DNA of 63,263 bases, filler included, from Stramenopiles sp. TOSAG23-6 (taxonomy: Eukaryota): NCBI GenBank assembly GCA_900128565.1. It is 5 parts of 5 records of this genome, joined end to end, with 100 filler letters (N's around TTAATTAATTAA, not from the genome) between each part and the next. Parts side by side here need not be neighbours in the genome. Positions count along the whole stretch, not along the records: positions 12,723 to 25,332 come from LT636198.1; positions 25,433 to 38,027 come from LT636199.1; 3 more parts are not named here. One strand, 5' to 3'. The notes under the pieces are model-generated. The model ran no database searches and was not told where the DNA came from. It saw nothing but the letters and a program-made list of their open reading frames with translations. The stretch's first letter is position 1, and the number at the start of each line of letters is the position of its first letter. This document shows positions 1 through 63,263 of this stretch, one piece after another. The position numbers and the translations under genes are program-made.

Positions 1-52
1 ACGAAATTTCGTATGAAAAAAAAATTAAATTAGAAATTCATATAAAACATAC
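1..52 (-). mobile_element. Introner-family intron, partial (cut by window start)
   Basis: GT|GTATGT donor followed by a TTCATACGAAATTTCGT core. Confidence 0.8.
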
Positions 53-1378
53 ACGTTCACAGAACTTATACGTTTCACAACAAAATAAAACTGGGACATT
101 ATAGAAATGAGCCGTCATTGCAACGGATGCAGTACCAGATCTGCCAAGAACTGCGCCATTTGAAAACACAGACTCACAGCCCATAATCACTTTTGTAGCT
201 TGCTTCATTACGTAAGACGTAGCACTGACCATAACATATGTGCAAGAGATACCTTCACTTAACAAACTACTCACAAGAGATTTTCCAGCTAAACAAGGTC
301 GTGCATCTATAACAACTACTCTGAAAGTTCTGCCAGCTAAACGAGCCGCTATTAAGGTTTGTTCTACAATGGGCACTCTTCCAAAGGTTACAACGACATC
401 ACCATCAAGTATTTTTGTTTTAGCAACATTTACTATGCAACTAGACGCAACTGTAATCCGTTCTTCAATAAAAGCAGAAATTTTTTCACATAAGATTGAC
501 TTTGCATCTTCATCAGGCATTTCAGGAGGAGAAGTCGAAATTTCCTGCTTTAACCATTTTACAGCATTACCCATTGAAACCGAATGATGCCGACAACGTA
601 CTAAAAAATCCATCTGAACAGTTAACATCTTTACTAGATCACGACAGAGGGCACTATCCATTGGGGGGCGGTAATCGGAAATAAAGCAACGGAAGGCATG
701 AAACATTGCTACACAACGCGCATTGGCACCTGTGATTTTACGATCTGCGAATAAAAGTCCCACTTTTTGCACAGCAGGATGAACATTAACCTCACCACAA
801 TGTATCCCAAGTGCGCGAGAGCCAGTGAGACTGTGGTCAAACTGCTGGAGGTGGGAAAATAAAGGCACAACTTTGGCGTCACGTTTTTTTCCCTGGGAAT
901 GTGAGGCTTTGGTCTTGGATTCTTTATTACTGGTACTTTTGTTTGGTTTCTGTTTACCCCCACGTTTTGCTGCCTTCTCTGCTCTTTGTGCCTCTTGAAT
1001 TGCTCGGCGTTCTGCCTTTGTCAATTTTGGCTTCTTTGGATAGCCACCAGGGGGTGGAGCTCTGGTTCCACGATTTTTCTTTGTTTTTTTAGAACCTTGC
1101 GAAGTAGAACTGTTTTGACCTCTCATCACTGGAATTGCTGGGAATGACGCATCCGGTATAGTAGTTTGCAACTCACTTTTACTGAGTTGCATAGATTTAA
1201 GTTTCGACGTTAAATCTTTATTAGAATCATTATCTGATTTGAGTGCAGGACTCCAACCGGCCAATTGACCCCGATAGTTCTCAGGAAAACTATCTTCTAT
1301 ATTATTACTTGTGCCTTGAGCACTCAAAGTGCTAGTCGAAGGCCCTAATGAAGATACACCACAATTAGAAGGCTCCAT
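53..1378 (-). CDS. EIF2B4: Translation initiation factor eIF2B delta subunit (3' part beyond window)
   Basis: TKAERRAIQEAQRA, VPLFSHL, HPAV..GANARC, SMGNAVKWLK and CETYKFCER motifs. Exon ends at an intron donor (CGT|GTATGT). Confidence 0.93.
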
Positions 1379-1626
1379 TCAAACTACAATGTCTATTATA
1401 TTATAATCTAATCTATCACTAGAAGTGTGATGAGGTTAGCAGTTTGTGGATGATTTCGAGTTTATAGTACTTCGTGGAGTGCTACTACTACCAAAGAAGA
1501 TAGTGTGGCCAGATGTCACTGAAAGTCTGAAACACGAAAGGCACGTGTTTTACGGTACCCGGTAATTTGAAAAAAAAATTCCAAAATTTTTCTTTTTTAT
1601 TGAAAAAACTTCATTTTTACTCAATG

Positions 1627-4600
1627 TTAAAATTTCCAAGGACCAGCATACATTTTATTATTCTTATTGTCATGCCTAATTAGAAATTCAGCGGAGTCTT
1701 TAAAATCTCTCTCCTGAGGGGAAGGATGTATTGTGAAAAAATATTTTAGAAAAAAAATAGTTAGGTACAAAATTTCGTATGAAAAACAAATTGAAATTCA
1801 TCATGAAAACATACATGTTTACTTGAACTTGTTCGGCCAGTAAATTTAGGTGGTTTAGCTTGTGAGTACAACCAGTGACGATACTTCATGCCTGATACAC
1901 AGCCATGGCCATGCACTTGATCATCTCGTCCTTTTTTACCTAATCCATGACCATTCTTGTCGAAACGATGTGAATGAATTCCAGTATATTTTGCAGAGTC
2001 AGTTAGTTTATCAAATATGCTTGTCTTTTTACTTTCAGCATTATGTCCAATGTTATCCTTTGTGCTATTTATAATAGTATGAACACGTTTATTCTTTTTC
2101 TTTTTCTTTGCTACTGGTATATACTCATGTTTAGGATCTTCCGACATTAGCTGTTTTGCTCGATTTAGTCGCTCTTTTGCAACAGCTGAATTGTTGACAC
2201 CAGTAACATGTATTTTGAAAAAATATTTCACAAAAAAAATAGTTAGGTATGAAATTTCGTACGAAAAAAAAATATTCGAAATTGAAAACAAATAAAACAA
2301 ACATGATTTTTTGATGTAACTTCTGGTCCAAGAAAGAAAATTTCTCTTTTTTCATCAGAACTACTTCCTTGGTCATTATATCTCCTTCTGAAATGTTTTT
2401 TATTCAAAAGATTGTTTTGCACACCTTGTGCAGTGAGATCTACAGAAGATGCCACTCTGATAGAGCCATCCTTTTGGATTACTTCTTCACCCCACTCTCG
2501 TGAACCTCTGCCTAATTTACGGCCTCGGATATCATATGGAGATCTGTCAACTAAATTATTGATTGTAGGATGATAAAGGGGTCCTGTTTTCGAAGGACCA
2601 CCAACACGCCAAGTTCCCGTATATGTCGTTTTATCATCGTGGAATTTAAGAAGCGTTGGAGAGTTTTTATCAAATAAAGTAATGTTGTTCAAACTTGGGT
2701 TTGTTTTTGCTCCACTGGAGGACAAAAGTTTCTTCAAAAATGCCGAATGCGATACATTCACTCTACTCGCAAGAATTTCAGTAAGAGCAAAAAACTGCGC
2801 AAATGAAATGAACTTTTGGCGCAAATCTTTCACCGCTGTAAAACTCAGATCAAGGTCTACATTGCTACACCTGTTTAAATGTGAGTCTCTTGCTAGTTTT
2901 ATTAAAGTTCGAGAGTCCATGTGATATTGATTGACACCTACGCCAGTAATATGTTCAGGAGTATTAAACCGAATTTTTTGATTTTTCCTTCTCATGCCAA
3001 ATGCACAATACTTTATGAAAACTTGTTCTAATTGTTGAATCATATCTAAAGTTATTGGCTTCTGGACAGGCCGCCTCTTTTGTTTTTGTGTATGCCTACT
3101 TCCTATGTACAGTACCTTAGTATCTCGTTTTTTTGATCTATTAATATAATGTTTGGCTCTCAAAGGTAATTGTCCTCCGAGCAATTGATCTAAACGTAGT
3201 GGTGACTCTAACATACCACTTTCATCAATACGGGGTGGTGGTTCTGGCGGTAGCAACGACTTCTGTTTACTTGATAATAATTGCTTTACCCGTATTTTTT
3301 CATAATGCGCATTTGCTCTATCTAAAATTGCTTTTTTAGATTCTTTAGAATACTGTTCTATCATGTGTTTAATACTTTCCACCCGACTAATAAGAGCTTG
3401 ATCCTTCAGTGATAAATACCCTTCAAGTTTACGCCTAAATTCTGAAAGATTGTCGAGTTCGGGAACTCCATCTTGCTTTAAAATCTGATGTACTGCCTGT
3501 TTAAGATTCTCTGTAGATGGAAACTTTGGTACATCTAGTTCCACGATTTCAGCTTCTATTGGTCGTATTGTTTTCTCGGCAGTAGATACAATACCTAACT
3601 TGTGTATTTTCTCTTTATGTAGTGCTTCTTGTGCATTCTTTACAGCTTTTTCCTTCTCATAGAATTTTTTTGCTGCTAACGATTTTGTATTATTCGCAAA
3701 TGCCTTTGCTTCTTTGGCAGATTTGCTTGCCATTTCTTCCGCCTCTCTTGCCTCATTTGCCTCTTTCACAGCTAATGCATGAGCAGATTTTGCACTTTGT
3801 AATAAAATATTCGCTGCACCCAATTTGCGTTTCGCTTCTATCATTACTCTACTTTTCAAAGTGGATTCCACTCCTAAATTTTTGTTTTCTTCGCATAATC
3901 TGTCTACAGTTGATTGTGCTATTTTAGCGTTTTTTTTCGCATACACTTTTGATTTTGATGCTACCATTTTTTTACTTTCTTTCTGTTTCAACAATAGCGA
4001 AGCTTTCCTCTTTTCTTCGACCTTCACTTTTGCTACCATTTCTGCAACCTTTGCCTTTTCATGTGCAGCTTTAGAAGTTTCACGGGCAATCGCTTCCTTT
4101 GCTAGTGCAACATTACTTGCTTCAACTACCCTGGCTCTTGTTATTGTGTCAGCTTTTAACTTTGTGTTTGCATCGGCTTTTGTGATTGTTTCAGTCTTTG
4201 CTTTTGCAATAGTTTTAGCTATTACTATAGTTTCTGCTTTTGCTTCTGTTGGCTTTGCTTTGGCTACTGCAGCTGCTTTTACCTTTGCCACGGTTTCCAC
4301 TTTTGCTGCTGTTTGATGTTTTTCTTCTAATTCAGAAGTTGTTTTGAACTTTGCTTCTACTTCAGTGTTTGCTCCTATGTCATCAAGATTCTCTTTAGCT
4401 CGTCGTTCTTCAGATTTTTTTTGGGTTACATTTTCATGCAAAGTTTTACACTTTGTTTTTGCAACTTTGAGACTTTGTTTGACTAATTCTACTTTTTTAT
4501 GAGCTTCATCTAGAGTCGTAAGCAACTTTGAATATTCGATCTTACTACCTTTCGATTTTTTTAATGTCTTTACTCGTTTTTTTATCTTTGATGCAACTTT

Positions 4601-4720
4601 CACTGCCTGTTTCTTCTCTTTTTCTATCGCCTGGACTTTCTTCAGTTGATCTGAAAGCATTGATGCCGCCTCTACGTGTGCAGTTTTTGCAACTTCCAAA
4701 TGATTGGTTTCGGAAGACAT
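1627..4720 (-). CDS. TPPP/p25-alpha domain protein with Ala/Lys coiled coil and DEK-C-like domain; exons 4720-2303, 2207-1815, 1725-1627
   Basis: p25alpha motifs MDSRTLIKLARD, HDDKTTYTG..GGP, and partial p25alpha FDKLTD..KYTGIH.HRFD..G.GLG..GR. Frames join after removing two family introns. Confidence 0.8.
1726..1814 (-). mobile_element. Introner-family intron, GT-AT, 89 nt
   Basis: CAT|GTATGT...GTACCTAAC...CACAATACAT|CCT. Confidence 0.8.
2208..2302 (-). mobile_element. Introner-family intron, GT-AT, 95 nt
   Basis: CAT|GTTTGT...TTCGTACGAAATTTCATACCTAAC...CAAAATACAT|GTT. Joins the 827-aa and 179-aa ORFs in frame. Confidence 0.85.
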
Positions 4721-5185
4721 AATCAAAATATCTTGTTACGATATCCTAAATGTTGATCATTTAATTGATTTAAAACTGTCCTCTATATATTGTATTATTT
4801 AGCTACACTCAGGTAAAAACAAGCCTATATATACATAAAAAAAAAGAAAAGTAACGGATGATGAAGATCCAACGTACAAAACACGAAATATCCAAAAACA
4901 GAAACTTTTTCGATTCGTCAAACAACCAAACATTTTAAAAAACAAGCAAGCTCAATATTATATATAAAAAAAAAAGAGTTGAATAAAAATAGTGTTTATT
5001 AGAAATGCAAATAAATTTCAGTTTCTTTACATTTTAAAAAAACATGCAAAGAAAGATCTACGTACTACTTGGAACTAAATCGATTGGAAAATGGTACCGG
5101 GTATCTACCAAAATTAGTGAAACTAAAATGGAACTCTTCCAATCCACGTACCAGAACTCACGCATATAGGAGTAAAATACATGAT

Positions 5186-6430
5186 TTATTTGAAGACTTT
5201 AGAGTCATAGATTGGTACGTCACCACAGTTGTCCCATCCACAAATGATGTCACGGATGCGCTTCTTGTCCTCAGGATTTGACATTTCAAGTTTTCTCCAT
5301 GAATAAAGATTGAATTCAGGGTTGCAGCTGAAGAATTGTTTATCTTGACCACGGATAATCATGAGACCTTCAATAGGATGGTATCCACGTTTGTCAAAAT
5401 CGTCAAGAATGTGATAGACACCAAAGGCCCATTTACGAATTTCTTCAAATCTTGCGACAAGACCACCAACGGCGTTGGAACATTTCCAGTCATCGTCTTT
5501 GATGTTTTCAGGAGCCTCTTTATCATCAGTTTTCATTTTGCAAGATTCCCAGATGGAAAATCCCTTAGAATCAAACTTAGAACAGAAGTAATCATCGAAG
5601 GATTTATACAAGACTTCAATAGATTTGGAGTTAGAGTACACTTTCTTCCAGGCGTCAAGGCTAAAGTCTGACTTTTCGAGTGTATCAAGTGGGTGCTTCA
5701 CACGGGCAGGTTTCTTTACCTTTGGTTTAGCAGCAGCTTGAGGTTTCTTCTTAGCTTTCTTAGCCTTTTCTTTCTTGGCAGGTTTTGGAAGCTGCATAGC
5801 AGTAGTGCAGAGGATAACGTCACCGACAACTGCAGCAAACTCTTTCTGCGCAACACAGGTGAGAAACCAGCGAGTTACGCAAGGGAATGCCTTACGGAAA
5901 GCAAAATCAAAGACCATCTTCATAGGGTACACGAGGGTACTTACAAGGCAGATGTCAGCAAGAGTAATAGCTTCGCCAACCATGTAAGAACGTGATTTAA
6001 GGTGAGCTTCGAGGACATTGAGAGCAGTAGCAGTGTCCTTCTTCGCCTTCTGGACACTCTTTGGGTTTGGTGGGAGGAAACCAAAGATTGGGAAAACCCA
6101 CATGGTTACTGGGATTTCAAGTTCGTTTGAACACCAATCTAACCAACTGTCAACCTGACATTGTTCGAAGAAGTTAGCTCCACAAAGATTTTTAGAAACA
6201 GCTATTTTTCCGAAGTAGCGGGCGATACTGTTGGATTCCAAAAGCGGACCATCTTCAGTCACGAGGACTGGTACTTTGCAAAGTGGAGAAAGTTTCTTGA
6301 ACTCAGGGGTTTCGTTAGAGGTTCCCATCTTGAAAGTAGCATCGGTCGTAACATCGACACCAGCATATCTTGCAGCAATAAGGCCCTTGAAGGCGCGGAA
6401 GTCACCGGGGTAAGTGAGAAGTTGAACCAT
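5186..6430 (-). CDS. EEF1G: Elongation factor 1-gamma (eEF1Bgamma)
   Basis: GST-like N-terminus (KVPVL, ESNSIARY) and C-terminal KHPLD..FSLDAWKKVYSN. Intronless; ATG at 6430. Confidence 0.95.
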   Translation of the reverse strand: MVQLLTYPGDFRAFKGLIAARYAGVDVTTDATFKMGTSNETPEFKKLSPLCKVPVLVTEDGPLLESNSIARYFGKIAVSKNLCGANFFEQCQVDSWLDWCSNELEIPVTMWVFPIFGFLPPNPKSVQKAKKDTATALNVLEAHLKSRSYMVGEAITLADICLVSTLVYPMKMVFDFAFRKAFPCVTRWFLTCVAQKEFAAVVGDVILCTTAMQLPKPAKKEKAKKAKKKPQAAAKPKVKKPARVKHPLDTLEKSDFSLDAWKKVYSNSKSIEVLYKSFDDYFCSKFDSKGFSIWESCKMKTDDKEAPENIKDDDWKCSNAVGGLVARFEEIRKWAFGVYHILDDFDKRGYHPIEGLMIIRGQDKQFFSCNPEFNLYSWRKLEMSNPEDKKRIRDIICGWDNCGDVPIYDSKVFK

Positions 6431-6781
6431 TTTGTATAGTTTTGTTTGGCAAATTATTGAAGAACGGCGCGAGTCCAGTTTAGTTACTGATCGAGTCAGT
6501 GTGATCGATCGAGAGGCGCAAGACCATTCATCAAGAAATGACGTCACAAACATGTTTTCTCTGAGAGTGTCAAAAACCACACCCACGCGGCCATCGAGAT
6601 TATAGAATGATGAGATCGACTCTGAGACTGATAGAGAGACTCTCTCGAAATCAGAAATCGATTTTTATATCCTAATCAAAGTTGAGGATTAAACTTTTAT
6701 ATTAGCGTGAGTTTTGATTGCTTGAAAGCTTCTAGTTACGTTGGCATATTATAGTAGCCAAGAAGAAATCAGACGAAAAGA

Positions 6782-9700
6782 ATGTTCGTAAAGACTCCTG
6801 CGCGTCATCGAACCCCAAGGCGAACACCACACCGGAATGTTGCTGGTGTTTCTACTGTTGGTGGTTATTCACGAACTGCTCCCCGCACCGGAGGAAGAAA
6901 TACGACATTTTCCAGAAATGTCGATGGGGGGCGTACACCTGTACAATCAGCTATGTTAAGAAATGATGGACGTGCTCGAAGAAGTGTGTTACACTCGCAT
7001 TCTTTATCTTTGTCGAAGCGACCTCGAGTGGTAGAACAAGTGCGGCGTCTTCACTCTGATGCTTCCTCCAGTATTGAAATCCGGGCCTTATTTCCGCGCT
7101 TACTAACAGATGCTCTTAGTGATGCTGGTATTAGTATGTTAAGTAGTACAAATCCGAATATTTCTAGTTCAGATCAAGTATCAAATTCTTCGGATTTTGC
7201 AGAGAAAATGGGGAGACCTTTTGAATCCCAGCTCCTGTTCTCTAAAGATAGTCGTAACTTACCTGCTATTTTTGGAGAAGTGAGTCCTAGCGGTTGGACG
7301 TACGCTGTGGTAGGTGGTCGAATATATGTGTGGGATAGTTCTGCAGCTGTAGATTGTGAAGTTGGTTCGATGCTGTATCATCCAGACTGTTATGTTCGCG
7401 ACTTTCCTGCACCTTCAGTTCCAATTGTTTCTCCTTCATTGATTACTTTATTTAGCTCTTTATCAAGTCATTCATCCCTTACCAGTATTGGCCTATTTGC
7501 TATATCTAGGACTGGATGCATTCGATGTTGGCCGGAATTATCCCCAAATAGTACATGTGTTGAATTATTATTACCTTTGCAACAAGAGAATATAAATGAA
7601 GCTGAAAAGAGATTTGAACAAGAAGAGAACTCTGCACCTACTGTTATTGCTGTAAAAGCCCTTGCTGCTGGTGTGACATCACATAATAGTAAAGCGAGGC
7701 AATGTTTTGTGTGTTGTTGCAGTAATGGAGTTCTATATTTGGTTACTTTTTCAGAGTCTCTAAATAAAAGTGGTTTTGAGCTTCAATACGAAGTAATGGT
7801 TTCTCCTGAAAGCAAGTTTGAATGGGCTGGCAAAGCAGTTGAACGTATGGTAGGAGAAAGGGTGTCAGGAATTATTGGTGGTGCATTAGGTGTACTTGGA
7901 TTTGGTAACACTGGGCGTACTGGAAGGACAAATAATCAAAACGAACAAAATCAAAGTCTCAGAAATACCAAATCCTCTTCAACTTGTGAAGTATCAGCTC
8001 TTGTGACAACAAGATTTAGAAATTCGGATGTTTCATATATATTGAGTCATCGTATATCATCAACCAATAATTTTAATAATTCATTGAAATCTAGTAACAC
8101 TTGGTTACAGAGGTGGGAAATCCAACAAGATACAAATAATGGAAAAAAAGGTTGCACTTCTTCAAAATTAACATGGGATTGGCCTCTTGGTAAAAATATT
8201 CAAGCACGCCTTGAGAATAGCTATAACTACGGGAATGAAAAAAATACACTTGAAGTTAAAATACTAGATATATTATCTCTCGGTGGTGTATATGGTGATG
8301 GATCCTCATTATTCGCACTTTGTATTGCTCATCCAAAAGTTCAGAATGGTGACTTGTCTGTTGTCGCTGAATCTAGATATTCTATTCATTGTATTGATGT
8401 GCGTGGACACCAACCTGATTTGCAATCGTTTATCACACTTGATTTTAAACTCCCATCACGTGATTGGTTTCAAAATGATGCTAATGCGATGAAATGTCTT
8501 CATTCAGCACGTTTAGTATCGGGTGGTATTAATACTCATGATAAGACTGCATTTGTATGGTGGCCCCAGTTAATGAATGCTAATTCTGGAGCATTAACAG
8601 GCAAAGCAGTCGCAATCAAAATGCCTTCGATTCAATCTAACAATACACAAAATATTGAACAATCCTCTTCTTTAGAAATAACTTTGCCAAAGTGCGCTGT
8701 TGGTGCTGGTTTTATTACAGGTGGTACTGGTTTGTATGTGCTATGTCCAGGGCTGGGTCTTCTTCGATTTAATGCTAAAATTCACAAAATATCAAATGAA
8801 GGAATAAATGGTTCCTCAAATGTTTTTTCATTGGCCTCTGACTACAATACTGTAGTTCCTTCAGTAGAGGATGATCCTCGATTGTGTGATATCAAACGTA
8901 TACTAATTGACACTGTAAAAGTTGCCGCTGAACATCGTAAATATCACGAACAACAATGCGATGGAGTCCTATCTAGTAGACCTCTACCACAAAATATATT
9001 AATGCAGCTTATGAGCATAGCCCGACAGGCTTTGAAAGATACTCAAATACAAAGTATTCTTTGTGCAGCTGTTCAAACTATAAGTTCTGCAATATTAGAC
9101 GAAATTGCCGATCCTGGTCGTAATTGGCAAGACTATGATGAGGAGACTGAAAACACTGATGGAAAATCAGTCATATCTTCCAAAATTCCTCGTCTGGTTC
9201 AATACCAGTTGCAACATAAACAAAATCTTCATAGTGATCTTCTTTCAATTCTTCGTTCTGGGACTTTATGGCGCAGTGTGGATACTAATACCCGATCTCT
9301 TTTAGCACGTCACGGTGCGCTTTTACATGGGACTAATTCTCTCTATCGTTTTCAGCATGATACTATAACATGTGGCAAACAAAGACTTTGCACGCAAACT
9401 CTCATTGAAGCGATGGAAGATACATGTCGGCGCCGTGGAGTATTAAGTGACCAAGAAATGAGGCGTACAGGTCTCACAGTGCAAGATATATTTTATGCTA
9501 ATGTAAGTACTTTGCCTGATGTTCTAGGTCCATTATTACATGCTGAAAACAATATGCTCCTTGCCATTGCGCGTGGTGCCCCACGACAACAACAAACTGG
9601 TCATGTTCCAATGGATAGATACGTTTTGGTTCAGTATGTTAATGACGTATTTAGCTGCGTTCTCTTGGAAACTGCAAGTCATCGTTCTCGAACATCTGGC

Positions 9701-11182
9701 CGATATTTTGATGGTAATTTTGAGCATCTTTCTTCTGTAAGTGGTCTCGTTTGTGGTAGTGTACCCTTATTAGTGGGTGAAACCCGAGAATGTTTACAAC
9801 ATCAGTTGGATTGTAATGTGTCGTTGCTTAATGATATTAATGCGATGAATGGAAATTTATCTTTAAAAGATCAGCAAAGTAAGCTTTTAGAACAATTCGC
9901 ATCATTAGGCGGACTTCTCTTATCATCATTTCGTGAGGAGGAGGAAAATGAATTGAAAGCCAATGGAGGAGACAACGTAGCTAAAACATCACACAATGAA
10001 CAATATTTACGATGGAAAAAACGAATCATTGACCCGATTGAAGCTGTTGCAAATGTAGACAAACATGGACGTGGTTTTCTAGAGATTGCTGTTCATTTAG
10101 CAGAAGAGCATAGATATCTTGATCTTCTAGTCCGTCTCTTTTGGCGTGATGCAGACCGTATGCAGGTATACGCTAATCGATTTCCTGGGTTTTCCAATTT
10201 TGCATATCAATGGTTATTAGATTCCCGAAGCACAAGTGGTGGGGATGGAAAATTTGTTGTATTATTAGAACAACCACAGTCGCAGCATAATTCACTTTCA
10301 AAATTCTTATCGGCACATCCAAGATTATCTTGGGTACATTATTTACGAACTCAATCCTTTGGAGATGCTGCTAAGAATCTTCTCGCTGTTGCTATGGAGG
10401 AACGTCAATCTATTCGCGCAAAGAAAACAATGTTATCAATTGCTAAATTGTCTGTTTTAGCAACACGAAATGACGATAATACAAACAACATTTCTCCTGA
10501 AGATGATTCAATGCTTGTAGTATCCTCAGATATAGCTCAACAGCGAGCACAAGAAAATTCATTATTAAATACAATTGATGCTCATATTAACCTTGCAGAT
10601 TCTCAGATACACTTAATACCTAATGATGAAAGTGAAACTANATATTCAACATGTGTGAATGGCGTTGATGAAGTTGCTTCATCCGCAGTGAATATTTTTT
10701 GGTCATATATTCAAAAAGTTGATGTACTTGGCCGAGCTGGTGCAAACTTGGAGGAATTATGGAAGCCTCTTCAATATGCTCTTATTGTTGTCGAAGCGGC
10801 TACAGTTGCTGGTGAGTGGGGTACTGAGGATAATGCAATAGAAATAAGTAATGCATGCCATGCTGCATTGTGGCGGTGTATTTCTCGTGTAGATGGTAGT
10901 CGTTGGGCTACTTGGCTTGAACAACGAAATCTATCTACTATAAGTGATAGTCAATTGGAGGATTTATTCATGCAGACATTATTATTCCGTGCAGCATTTT
11001 CATTTAAGGGCAATGACGTTCGACTTCGGTTGAACTTTTTACTCGAAGATGAAAACGTAGAATCATACATTCAATCAGCTGATGCTTTAGGGCTCTCTGC
11101 AGGTCTCCTTTCTCCATTTAATGCCACCGAAGCAAATTTCATAATGATTGCAGGAGAAGCAGCCTTTGCTACAATTTCATAA
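6782..11182 (+). CDS. NUP133: Nucleoporin Nup133-like
   Basis: N-terminal propeller (SGWTYAV..RIYVW, GCIRCWP) and C-terminal LSWVHYL..F..AA..L...KKTMLSIAKL. 1466 aa, intronless. Confidence 0.8.
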   Translation: MFVKTPARHRTPRRTPHRNVAGVSTVGGYSRTAPRTGGRNTTFSRNVDGGRTPVQSAMLRNDGRARRSVLHSHSLSLSKRPRVVEQVRRLHSDASSSIEIRALFPRLLTDALSDAGISMLSSTNPNISSSDQVSNSSDFAEKMGRPFESQLLFSKDSRNLPAIFGEVSPSGWTYAVVGGRIYVWDSSAAVDCEVGSMLYHPDCYVRDFPAPSVPIVSPSLITLFSSLSSHSSLTSIGLFAISRTGCIRCWPELSPNSTCVELLLPLQQENINEAEKRFEQEENSAPTVIAVKALAAGVTSHNSKARQCFVCCCSNGVLYLVTFSESLNKSGFELQYEVMVSPESKFEWAGKAVERMVGERVSGIIGGALGVLGFGNTGRTGRTNNQNEQNQSLRNTKSSSTCEVSALVTTRFRNSDVSYILSHRISSTNNFNNSLKSSNTWLQRWEIQQDTNNGKKGCTSSKLTWDWPLGKNIQARLENSYNYGNEKNTLEVKILDILSLGGVYGDGSSLFALCIAHPKVQNGDLSVVAESRYSIHCIDVRGHQPDLQSFITLDFKLPSRDWFQNDANAMKCLHSARLVSGGINTHDKTAFVWWPQLMNANSGALTGKAVAIKMPSIQSNNTQNIEQSSSLEITLPKCAVGAGFITGGTGLYVLCPGLGLLRFNAKIHKISNEGINGSSNVFSLASDYNTVVPSVEDDPRLCDIKRILIDTVKVAAEHRKYHEQQCDGVLSSRPLPQNILMQLMSIARQALKDTQIQSILCAAVQTISSAILDEIADPGRNWQDYDEETENTDGKSVISSKIPRLVQYQLQHKQNLHSDLLSILRSGTLWRSVDTNTRSLLARHGALLHGTNSLYRFQHDTITCGKQRLCTQTLIEAMEDTCRRRGVLSDQEMRRTGLTVQDIFYANVSTLPDVLGPLLHAENNMLLAIARGAPRQQQTGHVPMDRYVLVQYVNDVFSCVLLETASHRSRTSGRYFDGNFEHLSSVSGLVCGSVPLLVGETRECLQHQLDCNVSLLNDINAMNGNLSLKDQQSKLLEQFASLGGLLLSSFREEEENELKANGGDNVAKTSHNEQYLRWKKRIIDPIEAVANVDKHGRGFLEIAVHLAEEHRYLDLLVRLFWRDADRMQVYANRFPGFSNFAYQWLLDSRSTSGGDGKFVVLLEQPQSQHNSLSKFLSAHPRLSWVHYLRTQSFGDAAKNLLAVAMEERQSIRAKKTMLSIAKLSVLATRNDDNTNNISPEDDSMLVVSSDIAQQRAQENSLLNTIDAHINLADSQIHLIPNDESETXYSTCVNGVDEVASSAVNIFWSYIQKVDVLGRAGANLEELWKPLQYALIVVEAATVAGEWGTEDNAIEISNACHAALWRCISRVDGSRWATWLEQRNLSTISDSQLEDLFMQTLLFRAAFSFKGNDVRLRLNFLLEDENVESYIQSADALGLSAGLLSPFNATEANFIMIAGEAAFATIS

Positions 11183-11397
11183 ATACAAGTTTCTACCTGA
11201 TTGTTTTGTCTTTATGTTTTAAAAAATTTCTACTATTAAAAATAAATTTCGAATTTCATCATAATAATTATTGGTGGTTTTATTCAAAATATAGGAAATA
11301 TCTAATAAAAGGATAATTTCAATCTAGCAGTAGAGTGGGGTTATATTGCCATCACTCATATTAATTTTGTAAAGATGTGCATCATATACCTCAAAAA

Positions 11398-11889
11398 TTA
11401 CATATCTCGACCACCCGCGCCTTCCCATACACCAACGCTCATACCAATATCCACAACGTCGTCGTTGATTCTTCTCCTCTTCTTTTTACTCTTGATAGAT
11501 TTCACCTTCTTCACTGGCGATTTGATGCGCTTGCCTGAAGCTTTTCGTCTTGCAATAAGATCAACCACTTTTGCAGCTGCAGCCTCTGCAGACATGGTCG
11601 GGTATACGCCGTGTTCGGTACACCACTTTAAAGCCATGAAACTTTCATTGTTTTGACGTAACAAGGATTCATAAAAAACTCTTGTACCTTGACCAGGAGA
11701 TGGCGTCGGATATTTTTGACCAGGATTTCTTTCATCTTCACCAATCTGTAAAGATATTATGCCCCGCTCACTAGTATTGATACCCGTCTCTTTTTTCAGC
11801 TTCTTTTCCTTTTTTATTGAAGCTCGTAGTGGTGCTTTTGGCAATGAAGCAGTATTTCCAAAAGGCCGATTCTTTTTAGGTGAAGGCAT
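11398..11889 (-). CDS. Conserved hypothetical basic protein
   Basis: 163-aa ORF with a PGQKYPTP..RVFYESL..Q..S.MA..WC.EHG block. Confidence 0.7.
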   Translation of the reverse strand: MPSPKKNRPFGNTASLPKAPLRASIKKEKKLKKETGINTSERGIISLQIGEDERNPGQKYPTPSPGQGTRVFYESLLRQNNESFMALKWCTEHGVYPTMSAEAAAAKVVDLIARRKASGKRIKSPVKKVKSIKSKKKRRRINDDVVDIGMSVGVWEGAGGRDM

Positions 11890-12391
11890 ATTTATCTAAT
11901 CTATTCCGCTTATCCAATGTGAAAGTTAATGCACCTATAACACACCTTGAAATATTCTCTACTATACAATCTATAATGCAGCGGGAAAATGAAACTTGCT
12001 CGTTCCACAAATAGTCTGCTGTGGAGAGGAGTCGAACAACACTTCTTCCGCAAACTTGATTTATTAGCGTCAATCAATTCGACTCAATTTCGATTTCCGA
12101 TTTTTTGCTGCCTAAATCTCAAGATTTCGTGTGTTGAATGTATTTATTACGGATAAAATATGCTATACAGTTTTGCTCTTATTCAAGACGAAACAATGCC
12201 AGCAGGTCTGGATAATATATCATACAATATAACCACAAACGATTTTACTTTTGATGATTTAAAATATGTGTGATATATCCAGAATACTAGAATAATATAC
12301 TTTTATTTTAGTGAATATTTATTACACTAATGTACCAGCGGTTATAAATTTTTCGCTAGTTATAATTTCGCTTGTTGTTTATTTATGTTTT

Positions 12392-12622
12392 TTATGATTT
12401 CTCTGGTTTCTCTTGTAATTTCTTCAACTTCTCTTGTAATTCCTTCAACTCCAATGTTATTTTTTCGCCTTTTTCTTCCAATATTTTTAGTACACTCTCA
12501 TCTATCAGCTCCTTTTTCTTTTCTAATGCTTTCTCTGCTTCGTTTACGGATTGCTCCATTTCTAATACTTTTTTATGTGTCGACTCGAAATTTTCTTCTT
12601 TTTTTTTTAGTTCTTCGAGTTC
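12392..12622 (-). CDS. 3' fragment of a Glu/Lys-rich coiled-coil protein (contig end)
   Basis: Open frame from the gap: ELEELKKKEENFES...LQEKPEKS*. Not in the ORF track because it has no early start codon. Confidence 0.6.
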   Translation of the reverse strand, partial: ELEELKKKEENFESTHKKVLEMEQSVNEAEKALEKKKELIDESVLKILEEKGEKITLELKELQEKLKKLQEKPEKS

Positions 12623-12722
12623 NNNNNNNNNNNNNNNNNNNNNNNNNNNNNNNNNNNNNNNNNNNNTTAATTAATTAANNNNNNNNNNNNNNNNNNNNNN
12701 NNNNNNNNNNNNNNNNNNNNNN
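12623..12722. other. Artificial contig linker
   Basis: N44-TTAATTAATTAA-N44. Confidence 0.98.
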
Positions 12723-12723
12723 A

Positions 12724-13800
12724 ATTGAACATGCTGGTAGTTCTACAGCACATGGCATTGGACGTGTTGCTCATGGTATTGGACATGCAGGGAGTGTCGC
12801 AATACATGGAATTGAACATGCAGGAAGTTCTACAGCACATGGCATTGGACGTGTTGCTCATGGTATTGAACATGCAGGAAGTTCCACAGCACATGGCATT
12901 GGACGTGTTGCACATGGTATTGGACATGTAGGTAGTGCCACATTACACGGAATTGAACATGCTGGTAGTTCTACAGCACATGGCATTGGACGTGTTGCTC
13001 ATGGTATTGGACATGCAGGGAGTGTCGCAATACATGGAATTGAACATGCAGGAAGTTCTACAGCACATGGCATTGGACGTGTTGCTCATGGTATTGAACA
13101 TGCAGGAAGTTCCACAGCACATGGCATTGGACGTGTTGCACATGGTATTGGACATGTAGGTAGTGCCACATTACACGGAATTGAACATGCTGGTAGTTCT
13201 ACAGCACATGGCATTGGACGTGTTGCTCATGGTGTTGGACATGCAGGTAGTGTTGCAATACATGGAATTGAACATGCAGGAAGTTCCACAGCACATGGCA
13301 TTGGACGTGTTGCTCATGGTATTGGACACGCAGGTAGTGCCACTGTTCACGGAATTGAACATGCTGGAAGGGCCACATTACATGGCATTGAACACGTCGG
13401 TAGTTCTACAGCACATGGCATTGGACGTGTTGCTCATGGTATTGAGCATGGTATCGAACATGCAGGAAAAGCCACAGTTCACGGAATTGAACATGCTGGA
13501 AGGGCCACATTACATGGAATCGAGCACGCAGGTAGTTCTACAGCACATGGCATTGGACGTGTTGCTCATGGTATTGGGCATGGTATCGAACACACAGGAA
13601 AAGCTACAGTTCACGGAATTGAACATGCTGGACGTGCCACAGTTCATGGAATTGAACATGCAGGTAGTTCTACAGCACATGGCATTGGACGTGTTGCTCA
13701 TGGTATTGAGCATGGGATTGGACACACAGGAAAAGCCACAGTTCACGAAATTGAACATGCTGGACGTGCCACAATACATGGCATCGAGCATGCAGGTGAA
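12724..13800 (+). repeat. Coding tandem repeat of 33-nt and 21-nt units
   Basis: Recurring CATGGCATTGGACGTGTTGCT and ATTGAACATGC units, with a near-exact ~228-nt higher-order duplication. Confidence 0.9.
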
Positions 13801-14331
13801 TCTATAGCCCATAGTATTAGACACAAAAGTAGTGTCCCAGAGCATGATATAGAACATATAGGTAGTACCACAGTTCATGAAATTGAAGATGNGNGTACTT
13901 CGATTGTGCCGCATCTCGATTATGCAAGTGCTTCAGTTGTGCANAATATTGGACACACCGGTCGTGTCAAAGTTCGCGACGTTANGCATNATGGTATCAC
14001 TGCGATGTATGAACCACATAGCCCATCTCATTTTTATGCAGAAGGTAAAAATAAAGTTAAGGATGTAAAGGATGCAGTGACTGTTGATAGTATGAATAAT
14101 ATACTGGATCAGTTACTCAATGAATATTCTCAGTGGGGGCTTAGAGAAGAAAGTACGAGTCCTAAAAAGAATGATGTTACTAGCCACAATATTTTAATCA
14201 ATAATTTAGGATACAAGGGAATGCAAAATAATTTAAATTCTCTACAACGAAAGAAAGGAATGAAAATAGAAAATCGNAAAAAGAAATATGTAAGTAAACA
14301 GAGTAAAACCCCAGTGCGATGGAGACACTAA
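12724..14331 (+). CDS. His/Gly-rich tandem-repeat protein, 5' partial
   Basis: Frame open from the gap: IEHAGSSTAHGIGRVAHGIGHAGSVAIHG... continuing into ORF 13906-14331. Confidence 0.75.
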   Translation: MEHAGSSTAHGIGRVAHGIGHAGSVAIHGIEHAGSSTAHGIGRVAHGIEHAGSSTAHGIGRVAHGIGHVGSATLHGIEHAGSSTAHGIGRVAHGIGHAGSVAIHGIEHAGSSTAHGIGRVAHGIEHAGSSTAHGIGRVAHGIGHVGSATLHGIEHAGSSTAHGIGRVAHGVGHAGSVAIHGIEHAGSSTAHGIGRVAHGIGHAGSATVHGIEHAGRATLHGIEHVGSSTAHGIGRVAHGIEHGIEHAGKATVHGIEHAGRATLHGIEHAGSSTAHGIGRVAHGIGHGIEHTGKATVHGIEHAGRATVHGIEHAGSSTAHGIGRVAHGIEHGIGHTGKATVHEIEHAGRATIHGIEHAGESIAHSIRHKSSVPEHDIEHIGSTTVHEIEDXXTSIVPHLDYASASVVXNIGHTGRVKVRDVXHXGITAMYEPHSPSHFYAEGKNKVKDVKDAVTVDSMNNILDQLLNEYSQWGLREESTSPKKNDVTSHNILINNLGYKGMQNNLNSLQRKKGMKIENXKKKYVSKQSKTPVRWRH

Positions 14332-14481
14332 ATCATCACACGTATAATGCCAATAAATAGATTTAAAATATATCAACAAATTTTTGTAATAATTGGTGGC
14401 GAAATTTCTGTAGACCAAGCAATGAAAAGAAGCGTAAATTATTCATGAAATATTTATTTTTTTAAATCTGTCTGCGATGAA

Positions 14482-16026
14482 TTATTCCAGATGCTTTTTC
14501 TTCCTTTTCGTTTTTTTTGTCTTCTTGGATTTCGATTCTATGTCAACCTCTTTCAGTTTCTGACGTCGGTGGATTTCCCCCATAAGTACTTTAAATTCCT
14601 CAAAGTCTATTACCCCATTTCCATCTTCATCTGCTATTTCGATAAGCTCCTTAACCTCTGCNAAATCAGCACCTTTTCCTAAACTTGCCATTACATTTGC
14701 AATTTCCTCTTCGTCGAGCTCGCCACTCCCATCTTTATCTATTGCATCAAATGTAGCCCTAAGTGTCTCATCTGAGAAACCATCTGCAAATATATCGGAA
14801 GAAAGCGCCGCTGAGAATAACTCTCCTCCACGATCTCTACCTTTCTCTTCAAGTTCTTCTGCTGCTATCATTTGGTCTATTTCGGCCATATCACGTTCAT
14901 ATGCATGAAGCATCGCCATTTGTGTATCTTCGGCAATCTTTTCGTTTTTGAATAAAGTTTCACCAATAGCCTTTAACTTGCCTAATGCTATGGCTTCTGC
15001 GCGAGCGTTTTGCCAATGTTTTTGTGTAGAATCTTCTTTGTCTTCAATAAGACTATCATCTTCTTCTTCCTGTAATTTTCGGCGAGTTTCGCGTTCTTTC
15101 TTCATTTGATCTCTTTTCGCTTTTTTTCGTGCTTTAGCTTGTGCGTGCTTCCTTTTCTCTCTCTTAAGTCTTTCAATCTGAGACTTTTCTCGTTCAACCT
15201 TCGATGATGGACTGTTGGGAGTAATGTCTTTTTGCCCCATAGTATCTGGATTATCAATTGCTACTGGATCGATTTCTTGGTCAGACGCATTGGTATCTTT
15301 ATAGTCTTCAATATCAATTAGCCCGTCACGTTTCATTGTGTCACTAATTATAATATCCTTTGGACACTTGCAAAATTTTGAGAGTGTATGTAATGCTGGA
15401 GGCCATGCAGAAGGCCGAGGGTGTAGGGCTGCACAAATTCGACGAAATGTATCAAAAAGGGACTTCCCCGTGAGAGGATCAACGGCAAGTTCGTCGAATA
15501 ATTGTTGATTTCGAAAGTGTTGCATGAGTAAGATTTGTTTCTTTGCCATTTGTTTGTCGTGTAAACTTCGAGAAGACAGCATAAATAAAGCAGCCTCTAA
15601 TAAAATATTCATCGAGTGGCAGGCACGATCCTCCATTTTAATTTTTTTGACCCGCTTATTCCACAATTTTACATCCCTGGTTAAGCACAATTCTTCAAAT
15701 ACTGGAGCAGTAGCTTTTGATTCTACCTCAATTGTTTCATCATCATCTGCCGCCGCTGTTTTCGAAGCTTCGCCACCATTACACGGACAAATAAAAATAG
15801 TACTTGCATCCTGAACTCCAATGCTTTCCAAAGTTTGACTCTCATCCAGCCGTTTACCAACCCAATATAGACGCATCATATGTGGTGGATACCCCCCTCG
15901 TCGCTTGAAAAGCTGCACTTTGATTTTACTAATTCTAGTGGTAGATTCCAACTCCAACACCTCTACTTTGTGCTGCCAAACTGACTGTGATGTCATCTCT
16001 TTGAAACGAACTTTAAGAAGTACCAT
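14482..16026 (-). CDS. Ubiquitin-like domain plus EF-hand pair protein
   Basis: N-terminal UBL (RLYWVGKRLDESQTLESIGV) and EF-hands DKDGSGELDEEE, DEDGNGVIDFEEF. Confidence 0.85.
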   Translation of the reverse strand: MVLLKVRFKEMTSQSVWQHKVEVLELESTTRISKIKVQLFKRRGGYPPHMMRLYWVGKRLDESQTLESIGVQDASTIFICPCNGGEASKTAAADDDETIEVESKATAPVFEELCLTRDVKLWNKRVKKIKMEDRACHSMNILLEAALFMLSSRSLHDKQMAKKQILLMQHFRNQQLFDELAVDPLTGKSLFDTFRRICAALHPRPSAWPPALHTLSKFCKCPKDIIISDTMKRDGLIDIEDYKDTNASDQEIDPVAIDNPDTMGQKDITPNSPSSKVEREKSQIERLKREKRKHAQAKARKKAKRDQMKKERETRRKLQEEEDDSLIEDKEDSTQKHWQNARAEAIALGKLKAIGETLFKNEKIAEDTQMAMLHAYERDMAEIDQMIAAEELEEKGRDRGGELFSAALSSDIFADGFSDETLRATFDAIDKDGSGELDEEEIANVMASLGKGADXAEVKELIEIADEDGNGVIDFEEFKVLMGEIHRRQKLKEVDIESKSKKTKKTKRKKKHLE

Positions 16027-16288
16027 AACGAGCAATCAACTCAATATCTTATACAATACTTTATTTCTATCACTCACTACATTTTTTTGTGAAAGCATAT
16101 TCCTAGATCCATTTATAATNATGACGACACATAGCTACTCAAATTGACTTACCTATGCTANTAGCTATANGTACTATAAGCATCCTAATAAATAACCGTT
16201 ACGTGAATTAATTCCAACATGTAACTGTTTCATTTCGAACACTGCGTTCCACTTTGAATCATTTTCTCTTTATTAATTATTAATAAAG

Positions 16289-19200
16289 ATGCAGAGAGAG
16301 ACACTATACCACGTCGAAGATGTCGGGAAACTTCTATTGAGTGTTGAAGAGGAGTTGAAAACATTGCGAAGGCAGCTCAATGAGAAGAACGACAACCGTG
16401 ACTCTTCAGCTTCAGCTGACCAACTCATTCGAAAAGCTGAAGCTGAACTTCGAGCAAAGGCAAAGATAGTATTGAAGGCTGTAACACAAAACTCAATAAG
16501 TACATTACCAACAATTCCCAGTGCAAGTAGAAGTGGTCGGTCAAAATCANAGAATCGATCAAATCAACGGCCCGTGGTGTATAGACAGAAACTGAGAACA
16601 AATACTGACCTAGAAGAAGAGATGAGTCAAAACGCAACTCGGGATCTTGCAAATATACAGAGACCAGGAAAGAGTGGTGAGATTGGTAAATTAATGTTTC
16701 GAGAAAAGTATGGCATCCATATTTCCGATAGTCCAACACAGAAAGTTGAGAAAATTAAACATCATGTTGTCGCAGCCCGTCGTCGCAAAGTAGTCGCGCC
16801 CATTAGGAGAATTGGGCCAACAGTTCGAGGTAAACCGTTGCCACCAGAAAATCGCACGAATGCGAAAGATGCACCTGCATTGCCTATCACTCAAAAAGAT
16901 ATTAGTAAAGGAATGTTTTCATTAGTAAATCGTGGAATTTTACCAAAAGCTGCTGATTTGACCCTAGCATTTTCCCGTGGTCCTGCACCACTAATTGCAG
17001 GTAGTATGACATGCCATGATTGGCAATCACAGTTTGAGCCAAGAAATTATAAAATTCCACATACAAGACGATCTACTTTTAATCCGCATACAGTCAAGTT
17101 AGATGTGAACCAATCTGTATTATCTCAGCGACGAGGGAAGAAAAGTACACAAAGCTTTCTTCAAAGTAAAAGTGCTCAGCCGAGAGTTGTTCAAATTGGT
17201 CATGAGCTAATCTCTAACCATACCATTTCTAACGAAAGTCAGCTGGAGAATCAAAATAATATGACCCATAAAACAAATAGAGGGCAATATGAAACGATTT
17301 CAAGTGATGAGAGTGGCGAAGCTCCTAATTTTGTTGATGAGATGGATCGTATAAGAGGATACAATGAATTGTTGGATAAACATTCACTTCATCAATTTAT
17401 AATTCGGAAAGGAAAAGTTTTGGATTCAACTCCAGAATTCTTATCATTCAAACGTACGCATGCTGTGATATGGGGACCCATTATAACCATTATTAGAAAA
17501 TTAGAAACTTATTTAGGTGACTATGCAGTACCAATAGCATATATAGATGGCCGTTTAGTTGTTGAACTAGCAAAAGATGAATTAAATATTCCTAACAATG
17601 ATGATTTATTAATGTGTATTGAAAATGTAGATGAAGTTCTTCCTTTGTTACAAATTCCAGGAAGAAGATATATGGGATCAAGTGGTCAAGAGGCTGCAGC
17701 GACAAAGTTACAATCGAAATATAGACAATATAAACAACANTGTTCCTTTAAAAATGGACAACTAAGAAATTCTGGTGCCGAAATTATTATCAATTTTATG
17801 CGTATGGTGTTAGAACGAAAACGATTTGTTAAAGTTGCCGCAGAATTGATGTCAACTCGCCAAGCAAAATGGCAAAAGTTACAGGAGAACTTCAATGCCA
17901 ACTGGGATACCATCAAAACCCATCGTAGAGTTATTGTTCACATTCCTTCTCTTTCATTATCCGAATTTCAACGAACAACTTTACCTCATTTTGCTTTACA
18001 ACAAAATTCACAACTCTCACGGATACTTGAAATTGCCGATCCAAATGTAGAAGTTGTGTATGTAGCCCCATTTGAGTTGAAGGATAAGATCCGGCAATAT
18101 TTAGATAAAATCCTACAGAGTGGTGAAGTACAAACCCCTGGGCTACGTTTTAAAATTGTAGTACCCGAAAATTCTGAAAGATTTTCACCATATATGTCTC
18201 TATCAACACAACTATTATACTCTCCTAGAACAATTAAAAGAATTAAACATTATTGTAAAGGAAAAAGAGGATATATAGTACCACGTGTTGTAAGCATTGA
18301 AGAAAAAAAACTTGCACTTTCTTTAGACCTCCCAATTCTTGGATCATCACCAGAAGTATTTGAGTTATACTCTTCTCTTTCAGGAAGTAAATCCATTTTT
18401 AATGCTGCAAATGTTCTAACAGCTCCCGGGGCACACGATATTTACGACGAGGATGAAATTTTACTTACTCTATCCCACTTGATATCAGCTGAACCTCTGA
18501 CTGAACGTTGGCTAATAAAACTTAATCATGAAACCGATGGCCGTGGGTACGCATACTTTACTCCTGAAATTTTACCCTGTATATACAAAATTCGGATGGA
18601 ATACCGGCAGCACAAAGATAATAAAGAATATTGGTCTCGCGTTAGTATTCAAGAAAGAGTACAAAATCGAATATTTAGGGATTTAAAACTGAATCTATCA
18701 AAAACATTAAAAATTTGTGCTCCTCAAGTATATTCAACATATAAAGAGTTTATCGGTTGGATTTCAGTCCATGGGTGTGTTGTAGAAGGTATACCTGGAA
18801 CTGTAATCGGCAACCCTACAGTGAATATATTTNTTGAACCTTCAGGACCCGTACATGTTCTGAATACACATGAGTTGGTTTGCGATGAAAAATATCAGCC
18901 AGTTCTCTCAATATTTCCACAGCGATCCGTTCCACATGAAGCAATTCATAGAATAGCAAAGTCTATAGGTAAAGTTTTGCGTGATCGCAAAGTATTTGGA
19001 TATGCTCAGGTAAAGCTTGTCGCATTTCAGCTACAAGAGGAGAAATTGAGGATGTGGGCTGTTGGATTAGAACTTGGATATTCACGCACTCATGCATCTT
19101 TTGCAACTTTTAATTTTTTAATGAAAGGACAATTTGATTCTCTAGGAGGTAGATATTTAGTACCTTCAACACAAGGAAATAACACCAAATACCATGATAA

Positions 19201-19657
19201 TATTTCAAACGAAGATGATAAAGATAATAGAGAAGAAAATGAAATTATTAGTAAAGAAAGAAGAAGCAATAATAAACAATGGGAACCGAGAACGTATGCT
19301 TCTGTTGATATTTTATACCACCAATGTCTTACATCTGTACGATTTGATACATTTTTCGACCAATGTAGAGTTCATGGCGTATCTTATGATTTAAAAGATC
19401 GTAGTGGGTGTATATTCTCTTTGTATGATTCGCTAGCATCCGGAGTGTTGGGAATACACACTGTGGCACCACGCCGGAGACTTGCACTGGACATAATGCG
19501 AAATGCTTTCATATTTATTAGACGGCAGATTGGAGGAGGGAGACCCAAGACAGAGTTTGAGGATGAAAGCAGTAACTTTGAGAGATCTCAGAGGCAAGTG
19601 CGTTTGATATTGAAAGAATATAAGGACACAGAGGATAATAAGAATAGCACATCATAG
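16289..19657 (+). CDS. IQCH: IQ motif-containing protein H-like
   Basis: IQ motif AATKLQSKYR and the VIVHIPSLS...DPNVEVVYV block. 1122 aa, intronless. Confidence 0.8.
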   Translation: MQRETLYHVEDVGKLLLSVEEELKTLRRQLNEKNDNRDSSASADQLIRKAEAELRAKAKIVLKAVTQNSISTLPTIPSASRSGRSKSXNRSNQRPVVYRQKLRTNTDLEEEMSQNATRDLANIQRPGKSGEIGKLMFREKYGIHISDSPTQKVEKIKHHVVAARRRKVVAPIRRIGPTVRGKPLPPENRTNAKDAPALPITQKDISKGMFSLVNRGILPKAADLTLAFSRGPAPLIAGSMTCHDWQSQFEPRNYKIPHTRRSTFNPHTVKLDVNQSVLSQRRGKKSTQSFLQSKSAQPRVVQIGHELISNHTISNESQLENQNNMTHKTNRGQYETISSDESGEAPNFVDEMDRIRGYNELLDKHSLHQFIIRKGKVLDSTPEFLSFKRTHAVIWGPIITIIRKLETYLGDYAVPIAYIDGRLVVELAKDELNIPNNDDLLMCIENVDEVLPLLQIPGRRYMGSSGQEAAATKLQSKYRQYKQXCSFKNGQLRNSGAEIIINFMRMVLERKRFVKVAAELMSTRQAKWQKLQENFNANWDTIKTHRRVIVHIPSLSLSEFQRTTLPHFALQQNSQLSRILEIADPNVEVVYVAPFELKDKIRQYLDKILQSGEVQTPGLRFKIVVPENSERFSPYMSLSTQLLYSPRTIKRIKHYCKGKRGYIVPRVVSIEEKKLALSLDLPILGSSPEVFELYSSLSGSKSIFNAANVLTAPGAHDIYDEDEILLTLSHLISAEPLTERWLIKLNHETDGRGYAYFTPEILPCIYKIRMEYRQHKDNKEYWSRVSIQERVQNRIFRDLKLNLSKTLKICAPQVYSTYKEFIGWISVHGCVVEGIPGTVIGNPTVNIFXEPSGPVHVLNTHELVCDEKYQPVLSIFPQRSVPHEAIHRIAKSIGKVLRDRKVFGYAQVKLVAFQLQEEKLRMWAVGLELGYSRTHASFATFNFLMKGQFDSLGGRYLVPSTQGNNTKYHDNISNEDDKDNREENEIISKERRSNNKQWEPRTYASVDILYHQCLTSVRFDTFFDQCRVHGVSYDLKDRSGCIFSLYDSLASGVLGIHTVAPRRRLALDIMRNAFIFIRRQIGGGRPKTEFEDESSNFERSQRQVRLILKEYKDTEDNKNSTS

Positions 19658-19727
19658 TTCAAATAATAAAATGATATTGAAAATACGATATTAGTTATTT
19701 TTATGGAATTGAGTGAAGTTATATTTA

Positions 19728-21761
19728 TCAATAAGTATTTAGGTGTTTTTCAATATGCATTCTTCTCCTATGACGAGCTTTCCGTAATACTTCCCGCATC
19801 TCAGATAAATGATTATCTATTTTGATCTTGTCAACATTTCGATATTCTTCGTGTATTCGAGAATAATCTATCTTGTGATGATGTAACCCAGTAACATTAA
19901 CAGGATTGACACCTCCGTCTTTTACAACATCTTCTCTAAACGATGTTTTCCCGGAAACATTACTGATTTTAGTGGGGCGATCACTATTGTTTGATCCTCT
20001 TCCTTTCGCTCTTAGAGACCTCATTCTTGGTGTTGCAAACCTATTACGATTACTGACTCCAAGGACATTACCATGATATGTGTGGATTTTCCTGTCAAAC
20101 CGAAATCTGCTTGATTTAGACTTTAAATAATTTACTTCTTTTTTATCACTATTTGTATCATCATTTAAAATGTTGGCTCGCTTAAGACCCAAGAGAGTAT
20201 TTGCCAGGGCTATATTGGTATTTGCATAACTATTTGTATCGTTTGCATTACTATTTTCATTATTATTGTCATCATTAACATTGTCATTATTATTATTATC
20301 ATCGTTATTATTATCATTGCTATTATTATCATTATCATTATCATTATTTTTGACATTAGAATTACCATCATTTTTATTAGCATAACTATTTGTATCGTTT
20401 GTATTACTCTTTTCATTATTATTGTCATCATTGATATTATCATTGTTATTATTATCATTGTTATTATTATCATTATTATTGACGTTAGAATTATCAACAT
20501 TATTATTAGCATCATCATTTGAAACGTAAATATTTGTCTTAGTCAAGTTTGATTTCATTTTGAACGGTTGAGATTTGTAATCAAGTGTCAAATCTTCCTG
20601 ATGGTCCCATAAAATATCTCCATCTAATTCAATTTCTGAGTCAAAATCCACAATATTTTCTTGATCTAATTGCGAACTCTCTCCGACAAACATTGCAAAT
20701 TGTTTTCTTGCCAAGTTTAGTGCGTCTTTCTTTTCTTCTTCATTTTGAAGGGGTTTATCTGTAGTATCAGTAGTATCTGTAGTATCTGTAGTATCTGTAT
20801 TATCTGTATTATCTGTATTATTTATTTGTAAACATTTACCTGACATTGGCTCTGATATTGATGATATTTTTTGTTCGTTAATTTTTTTACTGCGGCTCTT
20901 TCTTCTTAACTCACTTAATTGAAGCCCTAGTTTATGTTTTTGTATGGCATAAGGCGACGGTCTCGGAGGCGGACACGGTGCCAACTTTGCAGTCGACTTT
21001 TGAATGTGTTGTGATGTTTGTGGTGGCGGAGGGGTGATTGGTGGAGATATTTCACTAAAATCTTCTTTTATTGTACCATTGTTTTTTTTCTGATGTTCCT
21101 GTAAATTATTGATTTCTTCCATTTCGCTGCCAGAATTTGATATTGTTTGAATTGTTCGGCTTTTAGATGTAAACGNTGAATTTTGTATTGGTTTATTCTC
21201 TGTTTTAATTCTGCGTAGAGAGACACTATTGATTAAACTATTCATCGTCTGTTGNGTCTTTTCTTCAGGAGTNTGNACTTTGGTTCTTACATCTATTTGT
21301 TTAAAATCTACGGTGCTATCGTTTGATGTACCCGCCTTTAACATCAAATAGTCCTCCCATTGCTCTACACTATACTCTGCAATACCTTTTGCAGTATTAT
21401 AACACCTAGCCGCGTGATATTGCAGTTCATTCTTTGGTAGAGGGAGCTTTCGTAGACGAAGTCTTTCAGCGAACTTTTTCCGACGAAAGTTCTCTTCACC
21501 AGCTCCCTTTGAAAGCCATTTTGGTGTTTCACTTTTATCAAAATCTTCGTCTTCATCTTTTTTTGTGGTACTATTTAGCTTTGCATTTATAGTAATAGTA
21601 TGGACATTAACTAAATGATGGCTATCCTCCTCGCCAGCACCAGATATTGCTGACATTGTTACTGTATGAGGGGCCACACTTATACGGTTACCTGATACGC
21701 TCCGCTTTTTCTTCAACTTTGGTCGACCCCAGAACTTCTCACCAAATATTGTGAGTGACAT
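19728..21761 (-). CDS. Hypothetical low-complexity (Asn/Asp-rich) protein
   Basis: Long ORF with NNND repeats and TDT repeats. Confidence 0.7.
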   Translation of the reverse strand: MSLTIFGEKFWGRPKLKKKRSVSGNRISVAPHTVTMSAISGAGEEDSHHLVNVHTITINAKLNSTTKKDEDEDFDKSETPKWLSKGAGEENFRRKKFAERLRLRKLPLPKNELQYHAARCYNTAKGIAEYSVEQWEDYLMLKAGTSNDSTVDFKQIDVRTKXXTPEEKXQQTMNSLINSVSLRRIKTENKPIQNSXFTSKSRTIQTISNSGSEMEEINNLQEHQKKNNGTIKEDFSEISPPITPPPPQTSQHIQKSTAKLAPCPPPRPSPYAIQKHKLGLQLSELRRKSRSKKINEQKISSISEPMSGKCLQINNTDNTDNTDTTDTTDTTDTTDKPLQNEEEKKDALNLARKQFAMFVGESSQLDQENIVDFDSEIELDGDILWDHQEDLTLDYKSQPFKMKSNLTKTNIYVSNDDANNNVDNSNVNNNDNNNNDNNNNDNINDDNNNEKSNTNDTNSYANKNDGNSNVKNNDNDNDNNSNDNNNDDNNNNDNVNDDNNNENSNANDTNSYANTNIALANTLLGLKRANILNDDTNSDKKEVNYLKSKSSRFRFDRKIHTYHGNVLGVSNRNRFATPRMRSLRAKGRGSNNSDRPTKISNVSGKTSFREDVVKDGGVNPVNVTGLHHHKIDYSRIHEEYRNVDKIKIDNHLSEMREVLRKARHRRRMHIEKHLNTY

Positions 21762-22046
21762 TTTCAAATATCTATTATAACATTGCTACTGTATTATATT
21801 CTCTAATTACAAGCTATGAAAGATACGCGCTGATCAGATCGAATAAATTGCGATTTCGGACGTTAATTTTCGTAACTGTTACATTCTCTCTCGCTTTTGT
21901 ACTACCTTCAGTAGTTGTATACAAGCTATAGCTTTAACAAAATAACAACTTTATCGTACAATAAAAATTAAATTGAGGAGCCGAATTTTTAAAGCTGATG
22001 TTACATCTAATTTGCTGTGCACGTTGAAGCTTAGTTTATATCGAGA

Positions 22047-23392
22047 ATGTCAATTCCGAAAAATAATGCAAGTACTTTGGATAGAATGCTCACTGGTGGC
22101 AAATATGTATCAAAACCTATAGACGTGCTAGATATGCGAAACATTGCACCAATCACATCTAAGCAGGCAGTCGAGATGGCACTGGATCTTAAATTTCAAC
22201 TAGATCATCGATTATCTTTCAAGTCAATTCCATTAAAATCAAAATATAGGGATTGCGCCGCCGCTTACGAAGAGATATCTAGAATGTACCAAATAGCGCA
22301 TGAGTGGGAAGCGGCAGCTGATGCTATGGCACTCGTCGCAAAATTCCATGTTTCACTAGAAAAAACTTTAGAAGCCGCGACATATTTTGAAGAAACTGCT
22401 CAGTTCTACAAACGTGCTAAACTTGAGCCAGAATATGTTGAGCACCAAGAAAAAGCCATTTTGCTATATGTTGAAGGTGGAAATCTCAGTGACGCAGCAG
22501 CTTTAGAGGAAGTTCTTGCTGAGCTTTCTAATTCTGCCATGGAAACTCAAGAAGCACTAGAGCATTATGATCGTGCAGCCTTATATCTACGCGAAGATGG
22601 TGAACTTATAAAGGGTGCTCATATAAGTGTATGATTTCATTTTAATTTCGGATTTTTTTTTTTTTTTCATAGAAAATTTTGTACTTATATGTTTTTTTTT
22701 GAAATATTTCTCAGAATACATGCATATGTGGCTGAACTTTCAGGACAAGCAGAAGAATATGAAAGATCTCGAAATGAGTTTGTTCGTGTGGCAAATGTAA
22801 TGTTGATGCATAACTTAACCCAGTTCAATTCTCGTGAATACTTGTTAAATGCATGTATTTGTCAATTACTTTTGAGCGAGGAAATAGAAGTGGATAGCTA
22901 TGTATGTGACTCTCTCATACATTTCAAAGTTCTGTTTATACTAAATTTTGTGCTTAAAAAATTTTTCACTAAAACAAAATATTTTTCACAATACATAAAC
23001 TGAAAAAACACTGCACAGAATTTATTAAAGAGTGTTGCACTATAGATTGTATGTTTGGTTCTACAAGAGAATGTAAGTTTATGTATGATTTGCTTGAAGC
23101 GTATTTAGTTCCATCAATGGATGATTTTGCAGATCATGTCTACAATTTTGATTCTGTGGTACAACTCAATTATTGGCGGCTGACAATGTTAAACAGAATA
23201 AAAAAAAGTATCGCATTTGAGTTAGATATTGAATTAACTGATGATAGTGATATAAGCGACTACTCCTCCGAAGATGAATCTGAATATGAGTCAGATGAGG
23301 ATGACAGTGAATACACAGAAGCTGAAGATGATGATGGTTATGGCGAGGATATTGTCAGTGATAATGATGAAATTTCAGTGACGTCAAAATAA
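22047..23392 (+). CDS. Alpha-SNAP-like (NSF attachment protein) TPR protein; exons 22047-22628, 22722-22901, 22997-23392
   Basis: Helical SNAP-like repeats. Splicing restores ID.MFGSTRECKF; acidic C-terminal tail. Confidence 0.75.
22629..22721 (+). mobile_element. Introner-family intron, GT-AT, 93 nt
   Basis: AGT|GTATGA...CAGAATACAT|GCA. The nearby CAG would give a frameshift and stop. Confidence 0.8.
22902..22996 (+). mobile_element. Introner-family intron (diverged), GT-AT, 95 nt
   Basis: TAT|GTATGT...ATATTTTTCACAATACAT|AAA. Restores the frame. Confidence 0.8.
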
Positions 23393-23708
23393 ATCAATTA
23401 ATTTTACATTTTTTATTCTTCATTGCCTAGCCATTAGGGTTAGGGTTAAATATTTTGGATCACGTGTAAAAAAAAGTTTTTACGAGTCAGTCCAAAATCT
23501 CAAATCGAAGTGTTCTCGAACGACTTTTTACGTCTTCTTTTTGCAAACCATCACACTCTCTGATTCTCACTCGAGACATAGTTCTGTAAAGAGATCGTAC
23601 AATTAGCACAGACTGCATCATTCTACCTATACCCATTGTCTCGTTGTACATCAGTGAAAGATTGGAGATTTTGCGAAACCAAATTAGTGCGGTAGGCCAT
23701 CTTTGAAT

Positions 23709-24813
23709 ATGTTTTCTTCAAAGTGGATGTTTCTACTAGTTATATCGCTATTGAAAATTTCAGTAGAGAGTGCACAAGCTTCCACCAGAAGACCAAATGG
23801 CATCCAAGAGGTTTTAAATGAAATTGAAAAAAAAAGTACATACGCGGGCAAAAGGCATTTTTATCGAAATTTATCACTAAATTTACAGAGTAATCACGAG
23901 GTGATCTTTGCGACAATGACAGGTAATTTCGGTCTTATATTAGAAGTACCAAATCATTTATTAATACGCAGATCTTTTGCAATTGGCGCAGCAAAACAAC
24001 ATGGGCGGACGCTTCAATTTTTGAGGGATTTTCAGGGTGATAAAGATGTTGTGGAAAAGGCAGTGCAGAATCATATATTTTCTATCTTGTCAATACTATA
24101 CTACCAAAACATATATATTTTTTGACTGACTTTTTATTTGTTTTATAATTGACATATTTTATATTTCATTTGGCTTAGCACTTGAATATGCGTCAGAGAA
24201 GCTTCGCGATACGGAGAGTATTGTGAATCTTGCTATAGAGGATAACGCATTAGCTATTACGTATGCCTCGAAACGCTTACGGTTTGATACAGTGACTGTA
24301 TTGAAGGCCATTCAAAATTTTCCCGGGTATTATATATTAGATCATATTACTGAAGAACTATTGTCAACACCAATAATTTTATTCACTGCGTTACAACATA
24401 ATGTGCCAACACATAGACAATCACCTATACATTTTTCTCCGTTTGAGTATTTAAACTCAAGAACAAAACCTTTATTCGAGCTCCTAGATATCAAAGAATC
24501 TTTCGATGAAACTGAAACATTGAAATATCAGAATGAGCAAGTTTTTCTTGCTCTTGTCAACAAAATGTCTAAAAGAGCTACACAGCTATTGGATTTATAC
24601 AAAACATACAACAAAGTAGAATCAATGAAAGTTTTGAGAAACAGACGAGCAAAGTCCCGTCTCGCGTTTGCTCAACTCGATATGAATAAAATGATGGATT
24701 CTTCCTCTCCTCGAGCTTCAGATTTTATGTCAAAGGTCGGTTCTTTTATTATACTACACGTAAATCGCAAATACGAAATGTCAACACTAAAGTTTTTAGC
24801 AGAAAATTATTGA
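23709..24813 (+). CDS. DUF4116-like repeat protein with signal peptide; exons 23709-24074, 24172-24813
   Basis: Repeats AAKQHGRTLQF / AVQNH|GLALEYAS / AIEDNALAITYAS. Confidence 0.7.
24075..24171 (+). other. Highly degenerate non-canonical intron (AT-TT or nearby register), 97 nt
   Basis: Needed to complete the repeat unit. CTGAC lies ~42 nt before the 3' end. Confidence 0.55.
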
Positions 24814-24851
24814 AAATGATATGCATTTCCTACAAAATAAATAATTTTATT

Positions 24852-25274
24852 TTACAAATTCAATGAATTAAAATGTCCGATTTCTGCTCCCTTTACACCA
24901 ATGTTATCCACTTTGTACAATCCTCCAGCTCCAGGATGAGAGACACTTAATTCATCGCCATCCGTCCAGTATTCTCTAGCTGTGGTGATATACAGATCAT
25001 GTATTTTGGAAAAATATTTCAAAAAAAAAAAATAATTTTTGTTAGGTACAAAATTTCGTACGAAAAATTCAATTTCAAATTTAAAAAAAAAATAAAACAT
25101 ACATTTAGAGACGGTCCCCCGAATGCAAGTAATGTGAAAAATATTTTTTTTTTAGTCAAAAACAATTCATTAGGTACAAAATTTTCATAGTAAAAAAAAA
25201 ATTGAAATGAAAAAGAAGAACGTACAACGGCGGTGGTTTGAGGCCCAGCTTCGACAGGCAATTCAACAACACTT
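24852..25274 (-). CDS. SMP-30/gluconolactonase family, 3' part; exons 25274-25226, 25126-25103, 24998-24852
   Basis: Spliced product VVELP..QTTAVAFGGPSLNDLYITTA..AGGLY. Confidence 0.88.
24999..25102 (-). mobile_element. Introner-family intron, GT-AT, 104 nt
   Basis: AAT|GTATGT...CAAAATACAT|GAT. Confidence 0.88.
25127..25225 (-). mobile_element. Introner-family intron, GT-TT, 99 nt
   Basis: GTT|GTACGT...CACATTACTT|GCA. TT is duplicated at both ends. Confidence 0.85.
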
Positions 25275-25332
25275 AAGTATTTTGGAAAAATATTTGAAAA
25301 AAAAAACGTTAGGTACAAAATTTCGTACGAAA
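25275..25332 (-). mobile_element. Introner-family intron, partial, ends in TT
   Basis: TTTCGTACGAAATTTTGTACCTAAC...CAAAATACTT|AAGT. The contig breaks inside it. Confidence 0.8.
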
Positions 25333-25432
25333 NNNNNNNNNNNNNNNNNNNNNNNNNNNNNNNNNNNNNNNNNNNNTTAATTAATTAANNNNNNNNNNNN
25401 NNNNNNNNNNNNNNNNNNNNNNNNNNNNNNNN
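25333..25432. other. Artificial contig linker
   Basis: N44-TTAATTAATTAA-N44. Confidence 0.98.
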
Positions 25433-25434
25433 CA

Positions 25435-26446
25435 GGTTTGCCTCATTATGGACATATTCTTGCTGGAACTATTAAAGATACTGTGACTCGGTACGCTCAC
25501 CAGACAGGTCACCATGTCAGTCGTCGTTTCGGTTGGGATTGCCACGGTTTACCTGTTGAACACGAGATTGACAAAAAGCTCGGTATTACTGGTCGTGACG
25601 ATGTCTTGAAAATGGGAATTGATAAGTACAATGCGGAATGTCGCTCTATTGTTTCCAGATACACTTCACAATGGGAACAAGTTATTACGCGCTTGGGTCG
25701 TTGGATTGACTTCAAAAATGACTATAAAACATTAGAGCCATGGTTCATGGAGTCTGTTTGGTGGGTCTTTAAACAACTGTGGGAGAAAGGTCTTGTATAC
25801 CACAATCCTACTCTTACATATGTCCGTATTAAAGATATCAAAACAAACTCTATATGGATTTTAGGTAAAGATCGTTTGGTCCAAGTCTATCCTAAAATGT
25901 TGGATAAAAAAGGAAATCCGTCTAAAAAATTCAACGTGAAAGAACATTTCGAAATTATCAAAGAATACGTTGGTAAAGACTTAGAAGGTATTCGATATAA
26001 ACCATTATTTGATTATTACATATCACGTGCAGAAGCACCTCGAAATAATTTTCGTATTCTTGTCGATGATTACGTAACAAGTGAAAATGGTACTGGTGTT
26101 GTTCACCAAGCTCCAGCATTTGGTGAAGATGATTACCGTGTTTGTCAACAATTTGGAATTATTGATAAGATGGTGTTTGAAGACCTCCCCTGCCCAGTTG
26201 ATGCAAATGGACGTAGTGAAAGAAGCTGATAAACACATTTGTAAAGCACTGAAAGAAAAAAAACGCATGCTTATTCATTCATCGTTTACACATTCATATC
26301 CTTTCTGTTGGAGATCAGATACTCCTTTAATCTATAAAGCAGTGCCTTCTTGGTTTATTCACGTGTCTAATCCTGAAATCAAAGAAAAACTGTTGAGGAA
26401 TAATGACGTCACTTACTGGGTTCCTGAACGTGTGAAGACAAAGTAA
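25435..26446 (+). pseudogene. IARS1: Isoleucyl-tRNA synthetase fragment with internal deletions, frameshift and truncation (pseudogene or misassembly)
   Basis: PHYGH (HIGH motif), FGWDCHGLPVE, GTGVVHQAPAFGEDD, HSYPFCWRSDTPLIY. Lacks the WTTTPWT segment and the KMSKS half. Confidence 0.75.
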
Positions 26447-26534
26447 AAATTCTCAAACAAATTCTGATATTAAAAAAAAAAAAAATATTTTAAATGGACC
26501 TATTTTAAATTCTCATACAAATTGTTTCAGCAAT

Positions 26535-27271
26535 ATGGAAACAACACCAATTGAATTAGACAATAGCAAAGGTTGGCAGATTGTTGGTAAGAAAGTTGTA
26601 TCAGACCAATGTGTCACGAAATCAAAAAATAAAATCAAAAAAATGAATACAAGCAAAACAGTAAAAAAAACTACAGAAAAAAAAACAAAGATAAAACATG
26701 ATTTCACAAAAATGAATGAAAATTCCCACCAACAAAAGCAAACAACAAAAAAGAGTTTTTCTTCCTGTGTAAAGGACATTCCAGTGAATATAAAAATTGT
26801 AAATGGCCGATCAAATTGTAAAACAGAAATCCAAAAAATCAAAAAAATCAAAAAAATCAAAAATATCGAAAATATCGAAAATATCGAAAATATTCAAAAA
26901 TCAGGAGTAAATAATTTTAGTGTAGGGAAAAATATGACAACTTCAGCTTCCTTATTATCATATCTACAAGAGGAAATAGACAATCGCTCTGTCGCCATTG
27001 CTGCTGCAAAATTAACACCAGCAAATGTTTGTGGTGTTGGTTTAGAACAGTTGAGTGTAACACAAATGGATATGTTTGTTTTATTTTTTTTCAATTTCGA
27101 ATTTATTTTTCGTACGAAATTTTGTAGTTAGAATGGCTGCATATTGATTCCTTGAAACGTGTTAGTGCTCGCCGTATTAAAGCGGCTAAATTATTAGAAA
27201 GAATGAAAATTGAAGAAGCGATGTCAATTCGTCAAAATATAGCAAACTTACAAGGAAGTCGTAGTATTTAA
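26535..27271 (+). CDS. Hypothetical Lys-rich protein; exons 26535-~27073, ~27127-27271
   Basis: LEQLSVTQMDM continues as LEWLHIDSLKRV across a truncated family intron. Confidence 0.55.
27074..27126 (+). mobile_element. Truncated introner copy (3' half missing)
   Basis: AT|GTTTGT...TTTCGTACGAAATTTTGTA, then exon sequence resumes. Confidence 0.65.
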
Positions 27272-27331
27272 ATATATTTTAATCTTTTCAAAATAATATA
27301 TGTTATTTATTGTCATTTGATAAAAAATAAT

Positions 27332-29980
27332 TCATTCATAATCAACTTCGATACTATCATCATCATCGTCAGCTTCAGCATGACTCATGTCACTTTTTAC
27401 TATTACAGCAGGATTTTCGTTTTCCTCTTTAATTTCTGTGACGTTTGGTTTTGCATCTTTTGGTTTTGAATCATCATTATTACTGTCCGATACAACATTC
27501 GAATTACAATTTGATTCATCATTGTTATTTTTTACACTTTTTGTTTTTTTCCATTCAAGTAAAATGTTTTGACCACGAAACAAATTACCGAATTTCATTG
27601 CTTTTTCAGCTTCCCAACGATTTATATATTTCACATGAGCGACTCTGTCTTTAATCTCAACTTGAACCGTACCAAACGCACCAAAATGTTCTGCAATAAG
27701 TTCTTTACTAACATCAGTGTCAAAATTTGTCCATGTCATTTCCGTAGGTCGAAGATCCAAAGATTTGTATGACTTATAATTTCTCCCTCTTCCTCGACCT
27801 CCTCTTCCTCGGCCTCGGCCTCCTCTTCCCCTACCAGATAGTTCCCTTTTGGATGCCAGGGTTGAAGAAGCTACTGCATTTAATTCTTTAAGTGTTTCCA
27901 TTGAAACTTGGATTTCTTTCATTAAAGCTAATATTTCTTTTTTTGGAGCTTTTTTTGATGACATTTCAAAAAGAAGATTTTTTTGATCTTTTAATTTCTT
28001 TTGAATTTCAGATCTTTTTTTTGTCTGATCAGTATGAAGAGCGAGCTCTTTTTGTGCTCTGATAATATGTTTTGGTATTATTTTACTTTTTTGAGACTTT
28101 TCAGGTTGAAAGTCATCAGTTTGTGATTTGCTATTTTGGTTCATAATTCTAGCATTTCGTTTTTTATCTTTTTCTTGTTGTTCTTTCACTGCATATGTTG
28201 TGAATAAATATTAGCACAGTTTTAAAATTTGTTAAGTACAAAAAAAAGAAATTTGAATAATACATTTGAAATGAATGATGATGCAAATGTACATCTACAA
28301 ACATTAAAAAAAAACGGGTTTGTTTAGGTACAAAATTTCGTATGAAAAAAAACATACATGTTGTTTATCCATAGTATCTTGAACTTCAGCATTTGGTGCT
28401 TCGTCTAAATCACCAAGTTCTGTTTTAGCCCACGAAACCTATAGTATATAGCATATGCAAAATTGTATTTAAATGAATAAAAAAATGTCAACACAAAATG
28501 AAATATAATTGAACAATAGAAATATAATTGAACATAATTGAACAATAGAAATATAATTGAACAATAGAAATATAGAAATATAGAGCATCAGAGTTAGTAC
28601 ATTTTTCATAATGTTTCTTTTTTTTAAGATCACATTTGCTCAAATGACACGCACTATAGTTAAATCAGGGCTCTATTCATCAAAAGACAAATTCATAAAA
28701 ACAAATACAAATTCATAAAAACAAATTCATAAAAACAAATACAAAAAAATACAAAAAAATACAAAAAAATATTTGATGCTATAAACAAAACATACAGTAA
28801 TGAATCGATTATTGCATACCGATTGAGGTGACTTGAAGGCTCTTTCTGCCCCAGCACGAGACTCAAATTGAATGTATGCACACTTCGATTTTGGTTTCAT
28901 TTGGACATTAATGACATTACCAAATTTACCAAAATGAGCACATATTTTACCCATATTTACATACTTTGGGTCTACTTTTCTACATAGCAAAGTTGTTATA
29001 GTGTTTGAATTGGTTGAATATTGTTGATTATGAGATTTAGGATATGAGTCATTTCCAGTTCCATCACTTTCACGTCGCAAATTATTTCTATTATAATGCG
29101 TACTAGGGTTAGGGCTGTTAGAGTTCAAATCTCCACGTTTTGCAAAATTAGGTTTACGAAGGTCTTTTTCTCCATGAGCCCAGTTACAGCGATTCTCGAA
29201 TTTACAAGATCCTGTTCTTCTGTAATTATCACATAATTTTGTTTTGTAAAAAACTTCACCAGAAGGAGAAAGAGGAGTGTGTCGTCTGAAATCAACAGAT
29301 TGAGGAGAACTTCTGAATTCTCTGTTCGACTCTCTAAAACCACTAGAGTTAGGGTTAGGGTTCTCTCTATAACCACTAGAGTTAGGGTTAGGGTTCTCTC
29401 TATAACCACTAGAGTTTTGAGAATATCTGTTTGGTACATTTCTACCATCATTTTTGGGACATTGCTGCCAACCATTATCATTTCTATCATTCGTACGACG
29501 TCGTTTTGAGTCATGATATTGAATATCACTACCAGAAGGACGAGATTTGTTTCCCCAATCCACACGTCGTTTGTCCATCCTAGACCTCCTATGATATTCA
29601 TCACTCATTTCATTGTCATTTCTCCGCGTGCGCCGATAATGATGTTCATCCTCGTCATCACTAATATGTCTACTTCCCTGGCGTACTGGATGTCTCGTAT
29701 CCTGTACACGCGACGACGTTCCACCATTGACTCCATCAAAAAAAGCTCGAGTGTCCATCACATTGAATAGTAAGTCAACAAAAGATTCCACGTCTTTGTT
29801 TTCCATAAATGGTTTCATATTTACAACACAATGTTGCTTATGCTCAACAATCGGTAAATCCTTTTGTAAAAGTTTCAAAGTATATTCAGAAAGTACTTGA
29901 GTGTTTTCCACACCGATTACGTTTAATTGATACACCAACCACTTCAGCAATGGGTCTTCCCAATTCTTTTCGACCTTCAT
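27332..29980 (-). CDS. RBM26: RBM26/27-like RNA-binding protein (PWI, CCCH, 2 RRM); exons 29980-28796, 28438-28358, 28192-27332
   Basis: PWI-like N-terminus, YKTKLC..C..C.WAHG, RRM ending NNRFIT|VSW, RGG stretch and a second RRM. Confidence 0.85.
28193..28357 (-). mobile_element. Composite (double) introner intron, GT-AT, 165 nt
   Basis: CAT|GTATGT...two GTACYTAA cores...CACAACATAT|GCA. Confidence 0.65.
28439..28795 (-). other. Canonical GT-AG intron, 357 nt, containing simple repeats
   Basis: ACT|GTATGT...CTATAG|GTT. Restores NNRFITVSW. Confidence 0.85.
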
Positions 29981-30395
29981 TGAATAATCTTGGTATTACA
30001 CTATAACAAAATATGTAATCCTCTGCAAATAATCTCTGCCGCTAAAGATTGGACAATGAATCCACTTTCCTTTTTTCTAGTAAGAAGACAACGCGCACTC
30101 GAAAATACCCGAGTATTTTAATAAATGTGGAGAGGACGACGACTACTGGTGCACTACTGGTAGTAGACTGGTCACACGATCAAACCTGAGCTGACTGACA
30201 ATATATACACTACACGAAATCGGGAGCTTTCTAGGTACTACTTATCATCCATTCAGCTCTAAAACGATGCACGAATGTCTCACTAATCTTGCTTCAACTG
30301 AAATTACTAACAATTTGCTTCCATTTGTAAATTTGTTAATTGGTATGAAATTTTCAATGAAAAAAAAAATCTATAAAAAAAAAAAATGAAAAGTT

Positions 30396-32811
30396 TCAAC
30401 TATCATTTAATTTAATTCCTAGTCTATCTTTAGGCAAAAAAAGTATTGTAATGACACCTCCAAGTATATACATCATAGCAAATGTACTCATGGCTAAATC
30501 AGGATTATTCTTCATTAAATAACCGCCAATAGGAGGACCCAAAGCACCCAATAATCTTGAAGAACTGACTCCCAAGCCAGCAGCGGCAGCACGAATACTT
30601 GTAGGATACGCTTCGGCAGTAAAGACCATCATTGGAATCCACACCCATGTATTGTGAAAAAAAAAAATTATAAAAATTTGTTAGGTACAAAACTTCGTCC
30701 GAAAAAAAATTTAGAAATTCAAAGAATAAAACAATAAAAAAAAATGAAACATACATGTCCCAAATCCTTGGACGCTTCCTAATGAGATACAAATCTGTGG
30801 GAAATTATATCCAATGATAACACCAAATGTTGCAATTCCTGCACCAAAAAAGCCAATATAAACAAATATTTTTCTTCCCAATTTATCTATTCCAACAGCA
30901 CGTATTGTAAAAATATATTTCTTTTTTTTTTTGAAAAGATCGTTAGGTACAAAATTTCATATGAAAAAAGAATAAAAACTCCAATTCTGAAAACGTACAC
31001 ACGAAAGTGTAAATATTATATCTGCAATTTGACCTGATGCGCAAATGTAAGCTATATCTAATTGATTCAGTCCCTTCTGCTTTTCTAAATAAGTAGGCCC
31101 AAATGCTCTAACACCTACTGTCGGAAATCCCACTAAGCAAGTTATCAAAACAATTATTACTGTAATATATACATAGGGAGGTCGGTATGGAGTGTGAAAA
31201 AATATTCCTTTTCTTTTTAAATCGTTAGATACAAAATTTCGTATGAAAAAAAAAAGGTAAAAAATTCAATTTTGAAAACGTACACAATTGCACAGGAAAT
31301 GCTTTTCTCAGCCAATCAGTATTTTTACAAAACCAACGCATTTTCTTTGGTTGATGTTGGTGGCGGTGTTGGTGTTGGCGTTGATGGTGTTGGTGGTGGT
31401 GTTGATGGTGTTTGTGTTGATGGTGTTGATGGTGTTGGTGGTGCTGGTGGTGTTGGTGCAGGTGACTCGATTCTATTTCATGACTTTCGGTTGTATCATC
31501 ACTACTACTATTAATTGGTCCATTTTCTTGATTGTTTTTCTTTCTATGTCGTCTTCGCCTGAGAAGACTTGATTGTTCATTTGCTTGACTAGTAGATGTA
31601 TCTTGAACAAATATAATTCTTTTTAGTAAAAAAAATATGTTAGGTATGGAATTAGGTACAAAAAAAATTGAAATTTTGAAAAAAAATGTTAGGTATGGAA
31701 TTAGGTACAAAAAAAAATTGAAATTTTGAAAACGTACACATTTTATCTAGTGGTATTAAGTGTAGTTGACGAAGATCTTCCATTTCTTCAGGTGTTACAG
31801 GATTTCCATTCATTTTACGAATTGAAATAAGCGTTTTTATTGCTCTCTTTGTTTCTCCGGCGAATATTAAATAACGTGGAGATTCGGGTAAAAAGAACAT
31901 CATGTATTTTGGAAAAATATTTCAAAAAAAAAACACTAAAATTTGTTAGGTACAAAATTTCGTACGAAAAACTTTCGAATTTGAAAAAAAGTAAAACATA
32001 CATACAGACACATAAACTAAACGATGGAATTGAAGTGACTAAGACACAAACTCTCCAATTAGGCAACATATAATAACTAACCATGTTGGCTAAAAGTCCA
32101 CCAACTGGCCAACCTAAACGTGTCAAAACCATAATAGCTCCACGTGATTGAATAGGGAAAAATTCAGCAGACATGCTTAATCGAACAGGGCGTTGTAACC
32201 CAAAAGAAACTCCAACGATAAAACGTAAAATCATCAGCTCAAGCCAATCTCGTGCGAGTGCACACATACCTCCAAAAATAATAATGCCTAGAAAACCAGA
32301 ATATAAAAGTGGCAACCTTCCTATTCGATCACATGTGCTGGAAGACATATTTCAAACATTTGAAATTCGTTAGGTATGAAATTGTAGGATTTTCTATGAA
32401 AAAAAAATTTGAAATTTGTCATGGAAACGTACACACTGGGCCTGCAAGTAAAGAACTAAGTGCAATACCAACACATCCAGCTCCGATAATAAGTCCATTT
32501 GAAAATTCAGTTGTTCCGAGATCTTCTTCGAATCTGGTAAACAGAAAGGAATTTATTTCAAAGAAGAGACCATCGGATAGTGCGACGAGCGTAAAATATA
32601 CAAAGCAAAATACATGAAATATTCCAAATTCCATAGTTTCAAACTTGTCTTGAAAATCTCTCAATCGTTGAGTATTTTTTTCTCTCCCATGGAAAGAAAT
32701 GCTATCTGCTGATGTGTCTAATGAAGTTTCCATATCCTCGTCAGAGCTCTCTTCGGGTACGAAGCAAAAGTCACAGCAACATGAAATTCCCGAAAGCTTC
32801 TCGGCAAACAT
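30396..32811 (-). CDS. MFS transporter (SV2/SVOP-like), 7 exons: 32811-32433, 32332-32002, 31901-31738, 31595-31284, 31186-30999, 30899-30755, 30646-30396
   Basis: CDRIGR, LRFIVG, AEFFP..RG, LPESPRYL, IDKLGRK, TAEAYPT.IRA. All exon phases are consistent. Confidence 0.92.
30647..30754 (-). mobile_element. Introner-family intron, GT-AT, 108 nt
   Basis: ACAT|GTATGT...CACAATACAT|GG. Confidence 0.85.
30900..30998 (-). mobile_element. Introner-family intron, GT-GT, 99 nt
   Basis: TGT|GTACGT...TACAATACGT|GCT. GT is duplicated at both ends. Confidence 0.85.
31187..31283 (-). mobile_element. Introner-family intron, GT-AT, 97 nt
   Basis: TTGT|GTACGT...CACACTCCAT|AC, giving QLYRPPY. Confidence 0.75.
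31596..31737 (-). mobile_element. Introner-family intron with internal tandem duplication, GT-AT, 142 nt
   Basis: ATGT|GTACGT...(GTACCTAATTCCATACCTAAC)x2...CAAGATACAT|CT. Confidence 0.8.
31902..32001 (-). mobile_element. Introner-family intron, GT-AT, 100 nt
   Basis: AT|GTATGT...CAAAATACAT|G, giving MMFFLPESP. Confidence 0.88.
32333..32432 (-). mobile_element. Introner-family intron (diverged), GT-AT, 100 nt
   Basis: GTGT|GTACGT...CCAGCACAT|GT, giving GPVCDRIGR. Confidence 0.82.
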
Positions 32812-33124
32812 CTGATTCAGAAGGAACGAAAAACTACAATACGGATGAACTTTCGAATCGAAATTCTGCTAACGTCACAAGAAATAACGATGGATAATAA
32901 TTGTGACTACAATGGCTCCACTTTCTCCTTTAACACGCAATCATATACACACTGAACAACAAAATTTAAAAATTTATTTAGAATGATATGAATGAAAAAG
33001 TTGAAATGAAAAAAGGTTTCGTTCAGGGGACATTTTTGATGATTTTTGATTTTCTTCAACAAAAACTGAGACAAACCTGCTTGTAGGCTACATTTTTTTG
33101 ATTTTTCTCTTTTTGTTTGTTATA

Positions 33125-34377
33125 TTATTTTTTTAGTTTCATTTTTTCTTCGTTACAGCGTATAATAAAAGATAAAATATCAGCAGTAAATGCATCAAAT
33201 ACAAGTATGTTGAAAGATCTGTGAGAATGTTCAACAATATATTTCCCAATCTTTTGGTTTAATTCCTTCCGCTTTGTCAAAGCAACAATTCCTGGGGTTT
33301 TACCAAAACCCAAAGAAAAAATATTACGAATTTCTTCTGTCGTAATAATTTTACCATGCATTTGGAAATGTGCTGCTTGAAGACATATCTTATCATATGA
33401 TGGGTCTCTACTTATAGATTCTTCTTCAATACATTTTTTCAGTATTGTGAAAAAATATTTCAATAATTTGAAATTTGTTAGGTACGAAATTCCGTATGAA
33501 AAAAAAATGAATTTCAATAATTTGAAATTTGTTAGCCATAGAAATCTAGTATGAAAAAAAAAAGTCAAAATGGACAACGTACAACTTGTTCCCAACTACT
33601 TTGTTCTCTATTTCCATCGTAACGGCAATCAAAAACGTCTCTTACATGTATTTTGGAAAAATATTTCAAATTGTTTTTCGTTAGGTACAAAATTTCGTAC
33701 GAAAAAAAAAACTTCGAAATTGAAAAAAAATGAAAACGTACATGTATAAAACTGTAGTTCCCTAAATATTGATTTGAAACTAATCCAAGTTGCCACTTGT
33801 TCTGAATACATGTTTTAATATTTATGTTTGCTAAATTTTCTGAATTTGGAATAGCAATATCTGAAAATATTCGTATAGCATTCATAAAAGTTCTGGAGTC
33901 TAATTCAACTTCAATATCATCTTTTCGTGCAATACCAAATTCATCAAATTTAATTATGATAATTTCTAATGGATTTTCATGTAAGAAAGTCCGAATAACA
34001 TCAAATGCATCATATATTGTTGGATATGTGAACCAAACAACACCGTGATGAAATGTTGGTATTTGGTCTACAAGAGGTCGAAAGTCAAGATATCTTACTC
34101 CAGATTCTAAAAGTTCTTTCAATGAAAGCGACTGTGTAATTGACCAATTTAAGTATTTTCGTTGTAACCATCTTTGTTTTACTTCTTTTGTAAAACTATC
34201 ATGGACATTTTTTATATCCCATTCACCACTGATGCTATGATGAGTTCCTGGTAATACAATATCTTTCAGTTTTCTAGAGGTCCAAAGGGAACCAAATGTA
34301 TTGACCATTTCTTCCATCCATCTCTTTCCATTGTATGCACCTTTAGACTTTGGGATAGAATCATGATTTTTAGACAT
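33125..34377 (-). CDS. PI-PLC X-domain protein (PLCXD-like); exons 34377-33742, 33645-33583, 33439-33125
   Basis: LPGTHHS, WSITQ, GVRYLDFR, FLHENPLEIIII, C-terminal FNILVFD. Confidence 0.88.
33440..33582 (-). mobile_element. Introner-family intron with internal duplication, GT-TG, 143 nt
   Basis: GTT|GTACGT...CACAATACTG|AAA. Confidence 0.78.
33646..33741 (-). mobile_element. Introner-family intron, GT-AT, 96 nt (3n, stop-free)
   Basis: CAT|GTACGT...CAAAATACAT|GTA. Confidence 0.85.
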
Positions 34378-34594
34378 ATTTCATTTGGTTCAGACAGTGC
34401 CAATGTTCTACTTTCTTTGCGGATACATTATAATGGATTATTGAAAAATACTATTGTGGTAAAGTTTGATACTACCATACTTGTACCAAACTTGTGTAAA
34501 CTCATAATTTTAGGAGCCGCAGTTTTTTGTCCGTTAAAAAAATAATCTCAATGTTGTAGTACATACCCAATTAAAGAAGACAAAGAATAACGTT

Positions 34595-35251
34595 ATGAAG
34601 ACCATTGTTTTATTTGCCCTTTTCATTTTATTTTCTAGCTCATATTCAGTTAGAAAGTTTCGAAAAGAGCTGAAAAACAGACTGGCGCTCGATCAAAAGC
34701 ACAAGTTCCACTGCAATATCGACAACCTTACAGAGAAATCAATATACTGCAAAGGCATCATTTTCAGGTATGATGAATCTAGACCACCAACTTGGATGAA
34801 TTGGGCTCGAAATTTTGCAGCAAGTTACGGGGGTCAAGAATATGCATATCATCACTACATTTGGTTCCCGGACCAACAATGCAGCATAGGACTCCACAAA
34901 GTTTCAACAGGCAAAGAACCCGTCATGTCTACTCCGGATGTATACAAGTCCGGTGTATGTTATGAGCCGGATCCCAACGACAGTACCTCGATGAGAATAA
35001 AAAATATTTGCACGGATTGCACTTGTGGATCTGAATGTGGTGGACTTTCATTTGAAAGAAAGGTACTTGGCAAAGAACGATTGGAAATTGTTCAGTTGCT
35101 CAATGATTGGGAAAGCAAAAGGGTCAAAAAAAATAGCAAAACAACTGGAAAGATTGTTTCAATTGAAAACCAGAAGTCCATGCCTGGAGTCACTTTCAGC
35201 TATGGCGCTGGCTTTTCTATGAAATTTGATGATTTGAAAGATAATGCTTAA
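34595..35251 (+). CDS. Secreted Cys-containing hypothetical protein (in-frame continuation to 35515 beyond one TAA)
   Basis: Signal-peptide-like N-terminus; 218-aa ORF. Confidence 0.65.
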   Translation: MKTIVLFALFILFSSSYSVRKFRKELKNRLALDQKHKFHCNIDNLTEKSIYCKGIIFRYDESRPPTWMNWARNFAASYGGQEYAYHHYIWFPDQQCSIGLHKVSTGKEPVMSTPDVYKSGVCYEPDPNDSTSMRIKNICTDCTCGSECGGLSFERKVLGKERLEIVQLLNDWESKRVKKNSKTTGKIVSIENQKSMPGVTFSYGAGFSMKFDDLKDNA

Positions 35252-35610
35252 TTTCATTTCGGTAGGTATCTACTATCGGACCGGTACATCTTTGATCCTG
35301 TCGGATACGTTGGTGCTTCTAGTCGTGGTGAATTGGACGAGTATAACCCTTATATCACTCCTTCTATTGAAGAGACCCGAAGGATAAATCTTTCTAAAAT
35401 GACTTCTTATAGTTGTCAGGCTTTTGTGAGAATGTTCGTGGAATACCCTGAGATTTTGTACCACACATTTGTTCCTCAAGAAGAAGGTGAAGGTGAAGAT
35501 GACGATGAAGAATAATAATCGTATTCATTATAAAATGATTCGCAAATTCGATAGGTAATAATGAGAATACAAAAACAGAAAAGGATATTTAATTCATTAT
35601 AAATCAGTTC

Positions 35611-37974
35611 TCAGTTTCCTAAATTTCTTTTCTTTTTCAATGAATTATTAGATGAATTTTCATCAATTTTGCGTTTTCTACTTTCAGAAAAATCATGTTG
35701 AATCAATTTTTTGGCAACGCTAAACGGAATATCTAAACCTACATGACAACGAGTGATACCTTGCTCAAAAGAGGAGCAACGTAAAACTTTAATGCCTTTA
35801 TTAACATCATGAAATGTTTGCCGATACGCTTCTTGAATAGTTGCCCATATTTCTATAATATTACCACACAAAAGTGAATGTGTCTCCATTCGATTTTTAT
35901 ATTTGCTAGTACAAGGTCTGGTACCTGTTTAGTGAAAAAATATAATATACATTTAAAATACATTAGGTATGTATAAAAACGACTTTTAAAATTGTAATGA
36001 AATGATGAAAATNTACATGGTATCGTTCTACAGGTTATACATTGACCGCAGTTATCTTGAGTGGTGACGTCATCATCATTAAGTGAGACACGTCCCGCTT
36101 GGGAATGTTGATCCATCCAAAGTTGGCGAATATTTTCAATTTCATGGAATGATGAATTACGGTGATCTTTTGCTTTACAAGATTTTGTTGAAAGTTGAGT
36201 TTGAATATTTTTCAAAGTTGGCCGGTCAGTAAACTCTGTCTTTGGAAGGTTAGTATTGGAGATTTGTTGTACAATCTTCTTGAAAATATTTGGAGCCATA
36301 TTCTTACTACGTTTGTGTGGATAATACACTGTAAATTGCGTATGTTGAGGAAATCTTGACCTTTTAGATAACTTGCGCTCAAGTTCTTGTGAAGACATTT
36401 GTTCTAGCCCCTGAGGTAAAACTTCCATAAATAGCATGCACTCACGACGCCGAGAGCCTTGTCGGGGAACCCAACTGTAAAAACCATCATGAGAACCAAA
36501 AAACTTGTACGAATGGGATGCTCGACGTAAAACATTTCGACCACTCCAACCATCAATTTGTACATTATTATTTACATCATCACCAATGATATTCATTCTT
36601 TTTTGTTTCAATCGAGTCATACGAACAATACGATCTTTTAACAAGTTTTCAGCGGATTCAAAAGATCGGCCAAAATCAATGGAACATTCAACAACTTCAG
36701 CACAAACACCTTCATCGTTTGTTTGAATTATTTTAGGTAATTCGCATTTATTAAGAAAAAATATTTGGAAAAAAAAATCGTTAGGTACGGAATTTTCTAT
36801 AAAACAAAATATTTTGACATTCAATTCTGAAAACATGCATAATTTAACACTCGTTGCGCCAAGTTGGACTGCTGATTGAACACCTGGATTCCAAGTATCT
36901 AACATTTTTGCTTCATCCACTTTTTGTTTGTAGCAAGCAAGAAATGCATCAAATATATAATTTTGCCAAGCATAAGGGTAATTTAAAACACGATTAGCAA
37001 AACCTTTGAAAGTGTCCCATTTTCGTAAACCTCCACCACCATAGCTAAGTTTTCCTATAATACAAAGTATGAATGAATTAAGCTTTTCTATTTTTAAATA
37101 ATCAATATCCTCATCATCCTCATCCTCATCACCTGATATACTCAAATCAATATCGTCTTGACTAAAATCAGGTCGATTGTATTCTAATATTTTTTGTACT
37201 CCAGACGCAAGATCCTCAGCTAAATTAAGAAATTCATCACTTATACTTACATCCCACATATTTTTAATTGTACCATCAGCAACACATGGTAACATCAATT
37301 CACCTGAAAATTCTTCTTTATCATTCTTATTTTGTAATTCTTGAGCAACAGTACCAAAATTTTCTTCACATTGAAATTTTCTACTATTTTTACTTATAGC
37401 TCCTCGTAAATCATTCAGAGCTTGAATACCATACTCATTTTGCCAGTTCATTTCTTCAAATAAACTACGACCTTTCTTATGCTCGCCACCAGCAAAAGAA
37501 GCAGAACGATCGCCACGTGTCAATGCTCCTAAAGATTCAAGTCGTGATGTAACTGCAGAAACAAAACGTTTCTCGCCACCTAATTCAGTAACAAAAACTT
37601 TATACATAGGCGGAATGCGTTGATTTGTTCGATGTACTCGTCCCATCATTTGTAATGCAGCATCAGCAGCCCATGGAAGTTCAAGTACAATGTTTACATG
37701 TAATTTTTGGAAAATAATTTTTTTTTTGTACAATTTGAAAGATTGTTAGGTACGAAATTTCGTACGAAAAAACAATGTAGAAAAAAAATTGAAAAAAAAA
37801 ACGTACACGACGACGTTGGCCAGCTATAGGATTATTGCGTTCACAATGCATTGAAATACCAGTTGCAGCAGCACTTGATATTATTGCGACGAATTTCTCA
37901 CCTCTTTGAAATGCTTCTTTTTCTTCTGCATTACTTAAATAGCGATCTTCTAATCTTAATTCATTCGTCACAGC
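35611..37974 (-). CDS. SBNO: Strawberry notch-like helicase, 3' part; exons 37974-37807, 37697-36839, 36745-36017, 35924-35611
   Basis: AIISSAAATGISMH, QRRRV..LELPWAAD..LQMMGRVHRTNQ, GGEKRFVSAV..RLESLGALTRGDR. Confidence 0.92.
35925..36016 (-). mobile_element. Diverged family intron with canonical GT-AG ends, 92 nt
   Basis: CCAT|GTANAT...TACCTAAT...ATATTTTTTCACTAAACAG|GT. Confidence 0.75.
36746..36838 (-). mobile_element. Introner-family intron, GC-AT, 93 nt (3n)
   Basis: TTAT|GCATGT...CCGTACCTAAC...CTTAATAAAT|GC. Confidence 0.72.
37698..37806 (-). mobile_element. Introner-family intron, GT-AT, 109 nt
   Basis: CGT|GTACGT...AAAATTACAT|GTA. Restores QRRRV. Confidence 0.9.
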
Positions 37975-38027
37975 ATGTATTTTGGAAAAATATTTCAAAA
38001 AAAAAAAACTTAAATTTGTTAGGTACA
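37975..38027 (-). mobile_element. Introner-family intron, partial
   Basis: TGTACCTAAC...CAAAATACAT|GCT. The contig breaks inside it. Confidence 0.8.
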
Positions 38028-38127
38028 NNNNNNNNNNNNNNNNNNNNNNNNNNNNNNNNNNNNNNNNNNNNTTAATTAATTAANNNNNNNNNNNNNNNNN
38101 NNNNNNNNNNNNNNNNNNNNNNNNNNN
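38028..38127. other. Artificial contig linker
   Basis: N44-TTAATTAATTAA-N44. Confidence 0.98.
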
Positions 38128-38304
38128 TATAGCTATTGATGGGGGTCGTCAGAATTTGGGAGCTAGATAAATATAATAAATCGTATACTATACAACAACT
38201 ACAAATATTTTCCACAATAATCAATAATGGTGCCCTGGGGTACCTGATATAACTGTAATAACTTTTGTAAAAATTTTCATAACGTTTATATTTTTGAAGC
38301 TATA

Positions 38305-39232
38305 TTATACTAAGGGAATCGTTAATGATCCAACTGCACCCCCATCGACAGGAATTATAGCACCCGTAATCCAACTTGAAGATGCAGAACTCAGAAAAAT
38401 AGCAGCACCAGCTATATCTTTTTTCCCTCCAAAACGTTTTAATGGAATACCTTCTTTAATTTCTTCAGTTGTTGCATATTTTTCTAAGCCTTGACTCATC
38501 TTTGAAGGGATATATCCAGGCGCTATTGCGTTAACTGTAATAAAATGGCTTGAAAGCTCTGAAGATAAACTTTTTGTTAGGTGGTGAACACCCGCTTTAG
38601 ATACATCATGTATTTTGGAAAAATATTTCAAAAAAACATTTAATTTTTGTTAGGTACAAAATTTCGTACGAAAAAAAAATCAAAATTGAAAAAAAAATAA
38701 AACATACATAGGCAAAGGTTGGTGTGGACTGTGGTAGTATTCCAGCAATTGAGCCGATATTAATCACTCTTGCTGGATCATCCTGTGTTGCAACATTGTC
38801 AAGAAGCGGTAAAAGACTTCTTGTAAGATAATAAATTGATTTTACATTCAAATCAAGAACCTTATCAAAACCTGCTGTGCTATTGATATTTGAGTGATCA
38901 AATTCTTCACCCCAGGATGTTCCTGAATTGTTGACTAGCACGTCTAACTCTTTTAAACCATATTTATGTTCAAGATCATCTGCTAATCTATTGCAACCAT
39001 CCAAACTTGATATATCTGATCCAAATCCAAATGCTTTACCATGACCTGGTTGTGATTCCGAAAGATCAGAAGCTACATCTGCACAATCTGAACCATTTCG
39101 CGATGTAAGATAAACAGTTGCACCATTTTCAACAAAACTGGAAGCAATCATTTTTCCAATTCCTCGTGCTCCACCAGTAACAAGAACGGTCTTGCCAGCA
39201 ACACTAAATAGACTTTGAAGAGACGATGTCAT
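38305..39232 (-). CDS. Short-chain dehydrogenase/reductase (RhlG-like); exons 39232-38708, 38607-38305
   Basis: TGGARGIG, LVNNSG, catalytic Y|DVSK split by the intron, ITG..IPVDGG. Confidence 0.93.
38608..38707 (-). mobile_element. Introner-family intron, GT-AT, 100 nt
   Basis: TAT|GTATGT...TTCGTACGAAATTTTGTACCTAAC...CAAAATACAT|GAT. Confidence 0.92.
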
Positions 39233-39457
39233 TGAAGATATTTTTTTATTAAATGAAGTTTGACTTTTTATGCCAAAGAAAAGCCATTTTTGACACGTCA
39301 TCACATAATAAATTGGGGAGGAGGTTTTAGTCAAAAAAAATCGTTACCCGGGAACTGATTGAGATCAAAAAAGTGAACAGAGTCAGATGATCAGATCAGA
39401 GTCTCGGCACTCTCGGCTCTCAAAGTTACTTTATTGTATTATCGGACAGAATGTCGA

Positions 39458-40872
39458 ATGGCCATATTTGTTTTAGCACTAACATTCCTATTGTGTAGAT
39501 ATAGTTTGGTATCATCTAATATGGTATCGAAAGACATCATGGATAACTCTACAAAAGCTTTAACTTTGTACAATCCTGGAGCCGTTCTAAAAAAGTTGTA
39601 TTCACCTGTTGTTGACTTTAATTTTGCTGAAATATCTGGAAGTTTCATTGTGAAAATTAAACAGAATATGAAGGGAAAAGGAACGGGTTCAGCTTCTTGG
39701 GATGGTGGGTCCGCAATGGCACACTTAATTCAGAATCCTGATATACTTTTACTTCCACCAAATAGAGGAGGAATTGACTGGTTTCCGTTAGGGTTAGAGT
39801 TAGATGAAACAAACAAAACGGACATTTCACTAAAACAGCCTTTACCTGTAAAACAAGATTGGAATTGGTTAGGAAAACGTGTTGTTGAATTGGGTTCCGG
39901 TCTTGGATTAGTAGGTTTAGTTGCAACTATGCTTGGTGCGGAGGTTTTATGTACCGATGGAGACGAAGAGACTTTAGAAATTGCCGAGAAAAATATAAAA
40001 GATAATATCTCACGCTTTAAAGCGCAAAACGTAGATAATAACGTAGATAATATTGGACAAGCTCATGTTTCTGCATATGCATGGGGATCTGAACCAAATG
40101 CAATGTTAGAAAGAGCATTTGGTTTTGCATATAATTCAGAAAAAATGGAAAAGCTAGGAAACCCTGACCCTAACAAAAATAATATTTATCCTGATGTTGT
40201 AATCGCAGCTGATGTGATTTATGGTGGAAATTCTGAAGCTTGGCACTTATTCATTGAGTCTCTTGCGGCTTTATCAGGTCCAAATACGGTTGTTTTGTTT
40301 GAAATTACAGAGAGATATGCCCGGGAGAAGTATTTATTTATGAAGAATCTTGGTCGACCCGGTAGAAATCATAACGGTTGTACGTTTTCATCATGAATTT
40401 TCAATTTTTTTTTTCATACGAAATTTTGTACCTAAGATTTTTTGTTTTGAGTTTTTTTTCGATACGTTTTTCATCATGAATTTTTTACCTACATTTATTT
40501 CATACGAAATTTTTACCTAACGAAACATTTAAAAAAATGAAATATTTCTTCATATGCATGGCACTCGAGGCGAATTTCTAATGACCTACTACACCCTGAA
40601 TTCCAAAACTCACGTGTGAGTATGTATGTTTTAATTTTTTTTAAATTTCGAATTTATTTTTTTTATAGGAAATTTTGTACCTAACAATTTTTTTATGATT
40701 TTTTTGAAATATTTTTCCAAAATACATATATCAACTGACAAAAAAAAATGGAAGTGTGATGAACGATGAAAATACTAATGGGGAATGTTATGTTGGACGT
40801 TTGCACAAAAAAATCACAAAAGAACAACAACGGATAAAAAAACAAGCTTACGAAAGAACTCTTCAATCCTGA
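39458..40872 (+). CDS. METTL21-like (family 16) protein-lysine methyltransferase; exons 39458-40379, 40560-40623, 40728-40872
   Basis: GTG...WDGG, VVELGSGLGLVG, DVVIAADVIY, and spliced LLHPEF...SIYQL. Confidence 0.85.
40380..40559 (+). mobile_element. Tandem double introner intron, GT-AT, 180 nt
   Basis: GGTT|GTACGT...(TACGTTTTCATCATGAATTTT...CATACGAAATTTT..ACCTAA)x2...ATATGCAT|GG. Confidence 0.75.
40624..40727 (+). mobile_element. Introner-family intron, GT-AT, 104 nt
   Basis: AT|GTATGT...CAAAATACAT|A. Confidence 0.85.
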
Positions 40873-41094
40873 TCATCAAATAAAAATATTTCAAAATTTT
40901 TTTTTTTGCTTCGTAGTACGATTTCGTGTTTTTCACCATGGTCACGTCAGTGACGTCATCATCACACCTAAAGTCTTGACACTCAACACACTCAACTTGA
41001 TCTAGCTAGATCATAATCCACCAAAGATCTATATTATTGTGTCTGCTAAAGGTTGTCAGCTCACAAAGTAGTTCTGTAGCAAATTACGTGCATT

Positions 41095-42451
41095 ATGGGA
41101 ATGTCGTTACCGGACTTTTGCAAATTAATTGAATCTCAACTTATACCTCGTGAATCTCTAGAAAAATATGAAGTCTTGATAAATCGGCTGCGTAGTATTA
41201 AAAATGAATACTTATCTCATTATTTATTATTAGTTCCAGGTATTAATATAAGTAAAGCTGTAAAGATAATTTGTGATTATTACCCGGTAGACTTTTGCTG
41301 GTCGCCTTGCTTAGAACCTAATTTTATGGCACTGCTGATGCTACACGGCTTTATATGCATAGCAAGTGAGGTTAGGATACCTCCTATATCATCTGGTGTC
41401 GCAAAAAAGGTGAGAGGCAAGAAGAAAAAGAAAAAGAAAAAGGCAAAAGAACATGTTGTGTTGATGCCAAAGTTGCACCTAAAACGCTCTTTATTATGTA
41501 GTTGGAAAGATTTACACGTTTCGAAGTCAGTAAGAAAACGCAGTAAACATTTTTCTCTCACGTTTAATTCGTCATTTGACCTTGTTGTTACGGGATGTCA
41601 AAAGCAACATGGTAAGGCGTGGCTTTATCCACCAGTAGTCAGTGCATTGCGGTACTTATTTGATCAGACACATGCAAATATAGACATAATTAATGATGAA
41701 ATGGTAAATGAAGTCAAAACTGAAATGGTTGGTGAGTTGAAAACTGAAATGGTTGATGAATTGAACAACTTGCAAGAAAGTATTAGTGCCTTACATACTT
41801 CTGAAGGAAAAAATATTGCACCAAATGAGCCATCAAATGATGCTACTAATAAAATTGGTCTCCATTCAGTCGAGTTGTGGTACAATCCAATATCTACAGA
41901 TAATTCTGGTAATAACTCATTAGAAACGCCCAGATTAGTTGCTGGCGAAATGTACGTTTTATTTTTTTTCAATTTCAAACTTAATTTTTTTTCGTACGAA
42001 ATTTTGTACCTAACAAATTTTGACTACATTTTTTTTTCCACAATACATTGGTTGTGTTGTTGGTAATGTTTATACAAGTTTAACAGGATTTTCTGATAGA
42101 ACTGTTTCAGCTGCTGGGACGGTACAGTTAGTTGCATTAGGGCGAGCTTTAGAATGTATGGGCTTCAAGCTATGGGATTTAGGGATGCATGTATGTTTCC
42201 ATTAGGAATTTCAATTTTCTTTTAATACGAAATTTTGTACCTAACGATTTTTTGACCGAAAAAAAATATTTTTCACAATACATATGTCTTATAAGGAGCG
42301 ACTTGGTGCTAAAGAAGTGAATAGGTCAGATTTTTTATCAAAAAGAAGTCTAGATTTAGTACCAAAGCCAATGTTACTTTCCATGGGTAGTAAATCTTGT
42401 AGTGTTGGACAAGGGATCAATGCTCGGGATATTATAGACAAGAAATTATAA
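41095..42451 (+). CDS. Leucyl/phenylalanyl-tRNA-protein transferase-like; exons 41095-41951, 42049-42190, 42284-42451
   Basis: LMPKLH..R, QHG..WLY, HSVELW, LVAGEIG..VG.VYTSLTGF, AGTVQL, WDLGMHMSYK.RLGA. Confidence 0.88.
41952..42048 (+). mobile_element. Introner-family intron, GT-AT, 97 nt
   Basis: GAAAT|GTACGT...CACAATACAT|TGGT. Restores AGEIG. Confidence 0.9.
42191..42283 (+). mobile_element. Introner-family intron, GT-AT, 93 nt
   Basis: CAT|GTATGT...CACAATACAT|ATG. Confidence 0.9.
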
Positions 42452-42683
42452 AAAAATAAATTACAAATTAAAAAAATTATAAAACCGTTAATTTACTAGT
42501 ACGTACGTTAATTAATCACAAGATTTTTTGTACAAACGAGAAAAGCTTCGGTACCCTCCTTCCTTTATTCCTAAAAAAAATGTTTGACCCCACTATCATT
42601 TCTCAGTACAGTTGGATCATGTGGCAAATATAGTCAATTCAAAGTAGCTTGTGGACTTTGGCATTCCACAAAGTAATTTCATT

Positions 42684-44096
42684 ATGGTAGAAAATACTGC
42701 GTTAGCTATTATCATTGCTATTATTGGAAATGCTATAAACGGCATGGGGTATATCGTCTGGAAATGGGTACATATGAAATTAGAACAAAAGAAACATGAA
42801 CCAAATTACAGGCAAATAGAATCAAAATCAAATGATACTGGAGAAACAGCACAACGTGCAGTTGGATTTCCAGAAGAAAATTTTCCCAGAGATGAACAAG
42901 AACTACAGAAGAAAGTGAAACAAAAGTGTTGTAGATTTACTATACCCAAAGAGCACTTTCTCCGGCAACCGCTTTGGTATGTTGGTTTACTTCTCTATGC
43001 TATTGGAAGTTCATTACATGGTGTTGGTTTAAATTTAGGGCCAATTACAATAATTGCCCCTTTAGATGCAGTTACGCTTATATTTATTGCTATAAGCTCG
43101 CCCATTATTCTTGGAGAAAGTTTTACAATAGACCAAGCAGTTGGAACAGTAATACTAGGAATATCTATAGTTTGTGTTGCTGTATCGCAACCCAAGAAAT
43201 TAGATAATTTTGATGCGCGACAGTGTTACTCTATGTTTTCTCAAGAACAATGTAGTATAGCAGTAGGGGGGTGGGGTGGAATGGTAGGTCTAGTATATGT
43301 TTTAAAACAATTACGAGAAAAGCGTTTCACTTTTAAAACGGTAGATAAAAAAACAGAAACTACAGGAGATATTGAGCTACGTTGTATAAATAATCCTCTT
43401 TCTGCTCAAACAGTTGATAATAACGAAGAAATCGTACAACAGCGACATACAGCGAAACATATTTCTCTTCAAAGAGTAAGTAAAAAAACAGAAACAGTGA
43501 AACCTATTTCTGTTCAAACAGTAGATAGTAAAGTAGAAACTAAAGTTCAACAACATACAGTGAAACCGATTTCTCTTCAAAGAGTAAGTAGAAAAACAGA
43601 AACGAAAGTAGAAATGGTTCCAGATGTAGAAACGAAAGTAGGTGTTCAATTAGGACGCACGGTAAACACAAGAGACTATAATAAGTTTAGCAATATTATG
43701 ATTCTCATTACCATGTGTTTTATTGGGTCATATTTTGGTGCTATTTGTCAAATGAGTTTGAAATGTTTGTTTGGTATGCTTGGAGCTCTTCCTGGCACAT
43801 TCTCTGATCCAAGTCTATATGCAATAACATTGCAGTTTGCTATAAGTAATTTTCTTCTTGAGCTATGGAGACAGCGCTCGCTACGGAAATTTGAGACATT
43901 ATATGTTGTTCCTCTTTTCTGTTGCTTTATACTTTGTGGAAGTGTCTTTCTTGGAGGAATTTGCTTTAATGAATTTGATGGAAATGAAATTGCTTTACTA
44001 ATCGCAATAATCATTTGTTTACTTGGAATTGCCATAATGTCTTTAAAGCCCTTGGATTATTTCATTAAAATTTTACGTCCGAATAGAAACATCTAA
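42684..44096 (+). CDS. NIPA-like Mg2+ transporter (DMT superfamily)
   Basis: PLWYVGL, PITIIAPL, ILGE, FETLYVVP, GGICFNEF; about 9 TM segments. Internal loop repeats (VKPIS.Q.V). Confidence 0.82.
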   Translation: MVENTALAIIIAIIGNAINGMGYIVWKWVHMKLEQKKHEPNYRQIESKSNDTGETAQRAVGFPEENFPRDEQELQKKVKQKCCRFTIPKEHFLRQPLWYVGLLLYAIGSSLHGVGLNLGPITIIAPLDAVTLIFIAISSPIILGESFTIDQAVGTVILGISIVCVAVSQPKKLDNFDARQCYSMFSQEQCSIAVGGWGGMVGLVYVLKQLREKRFTFKTVDKKTETTGDIELRCINNPLSAQTVDNNEEIVQQRHTAKHISLQRVSKKTETVKPISVQTVDSKVETKVQQHTVKPISLQRVSRKTETKVEMVPDVETKVGVQLGRTVNTRDYNKFSNIMILITMCFIGSYFGAICQMSLKCLFGMLGALPGTFSDPSLYAITLQFAISNFLLELWRQRSLRKFETLYVVPLFCCFILCGSVFLGGICFNEFDGNEIALLIAIIICLLGIAIMSLKPLDYFIKILRPNRNI

Positions 44097-44176
44097 ATAA
44101 ATTTGTAAATATACAAGCTTTATTATAATACGTTATTGGATTTATTTACATAAAGTGCCTATGGCTTAAGATTAGT

Positions 44177-45592
44177 CTATGGAGATATTTTCTTCAAGAA
44201 ATTGACTTTCTTTGATACTATAGAATTTCCTATTGGGCTACCCAAACTAACTGGTTGTCGTCTACCTCTTGGACTTACCAAACGACCTCTTTGCTCCCAT
44301 CTCTCTGAATCAAGTGATCTCATAGCAGTAGCTGCTTTTATTTCGGCTTCTTTCATTGTGCTACTCATGAAACTCCTTTCGCGCTTTAGATCTTTGATTT
44401 CTTTCAATAATTTCATATTACTTTTGACTAACTTGTGTCTTTCATTTAGTCGTTTTTCTTCTTGTTGAATTTGTGCGTTTTTCAGTTGTTTCACATGATG
44501 TTTCAATGATGTTATTACCTTATCTTTTTCTACTGCATCGTTAAGATACGTATACTCTTCCGTAGAATAGGATTGGTGTAAACTATTTTCCTCGCTCTCA
44601 AACTTTTTTTCTGTCTCTTCTTCAATTGGGTTAGCAATATATTCATCTTTCCAACATTGATTTATTTCTTTCACAGTTTGATACAAACTGCCCAAATCTT
44701 GTGTCACAGTAGCTTCCCCTTGATCATTGAAATCATCGTACTTTCCACACATAGATCTTATAGTCTCCTCCAACTGAGTCGTTTGCATCTGAATATAGCT
44801 TGTATTATTCATCATAATATTTTGTTTATATTCTTTTCGTTTTAGGGAAATTTCACTCTCTTTGATAACCTTCTTGGAAATTTGCAATTTTTGATCCATA
44901 CTGACTAACTTTTGTTTTTCTTGAACTAATTTTTCCTGCATTAGAATTGCCGCTTGTTTTAATGAGTGATTTTCAGAGCGAAGTGTGTGATTGATACCAA
45001 TTTGACGTTGAGCACTTTCTACAAGACTTTCTTCAGTTTCGATATGTTCAATTTTACTCAACTCAAAGTTTGATTTCTCCGTTTTCAGTTGCTCTTGAAG
45101 ATTTTTAACTATAGTGTCATATTTCTCTTTTAAATTGCTCATTACCTTTGCATTTTTATTCTTTTCTTCCTCCATTTCTTCGAATATTTTCTCTTGTTTA
45201 ACTTTTTCAGAACTCACTTTTTCTGCTATTTTTTCCAAGAATTTTTGTTTCCAAATGTTGAAATCTTTGGATGTTTTTTTGAGTTTTTCTTTTGAATTCG
45301 ACTGAAGCATTTGTATTTTTTCCTTTAACTTGCCTATTTCTAGATTCTGCTTATCTAACTTTTCACTATAAGTTACTTCTAATATTTTAGACGCAACTAA
45401 GAACTGTGTCTTGTATCGATTTTCAGTAGCACATTTTGCTTCGTGTGCATTTGATAGATCTTTTATTGGTTCTTCTATTGTTTTACTACTAGACTTATTT
45501 ACTCCAGCTTTGATTGGAGTATCAAAGCCTTCCTTCAATTCATTTATATAGTGATTATTATCAGAGTCTGAGGTAATACATTCCATAGTCAT
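44177..45592 (-). CDS. Coiled-coil hypothetical protein
   Basis: Long E/K/Q-rich ORF. Confidence 0.7.
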   Translation of the reverse strand: MTMECITSDSDNNHYINELKEGFDTPIKAGVNKSSSKTIEEPIKDLSNAHEAKCATENRYKTQFLVASKILEVTYSEKLDKQNLEIGKLKEKIQMLQSNSKEKLKKTSKDFNIWKQKFLEKIAEKVSSEKVKQEKIFEEMEEEKNKNAKVMSNLKEKYDTIVKNLQEQLKTEKSNFELSKIEHIETEESLVESAQRQIGINHTLRSENHSLKQAAILMQEKLVQEKQKLVSMDQKLQISKKVIKESEISLKRKEYKQNIMMNNTSYIQMQTTQLEETIRSMCGKYDDFNDQGEATVTQDLGSLYQTVKEINQCWKDEYIANPIEEETEKKFESEENSLHQSYSTEEYTYLNDAVEKDKVITSLKHHVKQLKNAQIQQEEKRLNERHKLVKSNMKLLKEIKDLKRERSFMSSTMKEAEIKAATAMRSLDSERWEQRGRLVSPRGRRQPVSLGSPIGNSIVSKKVNFLKKISP

Positions 45593-45772
45593 ATCCAGAA
45601 TCAGAATGAGAGAGGAAGCAGAAGCGTTGTTGGGGGACACAGGTCAAAATGTAACTGCCTCCTCGAGTCATCGATCATCCTGACAAGTTTTGAAACGTCA
45701 TACTTACGCAAACTCATTTTGCTTCAAGCTGGTCTTGAAACTTGAATATTGAGCTTGTTTGACATATTAGTA

Positions 45773-48700
45773 ATGTCGACATCGCCAAGAATTCCTCCGA
45801 GATATCGGAGGGGTTCAGGCTCACAAGAAGAAGTTGAACATAATTTAGAGACCAATATTGATCTTAGTAATAGTTCAAAGAAAATAGAATCTCAAAGTTT
45901 ACAAGACTATAGTTTTGCGAAATTAGCTCCTACTGAAAGTCCAAGAAAATTAGACCTAGATGATAGTTTAAGAAATAGAGAAACACATACGCCTGATTAC
46001 GATAAATGCTCAGATGCAGGCTCTATAAACACAAATGATACTGATGCAGAATTCAGACCACTTGTGTCTGCTGGGACTGCAGACACTGATAATGCCGAAA
46101 TTCCGCCTCGTCCAATAGACTCTGCTGGGACTGCAGATACAAATGATGCCGAAATTCCACCTCGTCCAATAGACTCTGCTGGTACTACTGCATCTATTAG
46201 TGATCCAATTAATTCAGTTGAAACCACTGACTCAAGTAGCATTTTTTCGAGATCAGCGGACAATCAATCTAGTGTACATACTACAGATGAAGACGATGAT
46301 GTATGTTGTTATCATTAATTTAAAATTTATATTTTTTGTACCATATTTTGTACCTAACAAATTTTTGATTAAACAAATATTTTTTTACAACTCATGAAAA
46401 ACAGAGGAAGTATTTAGAAAAGTGTATTCAAAAGCAACGAAAAATAAGAAACCAATTGGTTCAACAACAAAATCAAAGTCGGCATATACAACATGATAAA
46501 AAAAAGGGGAATAAGAAACCAAAACCAAATTATAAACAGGAAAATAAATTACCCACAATGACTTTACCTGTAAAGAAAGCAAATCTGGCACAAAGTGGGA
46601 GAGATAAGCAAATAAGAAAACAAAAACGAAAATCAAATTCGTCTTCAAAGCCTCCAAGACAAAATCGTAATGCAAAACGGAACTCTAACCGGCAAAAAAC
46701 GAAATCCTCAGTCGCTAAACGCAATAAAAAAAATGGTGTCAAAGAAAACTTACGGGTGATTGTTCGTGTACGGCCGATTAGAACAAGCGTTTCTGAGCAC
46801 GAAACATCAGTAGTTGTGTCGTGTAATGTCGAGAAGTGTAAAATAACTGTGACAGGATCTAGAGGAGACTATCAAACGCGTTTAAATGTACGTTTATTTT
46901 TTTTCAACTTGGAATTTTTTTTCGTACGAAATTTTGTACCTAATGAAAAAAAACATTTTGAAATATTTTTTTCACATTACATAGTAGCGGCGGTCCTCGA
47001 AGTGATCGAAGAAGGACAGCTATGGAATGTCAGTATGATGAAGTATTTGATACATCTTCTACACAAGATGAAGTATATTCATCTGTAAAAGATTCAGTAT
47101 CAGCTGTTCTACGAGGAATAAATTGCACCATTTTTGCATATGGACAGACAGGGACCGGGAAAACACATACAATGCTTGGTCAAGGAATTGAAGATATATG
47201 TACAAAGGGAGTTAATTTAAGTCCTCGAGAAAGCCAAAAATGGGGCATCATTCCGCGCGCATTAAAAGATATCTTCCAGCGATTTGATTCAATGCCCTCC
47301 GATATAAAAATAGAAGTCACATGTTCATATATGCAAATTTATAAGGATCAAATATTTGATCTCCTTCAAGACCCCGAGCGCACAGAATCACTTCGTATTC
47401 GTGCACGCAGAACAGATACACGCGGTGGTTGTGGATCGACAGGAGGTATTCCTCCTTCGTCTCGAGCTCGTCGTCGTACTCCTGATAACGATAGTGATGA
47501 GTTGTATGTTCAGGGACTTTCGGAATATAAAGTTAATAGTCATAATGATGTAATGAAGCTATTATATCAAGGTGGGCGAGCACGAGCTATACGATCAACA
47601 GAAAAGAACGAACAGTCAAGTAGATCACATACAATTTTGCAAATGAGTTTTGTGCTTGAGTCTGGTGCAAAGACAGATGTCACAGTTATTCGTCGAAGTA
47701 AATTAAATCTCGTAGATTTGGCTGGATCTGAAAAGTGGAGTAAGGGGAAACAAATGAAGAATGCTCGAGTTAGTGAAATGACTAAAATTAATAAGAGTTT
47801 ATCAGCCTTGGGTAATTGTATAGCTGCTCTCTCTGAGAATGGCCGAAAGCATATTCCATATAGAGATTCTAAGTTGACACGAATTTTACAGGATTCACTT
47901 GGTGGTAATACACGTACAATAGTTGTAGCTACAATTAGTCCAGATAGATCTTCAACTGAAGAAACATTATCAACACTTGCATTTGCAGACAGAGCTAAAC
48001 GAGTAATGACACGTGTAGCTATTAATGAAGTTGTAAGTGATGCTACGTTACTGAAACGCGCAAAGGTTGAAATTGGCCGCTTGAAAGGAGTAGCATTACA
48101 GACAACAGAAAAATTACGTATTGACAATAAACGTCTACTTGGTGATGTCAGTGTACTCAAAGGTCAATTATTTAAATATAGACAACGTGTGAGGGAACTT
48201 GAAAGGAACGAGAAGCTTAATAAAAAAAGAATAGATGAAAGAAATGTTTCAGGAAAAGAAATATTGAAAATGGGGTTAACGTCTAAAAGTCCCGCCAAAA
48301 CTAAAACTCCTAAGAAAAAATCACATAAAATATCGAAATCATTTATAGAAAATGGCTTGAATTTTCAACAGAATATCATTGATAAGAACAGTTTTGGTGC
48401 AACAACGTCGTCGATAGGAGGTTCTGGTCACTCAAGAGCAGGCGCAGGTATATTTACACCATGGACAGATGTCTCATCACCTCGTCGTAGATCAAGAGTA
48501 AATAGGCAAATAAAGTTGGGTCTTGAACCTTCAGCAACTATAGAACAAAAACAAGCTGACTATTTAAGAACAGATTCCATAGGGAAACTAAAAGGAGTTG
48601 GCTCGCCGTCTTTTAGTAACAATCTTTATCCGTTCACCCCACTTCCGGGTGCTGCAGGGTCTAGATTTTTTTCAAACAATACGCCAGTGAAAACTCCTAT

Positions 48701-49868
48701 TCCGTATAATGAATTGCTGTCTCCTGATGCATTGCAAGTTCGAAGTTGGAATCAGAATGCAAAGAAAGTATCAAATGGAGAAAGTAAACTTTCTGGATAT
48801 TCTGATACGTTCTCAATAAGCCAAACACCATTCGCAACGAATGTTTTACCTTCATCATTTTCACCAGCTCCAATTACTCAAAGTCTCCCACCTCTAAGTA
48901 ATGTGTCTGCGATAACGGCACCGATAGCATTACACAAACAAAGTAATACTTTAACACAATCTGGAGCTGCTGAGATAAATCCTGGGAATATACCAAATTC
49001 GGCATTTTCATTACAACACAAACGAGAAACTTTACTAGGTAAAGGTACAGATGCCACAACACAGCGGCATGTAAAGTTACTACAGGAACAAACTGGTGCA
49101 AGCTATGAAGATACTCTTGAAGCCTATCGTAAAAAGGATGGCGATATTGCTAATGCCATGATGGAATTATTTGATAAGAAACATGCTAAGATTTTTAGTA
49201 TGGGAAAAGGAAGTAAGACACTTCCGCGAGATACTCATGTTGATAATGTATTTGAAAGGTCCCCAAGTCTATTGGGTACTGCTACAACAACTCCATTGAC
49301 AAAATCATTTCCATCCATTAGTTTAAATACGTATTCTAAAAATACAGACTATAGTAATAGTAGTAACCTTGGTCTAAGCACATCCATTCTGAAAAACAAA
49401 TATAATTTTGGAATAGGATCAGGTTTCTCTGGTCTTAGCTCAAATATTGGACTAAATAGCGGATCGAATATTTATGGTGGTTTAGGCTATGGACTCAGAA
49501 GTAGTTTAAACAATGACTATAGAATAGGAAATAATTATAGTTTTGGTACAAGTATAAGTTCAAGTCTATTAAGTAATACGAGTCCAAATAGATATGATAC
49601 GGGAATTGGTACTAATTATAGTACAAGAAATTATGGCAGATTTGATAGTAGTAATTTCATGAGTGGACTAACGTCCAAAACAACTGGTATAGCTGCGAGT
49701 AATCTACGGAATGACCGTTATCAAAATTTAGATGTAGATTATGAAACAAAAATAAATTCAGAGATGACAGATATGCTGGCNGAAAAGAAGCATACTTCAA
49801 ACTTTTCAGAAGATTTTTTAGGANCGAGAACAAAAGACAAATCACAAAATAATAGCACTAGTAAGTAG
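45773..49868 (+). CDS. Kinesin motor protein; exons 45773-46300, 46396-46887, 46983-49868
   Basis: VIVRVRP, IFAYGQTGTGKTHT, SSRSH, LVDLAGSE, HIPYRDSKLT; UBA-like segment in the tail. Confidence 0.93.
46301..46395 (+). mobile_element. Introner-family intron, GT-AT, 95 nt
   Basis: GAT|GTATGT...TTTTGTACCTAAC...TACAACTCAT|GAA. Confidence 0.82.
46888..46982 (+). mobile_element. Introner-family intron, GT-AT, 95 nt
   Basis: AAT|GTACGT...CACATTACAT|AGT. Both adjacent AGs are out of frame. Confidence 0.87.
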
Positions 49869-49979
49869 AATGATCTCTACCTAGAATACTCTGGAACAAT
49901 AAAATAATGTAATCATGTTTTTTTATATTTAGATTTTTCATCTCCTACTTTATAGTATATTGAATATTCAACATTATTT

Positions 49980-50608
49980 TCATGAATTAGAAGCCACTGG
50001 AGGTGCAAGTAGTGGCGAATGGCCTGTAGAATCTCTGTCGTTCAGGTTCAGGTTGGGGTTAGGGTTAGGGTTAGGGTTACTACGAATACTACAGGCAAAA
50101 GGGATACTACAAGCTGTGACGATTGAAATTCTAATCAAAGCGCTCATAAAACTTTCATTTTTCAAAAGTGCTGTAGANACTAATGGTCCTATAATAAAAC
50201 CTAAACAAGTAGAAAAGTCTTGGACAGCAAATGTATTGTGAAAAAATATTCTTTTTTTTTGGGGAAAAAAAAATCGTTAGGTACAAAATTTTAATTGTAA
50301 AACAAAATTCAATTTATGATGAAAACGTATATACTGCGGCATAAGATCCTAATCCACTGCTATCCACTGTATCTGCTAAAACACTCATTATAGACACTTC
50401 AACAAATGCTACAGATATTCCCACTCCAAAAAGCGCTGGAATAATAACATACAAGTGTAACCAAATATAAAGGAAAGGAATTGAAACAATGGCCAGAATT
50501 ATCCCAAATGTAATTAGTTTCCAAATTTTTATTGAGGAGTCTGAGAGGAATCCACTAATTGGAGTTCCAATGAGATAACCTACAGTGCTTGAAAACCAAA
50601 CAAGACCT
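49980..50608 (-). CDS. MFS transporter (SLC18-like), 3' part; exons 50608-50331, 50230-49980
   Basis: GLVWFSSTVGYLIGTPISGFLSD...YAAVFAVQD...LGFIIGP. Confidence 0.78.
50231..50330 (-). mobile_element. Introner-family intron, AT-AT, 100 nt
   Basis: GTAT|ATACGT...TTTTGTACCTAAC...CACAATACAT|TT. Confidence 0.75.
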
Positions 50609-50662
50609 ATGTATTTTGTAAAAATATTTCAAAAAAAAAACTAAAATTTGTTAGGTACAAAA
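50609..50662 (-). mobile_element. Introner-family intron, partial
   Basis: TTTTGTACCTAAC...CAAAATACAT|AGGT. The contig breaks inside it. Confidence 0.8.
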
Positions 50663-50762
50663 NNNNNNNNNNNNNNNNNNNNNNNNNNNNNNNNNNNNNN
50701 NNNNNNTTAATTAATTAANNNNNNNNNNNNNNNNNNNNNNNNNNNNNNNNNNNNNNNNNNNN
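50663..50762. other. Artificial contig linker
   Basis: N44-TTAATTAATTAA-N44. Confidence 0.98.
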
Positions 50763-50763
50763 G

Positions 50764-52896
50764 GGGAAGAAAAAATCATCACGAAATTCGAAAGAGATAA
50801 AGTCTGTTTCTCAAGTAGAAGATGCTTCACCAAGGAAGAATCTTCACAAGCGGCCAACATCAGATATTGGCTATAATATTTCTGACTCTAGTAAAAATAT
50901 TGTAAAAACAAAGATTACACAAGACAAGTGGACAGAATGTGAAAATCCAGTGACTCGAGAGCAATACTGGTACAATACTTCAACACGTACGAAAACATGG
51001 ATGTTTCTTTTTTTCAATTTCAAATTTATTTTTTTTTTCGTACGAAATTCCGTACCTAACGATATTTTTTGTGATTTCGTATTTTTTCACAATACATATA
51101 CTAATCCATTTACGTCAAGAATAACACAAAAAATACAAGAAAAAGACTGCGACATACTACAAAGTCAACCCACACAACAAATTGAAGATATCACCAAAGA
51201 TAAATTACAAATCGACACCGAGCAGAAAATTGAGAAAGACCAGAAAGAAAATTATAGTTCTAAGGTTTTTAAGGTTGAGAAGCCATTACCAAAGTTAAAT
51301 CTATTTGAATGGGCACTACCAGACGACGATGATATGGCACCAGATGAAGCACAAGTAAATACAGAAAATCAAAAATCCATTTCAAATAATCAAATTACAG
51401 GAAATACAGAATCTCATTCTCAGATTCCACAAAATCTGTCGAAACACAAAGAGTTTCGACGTGCCACTGCACCTGCACAATATATTGAAAAACAAATAGC
51501 AAAGACGCCAGATGAAACACAAGTAAACATGGAAAATAAAAAAATACCGATTATAAGTAATCAAACTGTAGGAAATACAGAAAGGGATTTCCGAAAATCG
51601 CGTTCTCAGATTCCTCTAAAACTATCTATACGCGAAGAGCTTCAACGTGCCACCGAAATAGCAGATCTCAAAGAGCGATGTAGTTTTGCAGAGACCCAAC
51701 TAAAAAGAACAAAAGAAGAACTAGGAAGAACAAAAGAGGAATTAAGAATAATAAAAGAAGAGTTGATAAAACTAAAGACATCTACGTCGAACCGAATATC
51801 AGAACAAGAAGATCGACAAAGAGAATTACAACCAAGGGGATATGGACAGAAATTATCACGAGAACGTTTTGAAAAATCAACAGAGAAGACATTTGATGAA
51901 AATGAAAATTTAATGAGAAGATTAAAAAAATTTGAAGAATCAACGGAGAAGACATTTGATAATAATGAAAATTTAATGAGAAGATTAAAAAATCCTGTAA
52001 GAACTTTTGAAGAATCAATGGAAAACACTCACGATAAAAATTTAATGAGAAGATTAAAAGTTATAGAACGGAAATGTGACGGATTGTACATAAAATTGAA
52101 ATCTCCAAAAAATGTTTCACCTAAATCTAAAATGCCAAAACGGGCATTACATATTCCAGAAGAGTTCATTTCAGCAGAGTCTAGTACAATAAATCCTGTA
52201 CCGCCAAGAAAAGACAAACCGTCCCTAGAAACATCAATGCGATTAATGATGTATACTTCGCCTCAAAGAGAACCAAAAAGATGGCAAGCTAGGGAGTTAT
52301 GGAAAGACAATGGTACAACTCAGTCTGAAAGTTCAGATCCACCATCACCCAACAAATTACCAGAAGAAGATACTAAATATGAGTATCAACCAGAAAACGA
52401 TACCAAATATGAGTATAAAGCAGAAGAAGATATCAAATATAAGTACCAAGATTCGTTCAAAATACAAACTGCATTGAAAAGAAATAAGAATAACAATGAT
52501 GATTCTTCAAGTGGGGAGCCACCAATGCAAAATATTTATACCAATAATTTACCTTCAAATTTTGAATCATCAATACCAAATATTCATAACAATAACATGT
52601 CTTCAAGTGACGAGCTTATATCAACGCAGAGTTCATATAAAGTAGTTGTACGCGAGGATCAAATTCAAAAGCGGCTTAAAGAATTGGAAGAAAAGGTCAA
52701 TAGTGTGATGTCTGAAAGAGCATCAAGAAAATCAAATATAGAGGATGAAAAAAAGGAAGGGGGCGTCACTCAGTACTATTCTAAGGTCGAAAAGCCACCA
52801 CCAAATTTAAATTTATATGAATGGGAATTACCAGACGACGAAGATGAAATAGACCAGACGCAGACGTCACAACTTTCTTCAAATAATTTTTTATGA
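50764..52896 (+). CDS. WW-domain coiled-coil protein, 5' partial; one intron at ~50999-51097
   Basis: KWTECENPVTREQYWYNTSTRTKT(W/Y)TNP, a coiled coil, and a duplicated KVEKP.P.LNL.EW.LPDD motif. Confidence 0.72.
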   Translation, partial: GKKKSSRNSKEIKSVSQVEDASPRKNLHKRPTSDIGYNISDSSKNIVKTKITQDKWTECENPVTREQYWYNTSTRTKTWMFLFFNFKFIFFFVRNSVPNDIFCDFVFFHNTYTNPFTSRITQKIQEKDCDILQSQPTQQIEDITKDKLQIDTEQKIEKDQKENYSSKVFKVEKPLPKLNLFEWALPDDDDMAPDEAQVNTENQKSISNNQITGNTESHSQIPQNLSKHKEFRRATAPAQYIEKQIAKTPDETQVNMENKKIPIISNQTVGNTERDFRKSRSQIPLKLSIREELQRATEIADLKERCSFAETQLKRTKEELGRTKEELRIIKEELIKLKTSTSNRISEQEDRQRELQPRGYGQKLSRERFEKSTEKTFDENENLMRRLKKFEESTEKTFDNNENLMRRLKNPVRTFEESMENTHDKNLMRRLKVIERKCDGLYIKLKSPKNVSPKSKMPKRALHIPEEFISAESSTINPVPPRKDKPSLETSMRLMMYTSPQREPKRWQARELWKDNGTTQSESSDPPSPNKLPEEDTKYEYQPENDTKYEYKAEEDIKYKYQDSFKIQTALKRNKNNNDDSSSGEPPMQNIYTNNLPSNFESSIPNIHNNNMSSSDELISTQSSYKVVVREDQIQKRLKELEEKVNSVMSERASRKSNIEDEKKEGGVTQYYSKVEKPPPNLNLYEWELPDDEDEIDQTQTSQLSSNNFL
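50999..51097 (+). mobile_element. Introner-family intron, 99 nt (3n), atypical donor (GG, or AT if shifted +2)
   Basis: ACAT|GGATGT...TTCGTACGAAATTCCGTACCTAAC...CACAATACAT|AT. Confidence 0.75.
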
Positions 52897-53120
52897 TATA
52901 AAAGAAACATTATATTTGAATGTCACAGAATTCGCAGTTTTATTACTATATTTCAATTTCGTGTTGTTTTTTTCTCAATTGCTTTTACTGGAAATATTGA
53001 GAGGGAAATAACACAAATAGCTCGTCTAAAGAGTGTCATTCTTTTATGATCATATTTACAATTTCCTCCATGTCTTTTACTGAAGATTCTTCTTCGGCTA
53101 ATGATTCGGAATGCGAATAT

Positions 53121-55220
53121 TTATGGATTAAGATTATACTCTTTCTCTACAATTCCCCCATGCCATGGATTTATGCATAAATTAGATGGACAGTTAAAAT
53201 TTGAGGGACTTATTCTCTGGGAATAATATTTAACGCCATTTCTTTCCAAGTCAAACCAGTTGGAATTGGCTATAAGATCCCCAAAAATAGGTAAAATTCT
53301 ATGGTCTGTATACTGGGTACATTGTTTTACAAGTGGTGGATCATAGCTATAACTAAACTTTGGATCAACAGCTGTGTTAAAATGAGCAGAAAAATCAAGA
53401 CCACAATACATTTGGTTGCCAGGCACAACTGTACTAGCCTTGTAATAGTCCAAGTTTGGAAAGCAATTCAATATATCATTAAAAGAATAATCACCATAAA
53501 AACTACTTGACTGTTGATTCCGAACACCTGTTAATTCGTATGTAGTGCCTGTGTATACATACACTTTAGGTAGTGATGCTATGATCTTTTCAGCAATATT
53601 ATACGCTTGATTATAATTATCTTCATGACCTCCCCCGGGACCCATCAATACAAGGGGACGTAGAGTAGTTAGATTGAAAGCTTTCTTGGTTATTGTATCT
53701 GTATCTCCTAGCAAAAGTGAGCGTACACTAGCTGCATTCTGTTTGTTTTGTGTTTCATAATGTTCATATACAAAACCACTTTGAAAAGTACTATAATCCG
53801 CACGATTATATATCGGGATATATTGACTCGCTTTTGACCATGTAATAGCCCCAGTCCATTTATGGAATAAGTACCATCGATACGGCGAGAATGCTTTTGT
53901 TGTTATTGAACATGTTGAACCAAGTACTTCTTTCACTTTTTTATCTGCTTTTTGAAGCTGACGAGCAACTTGTCCTTCGACAAAGCATTGGAGTGAATAT
54001 ACATTCTCTTGCCACCCTGACACTTTGATTTGAATCCAAAAGACTCCTGATTTGTGTATGCCAAGATCATGCACTGTAAACACAAGTTTTTGGTGACTTG
54101 TAATGCTTTGTGCTAATTTCGGAATGTAATTATTAACTTGACTTCGAACAATGGATGGATTCAATCCCATTATCGTCTTTAACATGGATTCACATTCTCC
54201 AGATAATCCAAGTTCAGTCAACAAAATAATGTTGAAATCAGCATTTTCTACAGTGAGTTCTTCAACCTTTGGTTGCCCTTCATATCTGTTATTTTCATCA
54301 TTAGTTGGGTTAAACAGAAAACCACTTTTTGTCAAATCTACTCGATTTGGATTTTTTGGATCGATTAAGTTCTCGTAACATCCCTTCACAGACGTTGCGG
54401 GTAGTGGGACATATGAATCCGAATTGTTGAAATCATGAAGGTCTGGGTTACTGTTTGCGCAACCTACAAATATAAGTCTGAGTAGAATGACTGCTTTCCA
54501 CCGTTTGGCTTCGTCGAAGCTACGTGTGCCCTCTGCAGCTAGACCAGTTTCGGTTTCAACAAAATCAGTTATATCACTTAATCGTCGATGATCATTTGAT
54601 GTAGTAAATTTCGTACATGGATCCTTTGAGCGACTTCCACAATCTCCTGGAGCGTCACCTGAAAATGAAAAGCATCGTTCAACACACTCACCCGGAGTGC
54701 AACCAGGTTTACACAATGTATCTTTGTGAGGGTTATAACGTTCCGTAATCAAATCAGAAGAACCGTCACTGGTTCCTTCGATCGCGACAACCATTTGTAT
54801 ACCAGATACTCCTTCTGGATTTGTTGAATATCCTTTAAAAGTCTCTGTCAAATCTTCCTCCAGTTTTTTTGTCAAATTCGGCGTCAAGAGAAACTCACGA
54901 AGATTTCCGACACTAGTTTTTAAACCGAGAGTAAAACTAGGTTCAGCTTTGGGAGGGTCGGTAGGTTCCATGTTAATTTGCAGGGAATACATGTAGAGTC
55001 CAGTAATGGCAAGCAATAATAGAATAATAAAGGTGAAAACCCAGCAACAGCAACAACGGCAAGAACAGATACAAAATGATTTCTTGCAGCAGCCATTTTT
55101 TTCCTCTACAATTTCAAGTTTCTCATTATCCATTGACATTGTCACTGGTACAGCTACACCCACATGCTCTACATTCTCCAAGCTATCTATACGTTCGTCA
55201 TTGTCTTTTGCAACTTGCAT
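53121..55220 (-). CDS. Type II single-pass membrane protein of unknown function
   Basis: Cys-rich juxtamembrane region plus one TM helix near the N-terminus; 699 aa; RRL motif. Confidence 0.75.
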   Translation of the reverse strand: MQVAKDNDERIDSLENVEHVGVAVPVTMSMDNEKLEIVEEKNGCCKKSFCICSCRCCCCWVFTFIILLLLAITGLYMYSLQINMEPTDPPKAEPSFTLGLKTSVGNLREFLLTPNLTKKLEEDLTETFKGYSTNPEGVSGIQMVVAIEGTSDGSSDLITERYNPHKDTLCKPGCTPGECVERCFSFSGDAPGDCGSRSKDPCTKFTTSNDHRRLSDITDFVETETGLAAEGTRSFDEAKRWKAVILLRLIFVGCANSNPDLHDFNNSDSYVPLPATSVKGCYENLIDPKNPNRVDLTKSGFLFNPTNDENNRYEGQPKVEELTVENADFNIILLTELGLSGECESMLKTIMGLNPSIVRSQVNNYIPKLAQSITSHQKLVFTVHDLGIHKSGVFWIQIKVSGWQENVYSLQCFVEGQVARQLQKADKKVKEVLGSTCSITTKAFSPYRWYLFHKWTGAITWSKASQYIPIYNRADYSTFQSGFVYEHYETQNKQNAASVRSLLLGDTDTITKKAFNLTTLRPLVLMGPGGGHEDNYNQAYNIAEKIIASLPKVYVYTGTTYELTGVRNQQSSSFYGDYSFNDILNCFPNLDYYKASTVVPGNQMYCGLDFSAHFNTAVDPKFSYSYDPPLVKQCTQYTDHRILPIFGDLIANSNWFDLERNGVKYYSQRISPSNFNCPSNLCINPWHGGIVEKEYNLNP

Positions 55221-55711
55221 TGTTAATAGCTATTTTCCGAGAGTGAAGTGAACTGTGAACAGGAGCTCTTGTGAAGAAGAAGAGCGAGTTCAAAAATCAA
55301 GAAGTCTTCTGACTGACAAACCTGCCGCAATTGGCAATCAATTCAATTCACCATTACAATTTTTAGCTTGTGAAAGATTTAAAAGAAAAATGATTGCTAA
55401 TGCTTTTATTCGTATATTTGACATGCCAGAGAAATTCGATTGGGCTGGTAAAGATGGAACTATAACCTTTATATTGAAGCACTTGTGTTTACCAAAAAAG
55501 ATCTATGAGACAGTAAGAAAGGTGATGGAGTAGTAGTGTTTATCTTGTATGGAGAACAATATACATTTTTCTTCAAATATTTTTTATGATGAAACAAACA
55601 TTGTATAATATATTTGAATATTACAGAATTTGCAATTTTATTTCAATTTTTTTAATCAAACATCTCAGAATACACAATAAGTATTACTAGTATCAATATC
55701 AAACTTGTAAT

Positions 55712-57811
55712 TTAATTTCCATTGGATTTTGGAAATTCGGGTGTAGAAGAGTTTTCAAGACGGATCATTTGTGTCGGTGGAATTTGTAGCTGTGCGTTCA
55801 CCTCAGCTCCCAAATATTGATTAAGTAAACTTTTCAACTCAGCATTTTGAGAACGGAGTGAATTGATTTCATTACTTAATTGAGATCTTTCTTCGATATT
55901 TTTTACATAATCTTTAATTGAATGCTCTAATGCTTCCCAAACTCGATATGATTTTGGAGGAATAATATTTGCCATTTCTTCCCAAAATTGATTTTCTCTA
56001 GATCTAGCAAGTTGCTTTGCCGCAGCCGCGGCAGCTGATTCGTCACTAGCTTTTGCCTCTGCCATTGCAGCAGCCAGAGCACCATCTTCGGTAGCTTTAT
56101 TTTCCATAAATAATCGGCATACTTCAACAACTTTATCCTCATCAATTTTGAGACCCATGTCTCCTATTTGTGTGAGTTCATCATCGAAATCATCTTCATC
56201 CACACTGTTGTCAAAAAAATATCCCAACAAAGTTTCTGTTTCTGATGCGGAAGTAACTCCAAGAGCTTCAAGAATTGCATCTGATTTAAGTGTTTCTAAT
56301 TCATGAGACGGTGTAGTTTTTTTCAGTACTTCAATTTTTTCCATTAACTTTGGTGGTACTAAAAAACTAGCACTATTACGAAGCATCTGTAACATTACCC
56401 GAATCTTCTCTGCCTTTACACGACCTATCACCATACCAGCAAATGGACCAACTTCACCATCCTTGGTAGCATTGCCCAAACCATTGTCCAAACTAGTAGC
56501 AGCTGCAGCTTTTGTTTTTTTGGAATTGTGTGAGTCTATTGCAAGTTCTTGAACTGTTAATTCTTTACGAGGAGGAACAAAGTGAAGACCGAGCTGTTGT
56601 TCAGTAATAATTTTCCCACCTGTCAAAACTTTGTTTGCATATTCACGAACTTCTTCTTCGTGCATGATCCACAACTGATTAAATTTTCCATTATCTGATA
56701 TTTGAAAATGTCTGAATTTCTTTTGTAAATCTTTGTACTGTTTTGTCGCACGTGTATATTCATCTGTTAACTCAGCATTCCTCTGTTTATAAGCTTCGTC
56801 ATTGTTTTTATACTTTAGCATTAATGTTGAAAGTTGTTCCTTCAAGCGACCAAGCCGGCGCTTTTGTACTGCAAGAGTTGCAGTATTTTCCATGTCTCTT
56901 TCGGTTAACACTCGATAATTGTACTCAAGTTTCTCAGTATTTAATTGATAAGTAGCGCGCATTTCTTGAAGTTGCTGCTCCAAGACCTGAATATCCGTTT
57001 CCAATTTAATCTTTAATCTTTGGTAAGATTCGCTATCTTTGACTCTCATACTTTCTACTTCTTTCATATAGCGTTCCTCACGCTCCAGCTTTGCTGCCAT
57101 AAACTCGAGGTCCATCTGACGGCGACGTTTAAATAAGTTGTTAGTTTTTTCATGATTATCTTCTAGTGCCTCATTCCTCTCTTCCTCATACGCGGTTGTG
57201 ATAGATGTCAACTCTTTCTCATATGTGTCATTCATCTTGTGGTACTGTCTAGACATGTTTTGAAGGAGTAGTGTGACATCATCAGCTTGTCGTTTGAGCA
57301 TCTTGACATATTCTTCATCTTTCGCCTTTAACTCAAGTTGAAATTGTTTTATGAGAGAATCTTTAGATTGAAGAATTTGCGCACAAGCATCTTTTTGTGA
57401 GTCAATTGCATTTTGTAGATCTTGTGGCATGTGAAGATCACTAAGATCATCCCATCGCTTTTCAATATATTCATTTTGTTCAGTTGAACGAATCGCTTCT
57501 TCTCGTAGTGCTTGTAGACGTTCTTCTCTCTTCATTTCCACAGCAATTCGTCTTCGATTTTCTCTGTCATCTGTATCAGTTCTAACTGATGTGACGTCTT
57601 TTAGTGTTGCAACTTTCAAGGAATCAATAGTGACCATACTATCTGCCGTTTGCTGCTTACCACGTGATAGACTTGTTTTTGTATCTGTATAGTCATCAAG
57701 TTGGTTATTCCTGGATGAATCTTTATTGGCACGCTGCTGGCGAAGTGCAACTCGTTTTTGCCTTGCAGCAATGCGCTCCGACTGGATTGCTGAATTTGTA
57801 CTAGTCGACAT
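55712..57811 (-). CDS. DRC1: Dynein regulatory complex subunit 1
   Basis: ELKAKDEEYVK.L..Q, LEQQLQEMRATYQLNTEKLEYNYRVL, LLNQYL..EVN..LQIPPT. Confidence 0.92.
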   Translation of the reverse strand: MSTSTNSAIQSERIAARQKRVALRQQRANKDSSRNNQLDDYTDTKTSLSRGKQQTADSMVTIDSLKVATLKDVTSVRTDTDDRENRRRIAVEMKREERLQALREEAIRSTEQNEYIEKRWDDLSDLHMPQDLQNAIDSQKDACAQILQSKDSLIKQFQLELKAKDEEYVKMLKRQADDVTLLLQNMSRQYHKMNDTYEKELTSITTAYEEERNEALEDNHEKTNNLFKRRRQMDLEFMAAKLEREERYMKEVESMRVKDSESYQRLKIKLETDIQVLEQQLQEMRATYQLNTEKLEYNYRVLTERDMENTATLAVQKRRLGRLKEQLSTLMLKYKNNDEAYKQRNAELTDEYTRATKQYKDLQKKFRHFQISDNGKFNQLWIMHEEEVREYANKVLTGGKIITEQQLGLHFVPPRKELTVQELAIDSHNSKKTKAAAATSLDNGLGNATKDGEVGPFAGMVIGRVKAEKIRVMLQMLRNSASFLVPPKLMEKIEVLKKTTPSHELETLKSDAILEALGVTSASETETLLGYFFDNSVDEDDFDDELTQIGDMGLKIDEDKVVEVCRLFMENKATEDGALAAAMAEAKASDESAAAAAAKQLARSRENQFWEEMANIIPPKSYRVWEALEHSIKDYVKNIEERSQLSNEINSLRSQNAELKSLLNQYLGAEVNAQLQIPPTQMIRLENSSTPEFPKSNGN

Positions 57812-58149
57812 GTTGGATCTATCAATATCAAGAATGTATTTTTACAACAGCTTTTGTTGGCCCAATGGGCAAAATAATATGATTTGATTTAGTATGTTTT
57901 TGATTAGTATAAAGTGTAACGTTTGTAACGCTTTTCAAAAAAATGGCGATGGAACAAACCTGTAGAAAAGGGGGAATCGAAAGAAAAAAATGGACAATCA
58001 TCAGACATTTGACTATTTACGATCGATCACACAAACACACACACCACTACCAAGGTTTCTTTTCGCTAACAAGGTTTCTTTACATATAATTAGCCTACAT
58101 GCAACAGAATTGCCTACAATAATTTTGTTGTCAAGACTATCTTCCAAAG

Positions 58150-59869
58150 ATGAGTTCAAGCAGTAATATTCATCGAAGCGCTTCTAATAGTAAACCTGAG
58201 ACTCTTGAGTTATCAAACCGTGCACTTCTTGCGCAGGAACGTCATTCACAAGTTCTCCTTGACTTGGAAACCCAGCGCCGTGCACGTACTATCGCTGTTC
58301 CTACTCTTGATTCCGATGTAAGGACTTCACTTCGTGAACTAGGTTATCCTGTCACTTTATTTGGTGAGCGTAAGGAAGATCGTCGTGTTCGTCTGCGAGA
58401 AATTACAGCTCGTATTGAAATATTGGGAGAAGAGGCTGCGTCTATTTCGAAGTTAGCTTCTATTAAGTCTGGCTGGAGTAGACCTGGAAATGAAAAATCT
58501 ACCACAGGTGAACAAGAAAATGTTCAAAAGGAAATAGTGTATACTCCAGCTTCCGAACCATTGTTAAAAGCACGTCAAAGTATTGCCACGTTTTCTTGGT
58601 CACGTGCAAAAGATCGGATAGCTTTTCGCAAGAAGAAAAAAAAAAGTGTAGAGTTGGTTGAAAAAGACGCTGTAATGATTAAAGATAAATACAAAGAGTT
58701 AAGTAACGTTCGTATGAGAGATTCACAGATTGGGAGTACGCGTCCAGTTGCTGCATGCACATTTTCTTCTGACTTTAAAAGTAAATACGTTGCGACAGCT
58801 TCGTGGAGCGGTACTTGTATGTTTTATTTTTTTTCAATTTCGACTTTTTTTTTCGTACGAAATTTTGTACCTAATGATTTTTTTTTTGAAATATTTTTCC
58901 AAAATACTGCTCAATTATGGGATCGGCAATCTTGTGAGAGTCTTCTTGTGTATCGTGGACACGAAACCCGTGTCGTTGATATCCAGTTCCACCCATCTGC
59001 ATGTCATGGAACTTTAGAAACAAACGCTTCAACTTATTCTATGACGGCTGCTACACCAACAGCTTCTTGTGCGTGTGTTGCTACTGCTTCTGCTGATAGC
59101 ACTGTCAAATTATGGTCATTAGAAGCTGACGAATGCCTTCGAACATTACGTGGCCATCAAAATAGATTAGCATGTGTTCGATGGCATCCTAATGGTTCAT
59201 TTATAGGAACTACATCATATGATCATACGTGGCGTTTATGGGATGTGGAATATGGACATGAGATTCTATTACAAGATGGAATAGGCGTTGCTGCTTATGC
59301 ACTTGCATTTCACCCTGATGGTAGTCTTGCTTGTACTGGTGATATGAATGGCGATGCAAGATTATGGGATATGCGTTCGGGACATAGTCCATTCTCTATG
59401 CAAGAACACGCTAGTGGCGTAATCTCTGCTGATTTTTCACCGTCCGGGACATTATTAGCGACAACTGGACTTGATCATATGTACGTTTTCACCATGAAAT
59501 CCAAATTTTTTTTACTATTAAAATTTCGTAAGTACCTAACATTTTTTTTTTCTGATGCTTTTTTCACAATACATGGTACGTTTGTGGGACTTGCGGATGC
59601 GGAAATGTTATCATGCTCTTCTAGCACACTCCAAATTAATATCCACTGTAAAGTTTGCACCTGTAAGTGGTGAAGTTCTATTGACGGCTTCCTACGATGG
59701 AACAGTGAAACTTTGGGGGACTCGAGATTGGAGACTATTAAGTACTTTAGACGGACATGAAAATTTTGTAATGTGTGCAGATATATCACGAAGTGAAACT
59801 CTATTTTTATCATCTTCTTTTGATAGAACTTGGAAATTATGGGCACCGGAGAACGATGATGAGTGGTAA
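58150..59869 (+). CDS. PRPF4: U4/U6 snRNP protein PRP4; exons 58150-58816, 58910-59480, 59575-59869
   Basis: SFM motif VPTLD..VR..LRELGYPVTLFGE...RR.RLR, SQIG..RP, and WD40 repeats. Confidence 0.94.
58817..58909 (+). mobile_element. Introner-family intron, GT-TG, 93 nt (3n)
   Basis: ACTT|GTATGT...CAAAATACTG|CT. Restores SWSGTxQLW spacing. Confidence 0.85.
59481..59574 (+). mobile_element. Introner-family intron, GT-AT, 94 nt
   Basis: CATAT|GTACGT...CACAATACAT|GGTA. Restores DHMVRLWDLR. Confidence 0.9.
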
Positions 59870-59955
59870 AATAGTATAAGGAGTAATTCGTAAATAAAGT
59901 TTATATTTCTAAAGGTACAAATTGTTCAATATTTTTTTGATACGCAGTTGGTATT

Positions 59956-61002
59956 CTATAGTATATTTATATTTCTACGTGTAGTTCTAGGGTTTGATAA
60001 AACAGGAAGCGGTGAACTTTCAGTTTGATCCACTATCAAATTATTGTTTGGATGTTCTCTCAAACCTAAACCAAAACCAAAAGTATTAGACAGGCCTTGT
60101 TTCAAACAATTATTATCCTCTTTAGATAGTCTAGATAAATTTGAGGCGACGTCTTGTAAGATATCAACAATTTGACAAAATATATCAAGAAATCCTGTGT
60201 ACATTGCTGCTGTAAATGTTCTACTCGCTGGTGAAAATCTTGCATCCTGATAAATACGAATATAACTGGCACATAGTTCAGGTTCTGCTCCTAAGGAAGG
60301 AACCCTTGATTGAAGTATTTGAAACAGATGTCTTACTGTGTGAACTTTTACTTTGTATATTTTTCTATTATATTTTATTATTCCACCGTCATCACCTTTG
60401 TAGTTTTGTACACTTTGAACTCTAGAACTGTTTTTACCAGACAAGTGATAGTCTACCCCTAATCCATCATCATTGTTCTGGATTTCTGTGTCCATCACAA
60501 GTGTCCCATTTTCGAGAGAAATACCTAAATTTGATGATAGAAGCCGATTATCCAATATTTCTTGTTGTAAAATTAGATATGACTGTCTTACAGAGGTCTT
60601 GAAGTGTGTATTACCTAGACGAGAACCGGGAACTCCCCAACCCAGATCACCAAGTCCCCCATCAGGAATAGCAACTAACCACGCACTTTCTGGAATAAGT
60701 GCACGAGCAGACTGTTCTAAAATCATTGTATACATTTTTGTAGCCATCCTTTGCCTAGATATACACACCGTCCGAGGAAGTGAGCGAACGAAAGCATTCT
60801 CCCTATAGGTCCTAAACCATTTGATAAACATATACACAATAATAGTACCACAGATTGTTGCAGAAGCAACGACTAGGTGATGAAATCTAACATGATCATA
60901 ATCAAGATAGAAATAACAAGAAATATCATCACCACCCCAATCAGTACAACTCTTCGTGCTTATCTTCTTGGTGACACCAGGATTTGGAACATTGTCAACC
61001 AT
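59956..61002 (-). CDS. Hypothetical single-TM protein
   Basis: 348-aa ORF with an N-proximal hydrophobic helix. Confidence 0.7.
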   Translation of the reverse strand: MVDNVPNPGVTKKISTKSCTDWGGDDISCYFYLDYDHVRFHHLVVASATICGTIIVYMFIKWFRTYRENAFVRSLPRTVCISRQRMATKMYTMILEQSARALIPESAWLVAIPDGGLGDLGWGVPGSRLGNTHFKTSVRQSYLILQQEILDNRLLSSNLGISLENGTLVMDTEIQNNDDGLGVDYHLSGKNSSRVQSVQNYKGDDGGIIKYNRKIYKVKVHTVRHLFQILQSRVPSLGAEPELCASYIRIYQDARFSPASRTFTAAMYTGFLDIFCQIVDILQDVASNLSRLSKEDNNCLKQGLSNTFGFGLGLREHPNNNLIVDQTESSPLPVLSNPRTTRRNINIL

Positions 61003-61398
61003 ATTTATTTATCACAGAATCTTTTGCTTAAAAGTACTATCTCGAAATCGATGAAAACATCGTGCGTTTGATTTTGAATGGTTACCCGGGTCCTGTCATT
61101 TTCTGAAAATTTTAATTTTTCAAAATTTAAATTCAAACAAAATACACACAAAAACGCAAAAGAATCTAAATCAAGTTTAATCAACTCTTATAATATGCAT
61201 TTCTACCCTTGAATGTCAGAGGTATACTATTAAGCACTGTGAGCTAATGCACACTCTTGCCGGAAAAACTGTGGCAATTTATTCGACATATATAGCTATA
61301 ATTCCTTTTTGTCCACACAATAAATAGTGAACTCCGGTACTCCCAGAAACAAAACTATTGAACTATTTGACTAGAATTAGCTTTTCTTACTACATTTG

Positions 61399-62592
61399 AT
61401 GGTGCCTTCGTCAACTTCATTGCGTGCTGCGGTAGGTCCAAAGCCAAGATCACAGATAATGAAGCGCGCCGTGAGTTTTGATCCTTCTCATGATTTATTT
61501 TTCCCCCAACCCAGCGAACGAGATCGTCAGGCAAACCTTGATGGCGCAGAAAGTTATCAGGAGTTTCTTGCAAAAACCTCAGAACGTAATTTTGGTCCTT
61601 TGGCCAATGCAAAACTGTTATTAGTCCCAATAGGAATTGATGTGACCAATAGTGATCCTTTTGATAATGTGAAACAAGTACTTAAAAGAGATCATGCCGA
61701 TTTTGGTCTTTTAGTCGCGTATTTACGTGCATTTTTCAAGCCTACAAAGTGTGATATTTTATATATCAAGTCACTTTCAAAATCCAACATGAAATTTTTG
61801 CCTATGGTTAATGGAAGGTTACAAATAAGTAGCATTGTAGATATTATTAAACGTAAAACAATTTTATCAGATTCAAACAGAAAATCTATTGTGATAGGAG
61901 TAACAACTCACAATTTGTCTCCACAATTTTTTTCGTTTGAAAGTAAAATTCTTTTGGTGTCAGTACCTCAACTGCAGAGAGTAAATGATTACATAGATTC
62001 GGCTAACGTCGTTGTTTGTCTGATTTTAAAATATTTCGGAATGCATTCATGTCCCTTCTTTAGTTGCCTTATTGCAAAAAATCATCCACGACATCGGTTG
62101 TGTCCAGTTTGTCTAAGGAAGTTGTCATCCATCATTGGACCGACTTTTGACGTATTGTTGAGATACCGCCATTTATTAGATCTATCTAGCGAAAAAAGTG
62201 TTTTGTCTAACCCTGGAACTGCACAGTGGTTATATGAAAGAATTCGACTCATAGAAGGTCCAATGAACATAAATATAAAAGAAACAAAAGAAATACGTGA
62301 TGACGTCTCTCTGACAAAGAGTTTACACGTGAAAGAAAAGGTCATAAATAGAAGAGAATATGCAGCAAATGATATCGATAGAACCAATAAAGAACGTAAT
62401 ATCAATTCTATCGGTATAGATTATGGGAAACTGACATTGTTAAAGCAAAAACTTTTCCAGAAAAGAAAATATATAACAAGTATTCTACAACAAAATTCAC
62501 AAGATAAACCGGATAAACCTTCGTATGATCGTTTCTGTCATTTACGCCCACCTTTAATACCACCCAGACAAAATGATAAAGAAAAAAAATAA
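61399..62592 (+). CDS. Archaemetzincin (M54)-like protein lacking HEXXH
   Basis: FGMHSC....CLI, LCPVCLRKL....FDVLLRY, and a ESYQEFL N-terminal block. Confidence 0.65.
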   Translation: MVPSSTSLRAAVGPKPRSQIMKRAVSFDPSHDLFFPQPSERDRQANLDGAESYQEFLAKTSERNFGPLANAKLLLVPIGIDVTNSDPFDNVKQVLKRDHADFGLLVAYLRAFFKPTKCDILYIKSLSKSNMKFLPMVNGRLQISSIVDIIKRKTILSDSNRKSIVIGVTTHNLSPQFFSFESKILLVSVPQLQRVNDYIDSANVVVCLILKYFGMHSCPFFSCLIAKNHPRHRLCPVCLRKLSSIIGPTFDVLLRYRHLLDLSSEKSVLSNPGTAQWLYERIRLIEGPMNINIKETKEIRDDVSLTKSLHVKEKVINRREYAANDIDRTNKERNINSIGIDYGKLTLLKQKLFQKRKYITSILQQNSQDKPDKPSYDRFCHLRPPLIPPRQNDKEKK

Positions 62593-62683
62593 AATATTGT
62601 AACGAGTCAGATTTTTATGTATATATATGTAACAAAACCCATTAAAATTATTTTTCCCAATTCAACCCAGGTTGTTTTACATT

Positions 62684-63262
62684 TTATGCAGGCTTTGCAG
62701 GCTCAACGTTGTTTCCGTCAGCATCTTCACCAGTGCTAAGTGCCTCACCCCAAGGAGTTTTTGCATCAACTTCTTTCTTTTCAATCCAGCGACACCATTC
62801 ACTAAGCATGACTGCTCCTTTTCCGTCAGCGTCCATTTCACTGAATGCCAGGGACAACGTTTCTTCGGTAAGATTCGCAAGACCAACAAACCCATAATTC
62901 TGAGCCTTGTAACCTGCTACTAGTTCCTCCATTGAAATCTTGCGATCATCATCCGCGGAAACACCAGCACCACCACCATCACACAAAGCAAAAGCGTCAT
63001 ACATCATAGCATACAAGCATAAGTAAGCACAGCATAAGCGGAATTCACCTTTTTGTAAATATTCATCAGCATCAACCTTGCCTTGATCTTTGATTCCAAT
63101 ATCCTTAGCATCATTAAATGCACGAATATACGAAGGTCTGAAGGCCTTCCAGATGCGATCACCGTCCTCTGAACCATCCTTATCAAGGTAGCTGCGCAGG
63201 GAACTCTGTATCCAGCCATCGAGTTCAGCGAGGGATACGTATCGATTTTTGTTTTTGTCAAG
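62684..63262 (-). CDS. Flagellar calcium-binding protein (calflagin-like EF-hand), 5' partial
   Basis: Frame open to the window end: LDKNKNRYVSLAELD...RPSYIRAFNDAKD...EFRL...FSEMDADGKGAVMLSEWC.W. Confidence 0.85.
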   Translation of the reverse strand, partial: LDKNKNRYVSLAELDGWIQSSLRSYLDKDGSEDGDRIWKAFRPSYIRAFNDAKDIGIKDQGKVDADEYLQKGEFRLCCAYLCLYAMMYDAFALCDGGGAGVSADDDRKISMEELVAGYKAQNYGFVGLANLTEETLSLAFSEMDADGKGAVMLSEWCRWIEKKEVDAKTPWGEALSTGEDADGNNVEPAKPA

Positions 63263-63263
63263 A

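Follow-up and report, generated by a model that had tools for sequence, protein, structure and literature searches.

The genes in this stretch of stramenopile DNA are interrupted by short, related elements that almost never end in AG, and the question is how intact proteins are obtained from them. The reading that we prefer, with a probability of about 0.6, is that the elements form a transposon-like introner family and give rise to GT-AT-type introns that would be removed by the major spliceosome. The stretch analysed (the window, 63 kb in total) consists of five ~12.5-kb contigs with linkers between them. Open reading frames (ORFs) cover 89% of it, leaving ~11% non-ORF, and the standard stop codons close the long ORFs. 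The draft assembly contains 374 N as well as ambiguous bases, and at least one gene is broken: the IleRS gene carries a frameshift and, judging from the family motifs, presumably lacks a block of ~85 residues.

A single family of short elements in sense orientation

A hidden Markov model (HMM) trained on 25 simple copies detected a single family of ~95-nt elements with 35 copies in the window, of which 29 are complete, four are cut by contig ends, one is truncated and one is decayed (Table 1). An earlier note on this DNA had counted about 35 copies and proposed such a model, and both its total and the recovery of the complete copies bear it out; its figure of 18 host genes was lowered to 16, comprising 14 with complete copies and two more with a contig-end or truncated copy. 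The 24-nt core alone gave 21 matches at ≤3 mismatches, compared with none in 100 shuffles. Thirty-five copies in 16 genes within 63 kb correspond to the many similar copies in unrelated genes that are expected of an introner.

Without exception the 35 copies are in sense orientation, and only the decayed one lies outside coding sequence. HMM matches on the antisense strand were rejected as mere shadows of the palindromic core. The earlier description of the copies as all sense, in coding sequence and never intergenic therefore stands for orientation, but one decayed sense fragment lies directly past the stop codon of the MFS gene; no full-length intergenic copy occurs in the window. The term genome-wide, also used earlier, is an extrapolation from 63 kb, and the only observation in its favour is that four of the ten contig ends fall within elements. 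Pairwise identity among the 25 simple copies averages 70% (53-91%). Conservation is concentrated in the 5′ hexamer, the core with CTAAC and the last ~16 nt, and the splice signals are conserved even among copies that are just 53-70% alike.

Table 1. Family elements and one further interruption in the window.
Feature	Position	Strand	Remarks
5′ half, cut by contig end	1..50	-	HMM E 0.0016; preceding exon ends GT
89 nt, GT-AT	1726..1814	-	in-frame CAG 12 nt downstream
95 nt, donor GTTTGT, end AT	2208..2302	-	
SNAP-family gene, 93 nt, GT-AT	22629..22721	+	exon ends GT; Pfam SNAP position 158 at exon end, 159 at next exon start
SNAP-family gene, 95 nt, GT-AT	22902..22996	+	junction with ~8 residues in excess of Pfam SNAP profile
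Possible non-family or strongly decayed intron, ~94 nt, AT-rich, boundaries uncertain	24075..24168	+	by eye; CTGAC motif; starts ATAT; no GT-AG solution; no match to either HMM
SMP-30-like gene, 104 nt, GT-AT	24999..25102	-	
99 nt, GT-TT	25127..25225	-	preceding exon also ends TT; 24-nt micro-exon next
3′ half, cut by contig end, ends TT	25275..25332	-	HMM
Truncated, 5′ half only, branch motif lost	about 27074..27129	+	HMM; in-frame ends non-AG
Composite (dimer-like), 165 nt, GT-AT	28193..28357	-	in frame only if all 165 nt removed
Decayed core fragment, 3′ UTR or spacer past MFS stop codon	30325..30369	-	HMM E = 0.025; sense to MFS
MFS intron 6, 108 nt, GT-AT	30647..30754	-	homologues ungapped over junction
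MFS intron 5, 99 nt, GT-GT	30900..30998	-	preceding exon also ends GT; in-frame AG 21 nt before end
MFS intron 4, 97 nt, GT-AT	31187..31283	-	
MFS intron 3, composite, 142 nt, GT-AT	31596..31737	-	
MFS intron 2, 100 nt, GT-AT	31902..32001	-	homologues with one-residue gap nearby
MFS intron 1, 100 nt, GT-AT	32333..32432	-	homologues ungapped over junction; pyrimidine tract and CAG 5 nt before end, out of frame
Composite, 143 nt, GT-TG (or TG-CT, protein identical)	33440..33582	-	
96 nt, GT-AT	33646..33741	-	
Strawberry-notch gene, divergent, 92 nt, sole GT-AG copy	35925..36016	-	homologues ungapped over junction
Strawberry-notch gene, 93 nt, GC-AT, open in frame	36746..36838	-	its 31 codons missing from homologues
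Strawberry-notch gene, 109 nt, GT-AT	37698..37806	-	exon ends GT; three homologues ungapped; Pfam Helicase_C_4 position 89 at exon end, 90 at next exon start
3′ half, cut by contig end, ends AT	37975..38027	-	HMM
Short-chain dehydrogenase gene, 100 nt, GT-AT	38608..38707	-	YxxxK spacing restored by exact removal
Composite, 180 nt, GT-AT	40380..40559	+	
104 nt, GT-AT	40624..40727	+	
Leu/Phe-tRNA protein transferase gene, 97 nt, GT-AT	41952..42048	+	
Leu/Phe-tRNA protein transferase gene, 93 nt, GT-AT	42191..42283	+	
Kinesin gene, 95 nt, GT-AT	46301..46395	+	
Kinesin gene, 95 nt, GT-AT	46888..46982	+	out-of-frame AG 2 nt downstream
100 nt, first base A: AT-AT, or AT-AC if shifted by 2	50231..50330	-	GTATAT upstream is an alternative possible donor
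3′ half, cut by contig end, ends AT	50609..50662	-	HMM
99 nt, donor GGATGT, end AT	50999..51097	+	
PRP4 gene, 93 nt, open in frame, GT-TG	58817..58909	+	TG-CT alternative alters one residue
PRP4 gene, 94 nt, GT-AT	59481..59574	+	

Exact removal restores reading frames and conserved proteins

Removal of the 29 complete copies at the family termini turns the 14 genes into single ORFs of up to 1310 aa. With boundaries assigned blindly, each copy being aligned by column to a single reference copy, the frame was kept at 20 of 26 junctions (chance expectation, 1/3), and the other six were misplaced boundaries or composite copies; after coordinate correction, an in-frame solution at a family terminus was found for all 29. 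Eight junctions are bridged by homologues or Pfam profiles, seven of them without a gap and one with a one-residue gap. The spliced strawberry-notch protein is ungapped at three junctions relative to P0122, P0123 and P0124, the spliced MFS protein at two relative to P0272-P0274, and Pfam profile positions adjoin at two (89/90 and 158/159). In the dehydrogenase, exon 1 ends with ...TFAY and exon 2 starts with DVSKAG..., which gives the same YxxxK spacing as in P0002, P0003 and P0012. The regained YxxxK, the ungapped junctions and the single ORFs uphold the earlier claim that excision restores diagnostic motifs, and support the view that exact removal is needed to restore the conserved proteins. 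From the exactness of the removal it follows that the 3′ ends are non-AG.

It is highly improbable that the elements are not removed at all, being recent gene-breaking transposon insertions or artefacts of single-cell amplification or assembly. The quality of the assembly, with its N and its damaged IleRS gene, would suit such a reading, as would the three copies that are open in frame. However, element lengths modulo 3 are distributed 11/9/9, and retention would shift the frame in 18 of the 29 complete copies; 14 genes would be dead, including those for PRP4, kinesin and the strawberry-notch helicase. The uniform sense orientation within coding sequence, the splice signals kept in otherwise dissimilar copies and the fact that the sole non-coding copy is the decayed one also count against it, and independent seawater DNA runs contain 0.49 and 0.34 of the words sampled from 28000-37999. 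An internal eliminated sequence of ciliate type is not supported either: no TA...TA registration gives the required product, the standard stops close the long ORFs, and the best protein match has a marine-stramenopile source name.

Splicing at nearby canonical or other sites, giving proteins with small deletions or insertions, is what public models assume. The public dehydrogenase model P0001, whose junction was reproduced exactly, takes as its donor a GT located 4 nt inside the element and as its acceptor an AG located 13 nt inside exon 2. That junction removes the catalytic lysine of YxxxK, which is kept in 3/3 inspected homologues. Since P0001 also contains two implausible 'introns' of 21 and 24 nt, it looks like the output of a predictor restricted to GT-AG. 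Among the protein matches searched, there was no near-identical transcript-derived protein. Counting from 8 nt past the branch A, the first AG encountered keeps the frame in 10 of 27 copies, as this reading would allow, but this is the chance rate; in the other 17 it is out of frame, and the seven ungapped junctions are obtained solely under exact removal. We therefore consider splicing at such sites very unlikely.

Canonical 5′ and branch signals with a non-AG 3′ end

The first two bases of the complete copies are GT in 25/29 and GC in 1/29, and the donor is GTATGT or GTACGT in 21; three copies have poor-looking 5′ ends (GG, AT and the N-containing GTANAT). The branch motif CTAAY is present in 27/29; it lies 34-48 nt before the 3′ end in 26 of these and 18 nt before it in one, and a T-rich tract follows. 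GTAYGT and CTAAY are the exact recognition sequences of U1/U6 and U2. The earlier reading of GTAYGT as donor and CTAAC as branch site thus agrees with a GT/GC donor in 26/29 copies and CTAAY in 27/29. The family has the GT/GC donor expected of major-spliceosome introns, and also CTRAY ~18-50 nt from the end together with a pyrimidine tract, but it lacks the terminal YAG, its consensus being CAT. With the donor set at GTAYGT, the 29 complete copies end in AT (24), TG (2), TT (1), GT (1) and AG (1); adding three contig-end halves (AT, AT, TT) gives AT 26, TT 2, TG 2, GT 1 and AG 1 (n = 32). The tally made earlier matches this save for one TT, presumably from the truncated copy. Among the signals of spliceosomal introns, only GT is more constant than the terminal AG.

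Exon and intron both end in AT in 19/29 copies, so that GT-AT, TG-CA and AT-AC yield an identical product there. GT-AT is the pair possible in most copies (22/29), and AT-AC is excluded at 22629..22721 and 37698..37806 because the exon ends in GT. At four junctions an AG lies nearby (at -5, +2, +4 and +5 nt); all four are out of frame, and splicing would therefore have to bypass them. In the intron-poor hemiascomycete yeasts, whose introns are rich in signals, a GTATGT-type donor is combined with a TACTAAC-like branch site tens of nt from the 3′ end, the first splicing step is independent of AG, and the 3′ site is the first YAG past the branch. The layout of donor and branch site here is similar, and the first step would likewise be independent of AG, whereas the present family would bypass the AGs near the junction. 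Taken together, the element sequences strongly suggest splicing at non-AG sites, and suggest a spliceosome that may no longer need AG. Neither snRNAs nor factors acting at the 3′ splice site were found in the 63-kb window.

U12-type introns have the 5′ consensus RTATCCTT and a branch site TCCTTAAC about 9-15 nt from the 3′ end. Removal by the minor (U12-type) spliceosome, or by a transformed one, tolerating GT-AT, AT-AT and AT-AN, is unlikely. Positions +5/+6 are GT instead of the CC of that consensus, CTAAY lies too far from the end in 26/27 copies, and a branch A in the sole U12-like stretch close to the 3′ end would lie ~6 nt from the junction; the family was not assigned to the U12-type class on the first two counts. 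What this machinery would accommodate is the family start GTAT, the copy at 50231..50330 that starts with AT, the ATAT start of the non-family interruption at 24075, and a conservation of the last 16 nt beyond the needs of a pyrimidine tract. GT-AT is spliced by it as a recurrent non-canonical U12 class (PMC1557818), and in Physarum GT-AT accounts for 17% and AT-AT for 8% of 1,014 non-canonical U12-type introns, with branch sites 9-12 nt from the end (10.1101/2020.10.12.336362).

Excision without a spliceosome, in which a hairpin of the paired intron ends juxtaposes the exons as proposed for euglenids and Amoebophrya, also appears very unlikely. The elements do share short inverted-repeat ends and a 2-4-nt direct repeat over the boundaries with the Amoebophrya introns of PMC7789003, and a terminal helix of at least 4 bp with a 2-nt 3′ overhang appeared in 4/12 minimum-energy folds. 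In 4/12 copies it is the internal core to which the 5′ end is paired. Stable end pairing of the euglenid and Amoebophrya type is not supported by these folds, which are weak and vary between copies, with z-scores from -3.0 to +1.0 (≤-2.9 in 2/12), and position 4 varies between C and T with no matching change at the 3′ end. Conserved U1/U6 and U2 targets likewise argue against this form of excision and for removal by the major spliceosome.

The last two intron bases resemble a target duplication

The dinucleotide that ends the intron is correlated with the one that ends the exon (P = 0.0003). Exon -1 is T in 29/29, and intron -2 equals exon -2 in 23/29, compared with a mean of 17.0 under permutation (P = 0.00029). 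Where intron -2 is T (three complete copies), exon -2 is T as well, and in the single copy with G it is G. The two dinucleotides differ in 8-9/29 copies (exon/intron GT/AT in five and TT/AT in one; TG after TT in two), so a clean 2-nt duplication requires a later change in eight copies. The terminal inverted repeat is short, ~4-9 nt (GTAT.../...ATAC). The signature of a 2-nt target duplication suggests a transposon-like family, and such a duplication at the last two intron bases would explain why the 3′ end is not AG. To our knowledge, there is no transposon superfamily that duplicates a 2-nt AT target.

We propose that an introner, a short, non-autonomous, transposon-like DNA, would make an intron wherever it inserts into a transcribed gene. 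The element proper would extend from GTAYGT to ...ATAC, its ends forming a short inverted repeat lengthened by runs of T and A, and would be flanked by a 2-nt target duplication, NT, mostly AT. Its contribution would be a strong 5′ splice site of yeast type and, behind a small hairpin, CTAAY as the branch site, but no AG. For the gene to be restored, the cut would have to fall behind the second of the two target copies, and the 3′ end would therefore be target sequence, CAT in most copies. The major (U2-type) spliceosome would carry out normal branching and accept YAU as the 3′ site; compared with YAG, A(-2) and the pyrimidine at -3 would be retained and G(-1) alone lost. What sets the 3′ site would probably be the conserved block at the intron end, and not a scan for the first AG.

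As regards mobility alone, copies could also have spread without a DNA transposase, the excised intron being reverse-spliced into other mRNAs before reverse transcription and recombination; we regard this as possible but doubtful. Since a full intergenic copy is absent, RNA-linked insertion fits as well. Random DNA insertion would leave ~20% of surviving copies intergenic (estimated from the ORF cover), whereas all copies are sense and transcribed, with none of full length in the ~11% non-ORF DNA. The variant end TG is common to two unrelated copies. No empty site was found, the window contains no autonomous partner element, and a Pfam search of its long ORFs left several without a match and revealed no transposase. 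However, a copied RNA would not be expected to carry terminal bases that follow the local exon, the element has terminal inverted repeats, and selection against antisense and promoter insertions in an 89%-ORF genome could yield the same distribution.

Comparison with known introners and non-canonical introns

The introners of Micromonas pusilla and Aureococcus anophagefferens are likewise multi-copy, short, sense introns of aquatic protists (PMC9860276, PMC12130899), and known introners resemble the present elements in having inverted repeats of short length at their ends and a target duplication, putative here, incorporated in the excised unit. The known families are described as GT-AG (for Aureococcus, PMC7789003), in contrast to the non-AG ends in 31/32 cases here, and the introners of PMC9860276 have target duplications of 3-9 bp, compared with 2 nt. 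Introner surveys begin with annotated introns and drop families with unfamiliar splice sites unless these are supported by RNA (PMC12130899); they would therefore miss a GT-AT family.

The introner elements of Amoebophrya, also a marine protist, are likewise repeated, with inverted-repeat ends, non-GT-AG termini and direct repeats of 3-5 nt over the boundaries, a layout resembling that found here (PMC7789003). Amoebophrya shows no favoured dinucleotide pair, hairpins of 8-20 nt and an apparent lack of U1, whereas the present family has one dominant pair, canonical 5′ and branch sites and weak end pairing. In Fritillaria borealis, too, most introns are non-GT/AG, the core spliceosome is kept and transposon-derived introns are suspected (PMC13326754). 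There it is chiefly the 5′ end that deviates and the termini are diverse, a pattern termed AG-A(N) by the authors on Amoebophrya (PMC7789003), and the case of this tunicate is explained by duplicated U2AF subunits (PMC13326754); here the 5′ end is canonical and the last base alone differs.

The same terminal pairs occur in rare animal GT-AT and GT-TG introns and in U12-type GT-AT and AT-AT introns, and these indicate that exon joining after AT or TG is within the reach of a spliceosome if the other signals are strong (PMC1557818; 10.1101/2020.10.12.336362). They are single introns or <1% of the introns of a genome, compared with 28/32 ends and nearly all introns of the window here. What is new is the dominance of GT-AT/GT-TG, their existence as rare working pairs being already known (PMC1557818).

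Implications

We give even odds to a wider proposal, namely that this marine stramenopile lost nearly all ordinary introns and was recolonised by one introner family with YAU as the 3′ site, and that its major spliceosome routinely ends the second step with U, ignoring nearby AGs. If true, the organism would have the first genome in which GT-AT introns predominate and would offer a natural system in which to study the choice of 3′ splice sites. Confirmation would establish canonical 5′ and branch sites with a systematic non-AG end in a free-living protist, and would isolate the choice of the 3′ site in the second step, which could be compared with the Prp8, Slu7, Prp18, U2AF and snRNAs of the organism. 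The family would also illustrate how the target duplication of a transposon can dictate the sequence of a splice site. As the public model of at least one locus forces GT-AG and drops a catalytic residue, the predicted proteomes of this lineage may err at every such intron, and possibly wrong proteomes of an uncultured lineage would matter for comparative and metatranscriptomic work.

Window composition and host

The window comprises 63,263 bases in five contigs of 12.5-12.6 kb each, arranged in descending length; they do not represent one molecule, and genes flanking a linker are not neighbours. G+C of the DNA is 32-42%, gene density is high, and long ORFs are closed by standard stop codons. 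The encoded eukaryotic proteins include EF-1 gamma, a nucleoporin, kinesin, PRP4, a strawberry-notch helicase and flagellar proteins, and neither Rfam (gathering threshold) nor a tRNA scan of the window generated hits. The top database match of one window gene was a 257-aa protein with the source name printed 'eukprot:GSMAST32.ASY1.ANO1.365.1', which hints at a MAST-3-type marine stramenopile as the host. Sampled-word shares of 0.88-0.90 in DNA runs and 0.34-0.49 in seawater metagenomes fit a marine origin; in five metatranscriptome runs the share was 0.05-0.12 (sampled words from 28000-37999), which bears on neither expression nor habitat. The isoleucyl-tRNA synthetase gene looks damaged, with a frameshift near 26215 and a frame that departs from the family after ~26440; judged by motifs of the family, it is presumably also missing one conserved block (~85 residues). 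Chimeric amplification, misassembly or pseudogenisation could each explain this.

A repeated family of intron-like elements

Copies of the ~95-nt element were found by two rounds of profile search, and each boundary was then set from coordinates. The 24-nt core alone generated 21 matches at ≤3 mismatches in the window and none in 100 shuffles. The 35 copies comprise 29 complete ones, four cut by a contig end, one truncated copy and one decayed fragment, and all 35 lie in sense orientation to their gene. This confirms the repeated, sense-oriented, intron-like family in genes described in the earlier note, including its copy number of about 35; the number of genes hit is 16, not the 18 claimed. 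The claim that no copy is intergenic holds for all but the decayed fragment, which lies directly past the MFS transporter stop codon as the sole copy outside coding sequence and carries neither GTAYGT nor the terminal block, a loss expected if splice signals persist only where removal matters. For the description of the family as genome-wide, the sole evidence within the 63-kb window is that elements straddle four of the ten contig ends, as high-copy repeats do to assemblies.

Mean identity among the 25 simple copies is 70% (53-91%). Conservation in these copies is concentrated in three blocks: the 5′ hexamer, the CTAAC-bearing core and the final ~16 nt. Four elements of 142-180 nt are composites with an internal duplication. 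The core contains a perfect 12-nt palindrome, which in RNA would form a 6-bp hairpin with its 3′ arm adjoining the branch motif, and which gives weak reverse-strand HMM matches at 17 of the 29 complete copies. An exact search for the 24-nt core in metagenome_contigs, viral_contigs and genome_contigs was negative, as was a protein-level search of metagenome_contigs for relatives of P0121. Taken together, the searches yielded no empty site, no cDNA and no copy beyond the window.

A separate AT-rich interruption of ~94 nt splits a protein with repeats that, we presume, resemble DUF4116. Neither element HMM matches it and it offers no frame-keeping GT-AG pair; an in-frame reading is available from an initial AT to a final CAT, with CTGAC ~45 nt from the end.

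In silico removal of the elements restores interrupted genes

Lengths of the 29 complete copies are distributed 11/9/9 modulo 3, so that 18 of 29 would shift the reading frame if kept. When boundaries were assigned blindly, by alignment column from a single reference copy, the frame was kept at 20 of 26 junctions, where one third would be expected by chance; the six out-of-frame junctions belonged to misaligned or composite copies. With corrected boundaries, an in-frame solution at the family terminus was obtained for 29/29. Once the 29 elements were removed, 14 interrupted genes became single ORFs (Table), and ORFs covered 89% of the window.

Table. Features of the window and genes restored by element removal
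Feature	Position (strand)	Observation
Linkers	12623-12722, 25333-25432, 38028-38127, 50663-50762	44 N + 12-base six-frame stop + 44 N
SNAP gene, first junction	22629-22721	Profile positions 158 and 159 adjoin across the element
SNAP gene, second junction	22902-22996	~8 residues in excess of the SNAP profile
AT-rich interruption	24075-24168 (+)	Splits repeat protein
Isoleucyl-tRNA synthetase gene	25433-26443 (+)	Damaged-looking
Decayed fragment	30325-30369 (-)	After MFS stop codon
MFS exon 4	~31290-31590 (-)	Long histidine/glutamine-rich low-complexity stretch in central loop
MFS intron 1	32333-32432 (-)	AG at -5 from junction
Dehydrogenase locus	38308-39232 (-)	Aligned to public model P0001
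Conserved core (example)	41991-42014 (+)	Perfect 12-nt palindrome
MFS transporter		608 aa after removal; 6 elements
Strawberry-notch protein		724 aa after removal; 3 elements
Kinesin		1310 aa after removal; 2 elements

The reading frame sets the removed length modulo 3 only; for eight junctions, homology sets the exact length. The short-chain dehydrogenase has TFAY at the end of exon 1 and DVSKAG at the start of exon 2, giving the same YxxxK spacing as in three homologues. The spliced strawberry-notch protein aligned without gaps to the homologues P0122, P0123 and P0124 over three junctions, and in Pfam Helicase_C_4 one exon ends at position 89 and the next resumes at 90. Two junctions of the spliced MFS protein were ungapped against homologues and a third had a one-residue gap. 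Pfam adjacency across the transferase, PRP4 and kinesin junctions was uninformative, and solved-structure searches with 47- and 55-aa exons generated chance matches only.

From these DNA and protein comparisons, the elements are very probably removed at the predicted junctions by some means (probability about 0.85), and conservation would place this removal at the RNA level. The earlier claim of inserts whose excision restores genes is borne out as an observation, and its interpretation is supported to the extent that sequence allows. A protein search with the dehydrogenase exon for transcript-derived sequence returned only the public model and relatives at ≤55% identity, and MFS exon 2 had no match among near-length proteins and, among longer ones, only relatives at ≤58% identity. 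A Logan-derived MFS relative, P0272 (204 aa, 937-nt contig, 54% identity to the MFS gene), matches up to GWP and continues into an arginine/glycine/alanine-rich tail unlike any homologue. Intron read-through or a frameshift in the source organism may account for this tail.

The public gene model of the dehydrogenase locus, P0001, was identical to the window over 272 aligned columns save two gaps and the junction. Its junction joins a GT 4 nt into the element to an AG 13 nt into exon 2, through which the catalytic lysine is lost, and the gaps are 'introns' of 21 and 24 nt in exon 1 that remove 7 and 8 in-frame codons. On account of this junction and these 'introns', P0001 appears to come from a predictor restricted to GT-AG.

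The predicted 3′ ends mostly lack AG

If the donor is taken at the conserved GTAYGT, AT is the 3′ end of 24 of the 29 complete copies, and the others have TG (2), TT (1), GT (1) or AG (1); together with three contig-end halves (n = 32) the counts are AT 26, TT 2, TG 2, GT 1 and AG 1, in agreement with the tally first claimed except for one TT fewer. The exon also ends in AT in 19/29, and GT-AT, TG-CA and AT-AC termini therefore give the same product in those copies. GT-AT is the pair open to most copies (22/29). A pure AT-AC reading was ruled out, as it is impossible in 10/29. Integrase-like TG-CA termini as the splice pair were also rejected: they can be registered in 21/29, but leave no duplication.

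CTAAY is present in 27/29 copies and is followed by a T-rich tract; its distance to the 3′ end is 34-48 nt in 26 copies and, in the remaining one (a composite), 18 nt. The stretch from branch motif to 3′ end is free of AG in 20/27. Counting from 8 nt beyond the branch A, the first AG encountered keeps the frame in 10/27, as expected by chance. Four copies have an AG at -5, +2, +4 or +5 nt from the junction, all out of frame; the -5 case, MFS intron 1, has a pyrimidine tract and CAG, the use of which would hit a stop codon, and the junction after CAT reproduces the motif of P0272. The predicted junction is not set by an AG.

A probable 2-nt target duplication

The last exon base (-1) is T in 29/29, and base -2 is A in 19, G in 6 and T in 4. 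Intron -2 was identical to exon -2 in 23/29, where permutation gave 17.0 on average (P = 0.00029), and the whole dinucleotide matched in 20/29, against 16.1 (P = 0.0068). Three complete copies have T at intron -2, each with T at exon -2 as well; the single copy with G at intron -2 is preceded by an exon with G there, and intron base -3 is independent of the exon. These patterns are what a 2-nt target duplication would leave around a predicted element, GTAYGT...ATAC, with short inverted termini; a helitron-like A|T insertion was rejected, as it would not yield the exon/intron association at -2. Excision of the element along with one copy of the duplication would restore the gene, so that the 3′ splice site would itself be target sequence.

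The dinucleotides disagree in 9/29: the AG-ended copy and eight others (GT/AT in five, TT/AT in one, TT/TG in two). The direction of change is to A (-2) or to G (-1), both of them canonical bases, from which we infer selection on a weak site. As the mobility step, reverse splicing would account for the strict sense orientation and for the absence of full intergenic copies, but it leaves the exon/intron -2 association unexplained and is considered unlikely.

Candidate machinery of removal

GTAYGT and CTAAY are sequences recognised by U1/U6 and U2, respectively, and strong 5′ and branch signals make the first splicing step AG-independent in yeast-type systems. Because these signals are strong in the elements and the first step can dispense with AG, the major spliceosome is most likely the agent of removal. 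The second step would then accept YAU, guided by the conserved terminal block; this mechanism in full is given somewhat better than even odds. The terminal pairs of the family have precedent as rarities; PMC1557818 describes splicing of GT-AT introns by U12-type machinery. Removal by the minor spliceosome is improbable and a poor fit: the element has GT at positions +5/+6, and its branch motif lies too distant from the 3′ end.

Folds of 12 elements, with z-scores of -3.0 to +1.0, did not support a non-spliceosomal excision guided by a hairpin, as proposed for Amoebophrya and euglenids. A terminal helix formed in 4/12, the 5′ end paired with the internal core in another four, and the sole recurrent structure was the 6-bp hairpin directly 5′ of CTAAC, from part of the conserved core. 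Ciliate-type DNA elimination was ruled out by the lack of TA registration and of a variant genetic code.

Relation to described introners

Full-text searches on marine introners with non-canonical sites, MAST-3 introns, non-canonical stramenopile introns and GT-AT introns turned up no account of the family or of a GT-AT-dominated genome. In the sections consulted, a single-cell genomics paper on the lineage names introns in its annotation method only (PMC5778133). The word 'intron' is absent from a MAST-3 metagenome paper (PMC12614181). Two introner surveys (PMC9860276, PMC12130899) mention neither MAST nor stramenopiles in the main text, and their supplementary lists could include the lineage; the latter drops families with unfamiliar splice sites unless they are RNA-supported. 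To the extent that sequence evidence reaches, the family would be an introner, with a new property: a 3′ end that is derived from the target and is not AG.

Follow-up and report, generated by a model that had tools for sequence, protein, structure and literature searches.

We counted 34 clear introns across 62 kb of DNA from Stramenopiles sp. TOSAG23-6, and 33 of them belong to a single family of about 95 nt whose members typically start with GTAYGT and end two bases past a TAC, most often in AT instead of AG. The analysed stretch, hereafter the window, comprises 63,263 nt including the spacers between its joined pieces. On the sequence, we consider it somewhat probable that these introns stem from an introner-like element whose insertion duplicates 1–2 bp of the target, with the duplicate supplying the non-AG acceptor. 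According to this reading, a small non-autonomous mobile element would behave as an intron. It would insert into DNA behind an NT dinucleotide, which is AT for about two thirds of the copies, and would duplicate 2 bp of the target or, at a minimum, the first of these bases. The element itself, as read in silico, brings GTAYGT as its donor, a branch-like motif (ACCTAAC) and a T-rich tail that leads to AATAC, and the downstream duplicate would become the last 2 nt of the intron, so that the acceptor would be set by position after TAC and not by AG. The exon copy of the duplicate would drift later at silent sites, the intron copy would probably be pulled towards A at its −2 position, and sense copies within genes are proposed to be the only survivors because other insertions could not be spliced. 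An earlier sequence-only reading of this DNA had arrived at a related interpretation, which is partly supported by the results below.

A 19-nt core of the family gave 24 matches at 3 or fewer mismatches in the 63,263-nt window, compared to 0.08 expected, and an HMM built from 18 copies identified 33 loci. These comprise 28 complete copies, one copy with a truncated 3' end (27074–27132, plus strand, with the 3' boundary at 27129 or 27132; outside the counts below), and four minus-strand copies cut by piece ends. Among the latter, 1–52 is a 5' part cut off by the start of the window, with GT as its exon flank, and the other three are 3' parts: 25275–25332, which lost its 5' end in the spacer and ends TACTT, and 37975–38027 and 50609–50662, both cut by spacers and ending ACAT. 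The consensus reads GTAYGT...ACCTAAC...T-rich...AATAC followed by 2 nt, with ACCTAAC located approximately 34–48 nt from the intron 3' end, and 24 of the 28 complete copies end in CAT. The similarity extends over the full length of introns that lie in unrelated genes (for transporters, PRP4, a kinesin, a dehydrogenase, SNAP and others), as is expected of introners. Copies are 71–88% identical to the consensus and the closest pair shares 91% identity, which suggests that no copy is young. The sole clear intron outside the family, which we used for comparison, is a canonical GTATGT...TAG intron of 357 nt (28439–28795, minus strand).

All 33 loci are genic and lie on the same strand as the flanking reading frames; no intergenic copy, antisense copy or empty site was found in the window, with approximately 14% of the window lying outside open reading frames (ORFs) of at least 100 aa, and selection could be the cause of this absence. 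MITEs are expected in both orientations and outside genes, and their terminal inverted repeats (TIRs) are expected to span about 10 bp or more, or at least 6 bp by the threshold given in the part of PMC9860276 that treats them. The inverted ends of this family are limited to GTA(T)/(A)TAC, 3–4 bp (positions 1–4 pair in 19, 17, 17 and 11 of 19 copies, and further in only the isolated positions 7 and 21 do), or 5–6 bp when the flanking AT is counted (ATGTAY...RTACAT). The 'short TIR' that had been ascribed to the element is thus too short to be called a terminal inverted repeat. A transposase flanked by the same ends, which the earlier interpretation suggested looking for, did not turn up either: the window has 83 ORFs of at least 100 aa, and a transposase domain is absent from the 49 that were scanned (the other 34 overlap longer ORFs), and every family 5' end in the window pairs with a 3' end no more than 180 nt away. 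We also rejected the idea that the family is a structured RNA or belongs to a known class of RNA, given that the window yielded no Rfam match at the gathering score and no tRNA, and that the predicted folds of 6 copies are of unremarkable stability (z from 0.0 to −2.5).

Excision of the element together with the 2 nt after TAC is predicted to leave the coding sequence unchanged, as had been proposed. The frame is kept directly in 21 of the 22 copies tested, and in the 22nd after the neighbouring intron is removed as well, leaving a 24-nt micro-exon between two family introns (25103–25126, minus strand); precise removal with the frame restored, a further characteristic of introners, is accordingly predicted in silico for all 22. 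The same excision yields co-linearity with homologues at four junctions. In the strawberry-notch-like gene (intron at 37698–37806, minus strand, GT/AT), the predicted junction QRRR|VNIVLELPW aligns without gaps to xRRVHITLELPW in 115 homologues (116 hits compared, of which 115 aligned across the junction). In the PRP4-like gene (introns at 58817–58909, TT/TG, and 59481–59574, AT/AT, both plus strand), five homologues were compared: four align across both junctions without gaps, and P0242 is too divergent to judge. In the short-chain dehydrogenase, where the intron lies just past the catalytic Tyr codon (38608–38707, minus strand, AT/AT), the last residue of exon 1 corresponds to position 182 of chain 2b4q_A, and the third residue of exon 2 to position 185. 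Exon 1 of the MFS transporter gene had no usable match in the PDB, and the motif spacing in that exon is putative.

Which of the two flanking dinucleotides is removed can be read at one copy, 37698–37806, where the exon-side GT forms the end of an Arg codon (G being the second base) and Arg is present in 115 of 115 aligned homologues. There the predicted mRNA retains the exon-side dinucleotide and loses the one that follows TAC, so that the intron is GT...AT and not AT...AC. The AT...AC register, with the intron taken as NN plus GTA...TAC, was rejected since it gives RRHV at this junction, with His in place of the Arg of the 115 aligned homologues. At the two TT/TG copies the choice of register makes no usable difference: in the PRP4-like gene the alternatives are Ser and Ala, which is uninformative as S, I, V and A each occur at this residue among the four clear homologues, and at the other TT/TG copy (33440–33582, minus strand, with an internal tandem duplication) both registers encode an identical protein. 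In U12-type introns the 5' site reads RTATCCTT, and the branch site, TCCTTAAC, lies 10–26 nt from the 3' end; the family 5' end, GTAYGTTTT, and the position of ACCTAAC do not fit these motifs, and a U12-type reading was rejected.

To compare the two sides of each intron, we paired the exon dinucleotide at positions −2/−1 with the 2 nt after TAC in the 28 complete copies. As stated in the sequence-only reading, most copies read AT|GT...ACAT: 18 of the 28 are AT/AT. Besides the PRP4 and dehydrogenase copies given above, these are, on the minus strand, 1726–1814, 2208–2302 (GTTTGT start), 24999–25102, 28193–28357 (long and degenerate, ending CATAT), 30647–30754 and 31902–32001 (both in the MFS gene), 33646–33741 (the best HMM score), 36746–36838 (degenerate, GCATGT start, ending TAAAT) and 50231–50330 (ATACGT start, with A at +1), and, on the plus strand, 22902–22996 (alpha-SNAP-like gene), 40624–40727, 41952–42048, 42191–42283, 46301–46395 (ending CTCAT), 46888–46982 (kinesin gene) and 50999–51097 (GGATGT start, a putative 5' site). 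Two minus-strand copies that had been singled out as direct repeats are confirmed: 25127–25225 reads TT|GTACGT...ATTAC TT| (TT/TT), and 30900–30998, in the MFS gene, reads GT|GTACGT...AATAC GT| (GT/GT). The mismatch types reported earlier were all recovered, with 5 GT/AT, 2 TT/TG and 1 TT/AT pairs. Apart from the strawberry-notch-like copy, the GT/AT pairs are found at 22629–22721 (plus strand, GTATGA start, alpha-SNAP-like gene) and, on the minus strand, at 31187–31283 (MFS gene), 31596–31737 (with an internal tandem duplication) and 32333–32432 (MFS gene, where a CAG that lies 5 nt upstream of the end that keeps the frame is unused); the TT/AT copy is built of two tandem partial copies (40380–40559, plus strand). 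The predicted acceptor is thus variable, as anticipated, with AT, TT, GT and TG occurring in genes that look intact.

Comparison of the left and right flanks, with the right-hand dinucleotides shuffled among copies, shows that the first base matches in 22 of the 28 copies compared to a shuffled mean of 16.1 (p = 3.5 × 10−4, assuming that copies are independent), and that the exact dinucleotide matches in 20 of 28 (p = 0.0028, under the same shuffling and assumption). Within the GTACGT subfamily alone, the first base matches in 8 of 13 copies (p = 0.018, copies again assumed independent). The first-base signal depends on the four copies in which TAC is followed by a base other than A (T/T in three and G/G in one), and none of the 18 copies with exon AT has a changed base after TAC. 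The exon end differs from AT in 10 copies, 6 of which still have intron AT. The left/right association that had been expected is therefore found for the first base among the window's 28 copies, with 6 of the 10 non-AT flanks mismatching. The second base is uninformative: T occupies exon −1 in 29 of 29 copies and is again the second base past TAC in 26 of 28, and at this position duplication cannot be told from a fixed preference. Of the NT duplication as originally conceived, the locus-by-locus co-variation of the first base is supported, and a 1-bp duplication beside a fixed T fits equally well.

The mismatches had been attributed to later drift, and their distribution is largely consistent with this. 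They are absent from the 11 copies that are at least 83% identical to the consensus and occur in 5 of 12 more diverged copies (p = 0.024), and they are more frequent where exon −2 is at a third codon position (4 of 6 vs. 2 of 18, p = 0.018); three of the four third-position mismatches are synonymous, as at 31187–31283, and the fourth is Met/Ile. The copy at 37698–37806 is an exception: it ends in AT although its exon side is GT, and exon drift cannot account for this mismatch because the exon G is fixed by the invariant Arg. This copy goes against strict duplication.

The alternative that survives best, which we nevertheless consider rather unlikely, is that no target is duplicated and that the AT is carried by the element, either as its acceptor or as an outer palindromic end, the element preferring to land after xAT or xNT. 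Such an element would spread either by DNA insertion or by reverse splicing into mRNA followed by reverse transcription and recombination, and the few non-AT matches would be due to chance or ordinary decay. The predominance of AT/AT pairs and the intron AT in 6 of the 10 other copies are as expected in this case, as are the mismatch at 37698–37806, where the exon had GT at the time of insertion, and the lengthening of the inverted ends from 3–4 to 5–6 bp; the age and third-codon signals would be equally expected, and reverse splicing predicts the genic, sense-only distribution observed for 33 of 33 loci. Moreover, an invariant flank is not to be called a target site duplication (TSD), as is cautioned in the relevant part of PMC9860276. 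What argues against an element-borne AT is that a non-A base after TAC always equals exon −2 (4 of 4), with no change in the 18 copies with exon AT, which is the association quantified above, both overall and in the GTACGT subfamily. Two of the four non-A matched copies are, furthermore, among the less diverged, namely the TT/TG copies with 87% and 83% identity to the consensus, a fifth near-consensus copy, the spacer-cut 25275–25332, also ends in TT, and the folds are not unusually stable.

A duplication of a single base is improbable in our assessment, even though it fits the flanks as well as a 2-bp duplication does if the T is fixed. The element would then be T-GTAYGT...TAC and would duplicate the base before the T, the next base being the downstream target, usually T. 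The TT/TG copies fit this scheme better, as both are explained without mutation, and they count against a 2-bp duplication, under which both would need the same T-to-G change. The T at exon −1 in 29 of 29 copies points in the same direction: T-ending codons make up 76% of T/C pairs in the genome, and a T in all 15 phase-0 copies at equilibrium would have a probability of 0.76 to the power of 15, or about 0.016. The element plus the duplicate would still amount to GTA...TAC + 2 nt, in agreement with the frame test. However, one-base duplications are unusual for known DNA transposons, the GTAYGT donor fits cutting before the G rather than before the T, and an element-derived T would stay in the mRNA. 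The T that follows in 26 of 28 targets would have to arise from preference alone, and the junction residue of the PRP4-like gene, S or A, does not discriminate between the schemes.

We regard as very improbable a functional match, in which the splicing machinery requires an intron end that resembles the upstream exon end and both co-evolve. Among the 14 AT/AT copies whose anchors are intact, 10 have YAT at exon positions −3 to −1, which resembles the intron CAT, and in Fritillaria borealis YAY is found both before the 5' site and at the 3' end, according to the passage on that species in PMC13326754. The six mismatched copies, however, persist in intact-looking genes, and silent exon sites drift as if unconstrained. 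No mechanism by which a spliceosome would compare exon −2 with intron −2 is known to us. Three other modes of insertion were rejected: a 3-bp duplication (CAT/YAT, or NTG with the donor G), as exon −3 is C in only 7 of 22 copies, the post-intron base is G in 12 of 22 and neither non-AT matched copy fits; a Tc1/mariner-like TA duplication inside GTA...TAC, which needs an exonic GTAC and is excluded by the frame test; and a Helitron-like insertion between A and T without duplication, under which the last element base is not predicted to follow the left flank.

The favoured introner-like element with its 1–2 bp duplication has parallels among published systems. Introners in which the second splice site is made within the target duplication are described in the pertinent section of PMC11282704. 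In Micromonas pusilla and Aureococcus (Huff et al. 2016, as summarised in PMC11282704, and PMC9860276), many similar short introns likewise occupy unrelated genes, and, as would be the case here, the element gives one splice site and the duplicated target the other, with the mRNA unchanged (PMC11282704, in its summary); these introns have GY-AG ends, whereas the acceptor here is AT, or TT, GT or TG. The earlier characterised families are flanked by repeats of 3–9 bp in the overview given by PMC9860276, compared to a duplicate of at most 2 bp and inverted ends of 3–4 bp here. The closest architecture is that of the Chrysochromulina sp. family, in which, in the account of PMC9860276, a TSD occurs without TIRs, and the element brings the 5' site and co-opts the 3' site; that introner, from a haptophyte, has a 4-bp duplication, and the same account mentions no departure from AG, whereas the present host is a heterotrophic stramenopile. 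The locus-specific flank test applied here is also set out in that part of PMC9860276.

Non-AG acceptors in transposon-derived introns are known from Fritillaria borealis (Henriet et al. 2019, as reported in PMC13326754 and PMC11282704), with AT as the commonest 3' end, and the motif before the 5' site is repeated at the intron end, which the corresponding text of PMC13326754 reads as a target duplication that creates the 3' site. As that text presents them, most of these introns fall into an AG/AC and an AG/AT class, and the triplet is YAY or TAC; the introns described here start with GT rather than AG, in a GTAYGT donor, and only 2 nt are repeated. Because Fritillaria is an animal and the present host a protist, any likeness would be convergent. 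Amoebophrya introners likewise are repeated non-canonical introns with direct repeats of 3–5 nt over the exon/intron borders and no internal transposase, but they have inverted repeats of 8–20 nt that form hairpins and very varied termini, to judge from the sections of PMC7789003 concerned, as opposed to the constant donor and the absence of a significant fold in this family. Fungal introner-like elements, for which reverse splicing has been proposed, are similarly genic, in sense orientation and without real TIRs, and are described in that portion of PMC9860276 as having no flank duplication; here all 33 loci share the genic sense orientation, and the base after TAC co-varies with exon −2, which speaks against an absence of duplication.

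More tentatively, these observations may point to a MAST-3-kind heterotrophic marine stramenopile in which nearly all introns derive from one element and the spliceosome measures the 3' site two bases past TAC, using target-supplied AT, TT, GT and TG independently of Fritillaria. A 3' site measured in this way is not reflected in the two public gene models compared, nor in the literature searched. If true, this would be an independent natural case of a mobile element flooding a compact genome with introns, and the same case would have the spliceosome accepting non-AG ends made from target bases, a linkage for which a tunicate and a parasitic dinoflagellate are the main cases argued so far; the finding would bear on the origin of new introns and on how far acceptor recognition can bend. 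Public gene models were rejected as transcript support, as the one that is comparable across family introns, that of the PRP4-like gene, is mis-spliced: it runs into both family introns and drops conserved residues, and the protein sets of this lineage may therefore be systematically wrong at introns of this family.

A 19-nt core of the repeated intron had 24 matches at ≤3 mismatches in the window, against 0.08 expected. The family pattern in an 18-copy alignment is [NT] GTAYGTTTT(A)-T-run-CAATTTCGAA-T-run-CGTACGAAATTTTGTACCTAAC-(A/T-rich)-GAAATATTTTTYCAMAATAC [NN], and an HMM of this alignment identified 33 loci, of which 28 are complete, 1 has a truncated 3′ part and 4 are cut by the ends of pieces. 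The median length is 98 nt (range 89-180), and the three long copies (31596-31737, 33440-33582 and 40380-40559) contain internal tandem duplications of ~45-50 nt or represent two tandem partial copies. All 33 loci share the strand of the flanking reading frames, with no intergenic or antisense copies among them in the window. Identity of a copy to its nearest neighbour never exceeds 91%, so that no copy is younger than this value implies. Three copies have altered donors, with putative 5′ sites: ATACGT (50231-50330, minus strand), GGATGT (50999-51097, plus strand) and GCATGT (36746-36838, minus strand).

For 22 copies, we compared the longest open frames on either side and counted the bases beyond GTA...TAC that must be removed to maintain frame. 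The number of extra bases was 2 (mod 3) in 21 of the 22. The exception, 25127-25225, has a neighbouring copy 24 nt away, and removal of both yields an open frame (...TTAV AFGGPSLN DLYITTAR...) with a 24-nt micro-exon (25103-25126, minus strand) between two family introns of a putative SMP30/gluconolactonase-type gene, a type that we presume from a motif in its product. Two more copies, beyond the 22, agree with removal of the element plus 2 nt. Comparison with homologues confirms exact restoration at four junctions. The strawberry-notch junction (37698-37806, minus strand) is gap-free in all 115 relatives aligned across it (116 compared), and the junctions of both PRP4 introns are gap-free in 4 of 5 relatives, the fifth being too divergent to judge. 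Against chain 2b4q_A, the dehydrogenase reaches residue 182 at the end of exon 1, and residue 3 of exon 2 lies opposite residue 185, so that the Tyr and Lys of the catalytic site take up the customary Y-x-x-x-K spacing. The frame test and the co-linearity at these junctions show in silico that the family members are predicted introns, and that splicing would take out the element together with one dinucleotide, as the sequence-only reading had proposed.

Where the exon -2/-1 dinucleotide and the 2 nt after TAC match, the mRNA is uninformative as to which copy was removed. The strawberry-notch copy, with flanks GT/AT, is informative: retention of the exon GT gives QRRRV, whereas retention of AT gives QRRHV, and the junction residue is R in 115 of 115 aligned homologues and H in none. 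Judged by these homologues, the predicted intron at 37698-37806 is GT...AT, starting at the G of GTACGT and ending with the T of ACAT, which bears out the boundaries assumed previously; an AT...AC register at this locus is ruled out, as it would place H where all these homologues have R. A YAG is present 5 or 7 nt upstream of the intron end in 2 copies, and its use would break the frame.

The flank pairs of the 28 complete copies are AT/AT (18), GT/AT (5), TT/TG (2), TT/TT (1), GT/GT (1) and TT/AT (1). The first positions match in 22 of 28 copies compared to a shuffled mean of 16.1 (p = 3.5 × 10−4), so the matching flanks noted earlier are real and exceed chance; the GTACGT subfamily alone gives 8 of 13 (p = 0.018). 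A non-A base after TAC stands beside the same exon base in 4 of 4 cases, and 0 of the 18 AT copies changed there; a fifth copy, TT-ending (25275-25332), has its 5′ flank cut off by a spacer. Exon position -1 is T in 29/29 copies (including the incomplete copy that opens the window), although T-ending codons account for only 76% of T/C pairs, and the second base after TAC is T in 26/28; therefore, the second position cannot separate duplication from preference, a caveat spelled out in a passage of PMC9860276. CT flanks occur in 0 of 29 copies, whereas CT makes up ~18% of the NT dinucleotides of coding regions. A locus-specific duplication of one base or more is likely, the informative copies being few. 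The proposed 2-bp target-site duplication is supported in part, in that the first base co-varies by locus; with an uninformative second base, its length may be 1 or 2 bp.

Mismatched flanks had been attributed to later drift. Mismatches are confined to the half of the copies with the greater divergence (0/11 vs. 5/12, p = 0.024) and are more frequent where exon position -2 is a third codon position (4/6) than elsewhere (2/18; p = 0.018); three of the four third-position mismatches are synonymous and one is Met/Ile. Drift of the exon copy would account for this pattern, but AT as merely a preferred landing site predicts it equally. Two cases resist such an account: the strawberry-notch intron ends in AT although its exon must already have had GT when the element inserted, the Arg being invariant, and both TT/TG copies (33440-33582, minus strand, and 58817-58909, plus strand) are among the less diverged members and have an identical, unusual second base. 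If only one base were duplicated and the T were part of the element, the TT/TG copies would need no mutation at all.

Several features expected of a transposon are missing, and insertion at the DNA level is a candidate mechanism. The short terminal inverted repeats (TIRs) that had been suggested amount to only GTA(T)/(A)TAC, which makes them putative TIRs at most. RNA folds of six copies are unremarkable (z from 0.0 to -2.5), and the family has no Rfam or tRNA matches. The search for a transposase, which the sequence-only reading had called for, detected no such domain in 49 scanned ORFs of the 83 ORFs ≥100 aa in the window.

Introners whose second splice site is created in the target duplication are described for Micromonas (PMC11282704), and PMC9860276 describes, among others, a Chrysochromulina family that shows target-site duplication without TIRs and brings a 5′ site of its own, co-opting the 3′ site. 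Passages on Fritillaria borealis describe non-AG acceptors from a duplicated motif (PMC13326754; PMC11282704), and those on Amoebophrya describe direct repeats spanning the borders (PMC7789003). The literature searched yielded no report of such introns in MAST lineages: introner literature touching stramenopiles included no MAST-3 title among the 8 of 9 matches listed, and MAST-3 genera combined with intron or splicing gave nothing relevant among the best 15 matches. The intron passages of PMC5778133 and of a preprint from 2026 on single-cell genomes of protists do not mention such introns, and in the part of the PMC9860276 supplement covered, stramenopile single-cell assemblies appear solely in the genome list. 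The family thus varies a known theme in a lineage for which no report was found, and the interpretation overall is partly supported, with removal of element plus dinucleotide shown in silico.

Public annotation has not recognised the family introns, as model P0237 (GSMAST32.ASY1.ANO1.1094.1) of the PRP4-like gene (58150-59866, plus strand) translates into both of them and leaves out conserved WD40 residues. In the EF1-gamma model P0001, 8 residues retained by relatives are missing (6350-6373 region). The EF1-gamma ORF is identical to EukProt protein GSMAST32.ASY1.ANO1.2646.1 except for 8 residues skipped by the model, and its next matches are stramenopiles; on this basis we treat the source as a MAST-3-like marine stramenopile.

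The window comprises five ~12.6-kb pieces separated by N44-TTAATTAATTAA-N44 spacers (12623-12722, 25333-25432, 38028-38127 and 50663-50762). Family copies are cut at 3 of the 4 joins and at the window start (1-52, 25275-25332, 37975-38027 and 50609-50662), so the repeat seems to break the assembly. G+C content is 32-42%, and ORFs ≥100 aa cover ~86% of the bases. Gene content is typical of eukaryotes (eIF2B, nucleoporin, IQCH, alpha-SNAP, MFS transporters, strawberry notch, dehydrogenase, kinesin, PRP4 and others). Two ORFs, a long one composed of HGIEHAGSSTAHGIGRVA-like repeats (12724-14328, plus strand) and another that is Asn/Asp-rich and of low complexity (19731-21785, minus strand), match no curated families. 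The only other clear intron, in an RBM26-like gene (28439-28795, minus strand, 357 nt), is a canonical GTATGT...TACTAAC...TAG intron full of short tandem repeats; therefore, AG acceptors are also in use in this genome. Isoleucyl-tRNA synthetase-like reading frames (25433-26443, plus strand) look truncated, with a conserved core apparently missing in part and a frame change near 26215, and may represent a pseudogene or an artefact of assembly or amplification.

Follow-up and report, generated by a model that had tools for sequence, protein, structure and literature searches.

A candidate introner family with non-AG 3′ ends in an uncultured marine stramenopile

The AG that closes an intron is among the most constant signals of eukaryotic genes, and genome-scale exceptions are few (Fritillaria, Amoebophrya and euglenids). 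A gene for a major facilitator superfamily (MFS) transporter from Stramenopiles sp. TOSAG23-6 (assembly GCA_900128565.1) raises the question of whether six inserts that end in AT or GT can be introns and, if so, what sets their 3′ ends. We analysed the gene within a stretch of 63,263 nucleotides, filler included, in which five parts of five records of this genome are joined end to end (hereafter, the window). An earlier note had proposed that the gene carries six consecutive non-AG introns and that its seven exons close into one uninterrupted frame. The gene was rebuilt by script from the window, which returned the same exon lengths, six inserts and one open frame on the minus strand from 32811 to 30396. 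The joined exons comprise 1770 nt and encode 589 amino acids, with a single stop at the end. In the order of the gene, the features are as follows.

32433–32811, minus strand: exon 1, 379 nt; ATG at 32811; ends in phase 1.
32333–32432, minus strand: intron 1, 100 nt; GTACGT...ATACCTAAC...CACAT.
32002–32332, minus strand: exon 2, 331 nt; MFS motif-A region through transmembrane helices 4–6.
31902–32001, minus strand: intron 2, 100 nt; GTATGT...GTACCTAAC...ATACAT.
31738–31901, minus strand: exon 3, 164 nt; PESPRYL-type motif; Sugar_tr profile positions 188–218.
31596–31737, minus strand: intron 3, 142 nt; GTACGT...ATACAT.
31284–31595, minus strand: exon 4, 312 nt; central loop with a His/Gln-rich low-complexity run.
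31187–31283, minus strand: intron 4, 97 nt; GTACGT...GTATCTAAC...CTCCAT.
30999–31186, minus strand: exon 5, 188 nt; junctions 4 and 5, on either side, are free of indels.
30900–30998, minus strand: intron 5, 99 nt; GTACGT...GTACCTAAC...ATACGT.
30755–30899, minus strand: exon 6, 145 nt; MFS_1 profile positions 56–98.
30647–30754, minus strand: intron 6, 108 nt; GTATGT...GTACCTAAC...ATACAT.
30396–30646, minus strand: exon 7, 251 nt; TGA stop at 30398–30396; MFS_1 profile positions 102–177.
30317–30367, minus strand: weak partial match to the repeat family described below, just 3′ of the stop; nhmmer E = 0.042, profile positions 28–79.

The inserts are 97–142 nt long and share a layout: a 5′ end of GTACGT (four) or GTATGT (two), a CTAAC branch box, and a 3′ end of ACAT (four), CCAT (one) or ACGT (one). 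Their final dinucleotide is thus AT in five and GT in one, as had been counted before, and AG in none. The GT-ended insert, intron 5, is the sole one of its kind in the window, and GT also closes the exon before it. Intron 3 is the longest of the six because a 49-nt unit is repeated in tandem 2.1 times within it (31630–31732). Repeats with periods of 6, 9 and 15 nt also occur at 31350–31464, within exon 4.

Six joins that all keep the frame would occur by chance with a probability of (1/3)^6 = 0.0014, in agreement with the earlier remark that such a series is unlikely to be accidental. The joined protein was also aligned to 30 MFS homologues, with which it is colinear throughout. Junctions 1, 4, 5 and 6 are free of indels against all 30, the lone gap being in P0073, just before junction 1. 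Junction 2 is free of indels against the nearer relatives (P0034, P0041, P0125 and P0073) and shows one extra residue against the bacterial set, while junction 3 falls inside a variable loop of the alignment. The absence of junction indels anticipated by the note was therefore borne out at all five junctions situated in alignable protein, for junction 2 with reference to the nearer relatives. The GxxxDRxGR motif is reconstituted exactly over junction 1, and P0003 (52.5% identical over 160 amino acids) runs from the 3′ end of exon 1 into exon 2 with no gap at the join. Pfam coordinates are likewise colinear at junction 2, where Sugar_tr position 186 at the end of exon 2 is followed by 188 at the start of exon 3, and at junction 6, where MFS_1 position 98 at the end of exon 6 is followed by 102 at the start of exon 7.

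We then compared these joins with conventional ones. The rival proposals are that the locus is a pseudogene broken by insertions of miniature transposons (MITEs), or that ordinary GT-AG introns have been placed in the wrong register. In their favour, some in-frame AG options exist for introns 1, 3, 4 and 5. The closest GT/GC-AG option for intron 1 inserts one residue into the conserved motif, and the AG that sits 5 nt before the end of this intron is out of frame; all options for intron 4 shift the length by at least 18 nt. For intron 2, no in-frame, stop-free GT/GC-AG alternative was found within the searched range. Intron 6 has no AG from its branch box to 30 nt into the following exon, and all of its GT/GC-AG options delete at least 36 nt. 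Introns 5 and 6 have lengths divisible by three and hold in-frame stops. All six inserts restore the frame, the MFS motifs are kept with no indels, and the same pattern recurs in 26 of 28 copies over many genes (see below), so that a broken gene or misplaced GT-AG introns can hardly be credited. Because the junctions are free of indels, the Pfam coordinates are colinear, and the GT-AG alternatives fail or create indels, the sequence supports the conclusion that the gene can encode an MFS protein only if the inserts are removed exactly, in the family register.

The locus is thus best explained as an intact seven-exon gene of a compact genome, apparently that of a marine stramenopile, encoding a putative MFS transporter of the sugar-porter/SLC22-like group. 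Pfam MFS_1 and Sugar_tr matches extend over both six-helix halves and are strongest in exon 2 (MFS_1, E = 1.2e-12; Sugar_tr, E = 3.2e-8, profile positions 71–186); those in exons 3, 6 and 7 are weaker but colinear. The label of SV2/SVOP given earlier can be kept as a tentative one: the solved structures closest to exon 2 by sequence are SLC22A6, OCT and URAT1 (E ~1e-5), SV2 is absent from that list, and the sequence relatives are mostly unnamed or bacterial MFS proteins. With exon 2 as the query, the protein collections, including representatives at 50% identity, held no near-identical spliced protein, the best match being P0003 at 57–58% identity, and none of the matches was from this organism. 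Among JGI metagenome contigs, no close relative of the gene was found, only two distant loci (25% and 40% identity). Six DNA and five RNA sequencing runs contained 5–82% of the words sampled from 26000–35999, shares that are not read here as signs of expression or habitat.

All six inserts are members of a repeat family that extends across the window. An nhmmer profile made from five of the six introns recovered full-length copies in other genes, with E-values down to 3.6e-13, and curation gave 29 copies with both ends in the window, the repeat being roughly 95–100 nt long. Removal of the copy in the shared register joined the longest flanking open reading frames in 26 of 28 cases (P = 7e-11), which extends the frame argument well beyond the transporter gene. 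One exception, at 25225–25127, is accounted for by flanking micro-exons, and a Pfam search with the 48-residue last exon of that gene gave no family match; the other, at 50330–50231, fails the simple joining test. The AG-ended copy, the 29th, is in frame too. All 29 copies lie in sense orientation to the host reading frame (P = 2e-9 if orientation were random).

That the inserts might be excised from DNA, as are the internal eliminated sequences of ciliates, with the window representing a germline-like form, was also considered. The proposal would gain from the fact that a register shifted by 1 nt, which reads TG...CA, together with the short flanking repeats, resembles excision pointers. The uniform sense orientation speaks against it, as excision from DNA has no need of orientation, and so do the splice hexamer at the 5′ end of the copies and their branch box. 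Nuclear dimorphism is, to our knowledge, not known in stramenopiles, and we regard DNA excision as very improbable. We infer instead that the copies are excised from RNA by the spliceosome, in the exact register GT...AT.

The choice of this register needs comment. The frame fixes the removed length only: sliding both ends of an insert by 1–2 nt keeps the frame and alters at most one residue. An AT end for the introns therefore depends on taking the GTAYGT hexamer as their 5′ start. With that placement, the 29 copies begin with GT (26), GC (1), AT (1) or GG (1) and end in AT (24), TG (2), TT (1), GT (1) or AG (1); 22 of them close with CAT or TAT, and the upstream exon closes with AT in 19. The consensus 5′ end in the alignment of copies is GTAYGTTTT, and in 23 of 25 aligned copies CTAA[CT] occupies the corresponding position, with a T-rich tail after it. 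The distance from branch box to intron end is 34–48 nt in copies with the box correctly located.

The same introns could be cut 2 nt upstream, giving ATGTAYGT...ATAC with AT-AC termini in most copies, or 1 nt upstream, giving TG...CA. Such a shift leaves the frame unchanged and the protein different by one residue at most, and the 2-nt repeat makes the registers equivalent in 20 of the 29 copies, the flanking dinucleotides differing in the other 9. At the shift of 2 nt, AC becomes the 3′ dinucleotide of 23 of the 29 copies (ACAT in 19, ACTG in 2, ACTT in 1 and ACGT in 1). Read in this way, most copies recall the AT-AC introns of the U12 type, and their ACCTAAC is loosely reminiscent of the U12-type branch motif TCCTTAAC. 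U12-type introns carry an ATATCC or GTATCC box at the 5′ end, however, whereas the shifted copies begin with AT, GT or TT and lack such a box. U12-type branch points also lie closer to the intron end than 34–48 nt, a distance that is long for this class. The conserved GTAYGT would moreover be moved to positions +3 to +8, where, as far as we know, no snRNA pairing expects it. The copy at 36016–35925 has AG at the exact aligned position of AT elsewhere; this fits the unshifted register and supports GT...AT. We consider a shifted register improbable.

The 5′ hexamer GTAYGT, compatible with U1 and U6, is present in all six introns of the MFS gene and GT in 26 of the 29 copies, and the branch box is followed by a pyrimidine-rich tract, both as in U2-type introns; the 3′ AG of that type is confined to one copy in the window. 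The (A/G)TATCCTT 5′ box and the branch point close to the 3′ end, which would mark the U12 type, are lacking. As in introners, many similar copies (29, up to 89% identical) lie in sense orientation as introns in unrelated genes.

Whether the copies spread as a mobile element or are simply the ordinary introns of the lineage is a separate matter. The ordinary introns could look alike through unusually long splicing signals combined with a short, AT-rich intron body. Conservation indeed peaks at the 5′ site, around the branch box and in the 3′ tail, as this explanation would have it. The window held no full copy in intergenic DNA, no antisense copy and no empty site. Fisher tests of variant linkage along the element (p = 0.35, 0.057 and 1.0) gave no clear support for subfamilies, and a regular-expression scan of the window, which is not an exhaustive annotation, gave only matches judged to be chance for introns outside the family. 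The likeness between copies nevertheless spans the whole length, including a CAATTTCGAA-like block that has no known role in splicing. The best pairs, in different genes and contigs, reach 85–89% identity, and the median pairwise identity is 68%, compared with 56% in shuffled controls. In 20 of the 29 copies the upstream exon and the intron close with the same dinucleotide, where 16.1 such copies are expected (permutation p = 0.009), while flank repeats of 3 and 4 nt over the copies were not significant. Intron density is also very uneven, with six introns in the 1.8-kb coding sequence of the MFS gene and few in the first 25 kb. Taken together, these points make the ordinary-intron explanation fairly unlikely. 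The terminal inverted repeats are short, ~4–9 nt as judged by eye from the consensus (GTAT.TTTT / AAAATAC).

We therefore favour, as a probable reading of the sequence, that the inserts are introner-like spliceosomal introns whose 5′ site and branch point come from the element and whose 3′ cut falls after a duplicated 2-nt target; mobility of the element and the 2-nt target duplication would both be part of this reading. In such a model, one repeat family of ~95 nt would act as introns of this genome. Each copy would bring a 5′ splice site of yeast-like form (GTAYGT) and, further in, a strong branch box of the pattern [AG]TA[CT]CTAA[CT]; the T-rich tail of 34–48 nt comes next and closes in ...ATAC plus two bases. 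These terminal two bases, mostly AT, would be the target-site duplication of the end of the upstream exon, and the unit cut out would be the element plus one duplicate. The second step of splicing would then be set by the distance from the branch point or by the ATAC end, with T (rarely G) at position −1, and not by AG. The precise removal of the inserts proposed earlier is supported. The opposition of introns to gene-killing MITEs was a false choice: in appearance, the copies are a mobile repeat and double as introns.

A comparable division of labour has been described in Micromonas, where one splice site comes with the introner and the other from the duplicated target, of 3 nt, and element and duplicate are removed together (PMC11282704). 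The introners of Micromonas pusilla and Aureococcus anophagefferens are MITE-like DNA transposons from which introns arise, and their splicing motifs are described as canonical (PMC7789003). The present copies resemble them as short repeats that lie in genes in sense orientation, with 29 related members and a 2-nt flank repeat, but 28 of the 29 lack an AG end and the apparent duplication is of 2 nt, mostly AT. The closest parallel for the 3′ end is found in Fritillaria, in which AT is reported as the commonest intron end (44% in F. pellucida and 34% in F. borealis), the last three bases form a YAY triplet that often also occurs just upstream of the 5′ site, and a U-rich tract is kept in introns that a U2-type spliceosome removes (PMC13326754). 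The CAT or TAT intron ends and the AT at the end of the upstream exon in the window are in line with this. The two systems differ at the other end: according to the same report, 5′ ends in F. borealis are mostly AG and not GT, and termini are very diverse, whereas the window copies have a canonical GTAYGT in nearly all cases, a strong branch box and one homogeneous family in a host that appears to be a stramenopile protist. In the literature searched, no precedent for an AU 3′ splice site was found outside the Fritillaria tunicates.

The marine protist Amoebophrya offers a second comparison. Its repeated intronic elements are described as having non-GT-AG borders, direct repeats of 3–5 nt across the exon/intron boundaries, inverted repeats of 8–20 nt folding into hairpins, and no preference for particular terminal dinucleotides (PMC7789003). 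The window copies, in contrast, have uniform ends, and RNAalifold placed zero pairs in the consensus structure of 25 aligned copies, which lends no support to excision guided by structure. An Rfam scan of the window and a search of viral contigs with the 22-nt branch block gave 0 matches each. A literature search, which included PMC5778133 with its text supplements and PMC12614181, PMC8163842 and PMC5269757 by term look-up, did not bring up introns of this kind in any marine stramenopile; PDF supplements might carry intron statistics.

A broader claim, to which we give about an even chance on the present sequence, is that nearly all introns of this uncultured marine stramenopile come from a single ~95-nt introner family whose 3′ cut falls at a site other than AG (...ATAC+NT, usually CAT|), where the 3′ site would merely be the duplicated target dinucleotide of a transposon and the second step would be placed by position. 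If this is true, the AG rule would have been abandoned across a whole lineage for a second time, independently of Fritillaria, and here with the 5′ site and branch point still of textbook form. The protist would then offer a clean natural setting in which to ask how the site of the second splicing step is located in the absence of AG, and show the spread of introners under a tolerant spliceosome.

Gene finders that accept GT-AG introns only would break such genes, and published introner surveys are described as leaving out families whose splice sites are unfamiliar, except where RNA data back them (PMC12130899). In the window, an intronless neighbour gene has a 98% match in EukProt, as against no near-identical protein for the MFS gene; because of this difference, gene catalogues of such uncultured plankton may be systematically incomplete. 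The partial family match just downstream of the stop is oriented as the gene and is possibly a degenerate copy in the 3′ UTR.

The seven exons of the transporter gene were rebuilt by script from the window, with the following result.

Exons of the transporter gene (script rebuild)
Exon 1: 32811-32433, minus strand, 379 nt
Exon 2: 32332-32002, minus strand, 331 nt
Exon 3: 31901-31738, minus strand, 164 nt
Exon 4: 31595-31284, minus strand, 312 nt
Exon 5: 31186-30999, minus strand, 188 nt
Exon 6: 30899-30755, minus strand, 145 nt
Exon 7: 30646-30396, minus strand, 251 nt

Joined, these exons amount to 1770 nt (589 codons followed by a single terminal stop), and the rebuild recovered both the uninterrupted frame and the insert ends (AT in five, GT in one) described in the earlier note. 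Introns 1-6 measure 100, 100, 142, 97, 99, and 108 nt, respectively; four start with GTACGT and two with GTATGT, and all six carry an [AG]TA[CT]CTAAC box 34-44 nt upstream of the insert end, where the last four bases are ACAT (four inserts), CCAT (one), or ACGT (one). The extra length of intron 3 is due to a 49-nt unit repeated 2.1 times in tandem with a 96% match. The 99- and 108-nt inserts, whose lengths are divisible by three, contain in-frame stops, which rules out read-through translation. The transporter's central loop includes a low-complexity run rich in His and Gln (exon 4, 31350-31464, minus strand), with a periodicity of 6/9/15 nt.

Pfam searches with single exons matched MFS_1/Sugar_tr, and the profile coordinates were continuous over the junctions; for example, exon 2 stops at 186 and exon 3 begins at 188 of Sugar_tr, while exon 6 stops at 98 and exon 7 begins at 102 of MFS_1. 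The in-silico product was aligned with 30 homologues (closest fragments and full-length matches) chosen from about 180 proteins. Junction 1 restores a GxxxDRxGR motif without gaps relative to the homologues that cover it, including P0003, the nearest relative from the protein searches (57-58% identity to exon 2 and 52.5% to the joined product over 160 aa); the sole exception is another MFS homologue, P0073, with a one-residue gap immediately before the junction. Junction 2 is indel-free relative to P0073 and three further MFS homologues (P0034, P0041, and P0125) and has one additional residue relative to the bacterial set. Junctions 4, 5, and 6 show no indels, and junction 3 falls in the variable central loop, where the alignment is uninformative. 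Indels, which the earlier note had named as evidence against its model, were therefore absent at the five informative junctions of this alignment. A close copy of the gene was not found in the protein or metagenome collections searched.

Ordinary splicing was considered by searching for in-frame, stop-free GT/GC-AG combinations, with donors within 45 nt on either side of the family donor and acceptors from -60 to +45 nt of the family end. The closest option at intron 1 inserts one residue within the conserved motif, and intron 2 has none in the searched range. Intron 4 allows only changes of at least 18 nt, intron 5 requires length changes of at least 6 nt where the family-register junction is gap-free, and intron 6 allows only deletions of at least 36 nt. 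Intron 3, in the variable loop, is the only one of the six that could use such an option, an AG 6 nt upstream, without visible harm. The frame, the gap-free junctions, and the failure of GT-AG options support precise removal of the inserts in silico, and the earlier observation on this gene is confirmed.

An nhmmer profile seeded with five of the six inserts (intron 3 was omitted for its duplication) detected full-length family copies in other genes of the window, with E-values down to 3.6e-13 outside the seed. The curated set comprises 28 copies with both ends and one AG-ended copy, 29 altogether. Identity between copies in different genes reaches 85-89%, with a median of 68% compared to 56% in shuffled controls. 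In the shared register, 26 of the 28 copies link the longest upstream open frame to the longest downstream one (P=7e-11 under a chance model of one in three per copy). The first miss, 25225-25127, sits between two micro-exons (49 and 24 nt) and is in frame after joining the three exons; at the second, 50330-50231, the matching frame stays open for just 16 codons on the downstream side. The 29 copies without exception share the orientation of their host ORF, and such strictness speaks for removal from RNA and against removal from DNA. No introns outside the family were recognised in the window by a scan short of full annotation.

Since frame preservation sets only the removed length, the cuts could instead be slid by -2 (mostly AT...AC) or -1 (TG...CA), which keeps the frame and alters at most one residue. 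GT...AT nevertheless appears to be the preferred register, because it places the conserved GTAYGT hexamer at the expected 5' splice site and turns the AG-ended copy into a normal GT-AG intron. This copy (36016-35925, minus strand, GTANAT...CACTAAACAG, with an ambiguous N at 36013), in a Strawberry-notch-like gene, aligns base for base with AT-ended copies, keeps the frame in the shared register, and has the only AG end in the family. The 5' ends (n=29) are GT in 26 copies and GC, AT, and GG in one each; the 3' ends are AT in 24, TG in two, and TT, GT, and AG in one each. The non-GT copies are 50231-50330 (minus, ATACGT), 36746-36838 (minus, GCATGT), and 50999-51097 (plus, GGATGT), of which the first fails the simple frame test.

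Several copies vary in structure. Three composite copies of 143-180 nt (40380-40559, plus; 28193-28357, minus; 33440-33582, minus), with the 5' part or branch region duplicated, are partial tandem duplications, all in frame in the family register. A truncated copy (27074-27132, plus), preceding the last exon of its gene, keeps the 5' half as far as the branch region and then reads ...GTAGTTAGA; with its GT donor, in-frame acceptors end only in TA, TT, or GA, and the 3' cut is not placeable. At 24999-25334 (minus), three consecutive family introns, two of them ending in TT, are separated by the 49- and 24-nt micro-exons. Once joined, the exons form an uninterrupted frame that contains a GGPS...LYITTA-type stretch reminiscent of SMP-30/gluconolactonase proteins; Pfam gave no match for the 48-aa last exon. 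A PRP4-like U4/U6 snRNP WD40 gene (58123-59866, plus) contains two family introns, one TG-ended, and its WD40 repeats resume past the second insert.

In 20 of 29 copies, the upstream exon and the intron finish with the same two bases, compared to 16.1 expected (permutation p=0.009), while the 3- and 4-nt versions of this test on the 29 copies were not significant. In the curated set, the exon preceding the lone GT-ended copy ends in GT, and that preceding the lone TT-ended copy in TT. The flank repeat suggests that a 2-nt target duplication may flank an element GTAYGTTTT...AAAATAC, and the excised unit would be this element plus one copy of the target. Because the duplicate would be AT (or GT, TT, or TG), the 3' cut would depend on its position downstream of the branch point or of the terminal ATAC, and not on AG. 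RNAalifold on 25 copies found no shared structure, and hairpin-guided removal as proposed for Amoebophrya or Euglena is therefore without support. We infer removal at the RNA level, the exact register, and mobility of the inserts.

In Micromonas introners, one splice site comes from the element and the second from the duplicated target (PMC11282704); likewise, the family element and the duplicated target would each give one boundary here. In two Fritillaria species, AT is the commonest 3' intron end, a YAY triplet occurs at the intron end and often also ahead of the 5' site, AG predominates at the 5' end, and the introns are removed by the U2 spliceosome (PMC13326754). Amoebophrya introners are described as having hairpins and no preferred ends (PMC7789003), and introner surveys drop families with unfamiliar splice sites unless RNA-supported (PMC12130899). 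Such introns were unreported in the literature searched, including marine stramenopile single-cell genome papers, with PDF supplements outside the search. The family is best read as a variant of introner-type or non-canonical introns.

The piece that carries the family copies at 1814 and 2302 also has an intronless EF-1-gamma ORF. This ORF shares 98% identity with a EukProt protein bearing a source name indicative of a marine stramenopile, and the next named matches are stramenopiles (Chrysoparadoxa, Triparma, and Ectocarpus). The five pieces, in descending size (12622, 12610, 12595, 12535, and 12501 nt), are separate contigs and not one locus, joined by 100-nt spacers N44-TTAATTAATTAA-N44 (12623-12722, 25333-25432, 38028-38127, and 50663-50762). 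At three of the four breaks, a family copy is interrupted (partial copies end at 25275, 37975, and 50609); the repeat is probably where the assembly stopped. Many scattered single N bases at 13892-21276, in the second piece, break otherwise long ORFs, for example, that of an IQCH-like gene (16277-19657).

Follow-up and report, generated by a model that had tools for sequence, protein, structure and literature searches.

Three introns in this DNA, in genes for a kinesin, a SNAP and an MFS transporter, raise the question of how a 3' splice site is chosen when AGs lie close to the junction and are not used. The first-pass annotation had described all three as ending in AT in preference to an adjacent YAG. 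We have analyzed these introns in a window comprising the whole 63-kb stretch (63,263 nucleotides), which is drawn from a fragmentary assembly with scattered Ns. The kinesin, SNAP and transporter introns are members of one dispersed, transposon-like family of about 95 bases. Their 3' ends are alike because all are copies of this family, a relationship that had not been noticed earlier. We consider it probable, from the sequence evidence below, that the three introns represent an "introner" family of miniature transposon-like elements, dispersed among many genes of an uncultured marine protist (a MAST-type stramenopile) and removed at a non-AG border.

Definition and abundance of the family

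The family has the pattern NT^GTAYGTTTT...TACCTAAC...T-run...TTCAMAATAC^NT, where ^ marks a border of the element. The 63-kb window holds 28 copies with both ends defined, ranging in size from about 90 to 180 nt. The motif TTTGAAATAT alone has 13 exact matches in the window against 1.26 expected. An nhmmer profile search returned about 30 matches with E<1e-3, and the rebuilt profile found further matches. Identity between nearest-neighbour copies ranges from 0.62 to 0.89. Each of the 28 copies runs in the sense direction of the ORF that spans it. Excision of the element plus 2 nt gives the best or tied spanning ORF in 27 of the 28, where chance expectation is 1 in 3; the sole copy in which this register is not best, at 25225 (35 versus 53 codons), lies near a contig end. 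No transposase domain was found among 33 long ORFs scanned in the window. Scans of the window for Rfam families and for tRNAs produced no matches, hence no snRNA of either spliceosome, a point on which 63 kb says little.

Structure of the element

A position profile was built from 26 copies. At the 5' border T(-1), G(+1) and G(+5) are present in all 26 copies, A(+3) in 25 and T(+2) in 24, so that 24 copies begin with GT; TTTT follows G(+5). At the 3' border C(-3) is found in 25 copies, T as the last intron base in 24 and A(-2) in 22, and a T-run occupies -16..-11. Exon positions outside the profiled border bases carry only about 0.1 bit. The branch box TA[CT]CTAA[CT] is matched in 26 of the 28 copies, 34-48 nt from the 3' end. 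The family thus has a canonical U2-type 5' GT with extended consensus, a branch site and a pyrimidine tract, and in older copies the 5' site, branch box and 3' end are retained while the interiors drift.

The ends of the element can be read as an inverted repeat of only 4-6 nt, (AT)GTAT.../...ATAC(AT), in the profile and from the outer stem in predicted folds; this terminal repeat is not among the five longest inverted pairs listed by a repeat search, which are internal and A/T-rich. The flanking dinucleotides (given here as before/after the element) are identical in 18 of the 26 profiled copies, and in 16 of these 18 they are AT/AT and possibly part of the element. In the table of all 28 copies the flanking dinucleotide is duplicated in 19, and the dinucleotide after the element is AT in 23. 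Matches of a locus-specific, non-AT flank are few: TT/TT, GT/GT and, in part, TT/TG twice.

These features suggest how the introns may work. Each copy would supply its own signals, namely the 5' site GTAYGTTTT, the branch box TACCTAAC at 34-48 nt from the 3' end and the T-run. The 3' border would be made up of the element's inverted-repeat terminus (..AATAC) and a 2-nt target dinucleotide, usually AT, which also precedes the element. Removal of the element with one copy of the dinucleotide would then return the exact pre-insertion coding sequence, and AGs within the last 5-34 nt or just downstream would be left unused. The most conserved candidate for a 3'-end signal is the terminal motif TTCAMAATAC-AT. 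Only excision of the element plus 2 nt restores reading frames and conserved motifs at the sites described below. Judged by these frames and by homology, removal probably takes place at the RNA level and is carried out by the spliceosome.

Junctions in the kinesin, SNAP and transporter genes

The kinesin intron (46888..46982, + strand; 95 nt; flanks AT/AT) has the form GTACGTTT...TACCTAAT...TTCACATTAC+AT, and its junctions read ...CGTTTAAAT ^ GTACGTTT...CACATTACAT ^ AGTAGCGGC. The end previously given for it, 46990, falls 8 nt into exon 2, but the AGs had been placed correctly: they end 2 and 5 nt beyond the junction, the nearer being the first AG. With the GTACGT donor, use of the AG at +2 leads to an instant TAG stop with 0 open codons, and use of the AG at +5 shifts the frame, both as had been proposed. 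There is no in-frame GT-AG pair at this site when the GTs at -8, 0 and +4 (within -30..+12 nt) are combined with the AGs at +2, +5, +20 and +29 (within -40..+30 nt). Kinesin beta-1 (LRVIVRVRP) is encoded in exon 1 and the P-loop in exon 2, and the two exons must therefore be read in one frame. Retention of the element truncates the protein upstream of the motor domain. The loop at the junction is 87 residues long, compared with 64-95 in 30 homologues, and because its length is variable homology cannot place the junction to the residue. Another copy (46301..46395, +), ending ..ACTC+AT, forms an upstream intron of the same gene.

SNAP intron 1 (22629..22721, +; flanks GT/AT) is a diverged copy that skips a CAG ending 7 nt before the junction. 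This CAG cannot be joined in frame to any nearby GT donor, in agreement with the first-pass annotation. In-frame GT-AG pairs are available with AGs 22 or 28 nt within exon 2, at the cost of 8-19 residues. When the Pfam SNAP profile is used as a ruler, the last residue of exon 1 extrapolates to position 158 and the first residue of exon 2 to 159, with no gap. A canonical GT-AG intron was rejected here, since the loss of 8-19 residues contradicts this continuity. Intron 2 of the gene (22902..22996, +; flanks AT/AT) is a further family copy. A PDB search with SNAP exon 2 alone, like one with exon 1 of the transporter alone, gave no matches, and Pfam profiles and homologues were taken as rulers. 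The frame at the kinesin site, and the frame together with the profile at the SNAP site, support the view that the adjacent AGs cannot be acceptors.

The MFS transporter gene, on the - strand, is interrupted repeatedly. Its first intron (32333..32432; flanks GT/AT) is a diverged copy that skips a CAG 5 nt before the junction and whose excision rebuilds motif A as GPVC^DRIGR. It is followed by a young copy (31902..32001; AT/AT), after which the PESPRYL motif is found; a copy of 142 nt with an internal duplication (31596..31737; GT/AT); a copy ending ..CTCC+AT (31187..31283; GT/AT); a copy with a duplicated non-AT flank, GT/GT, and an internal AG 21 nt before the junction (30900..30998); and a sixth intron at 30647..30754 (AT/AT). 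Excision joins seven exons into a 608-codon transporter ORF with motif A, PESPRYL and DKLGRK, and exon 2 matches SLC22A6 from its first residue, at D157. The earlier statement that the CAG at the first junction breaks the frame is true for the GTACGT donor only: a GT 2 nt upstream pairs with this CAG in frame and adds one Thr. This pair is disfavoured by the spacing of motif A. At position -4 from the motif-A Asp, 99 of 114 homologues have Gly and 1 of 114 has Pro; the non-AG junction places Gly at -4 and the GT-CAG alternative places Pro there.

In the family as a whole, the first AG past the branch box coincides with the junction in one of the 28 copies, falls before it and is passed over in 7, and falls beyond it in 20. 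Its use would break the frame in 18 of the 28, and a canonical terminal AG is found in one copy. Since the first AG is the junction in only this small fraction, first-AG choice does not describe the family introns, and the conflict with first-AG scanning that had been suspected from three sites extends to all copies but one.

Junctions in other conserved genes

The window encodes the spliceosomal protein PRP4, whose gene carries a young copy at 58817..58909 (+; flanks TT/TG) and a second copy at 59481..59574 (+; AT/AT). Excision restores both WD40 repeats, the second as GLDHMVRLWDLRMRKC, and an alignment of the product with 119 homologues needs no gaps. In the public PRP4 model neither element is spliced correctly: the model reads into the first, and at the second the WD40 repeat is lost. 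Standard gene prediction misreads these elements. In a short-chain dehydrogenase gene, a young copy (38608..38707, -) interrupts the YxxxK motif, which excision restores as FAY^DVSK with continuous profile positions across the junction. Three copies lie in a Strawberry-notch gene on the - strand. In the first (35925..36016; spanning ORF 499/104 codons) AG follows AC, which makes this copy an ordinary GT-AG intron with no change of register. The second (36746..36838) has diverged ends, 5' GCATG and 3' ..ATAA+AT, with a spanning ORF of at least 297 codons on each side; the third is at 37698..37806 (GT/AT).

Register of the splice junctions

The avoidance of AG is supported by frame, SNAP profile and motif A, but for the choice of AT as such, which had been part of the original claim, there are three candidate registers, and these predict an identical mRNA wherever the flanking dinucleotide is duplicated. 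Because it usually is, introns of the form GT...AT, introns of the form NT...AC and a 1-nt shift are indistinguishable in most copies. On sequence grounds we lean somewhat towards GT...AT, regard NT...AC as the less favoured though serious candidate, and think the 1-nt shift improbable. GTAYGTTT is a textbook 5' site, with cleavage before the G. We know of no precedent for an intron whose first and last bases are G and T.

The strongest alternative to our explanation adopts the NT...AC register: the major spliceosome removes the same elements, with an intron that begins with the dinucleotide before GTAYG and ends in AC (AT-AC, GT-AC or TT-AC), and the AT is the start of exon 2. We judge it unlikely, although several observations favour it. 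The copy at 58817 in PRP4 lies at a conserved site and is informative about register: a junction after AC yields Ala, the residue of 21 of the 119 homologues, and GT...TG yields Ser, which does not rank among the eight commonest residues. T precedes GTAYG in all 26 profiled copies, which would fit intron position +2, and AC is retained in 22 of 26. Introns beginning with A and ending with C have compatible ends in splicing. U2-type AT-AC introns are also described (PMC1557818). Against this, the first base of such introns would vary (A in 16, G in 6, T in 4), which is odd for position +1; the GTAYGTTT site is expected to be cleaved before its G; and the Strawberry-notch copy with AG after AC is canonical only in the other register. 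Moreover, 15 of 26 copies have G as the exon base that follows AC-NT, the same base as after ordinary acceptors, and the case for NT...AC depends on a single informative residue. If the register is nevertheless NT...AC, most copies would be AT-AC introns, with the difference from known AT-AC introns that the first base would vary among A, G and T. A U12-type assignment fits poorly: the 5' motif (ATATCC; [AG]TATCC) is absent, the 5' end being (NT)GTAYGTTT, and the branch box is 34-48 nt from the end, where a U12 branch site is about 10-20 nt from it.

Other modes of removal

If the elements were removed by a non-spliceosomal or modified process in which the ends pair, as proposed for euglenid nonconventional introns, AG would be irrelevant. 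Base +1 can pair with -3 to leave a 2-nt 3' overhang, comparable to the euglenid geometry of +4..+6 with -8..-6 (PMC11282704), and a terminal stem occurs in most predicted folds, in several as AUGUA/UACAU. Yet the stem is only 3-5 bp long and shows no compensatory change: +4 is C in 12 copies and T in 14, while -6 is A in 21 of 26. It is broken in the diverged copies at 31283, 36838 and 46301, which keep the frame. Fold energies of eight copies have z-scores of -2.65 to +0.76 relative to shuffles, and six of the eight are not distinct from them. Pairing of the ends as the selector of the 3' end was rejected on the inconsistent stability of these folds and the uncompensated profile. The strong 5' site, branch box and T-run, kept even in old copies, also speak for the spliceosome, and we regard removal by end pairing as quite improbable. 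The euglenid introns do resemble the family in their non-canonical borders, TSD-like repeats and pairing of ends with a 2-nt offset, but are described as having no 5' GT, branch site or polypyrimidine signals (PMC11282704); here all three are kept and the pairing is short and uncompensated.

Still less probable is excision from DNA, in the manner of the internal eliminated sequences of ciliates. Inverted-repeat ends with a duplicated 2-nt flank would fit precise transposon excision, but neither the uniform sense orientation (28/28) nor the selective upkeep of splice signals would be required, and the assembled sequence contains the elements in all genes seen. To our knowledge stramenopiles do not have nuclear dualism. 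Ciliate-like TA...TA borders were rejected: they are in frame (+6 nt) but insert two extra residues into motif A and after SNAP position 158, and the borders permit GT..AT, TG..CA or AT..AC but not TA..TA at the right length. Finally, it is most improbable that AGs are used after all, or that the elements are retained in pseudogenes or assembly artefacts: the in-frame GT-CAG pair at 32432, first AGs in frame in 9 further copies, the fragmentary assembly with its Ns and an apparent frameshift in an IleRS-like gene could be cited in favour, but against these stand the 27 of 28 copies in which no other register does better than +2, the exact restoration of conserved motifs at the five junctions that were tested, the 18 of 28 copies in which use of the first AG breaks the frame, the truncation of the kinesin ahead of its motor domain on retention, and the sense orientation of every copy.

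Comparison with known introners

The explanation that we prefer, spliceosomal removal of a transposon-borne intron at a non-AG border, has close parallels. Introners and MITE-derived introns of Micromonas, Aureococcus, Chrysochromulina and dinoflagellates, among others, are likewise described as short, multi-copy elements restricted to genes and lying on the sense strand; their short inverted ends and duplicated flank (PMC9860276, PMC11282704) may have counterparts in the terminal repeat and flanking dinucleotides of the present family. In those introners, as is proposed here, the element brings one splice site, the other border lies at the duplicated target and the mRNA is unchanged; one family "carries its 5' splice site and co-opts its 3' splice site" (PMC9860276). 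The introners described there are GT/GC-AG, with rare GC or GA 5' sites, whereas the co-opted dinucleotide here is AT in 23 of 28 copies; the target duplication, quoted as 3-9 nt for introners, would be 2 nt here.

Two further systems have non-canonical ends. The MITE-derived introns of Fritillaria borealis are lineage-specific, have AC and AT as their commonest 3' ends and are assigned to the major spliceosome (PMC11282704), but start with AG after an exonic TAC, whereas the present family starts with GTAYGT, has a yeast-like branch box and is found in a stramenopile protist rather than an animal. The introners of Amoebophrya, also a marine protist, combine inverted repeats with short direct repeats that overlap the borders and leave them ambiguous, and require a machinery that tolerates non-GT-AG ends (PMC7789003). 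They are described with 8-20-nt inverted and 3-5-nt direct repeats, without consistent terminal dinucleotides and in a lineage with no detectable U1 (PMC7789003); here a single family begins with a fixed GTAYG, ends with a fixed AC-AT and carries a strong branch box. Very few lineages, Fritillaria and Amoebophrya, are known to have transposon-born introns with non-canonical ends, and a stramenopile would be added to them.

Literature searches turned up neither this family nor GT-AT or AT-AC introners in MAST stramenopiles. In the available text of PMC5778133, on single-cell genomes of uncultured stramenopiles, "intron" occurs twice, incidentally, and "splice" and "canonical" do not occur. The introner surveys of PMC9860276 and PMC12130899 are described as beginning from annotated introns. 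Such surveys would miss this family, because they start from annotation and the public annotation fails here.

The family would offer an unusually clean natural experiment on 3'-site choice: the 5' site and branch box follow the textbook, the 3' border alone is not an AG, and AGs a few bases away go unused. One copy has already changed to AG with its register kept. Gene counts and calls of gene loss for such genomes may need re-examination. Besides the 28 family introns, the window contains no verified ordinary intron; the one AG-ending intron is itself a family copy. A bolder proposal, which we put forward tentatively and hold to be somewhat less probable than its contrary, is that most or all spliceosomal introns of this MAST-type lineage derive from one transposon family cut at the AC-AT border. 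If so, 3'-site choice would have been re-tuned genome-wide from the first AG to a terminal motif, and the existing gene sets of the lineage would contain systematic errors, among them too low a number of genes, chimeric predictions and seeming pseudogenes.

Remaining copies in the window

Two copies interrupt a p25-alpha-domain gene on the - strand, at 1726..1814 (AT/AT) and 2208..2302 (5' GTTTG; AT/AT; spanning ORF 500/148 codons). Also on the - strand are young copies at 24999..25102 and 33646..33741 (both AT/AT), the copy at 25127..25225 with a duplicated non-AT flank (TT/TT), a 143-nt copy with an internal duplication at 33440..33582 (TT/TG), and a copy at 50231..50330 that starts ATACG, with A for G at base 1 (AT/AT; spanning ORF minimum 83 codons, an N read through). 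Those on the + strand comprise a composite copy of 180 nt at 40380..40559 (3' ..ATGC+AT; TT/AT), a young copy at 40624..40727 (AT/AT; short flanking ORFs of 27/48 codons), and copies at 41952..42048, 42191..42283 and 50999..51097 (all AT/AT, the last with 5' GGATG).

The 3' parts of copies cut by contig ends are present at 25277..25333 (-) and likewise at 37977-38027, 50611-50662 and 1-49, and a truncated copy lies at 27074-27127. Rearranged copies occupy 28195..28357 (-). As a single intron this segment was rejected, as the model fails; a tentative model with two introns, of which one ends ..TGTAG and the next ..CACAAC+AT, fits the frame with its TAG acceptor, though without homology support, and the segment may be located in a 5'UTR. 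The closest proteins to those encoded in the window bear EukProt handles beginning with GSMAST32.

Anatomy and distribution of the elements

Alignment of the introns interrupting the kinesin, SNAP and MFS transporter genes revealed long blocks common to all three, and judged from their sequence these introns are copies of one element. One 10-mer common to them is present in 13 places across the window (expected number, 1.26). A profile search of the window gave about 30 matches at E<1e-3, with further matches after the profile was rebuilt; in this sample (63 kb from a fragmented assembly that contains scattered Ns), both ends could be defined for 28 copies. Oriented copies display a single anatomy: an NT dinucleotide, GTAYGTTTT, TTTCGTACGAAATTTTGTACCTAAC, a T-run, TTTGAAATATTTTTCCAAAATAC and a second NT. 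Copies are 89-109 nt long, except for three that have internal duplications and measure 142, 143 and 180 nt, and identity to the nearest neighbour ranges from 0.62 to 0.89. The five pieces of ~12.6 kb, in descending order of length, are joined by linkers of the form N44-TTAATTAATTAA-N44 (12623-12722, 25333-25432, 38028-38127 and 50663-50762). All but one of the four internal joins, together with the window start, interrupt an element copy, as if the assembly had broken at the repeat.

The genes of the window are ordinary ones: eIF2B, EF1-gamma, a nucleoporin, SNAP, the MFS transporter, kinesin, PRP4, a short-chain dehydrogenase and flagellar proteins. The best matches of the kinesin are oomycete proteins (~50% identity). 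EF1-gamma is 98% identical to EukProt entry GSMAST32.ASY1.ANO1.2646.1 and PRP4 matches GSMAST32.ASY1.ANO1.1094.1; these handles point to an uncultured marine stramenopile of the MAST type as the source.

Some matches depart from the common form. The copy at 50231-50330 (-) starts with ATACG instead of GTACG; the ORFs on either side are nevertheless joined in the register of the other copies. Two rearranged or truncated copies, at 28195-28357 (-) and 27074-27127 (+), end in ...TGTAG. The former, possibly located in a 5'UTR, is compatible with a tentative model of two introns in which an AG acceptor precedes ATGTACAT, an arrangement resembling two abutted element ends. A degenerate fragment at 30326-30370 (-), in sense orientation just 3' of the transporter stop codon, is the only match noticed outside a coding stretch of the window.

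Excision and reading frame

Each of the 28 copies has the same strand as the ORF that it interrupts. Excision with cuts before the G of GTAYG and 2 nt beyond the terminal AC produces the longest junction-spanning ORF in 27 of them, where chance would give about one third; the exception, the copy at 25225, is close to a contig end. The same excision was best in all 22 copies of a first, smaller set, and removal of 26 copies leaves ~39 long ORFs in the window. The reading frames require that the elements be removed, with a border other than AG.

Where homology can reach, it confirms the predicted junctions to the residue. The seven exons of the transporter join into a 608-codon ORF containing GPVCDRIGRLPLL, PESPRYL, DKLGRK and AEAYPTSIR, and exon 2 aligns to SLC22A6 (D157) from its first residue on. 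The central loop of this protein contains a long His/Gln-rich low-complexity run, HLHQHHQHHQHHQHHQHKHHQHHHQHHQRQHQHRHQHQ (31284-31595, -). In the dehydrogenase the junction restores FAY/DVSK (YxxxK motif) with continuous profile positions. Both PRP4 elements lie within WD40 repeats, and their excision yields SWSGT(S/A)QLWD and GLDHMVRLWDLRMRKC, in gapless alignment to 119 homologues.

Use of nearby AG dinucleotides

The kinesin intron occupies 46888-46982 (+; 95 nt), with the upstream exon ending in ...CGTTTAAAT, the intron running GTACGTTTATTTT...CACATTACAT and the next exon beginning AGTAGCGGC. The start assigned by the first-pass annotation stands; its end, 46990, overran 8 nt into exon 2. 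As that annotation had stated, AGs end 2 and 5 nt past the junction, and use of the first produces an immediate stop. Pairing GT donors from -30 to +12 nt with AGs from -40 to +30 nt gave no in-frame combination, and retention of the element truncates the protein upstream of the motor domain. This junction falls in a loop whose length varies (87 residues here, 64-95 in 30 homologues), so the evidence there is one of frame only.

In SNAP (22629-22721, +), a CAG ends 7 nt upstream of the ...ATACAT end and, as had been proposed, breaks the frame; it does so with every nearby donor. In-frame canonical pairs do exist; they would delete 8-19 residues and are contradicted by the Pfam SNAP profile, where position 158 is the last of exon 1 and position 159 the first of exon 2. 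For the transporter (32432-32333, -), a CAG does end 5 nt upstream of the intron end, but the claim that it would break the frame was too strong: paired with a GT 2 nt upstream it remains in frame, adding a Thr. With this pair, position -4 relative to the motif-A Asp is Pro, a residue found there in 1 of 114 homologues; the non-AG junction gives Gly, as in 99 of the 114.

The suggestion that AGs are bypassed, contrary to first-AG scanning, extends to the family. When AGs closer than 8 nt to the branch A are disregarded, the first one downstream of it coincides with the junction in only one of 28 copies, is intronic and skipped in 7, and falls within the following exon in 20; its use would break the frame in 18. 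The sole coincident copy, 36016-35925 (-) in a Strawberry-notch gene, has AG replacing AT after AC and an N at its fourth base, and is predicted to be a canonical GT-AG intron in the register of the other copies.

Mode of removal

We infer that removal is by the spliceosome, because the best-conserved positions are those that a spliceosome needs. Among 26 copies the 5' site has G at +1 (26 copies), T at +2 (24), A at +3 (25) and G at +5 (26), and TTTT comes next. A branch box, TA[CT]CTAA[CT], lies 34-48 nt from the intron end in 26 of 28 copies, and the position profile of the 3' part is a T-run followed by TTCAMAATAC-AT. In older copies the interiors drift, but the 5' site, branch box and 3' end are kept. 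The organism encodes the spliceosomal protein PRP4. The strict sense orientation also fits splicing signals, whereas DNA excision would not need it.

Pairing of the ends does not appear to select the border. An outer stem AUGUA/UACAU is present in predicted folds, but shuffled sequences are not consistently less stable (z between -2.65 and +0.76), and the C/T variation at position +4 has no compensatory change at -6. That lack of compensation, with the conserved GTAYG, also fails the defining features of euglenid nonconventional introns; the 5' end (NT)GTAYGTTT and the distance of the branch box fail those of U12-type introns. Immediately 5' of the CUAAC box, several predicted folds of young copies (e.g. 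38655-38672, 33690-33707 and 46923-46940) show a small hairpin, GUACGAAAUUUUGUAC.

The exact border is blurred by the flanks. Among 26 copies the preceding dinucleotide is AT in 16, GT in 6 and TT in 4, and that following AC is AT in 22, TG in 2, TT in 1 and GT in 1; the two are identical in 18 copies, TT/TT and GT/GT among them. With matching flanks, the mRNA is the same whether the intron is read as GT...AT, as NT...AC or with a 1-nt shift (TG...CA). We lean towards GT...AT, which provides a classic 5' site, avoids a variable base as intron +1, accommodates the AG-ending copy 36016-35925 and lets the exon resume with G in 15 of 26 copies. NT...AC is a tentative alternative: the T before GTAYG is invariant (26/26), and at the PRP4 copy 58817 (flanks TT/TG), which supplies the one residue informative by homology, a border after AC gives Ala (21 of 119 homologues) and GT...TG gives Ser, outside the eight commonest residues. 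The 1-nt shift, which matching flanks allow equally, is improbable.

Comparison with known introns and annotation

According to the accessible text of PMC9860276 and PMC11282704, introner elements are short transposons that bring one splice site and find the other border at the duplicated target, leaving the mRNA unchanged. The present family appears to share this architecture, but the introner families described there are GT/GC-AG and the dinucleotide co-opted here would be AT. MITE-derived introns of Fritillaria borealis likewise end in AC or AT, but are described as starting with AG (same text of PMC11282704); the repeated non-canonical introns of Amoebophrya have similarly ambiguous borders, but no fixed ends in what is available of PMC7789003. 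No earlier report of the family was found in the literature searched, nor any discussion of intron borders in the accessible portion of a study of uncultured stramenopile genomes (PMC5778133). If the whole genome uses this border, the finding would go beyond a variant of the introner theme.

The public PRP4 model (protein P0206, compared with 58123-59868, +) is translated into the first element (..SWSGTCMFYFFSISTFFF) and skips AQLWDRQSCE. At the second element it uses a chance GTAAGT...TCTAG pair, with loss of a WD40 repeat, and it also removes 60 in-frame nt (GT...CAG) in a variable loop. Introner surveys, as outlined in the available parts of PMC9860276 and PMC12130899, begin from annotated introns and would thus miss this family. 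We may speculate that, were the family genome-wide, annotation artefacts could account for part of the low gene counts and the apparent pseudogenes described for MAST-3 genomes in the accessible portion of PMC5778133; the window holds no gene of that kind. In an isoleucyl-tRNA-synthetase-like gene (25435-26443, +), Pfam tRNA-synt_1 continues from position 160 to 162 across two ORFs in different frames. The break, near 26205-26225, contains no copy of the family and seems to lack about a dozen expected residues; it may reflect a deletion or an assembly error.
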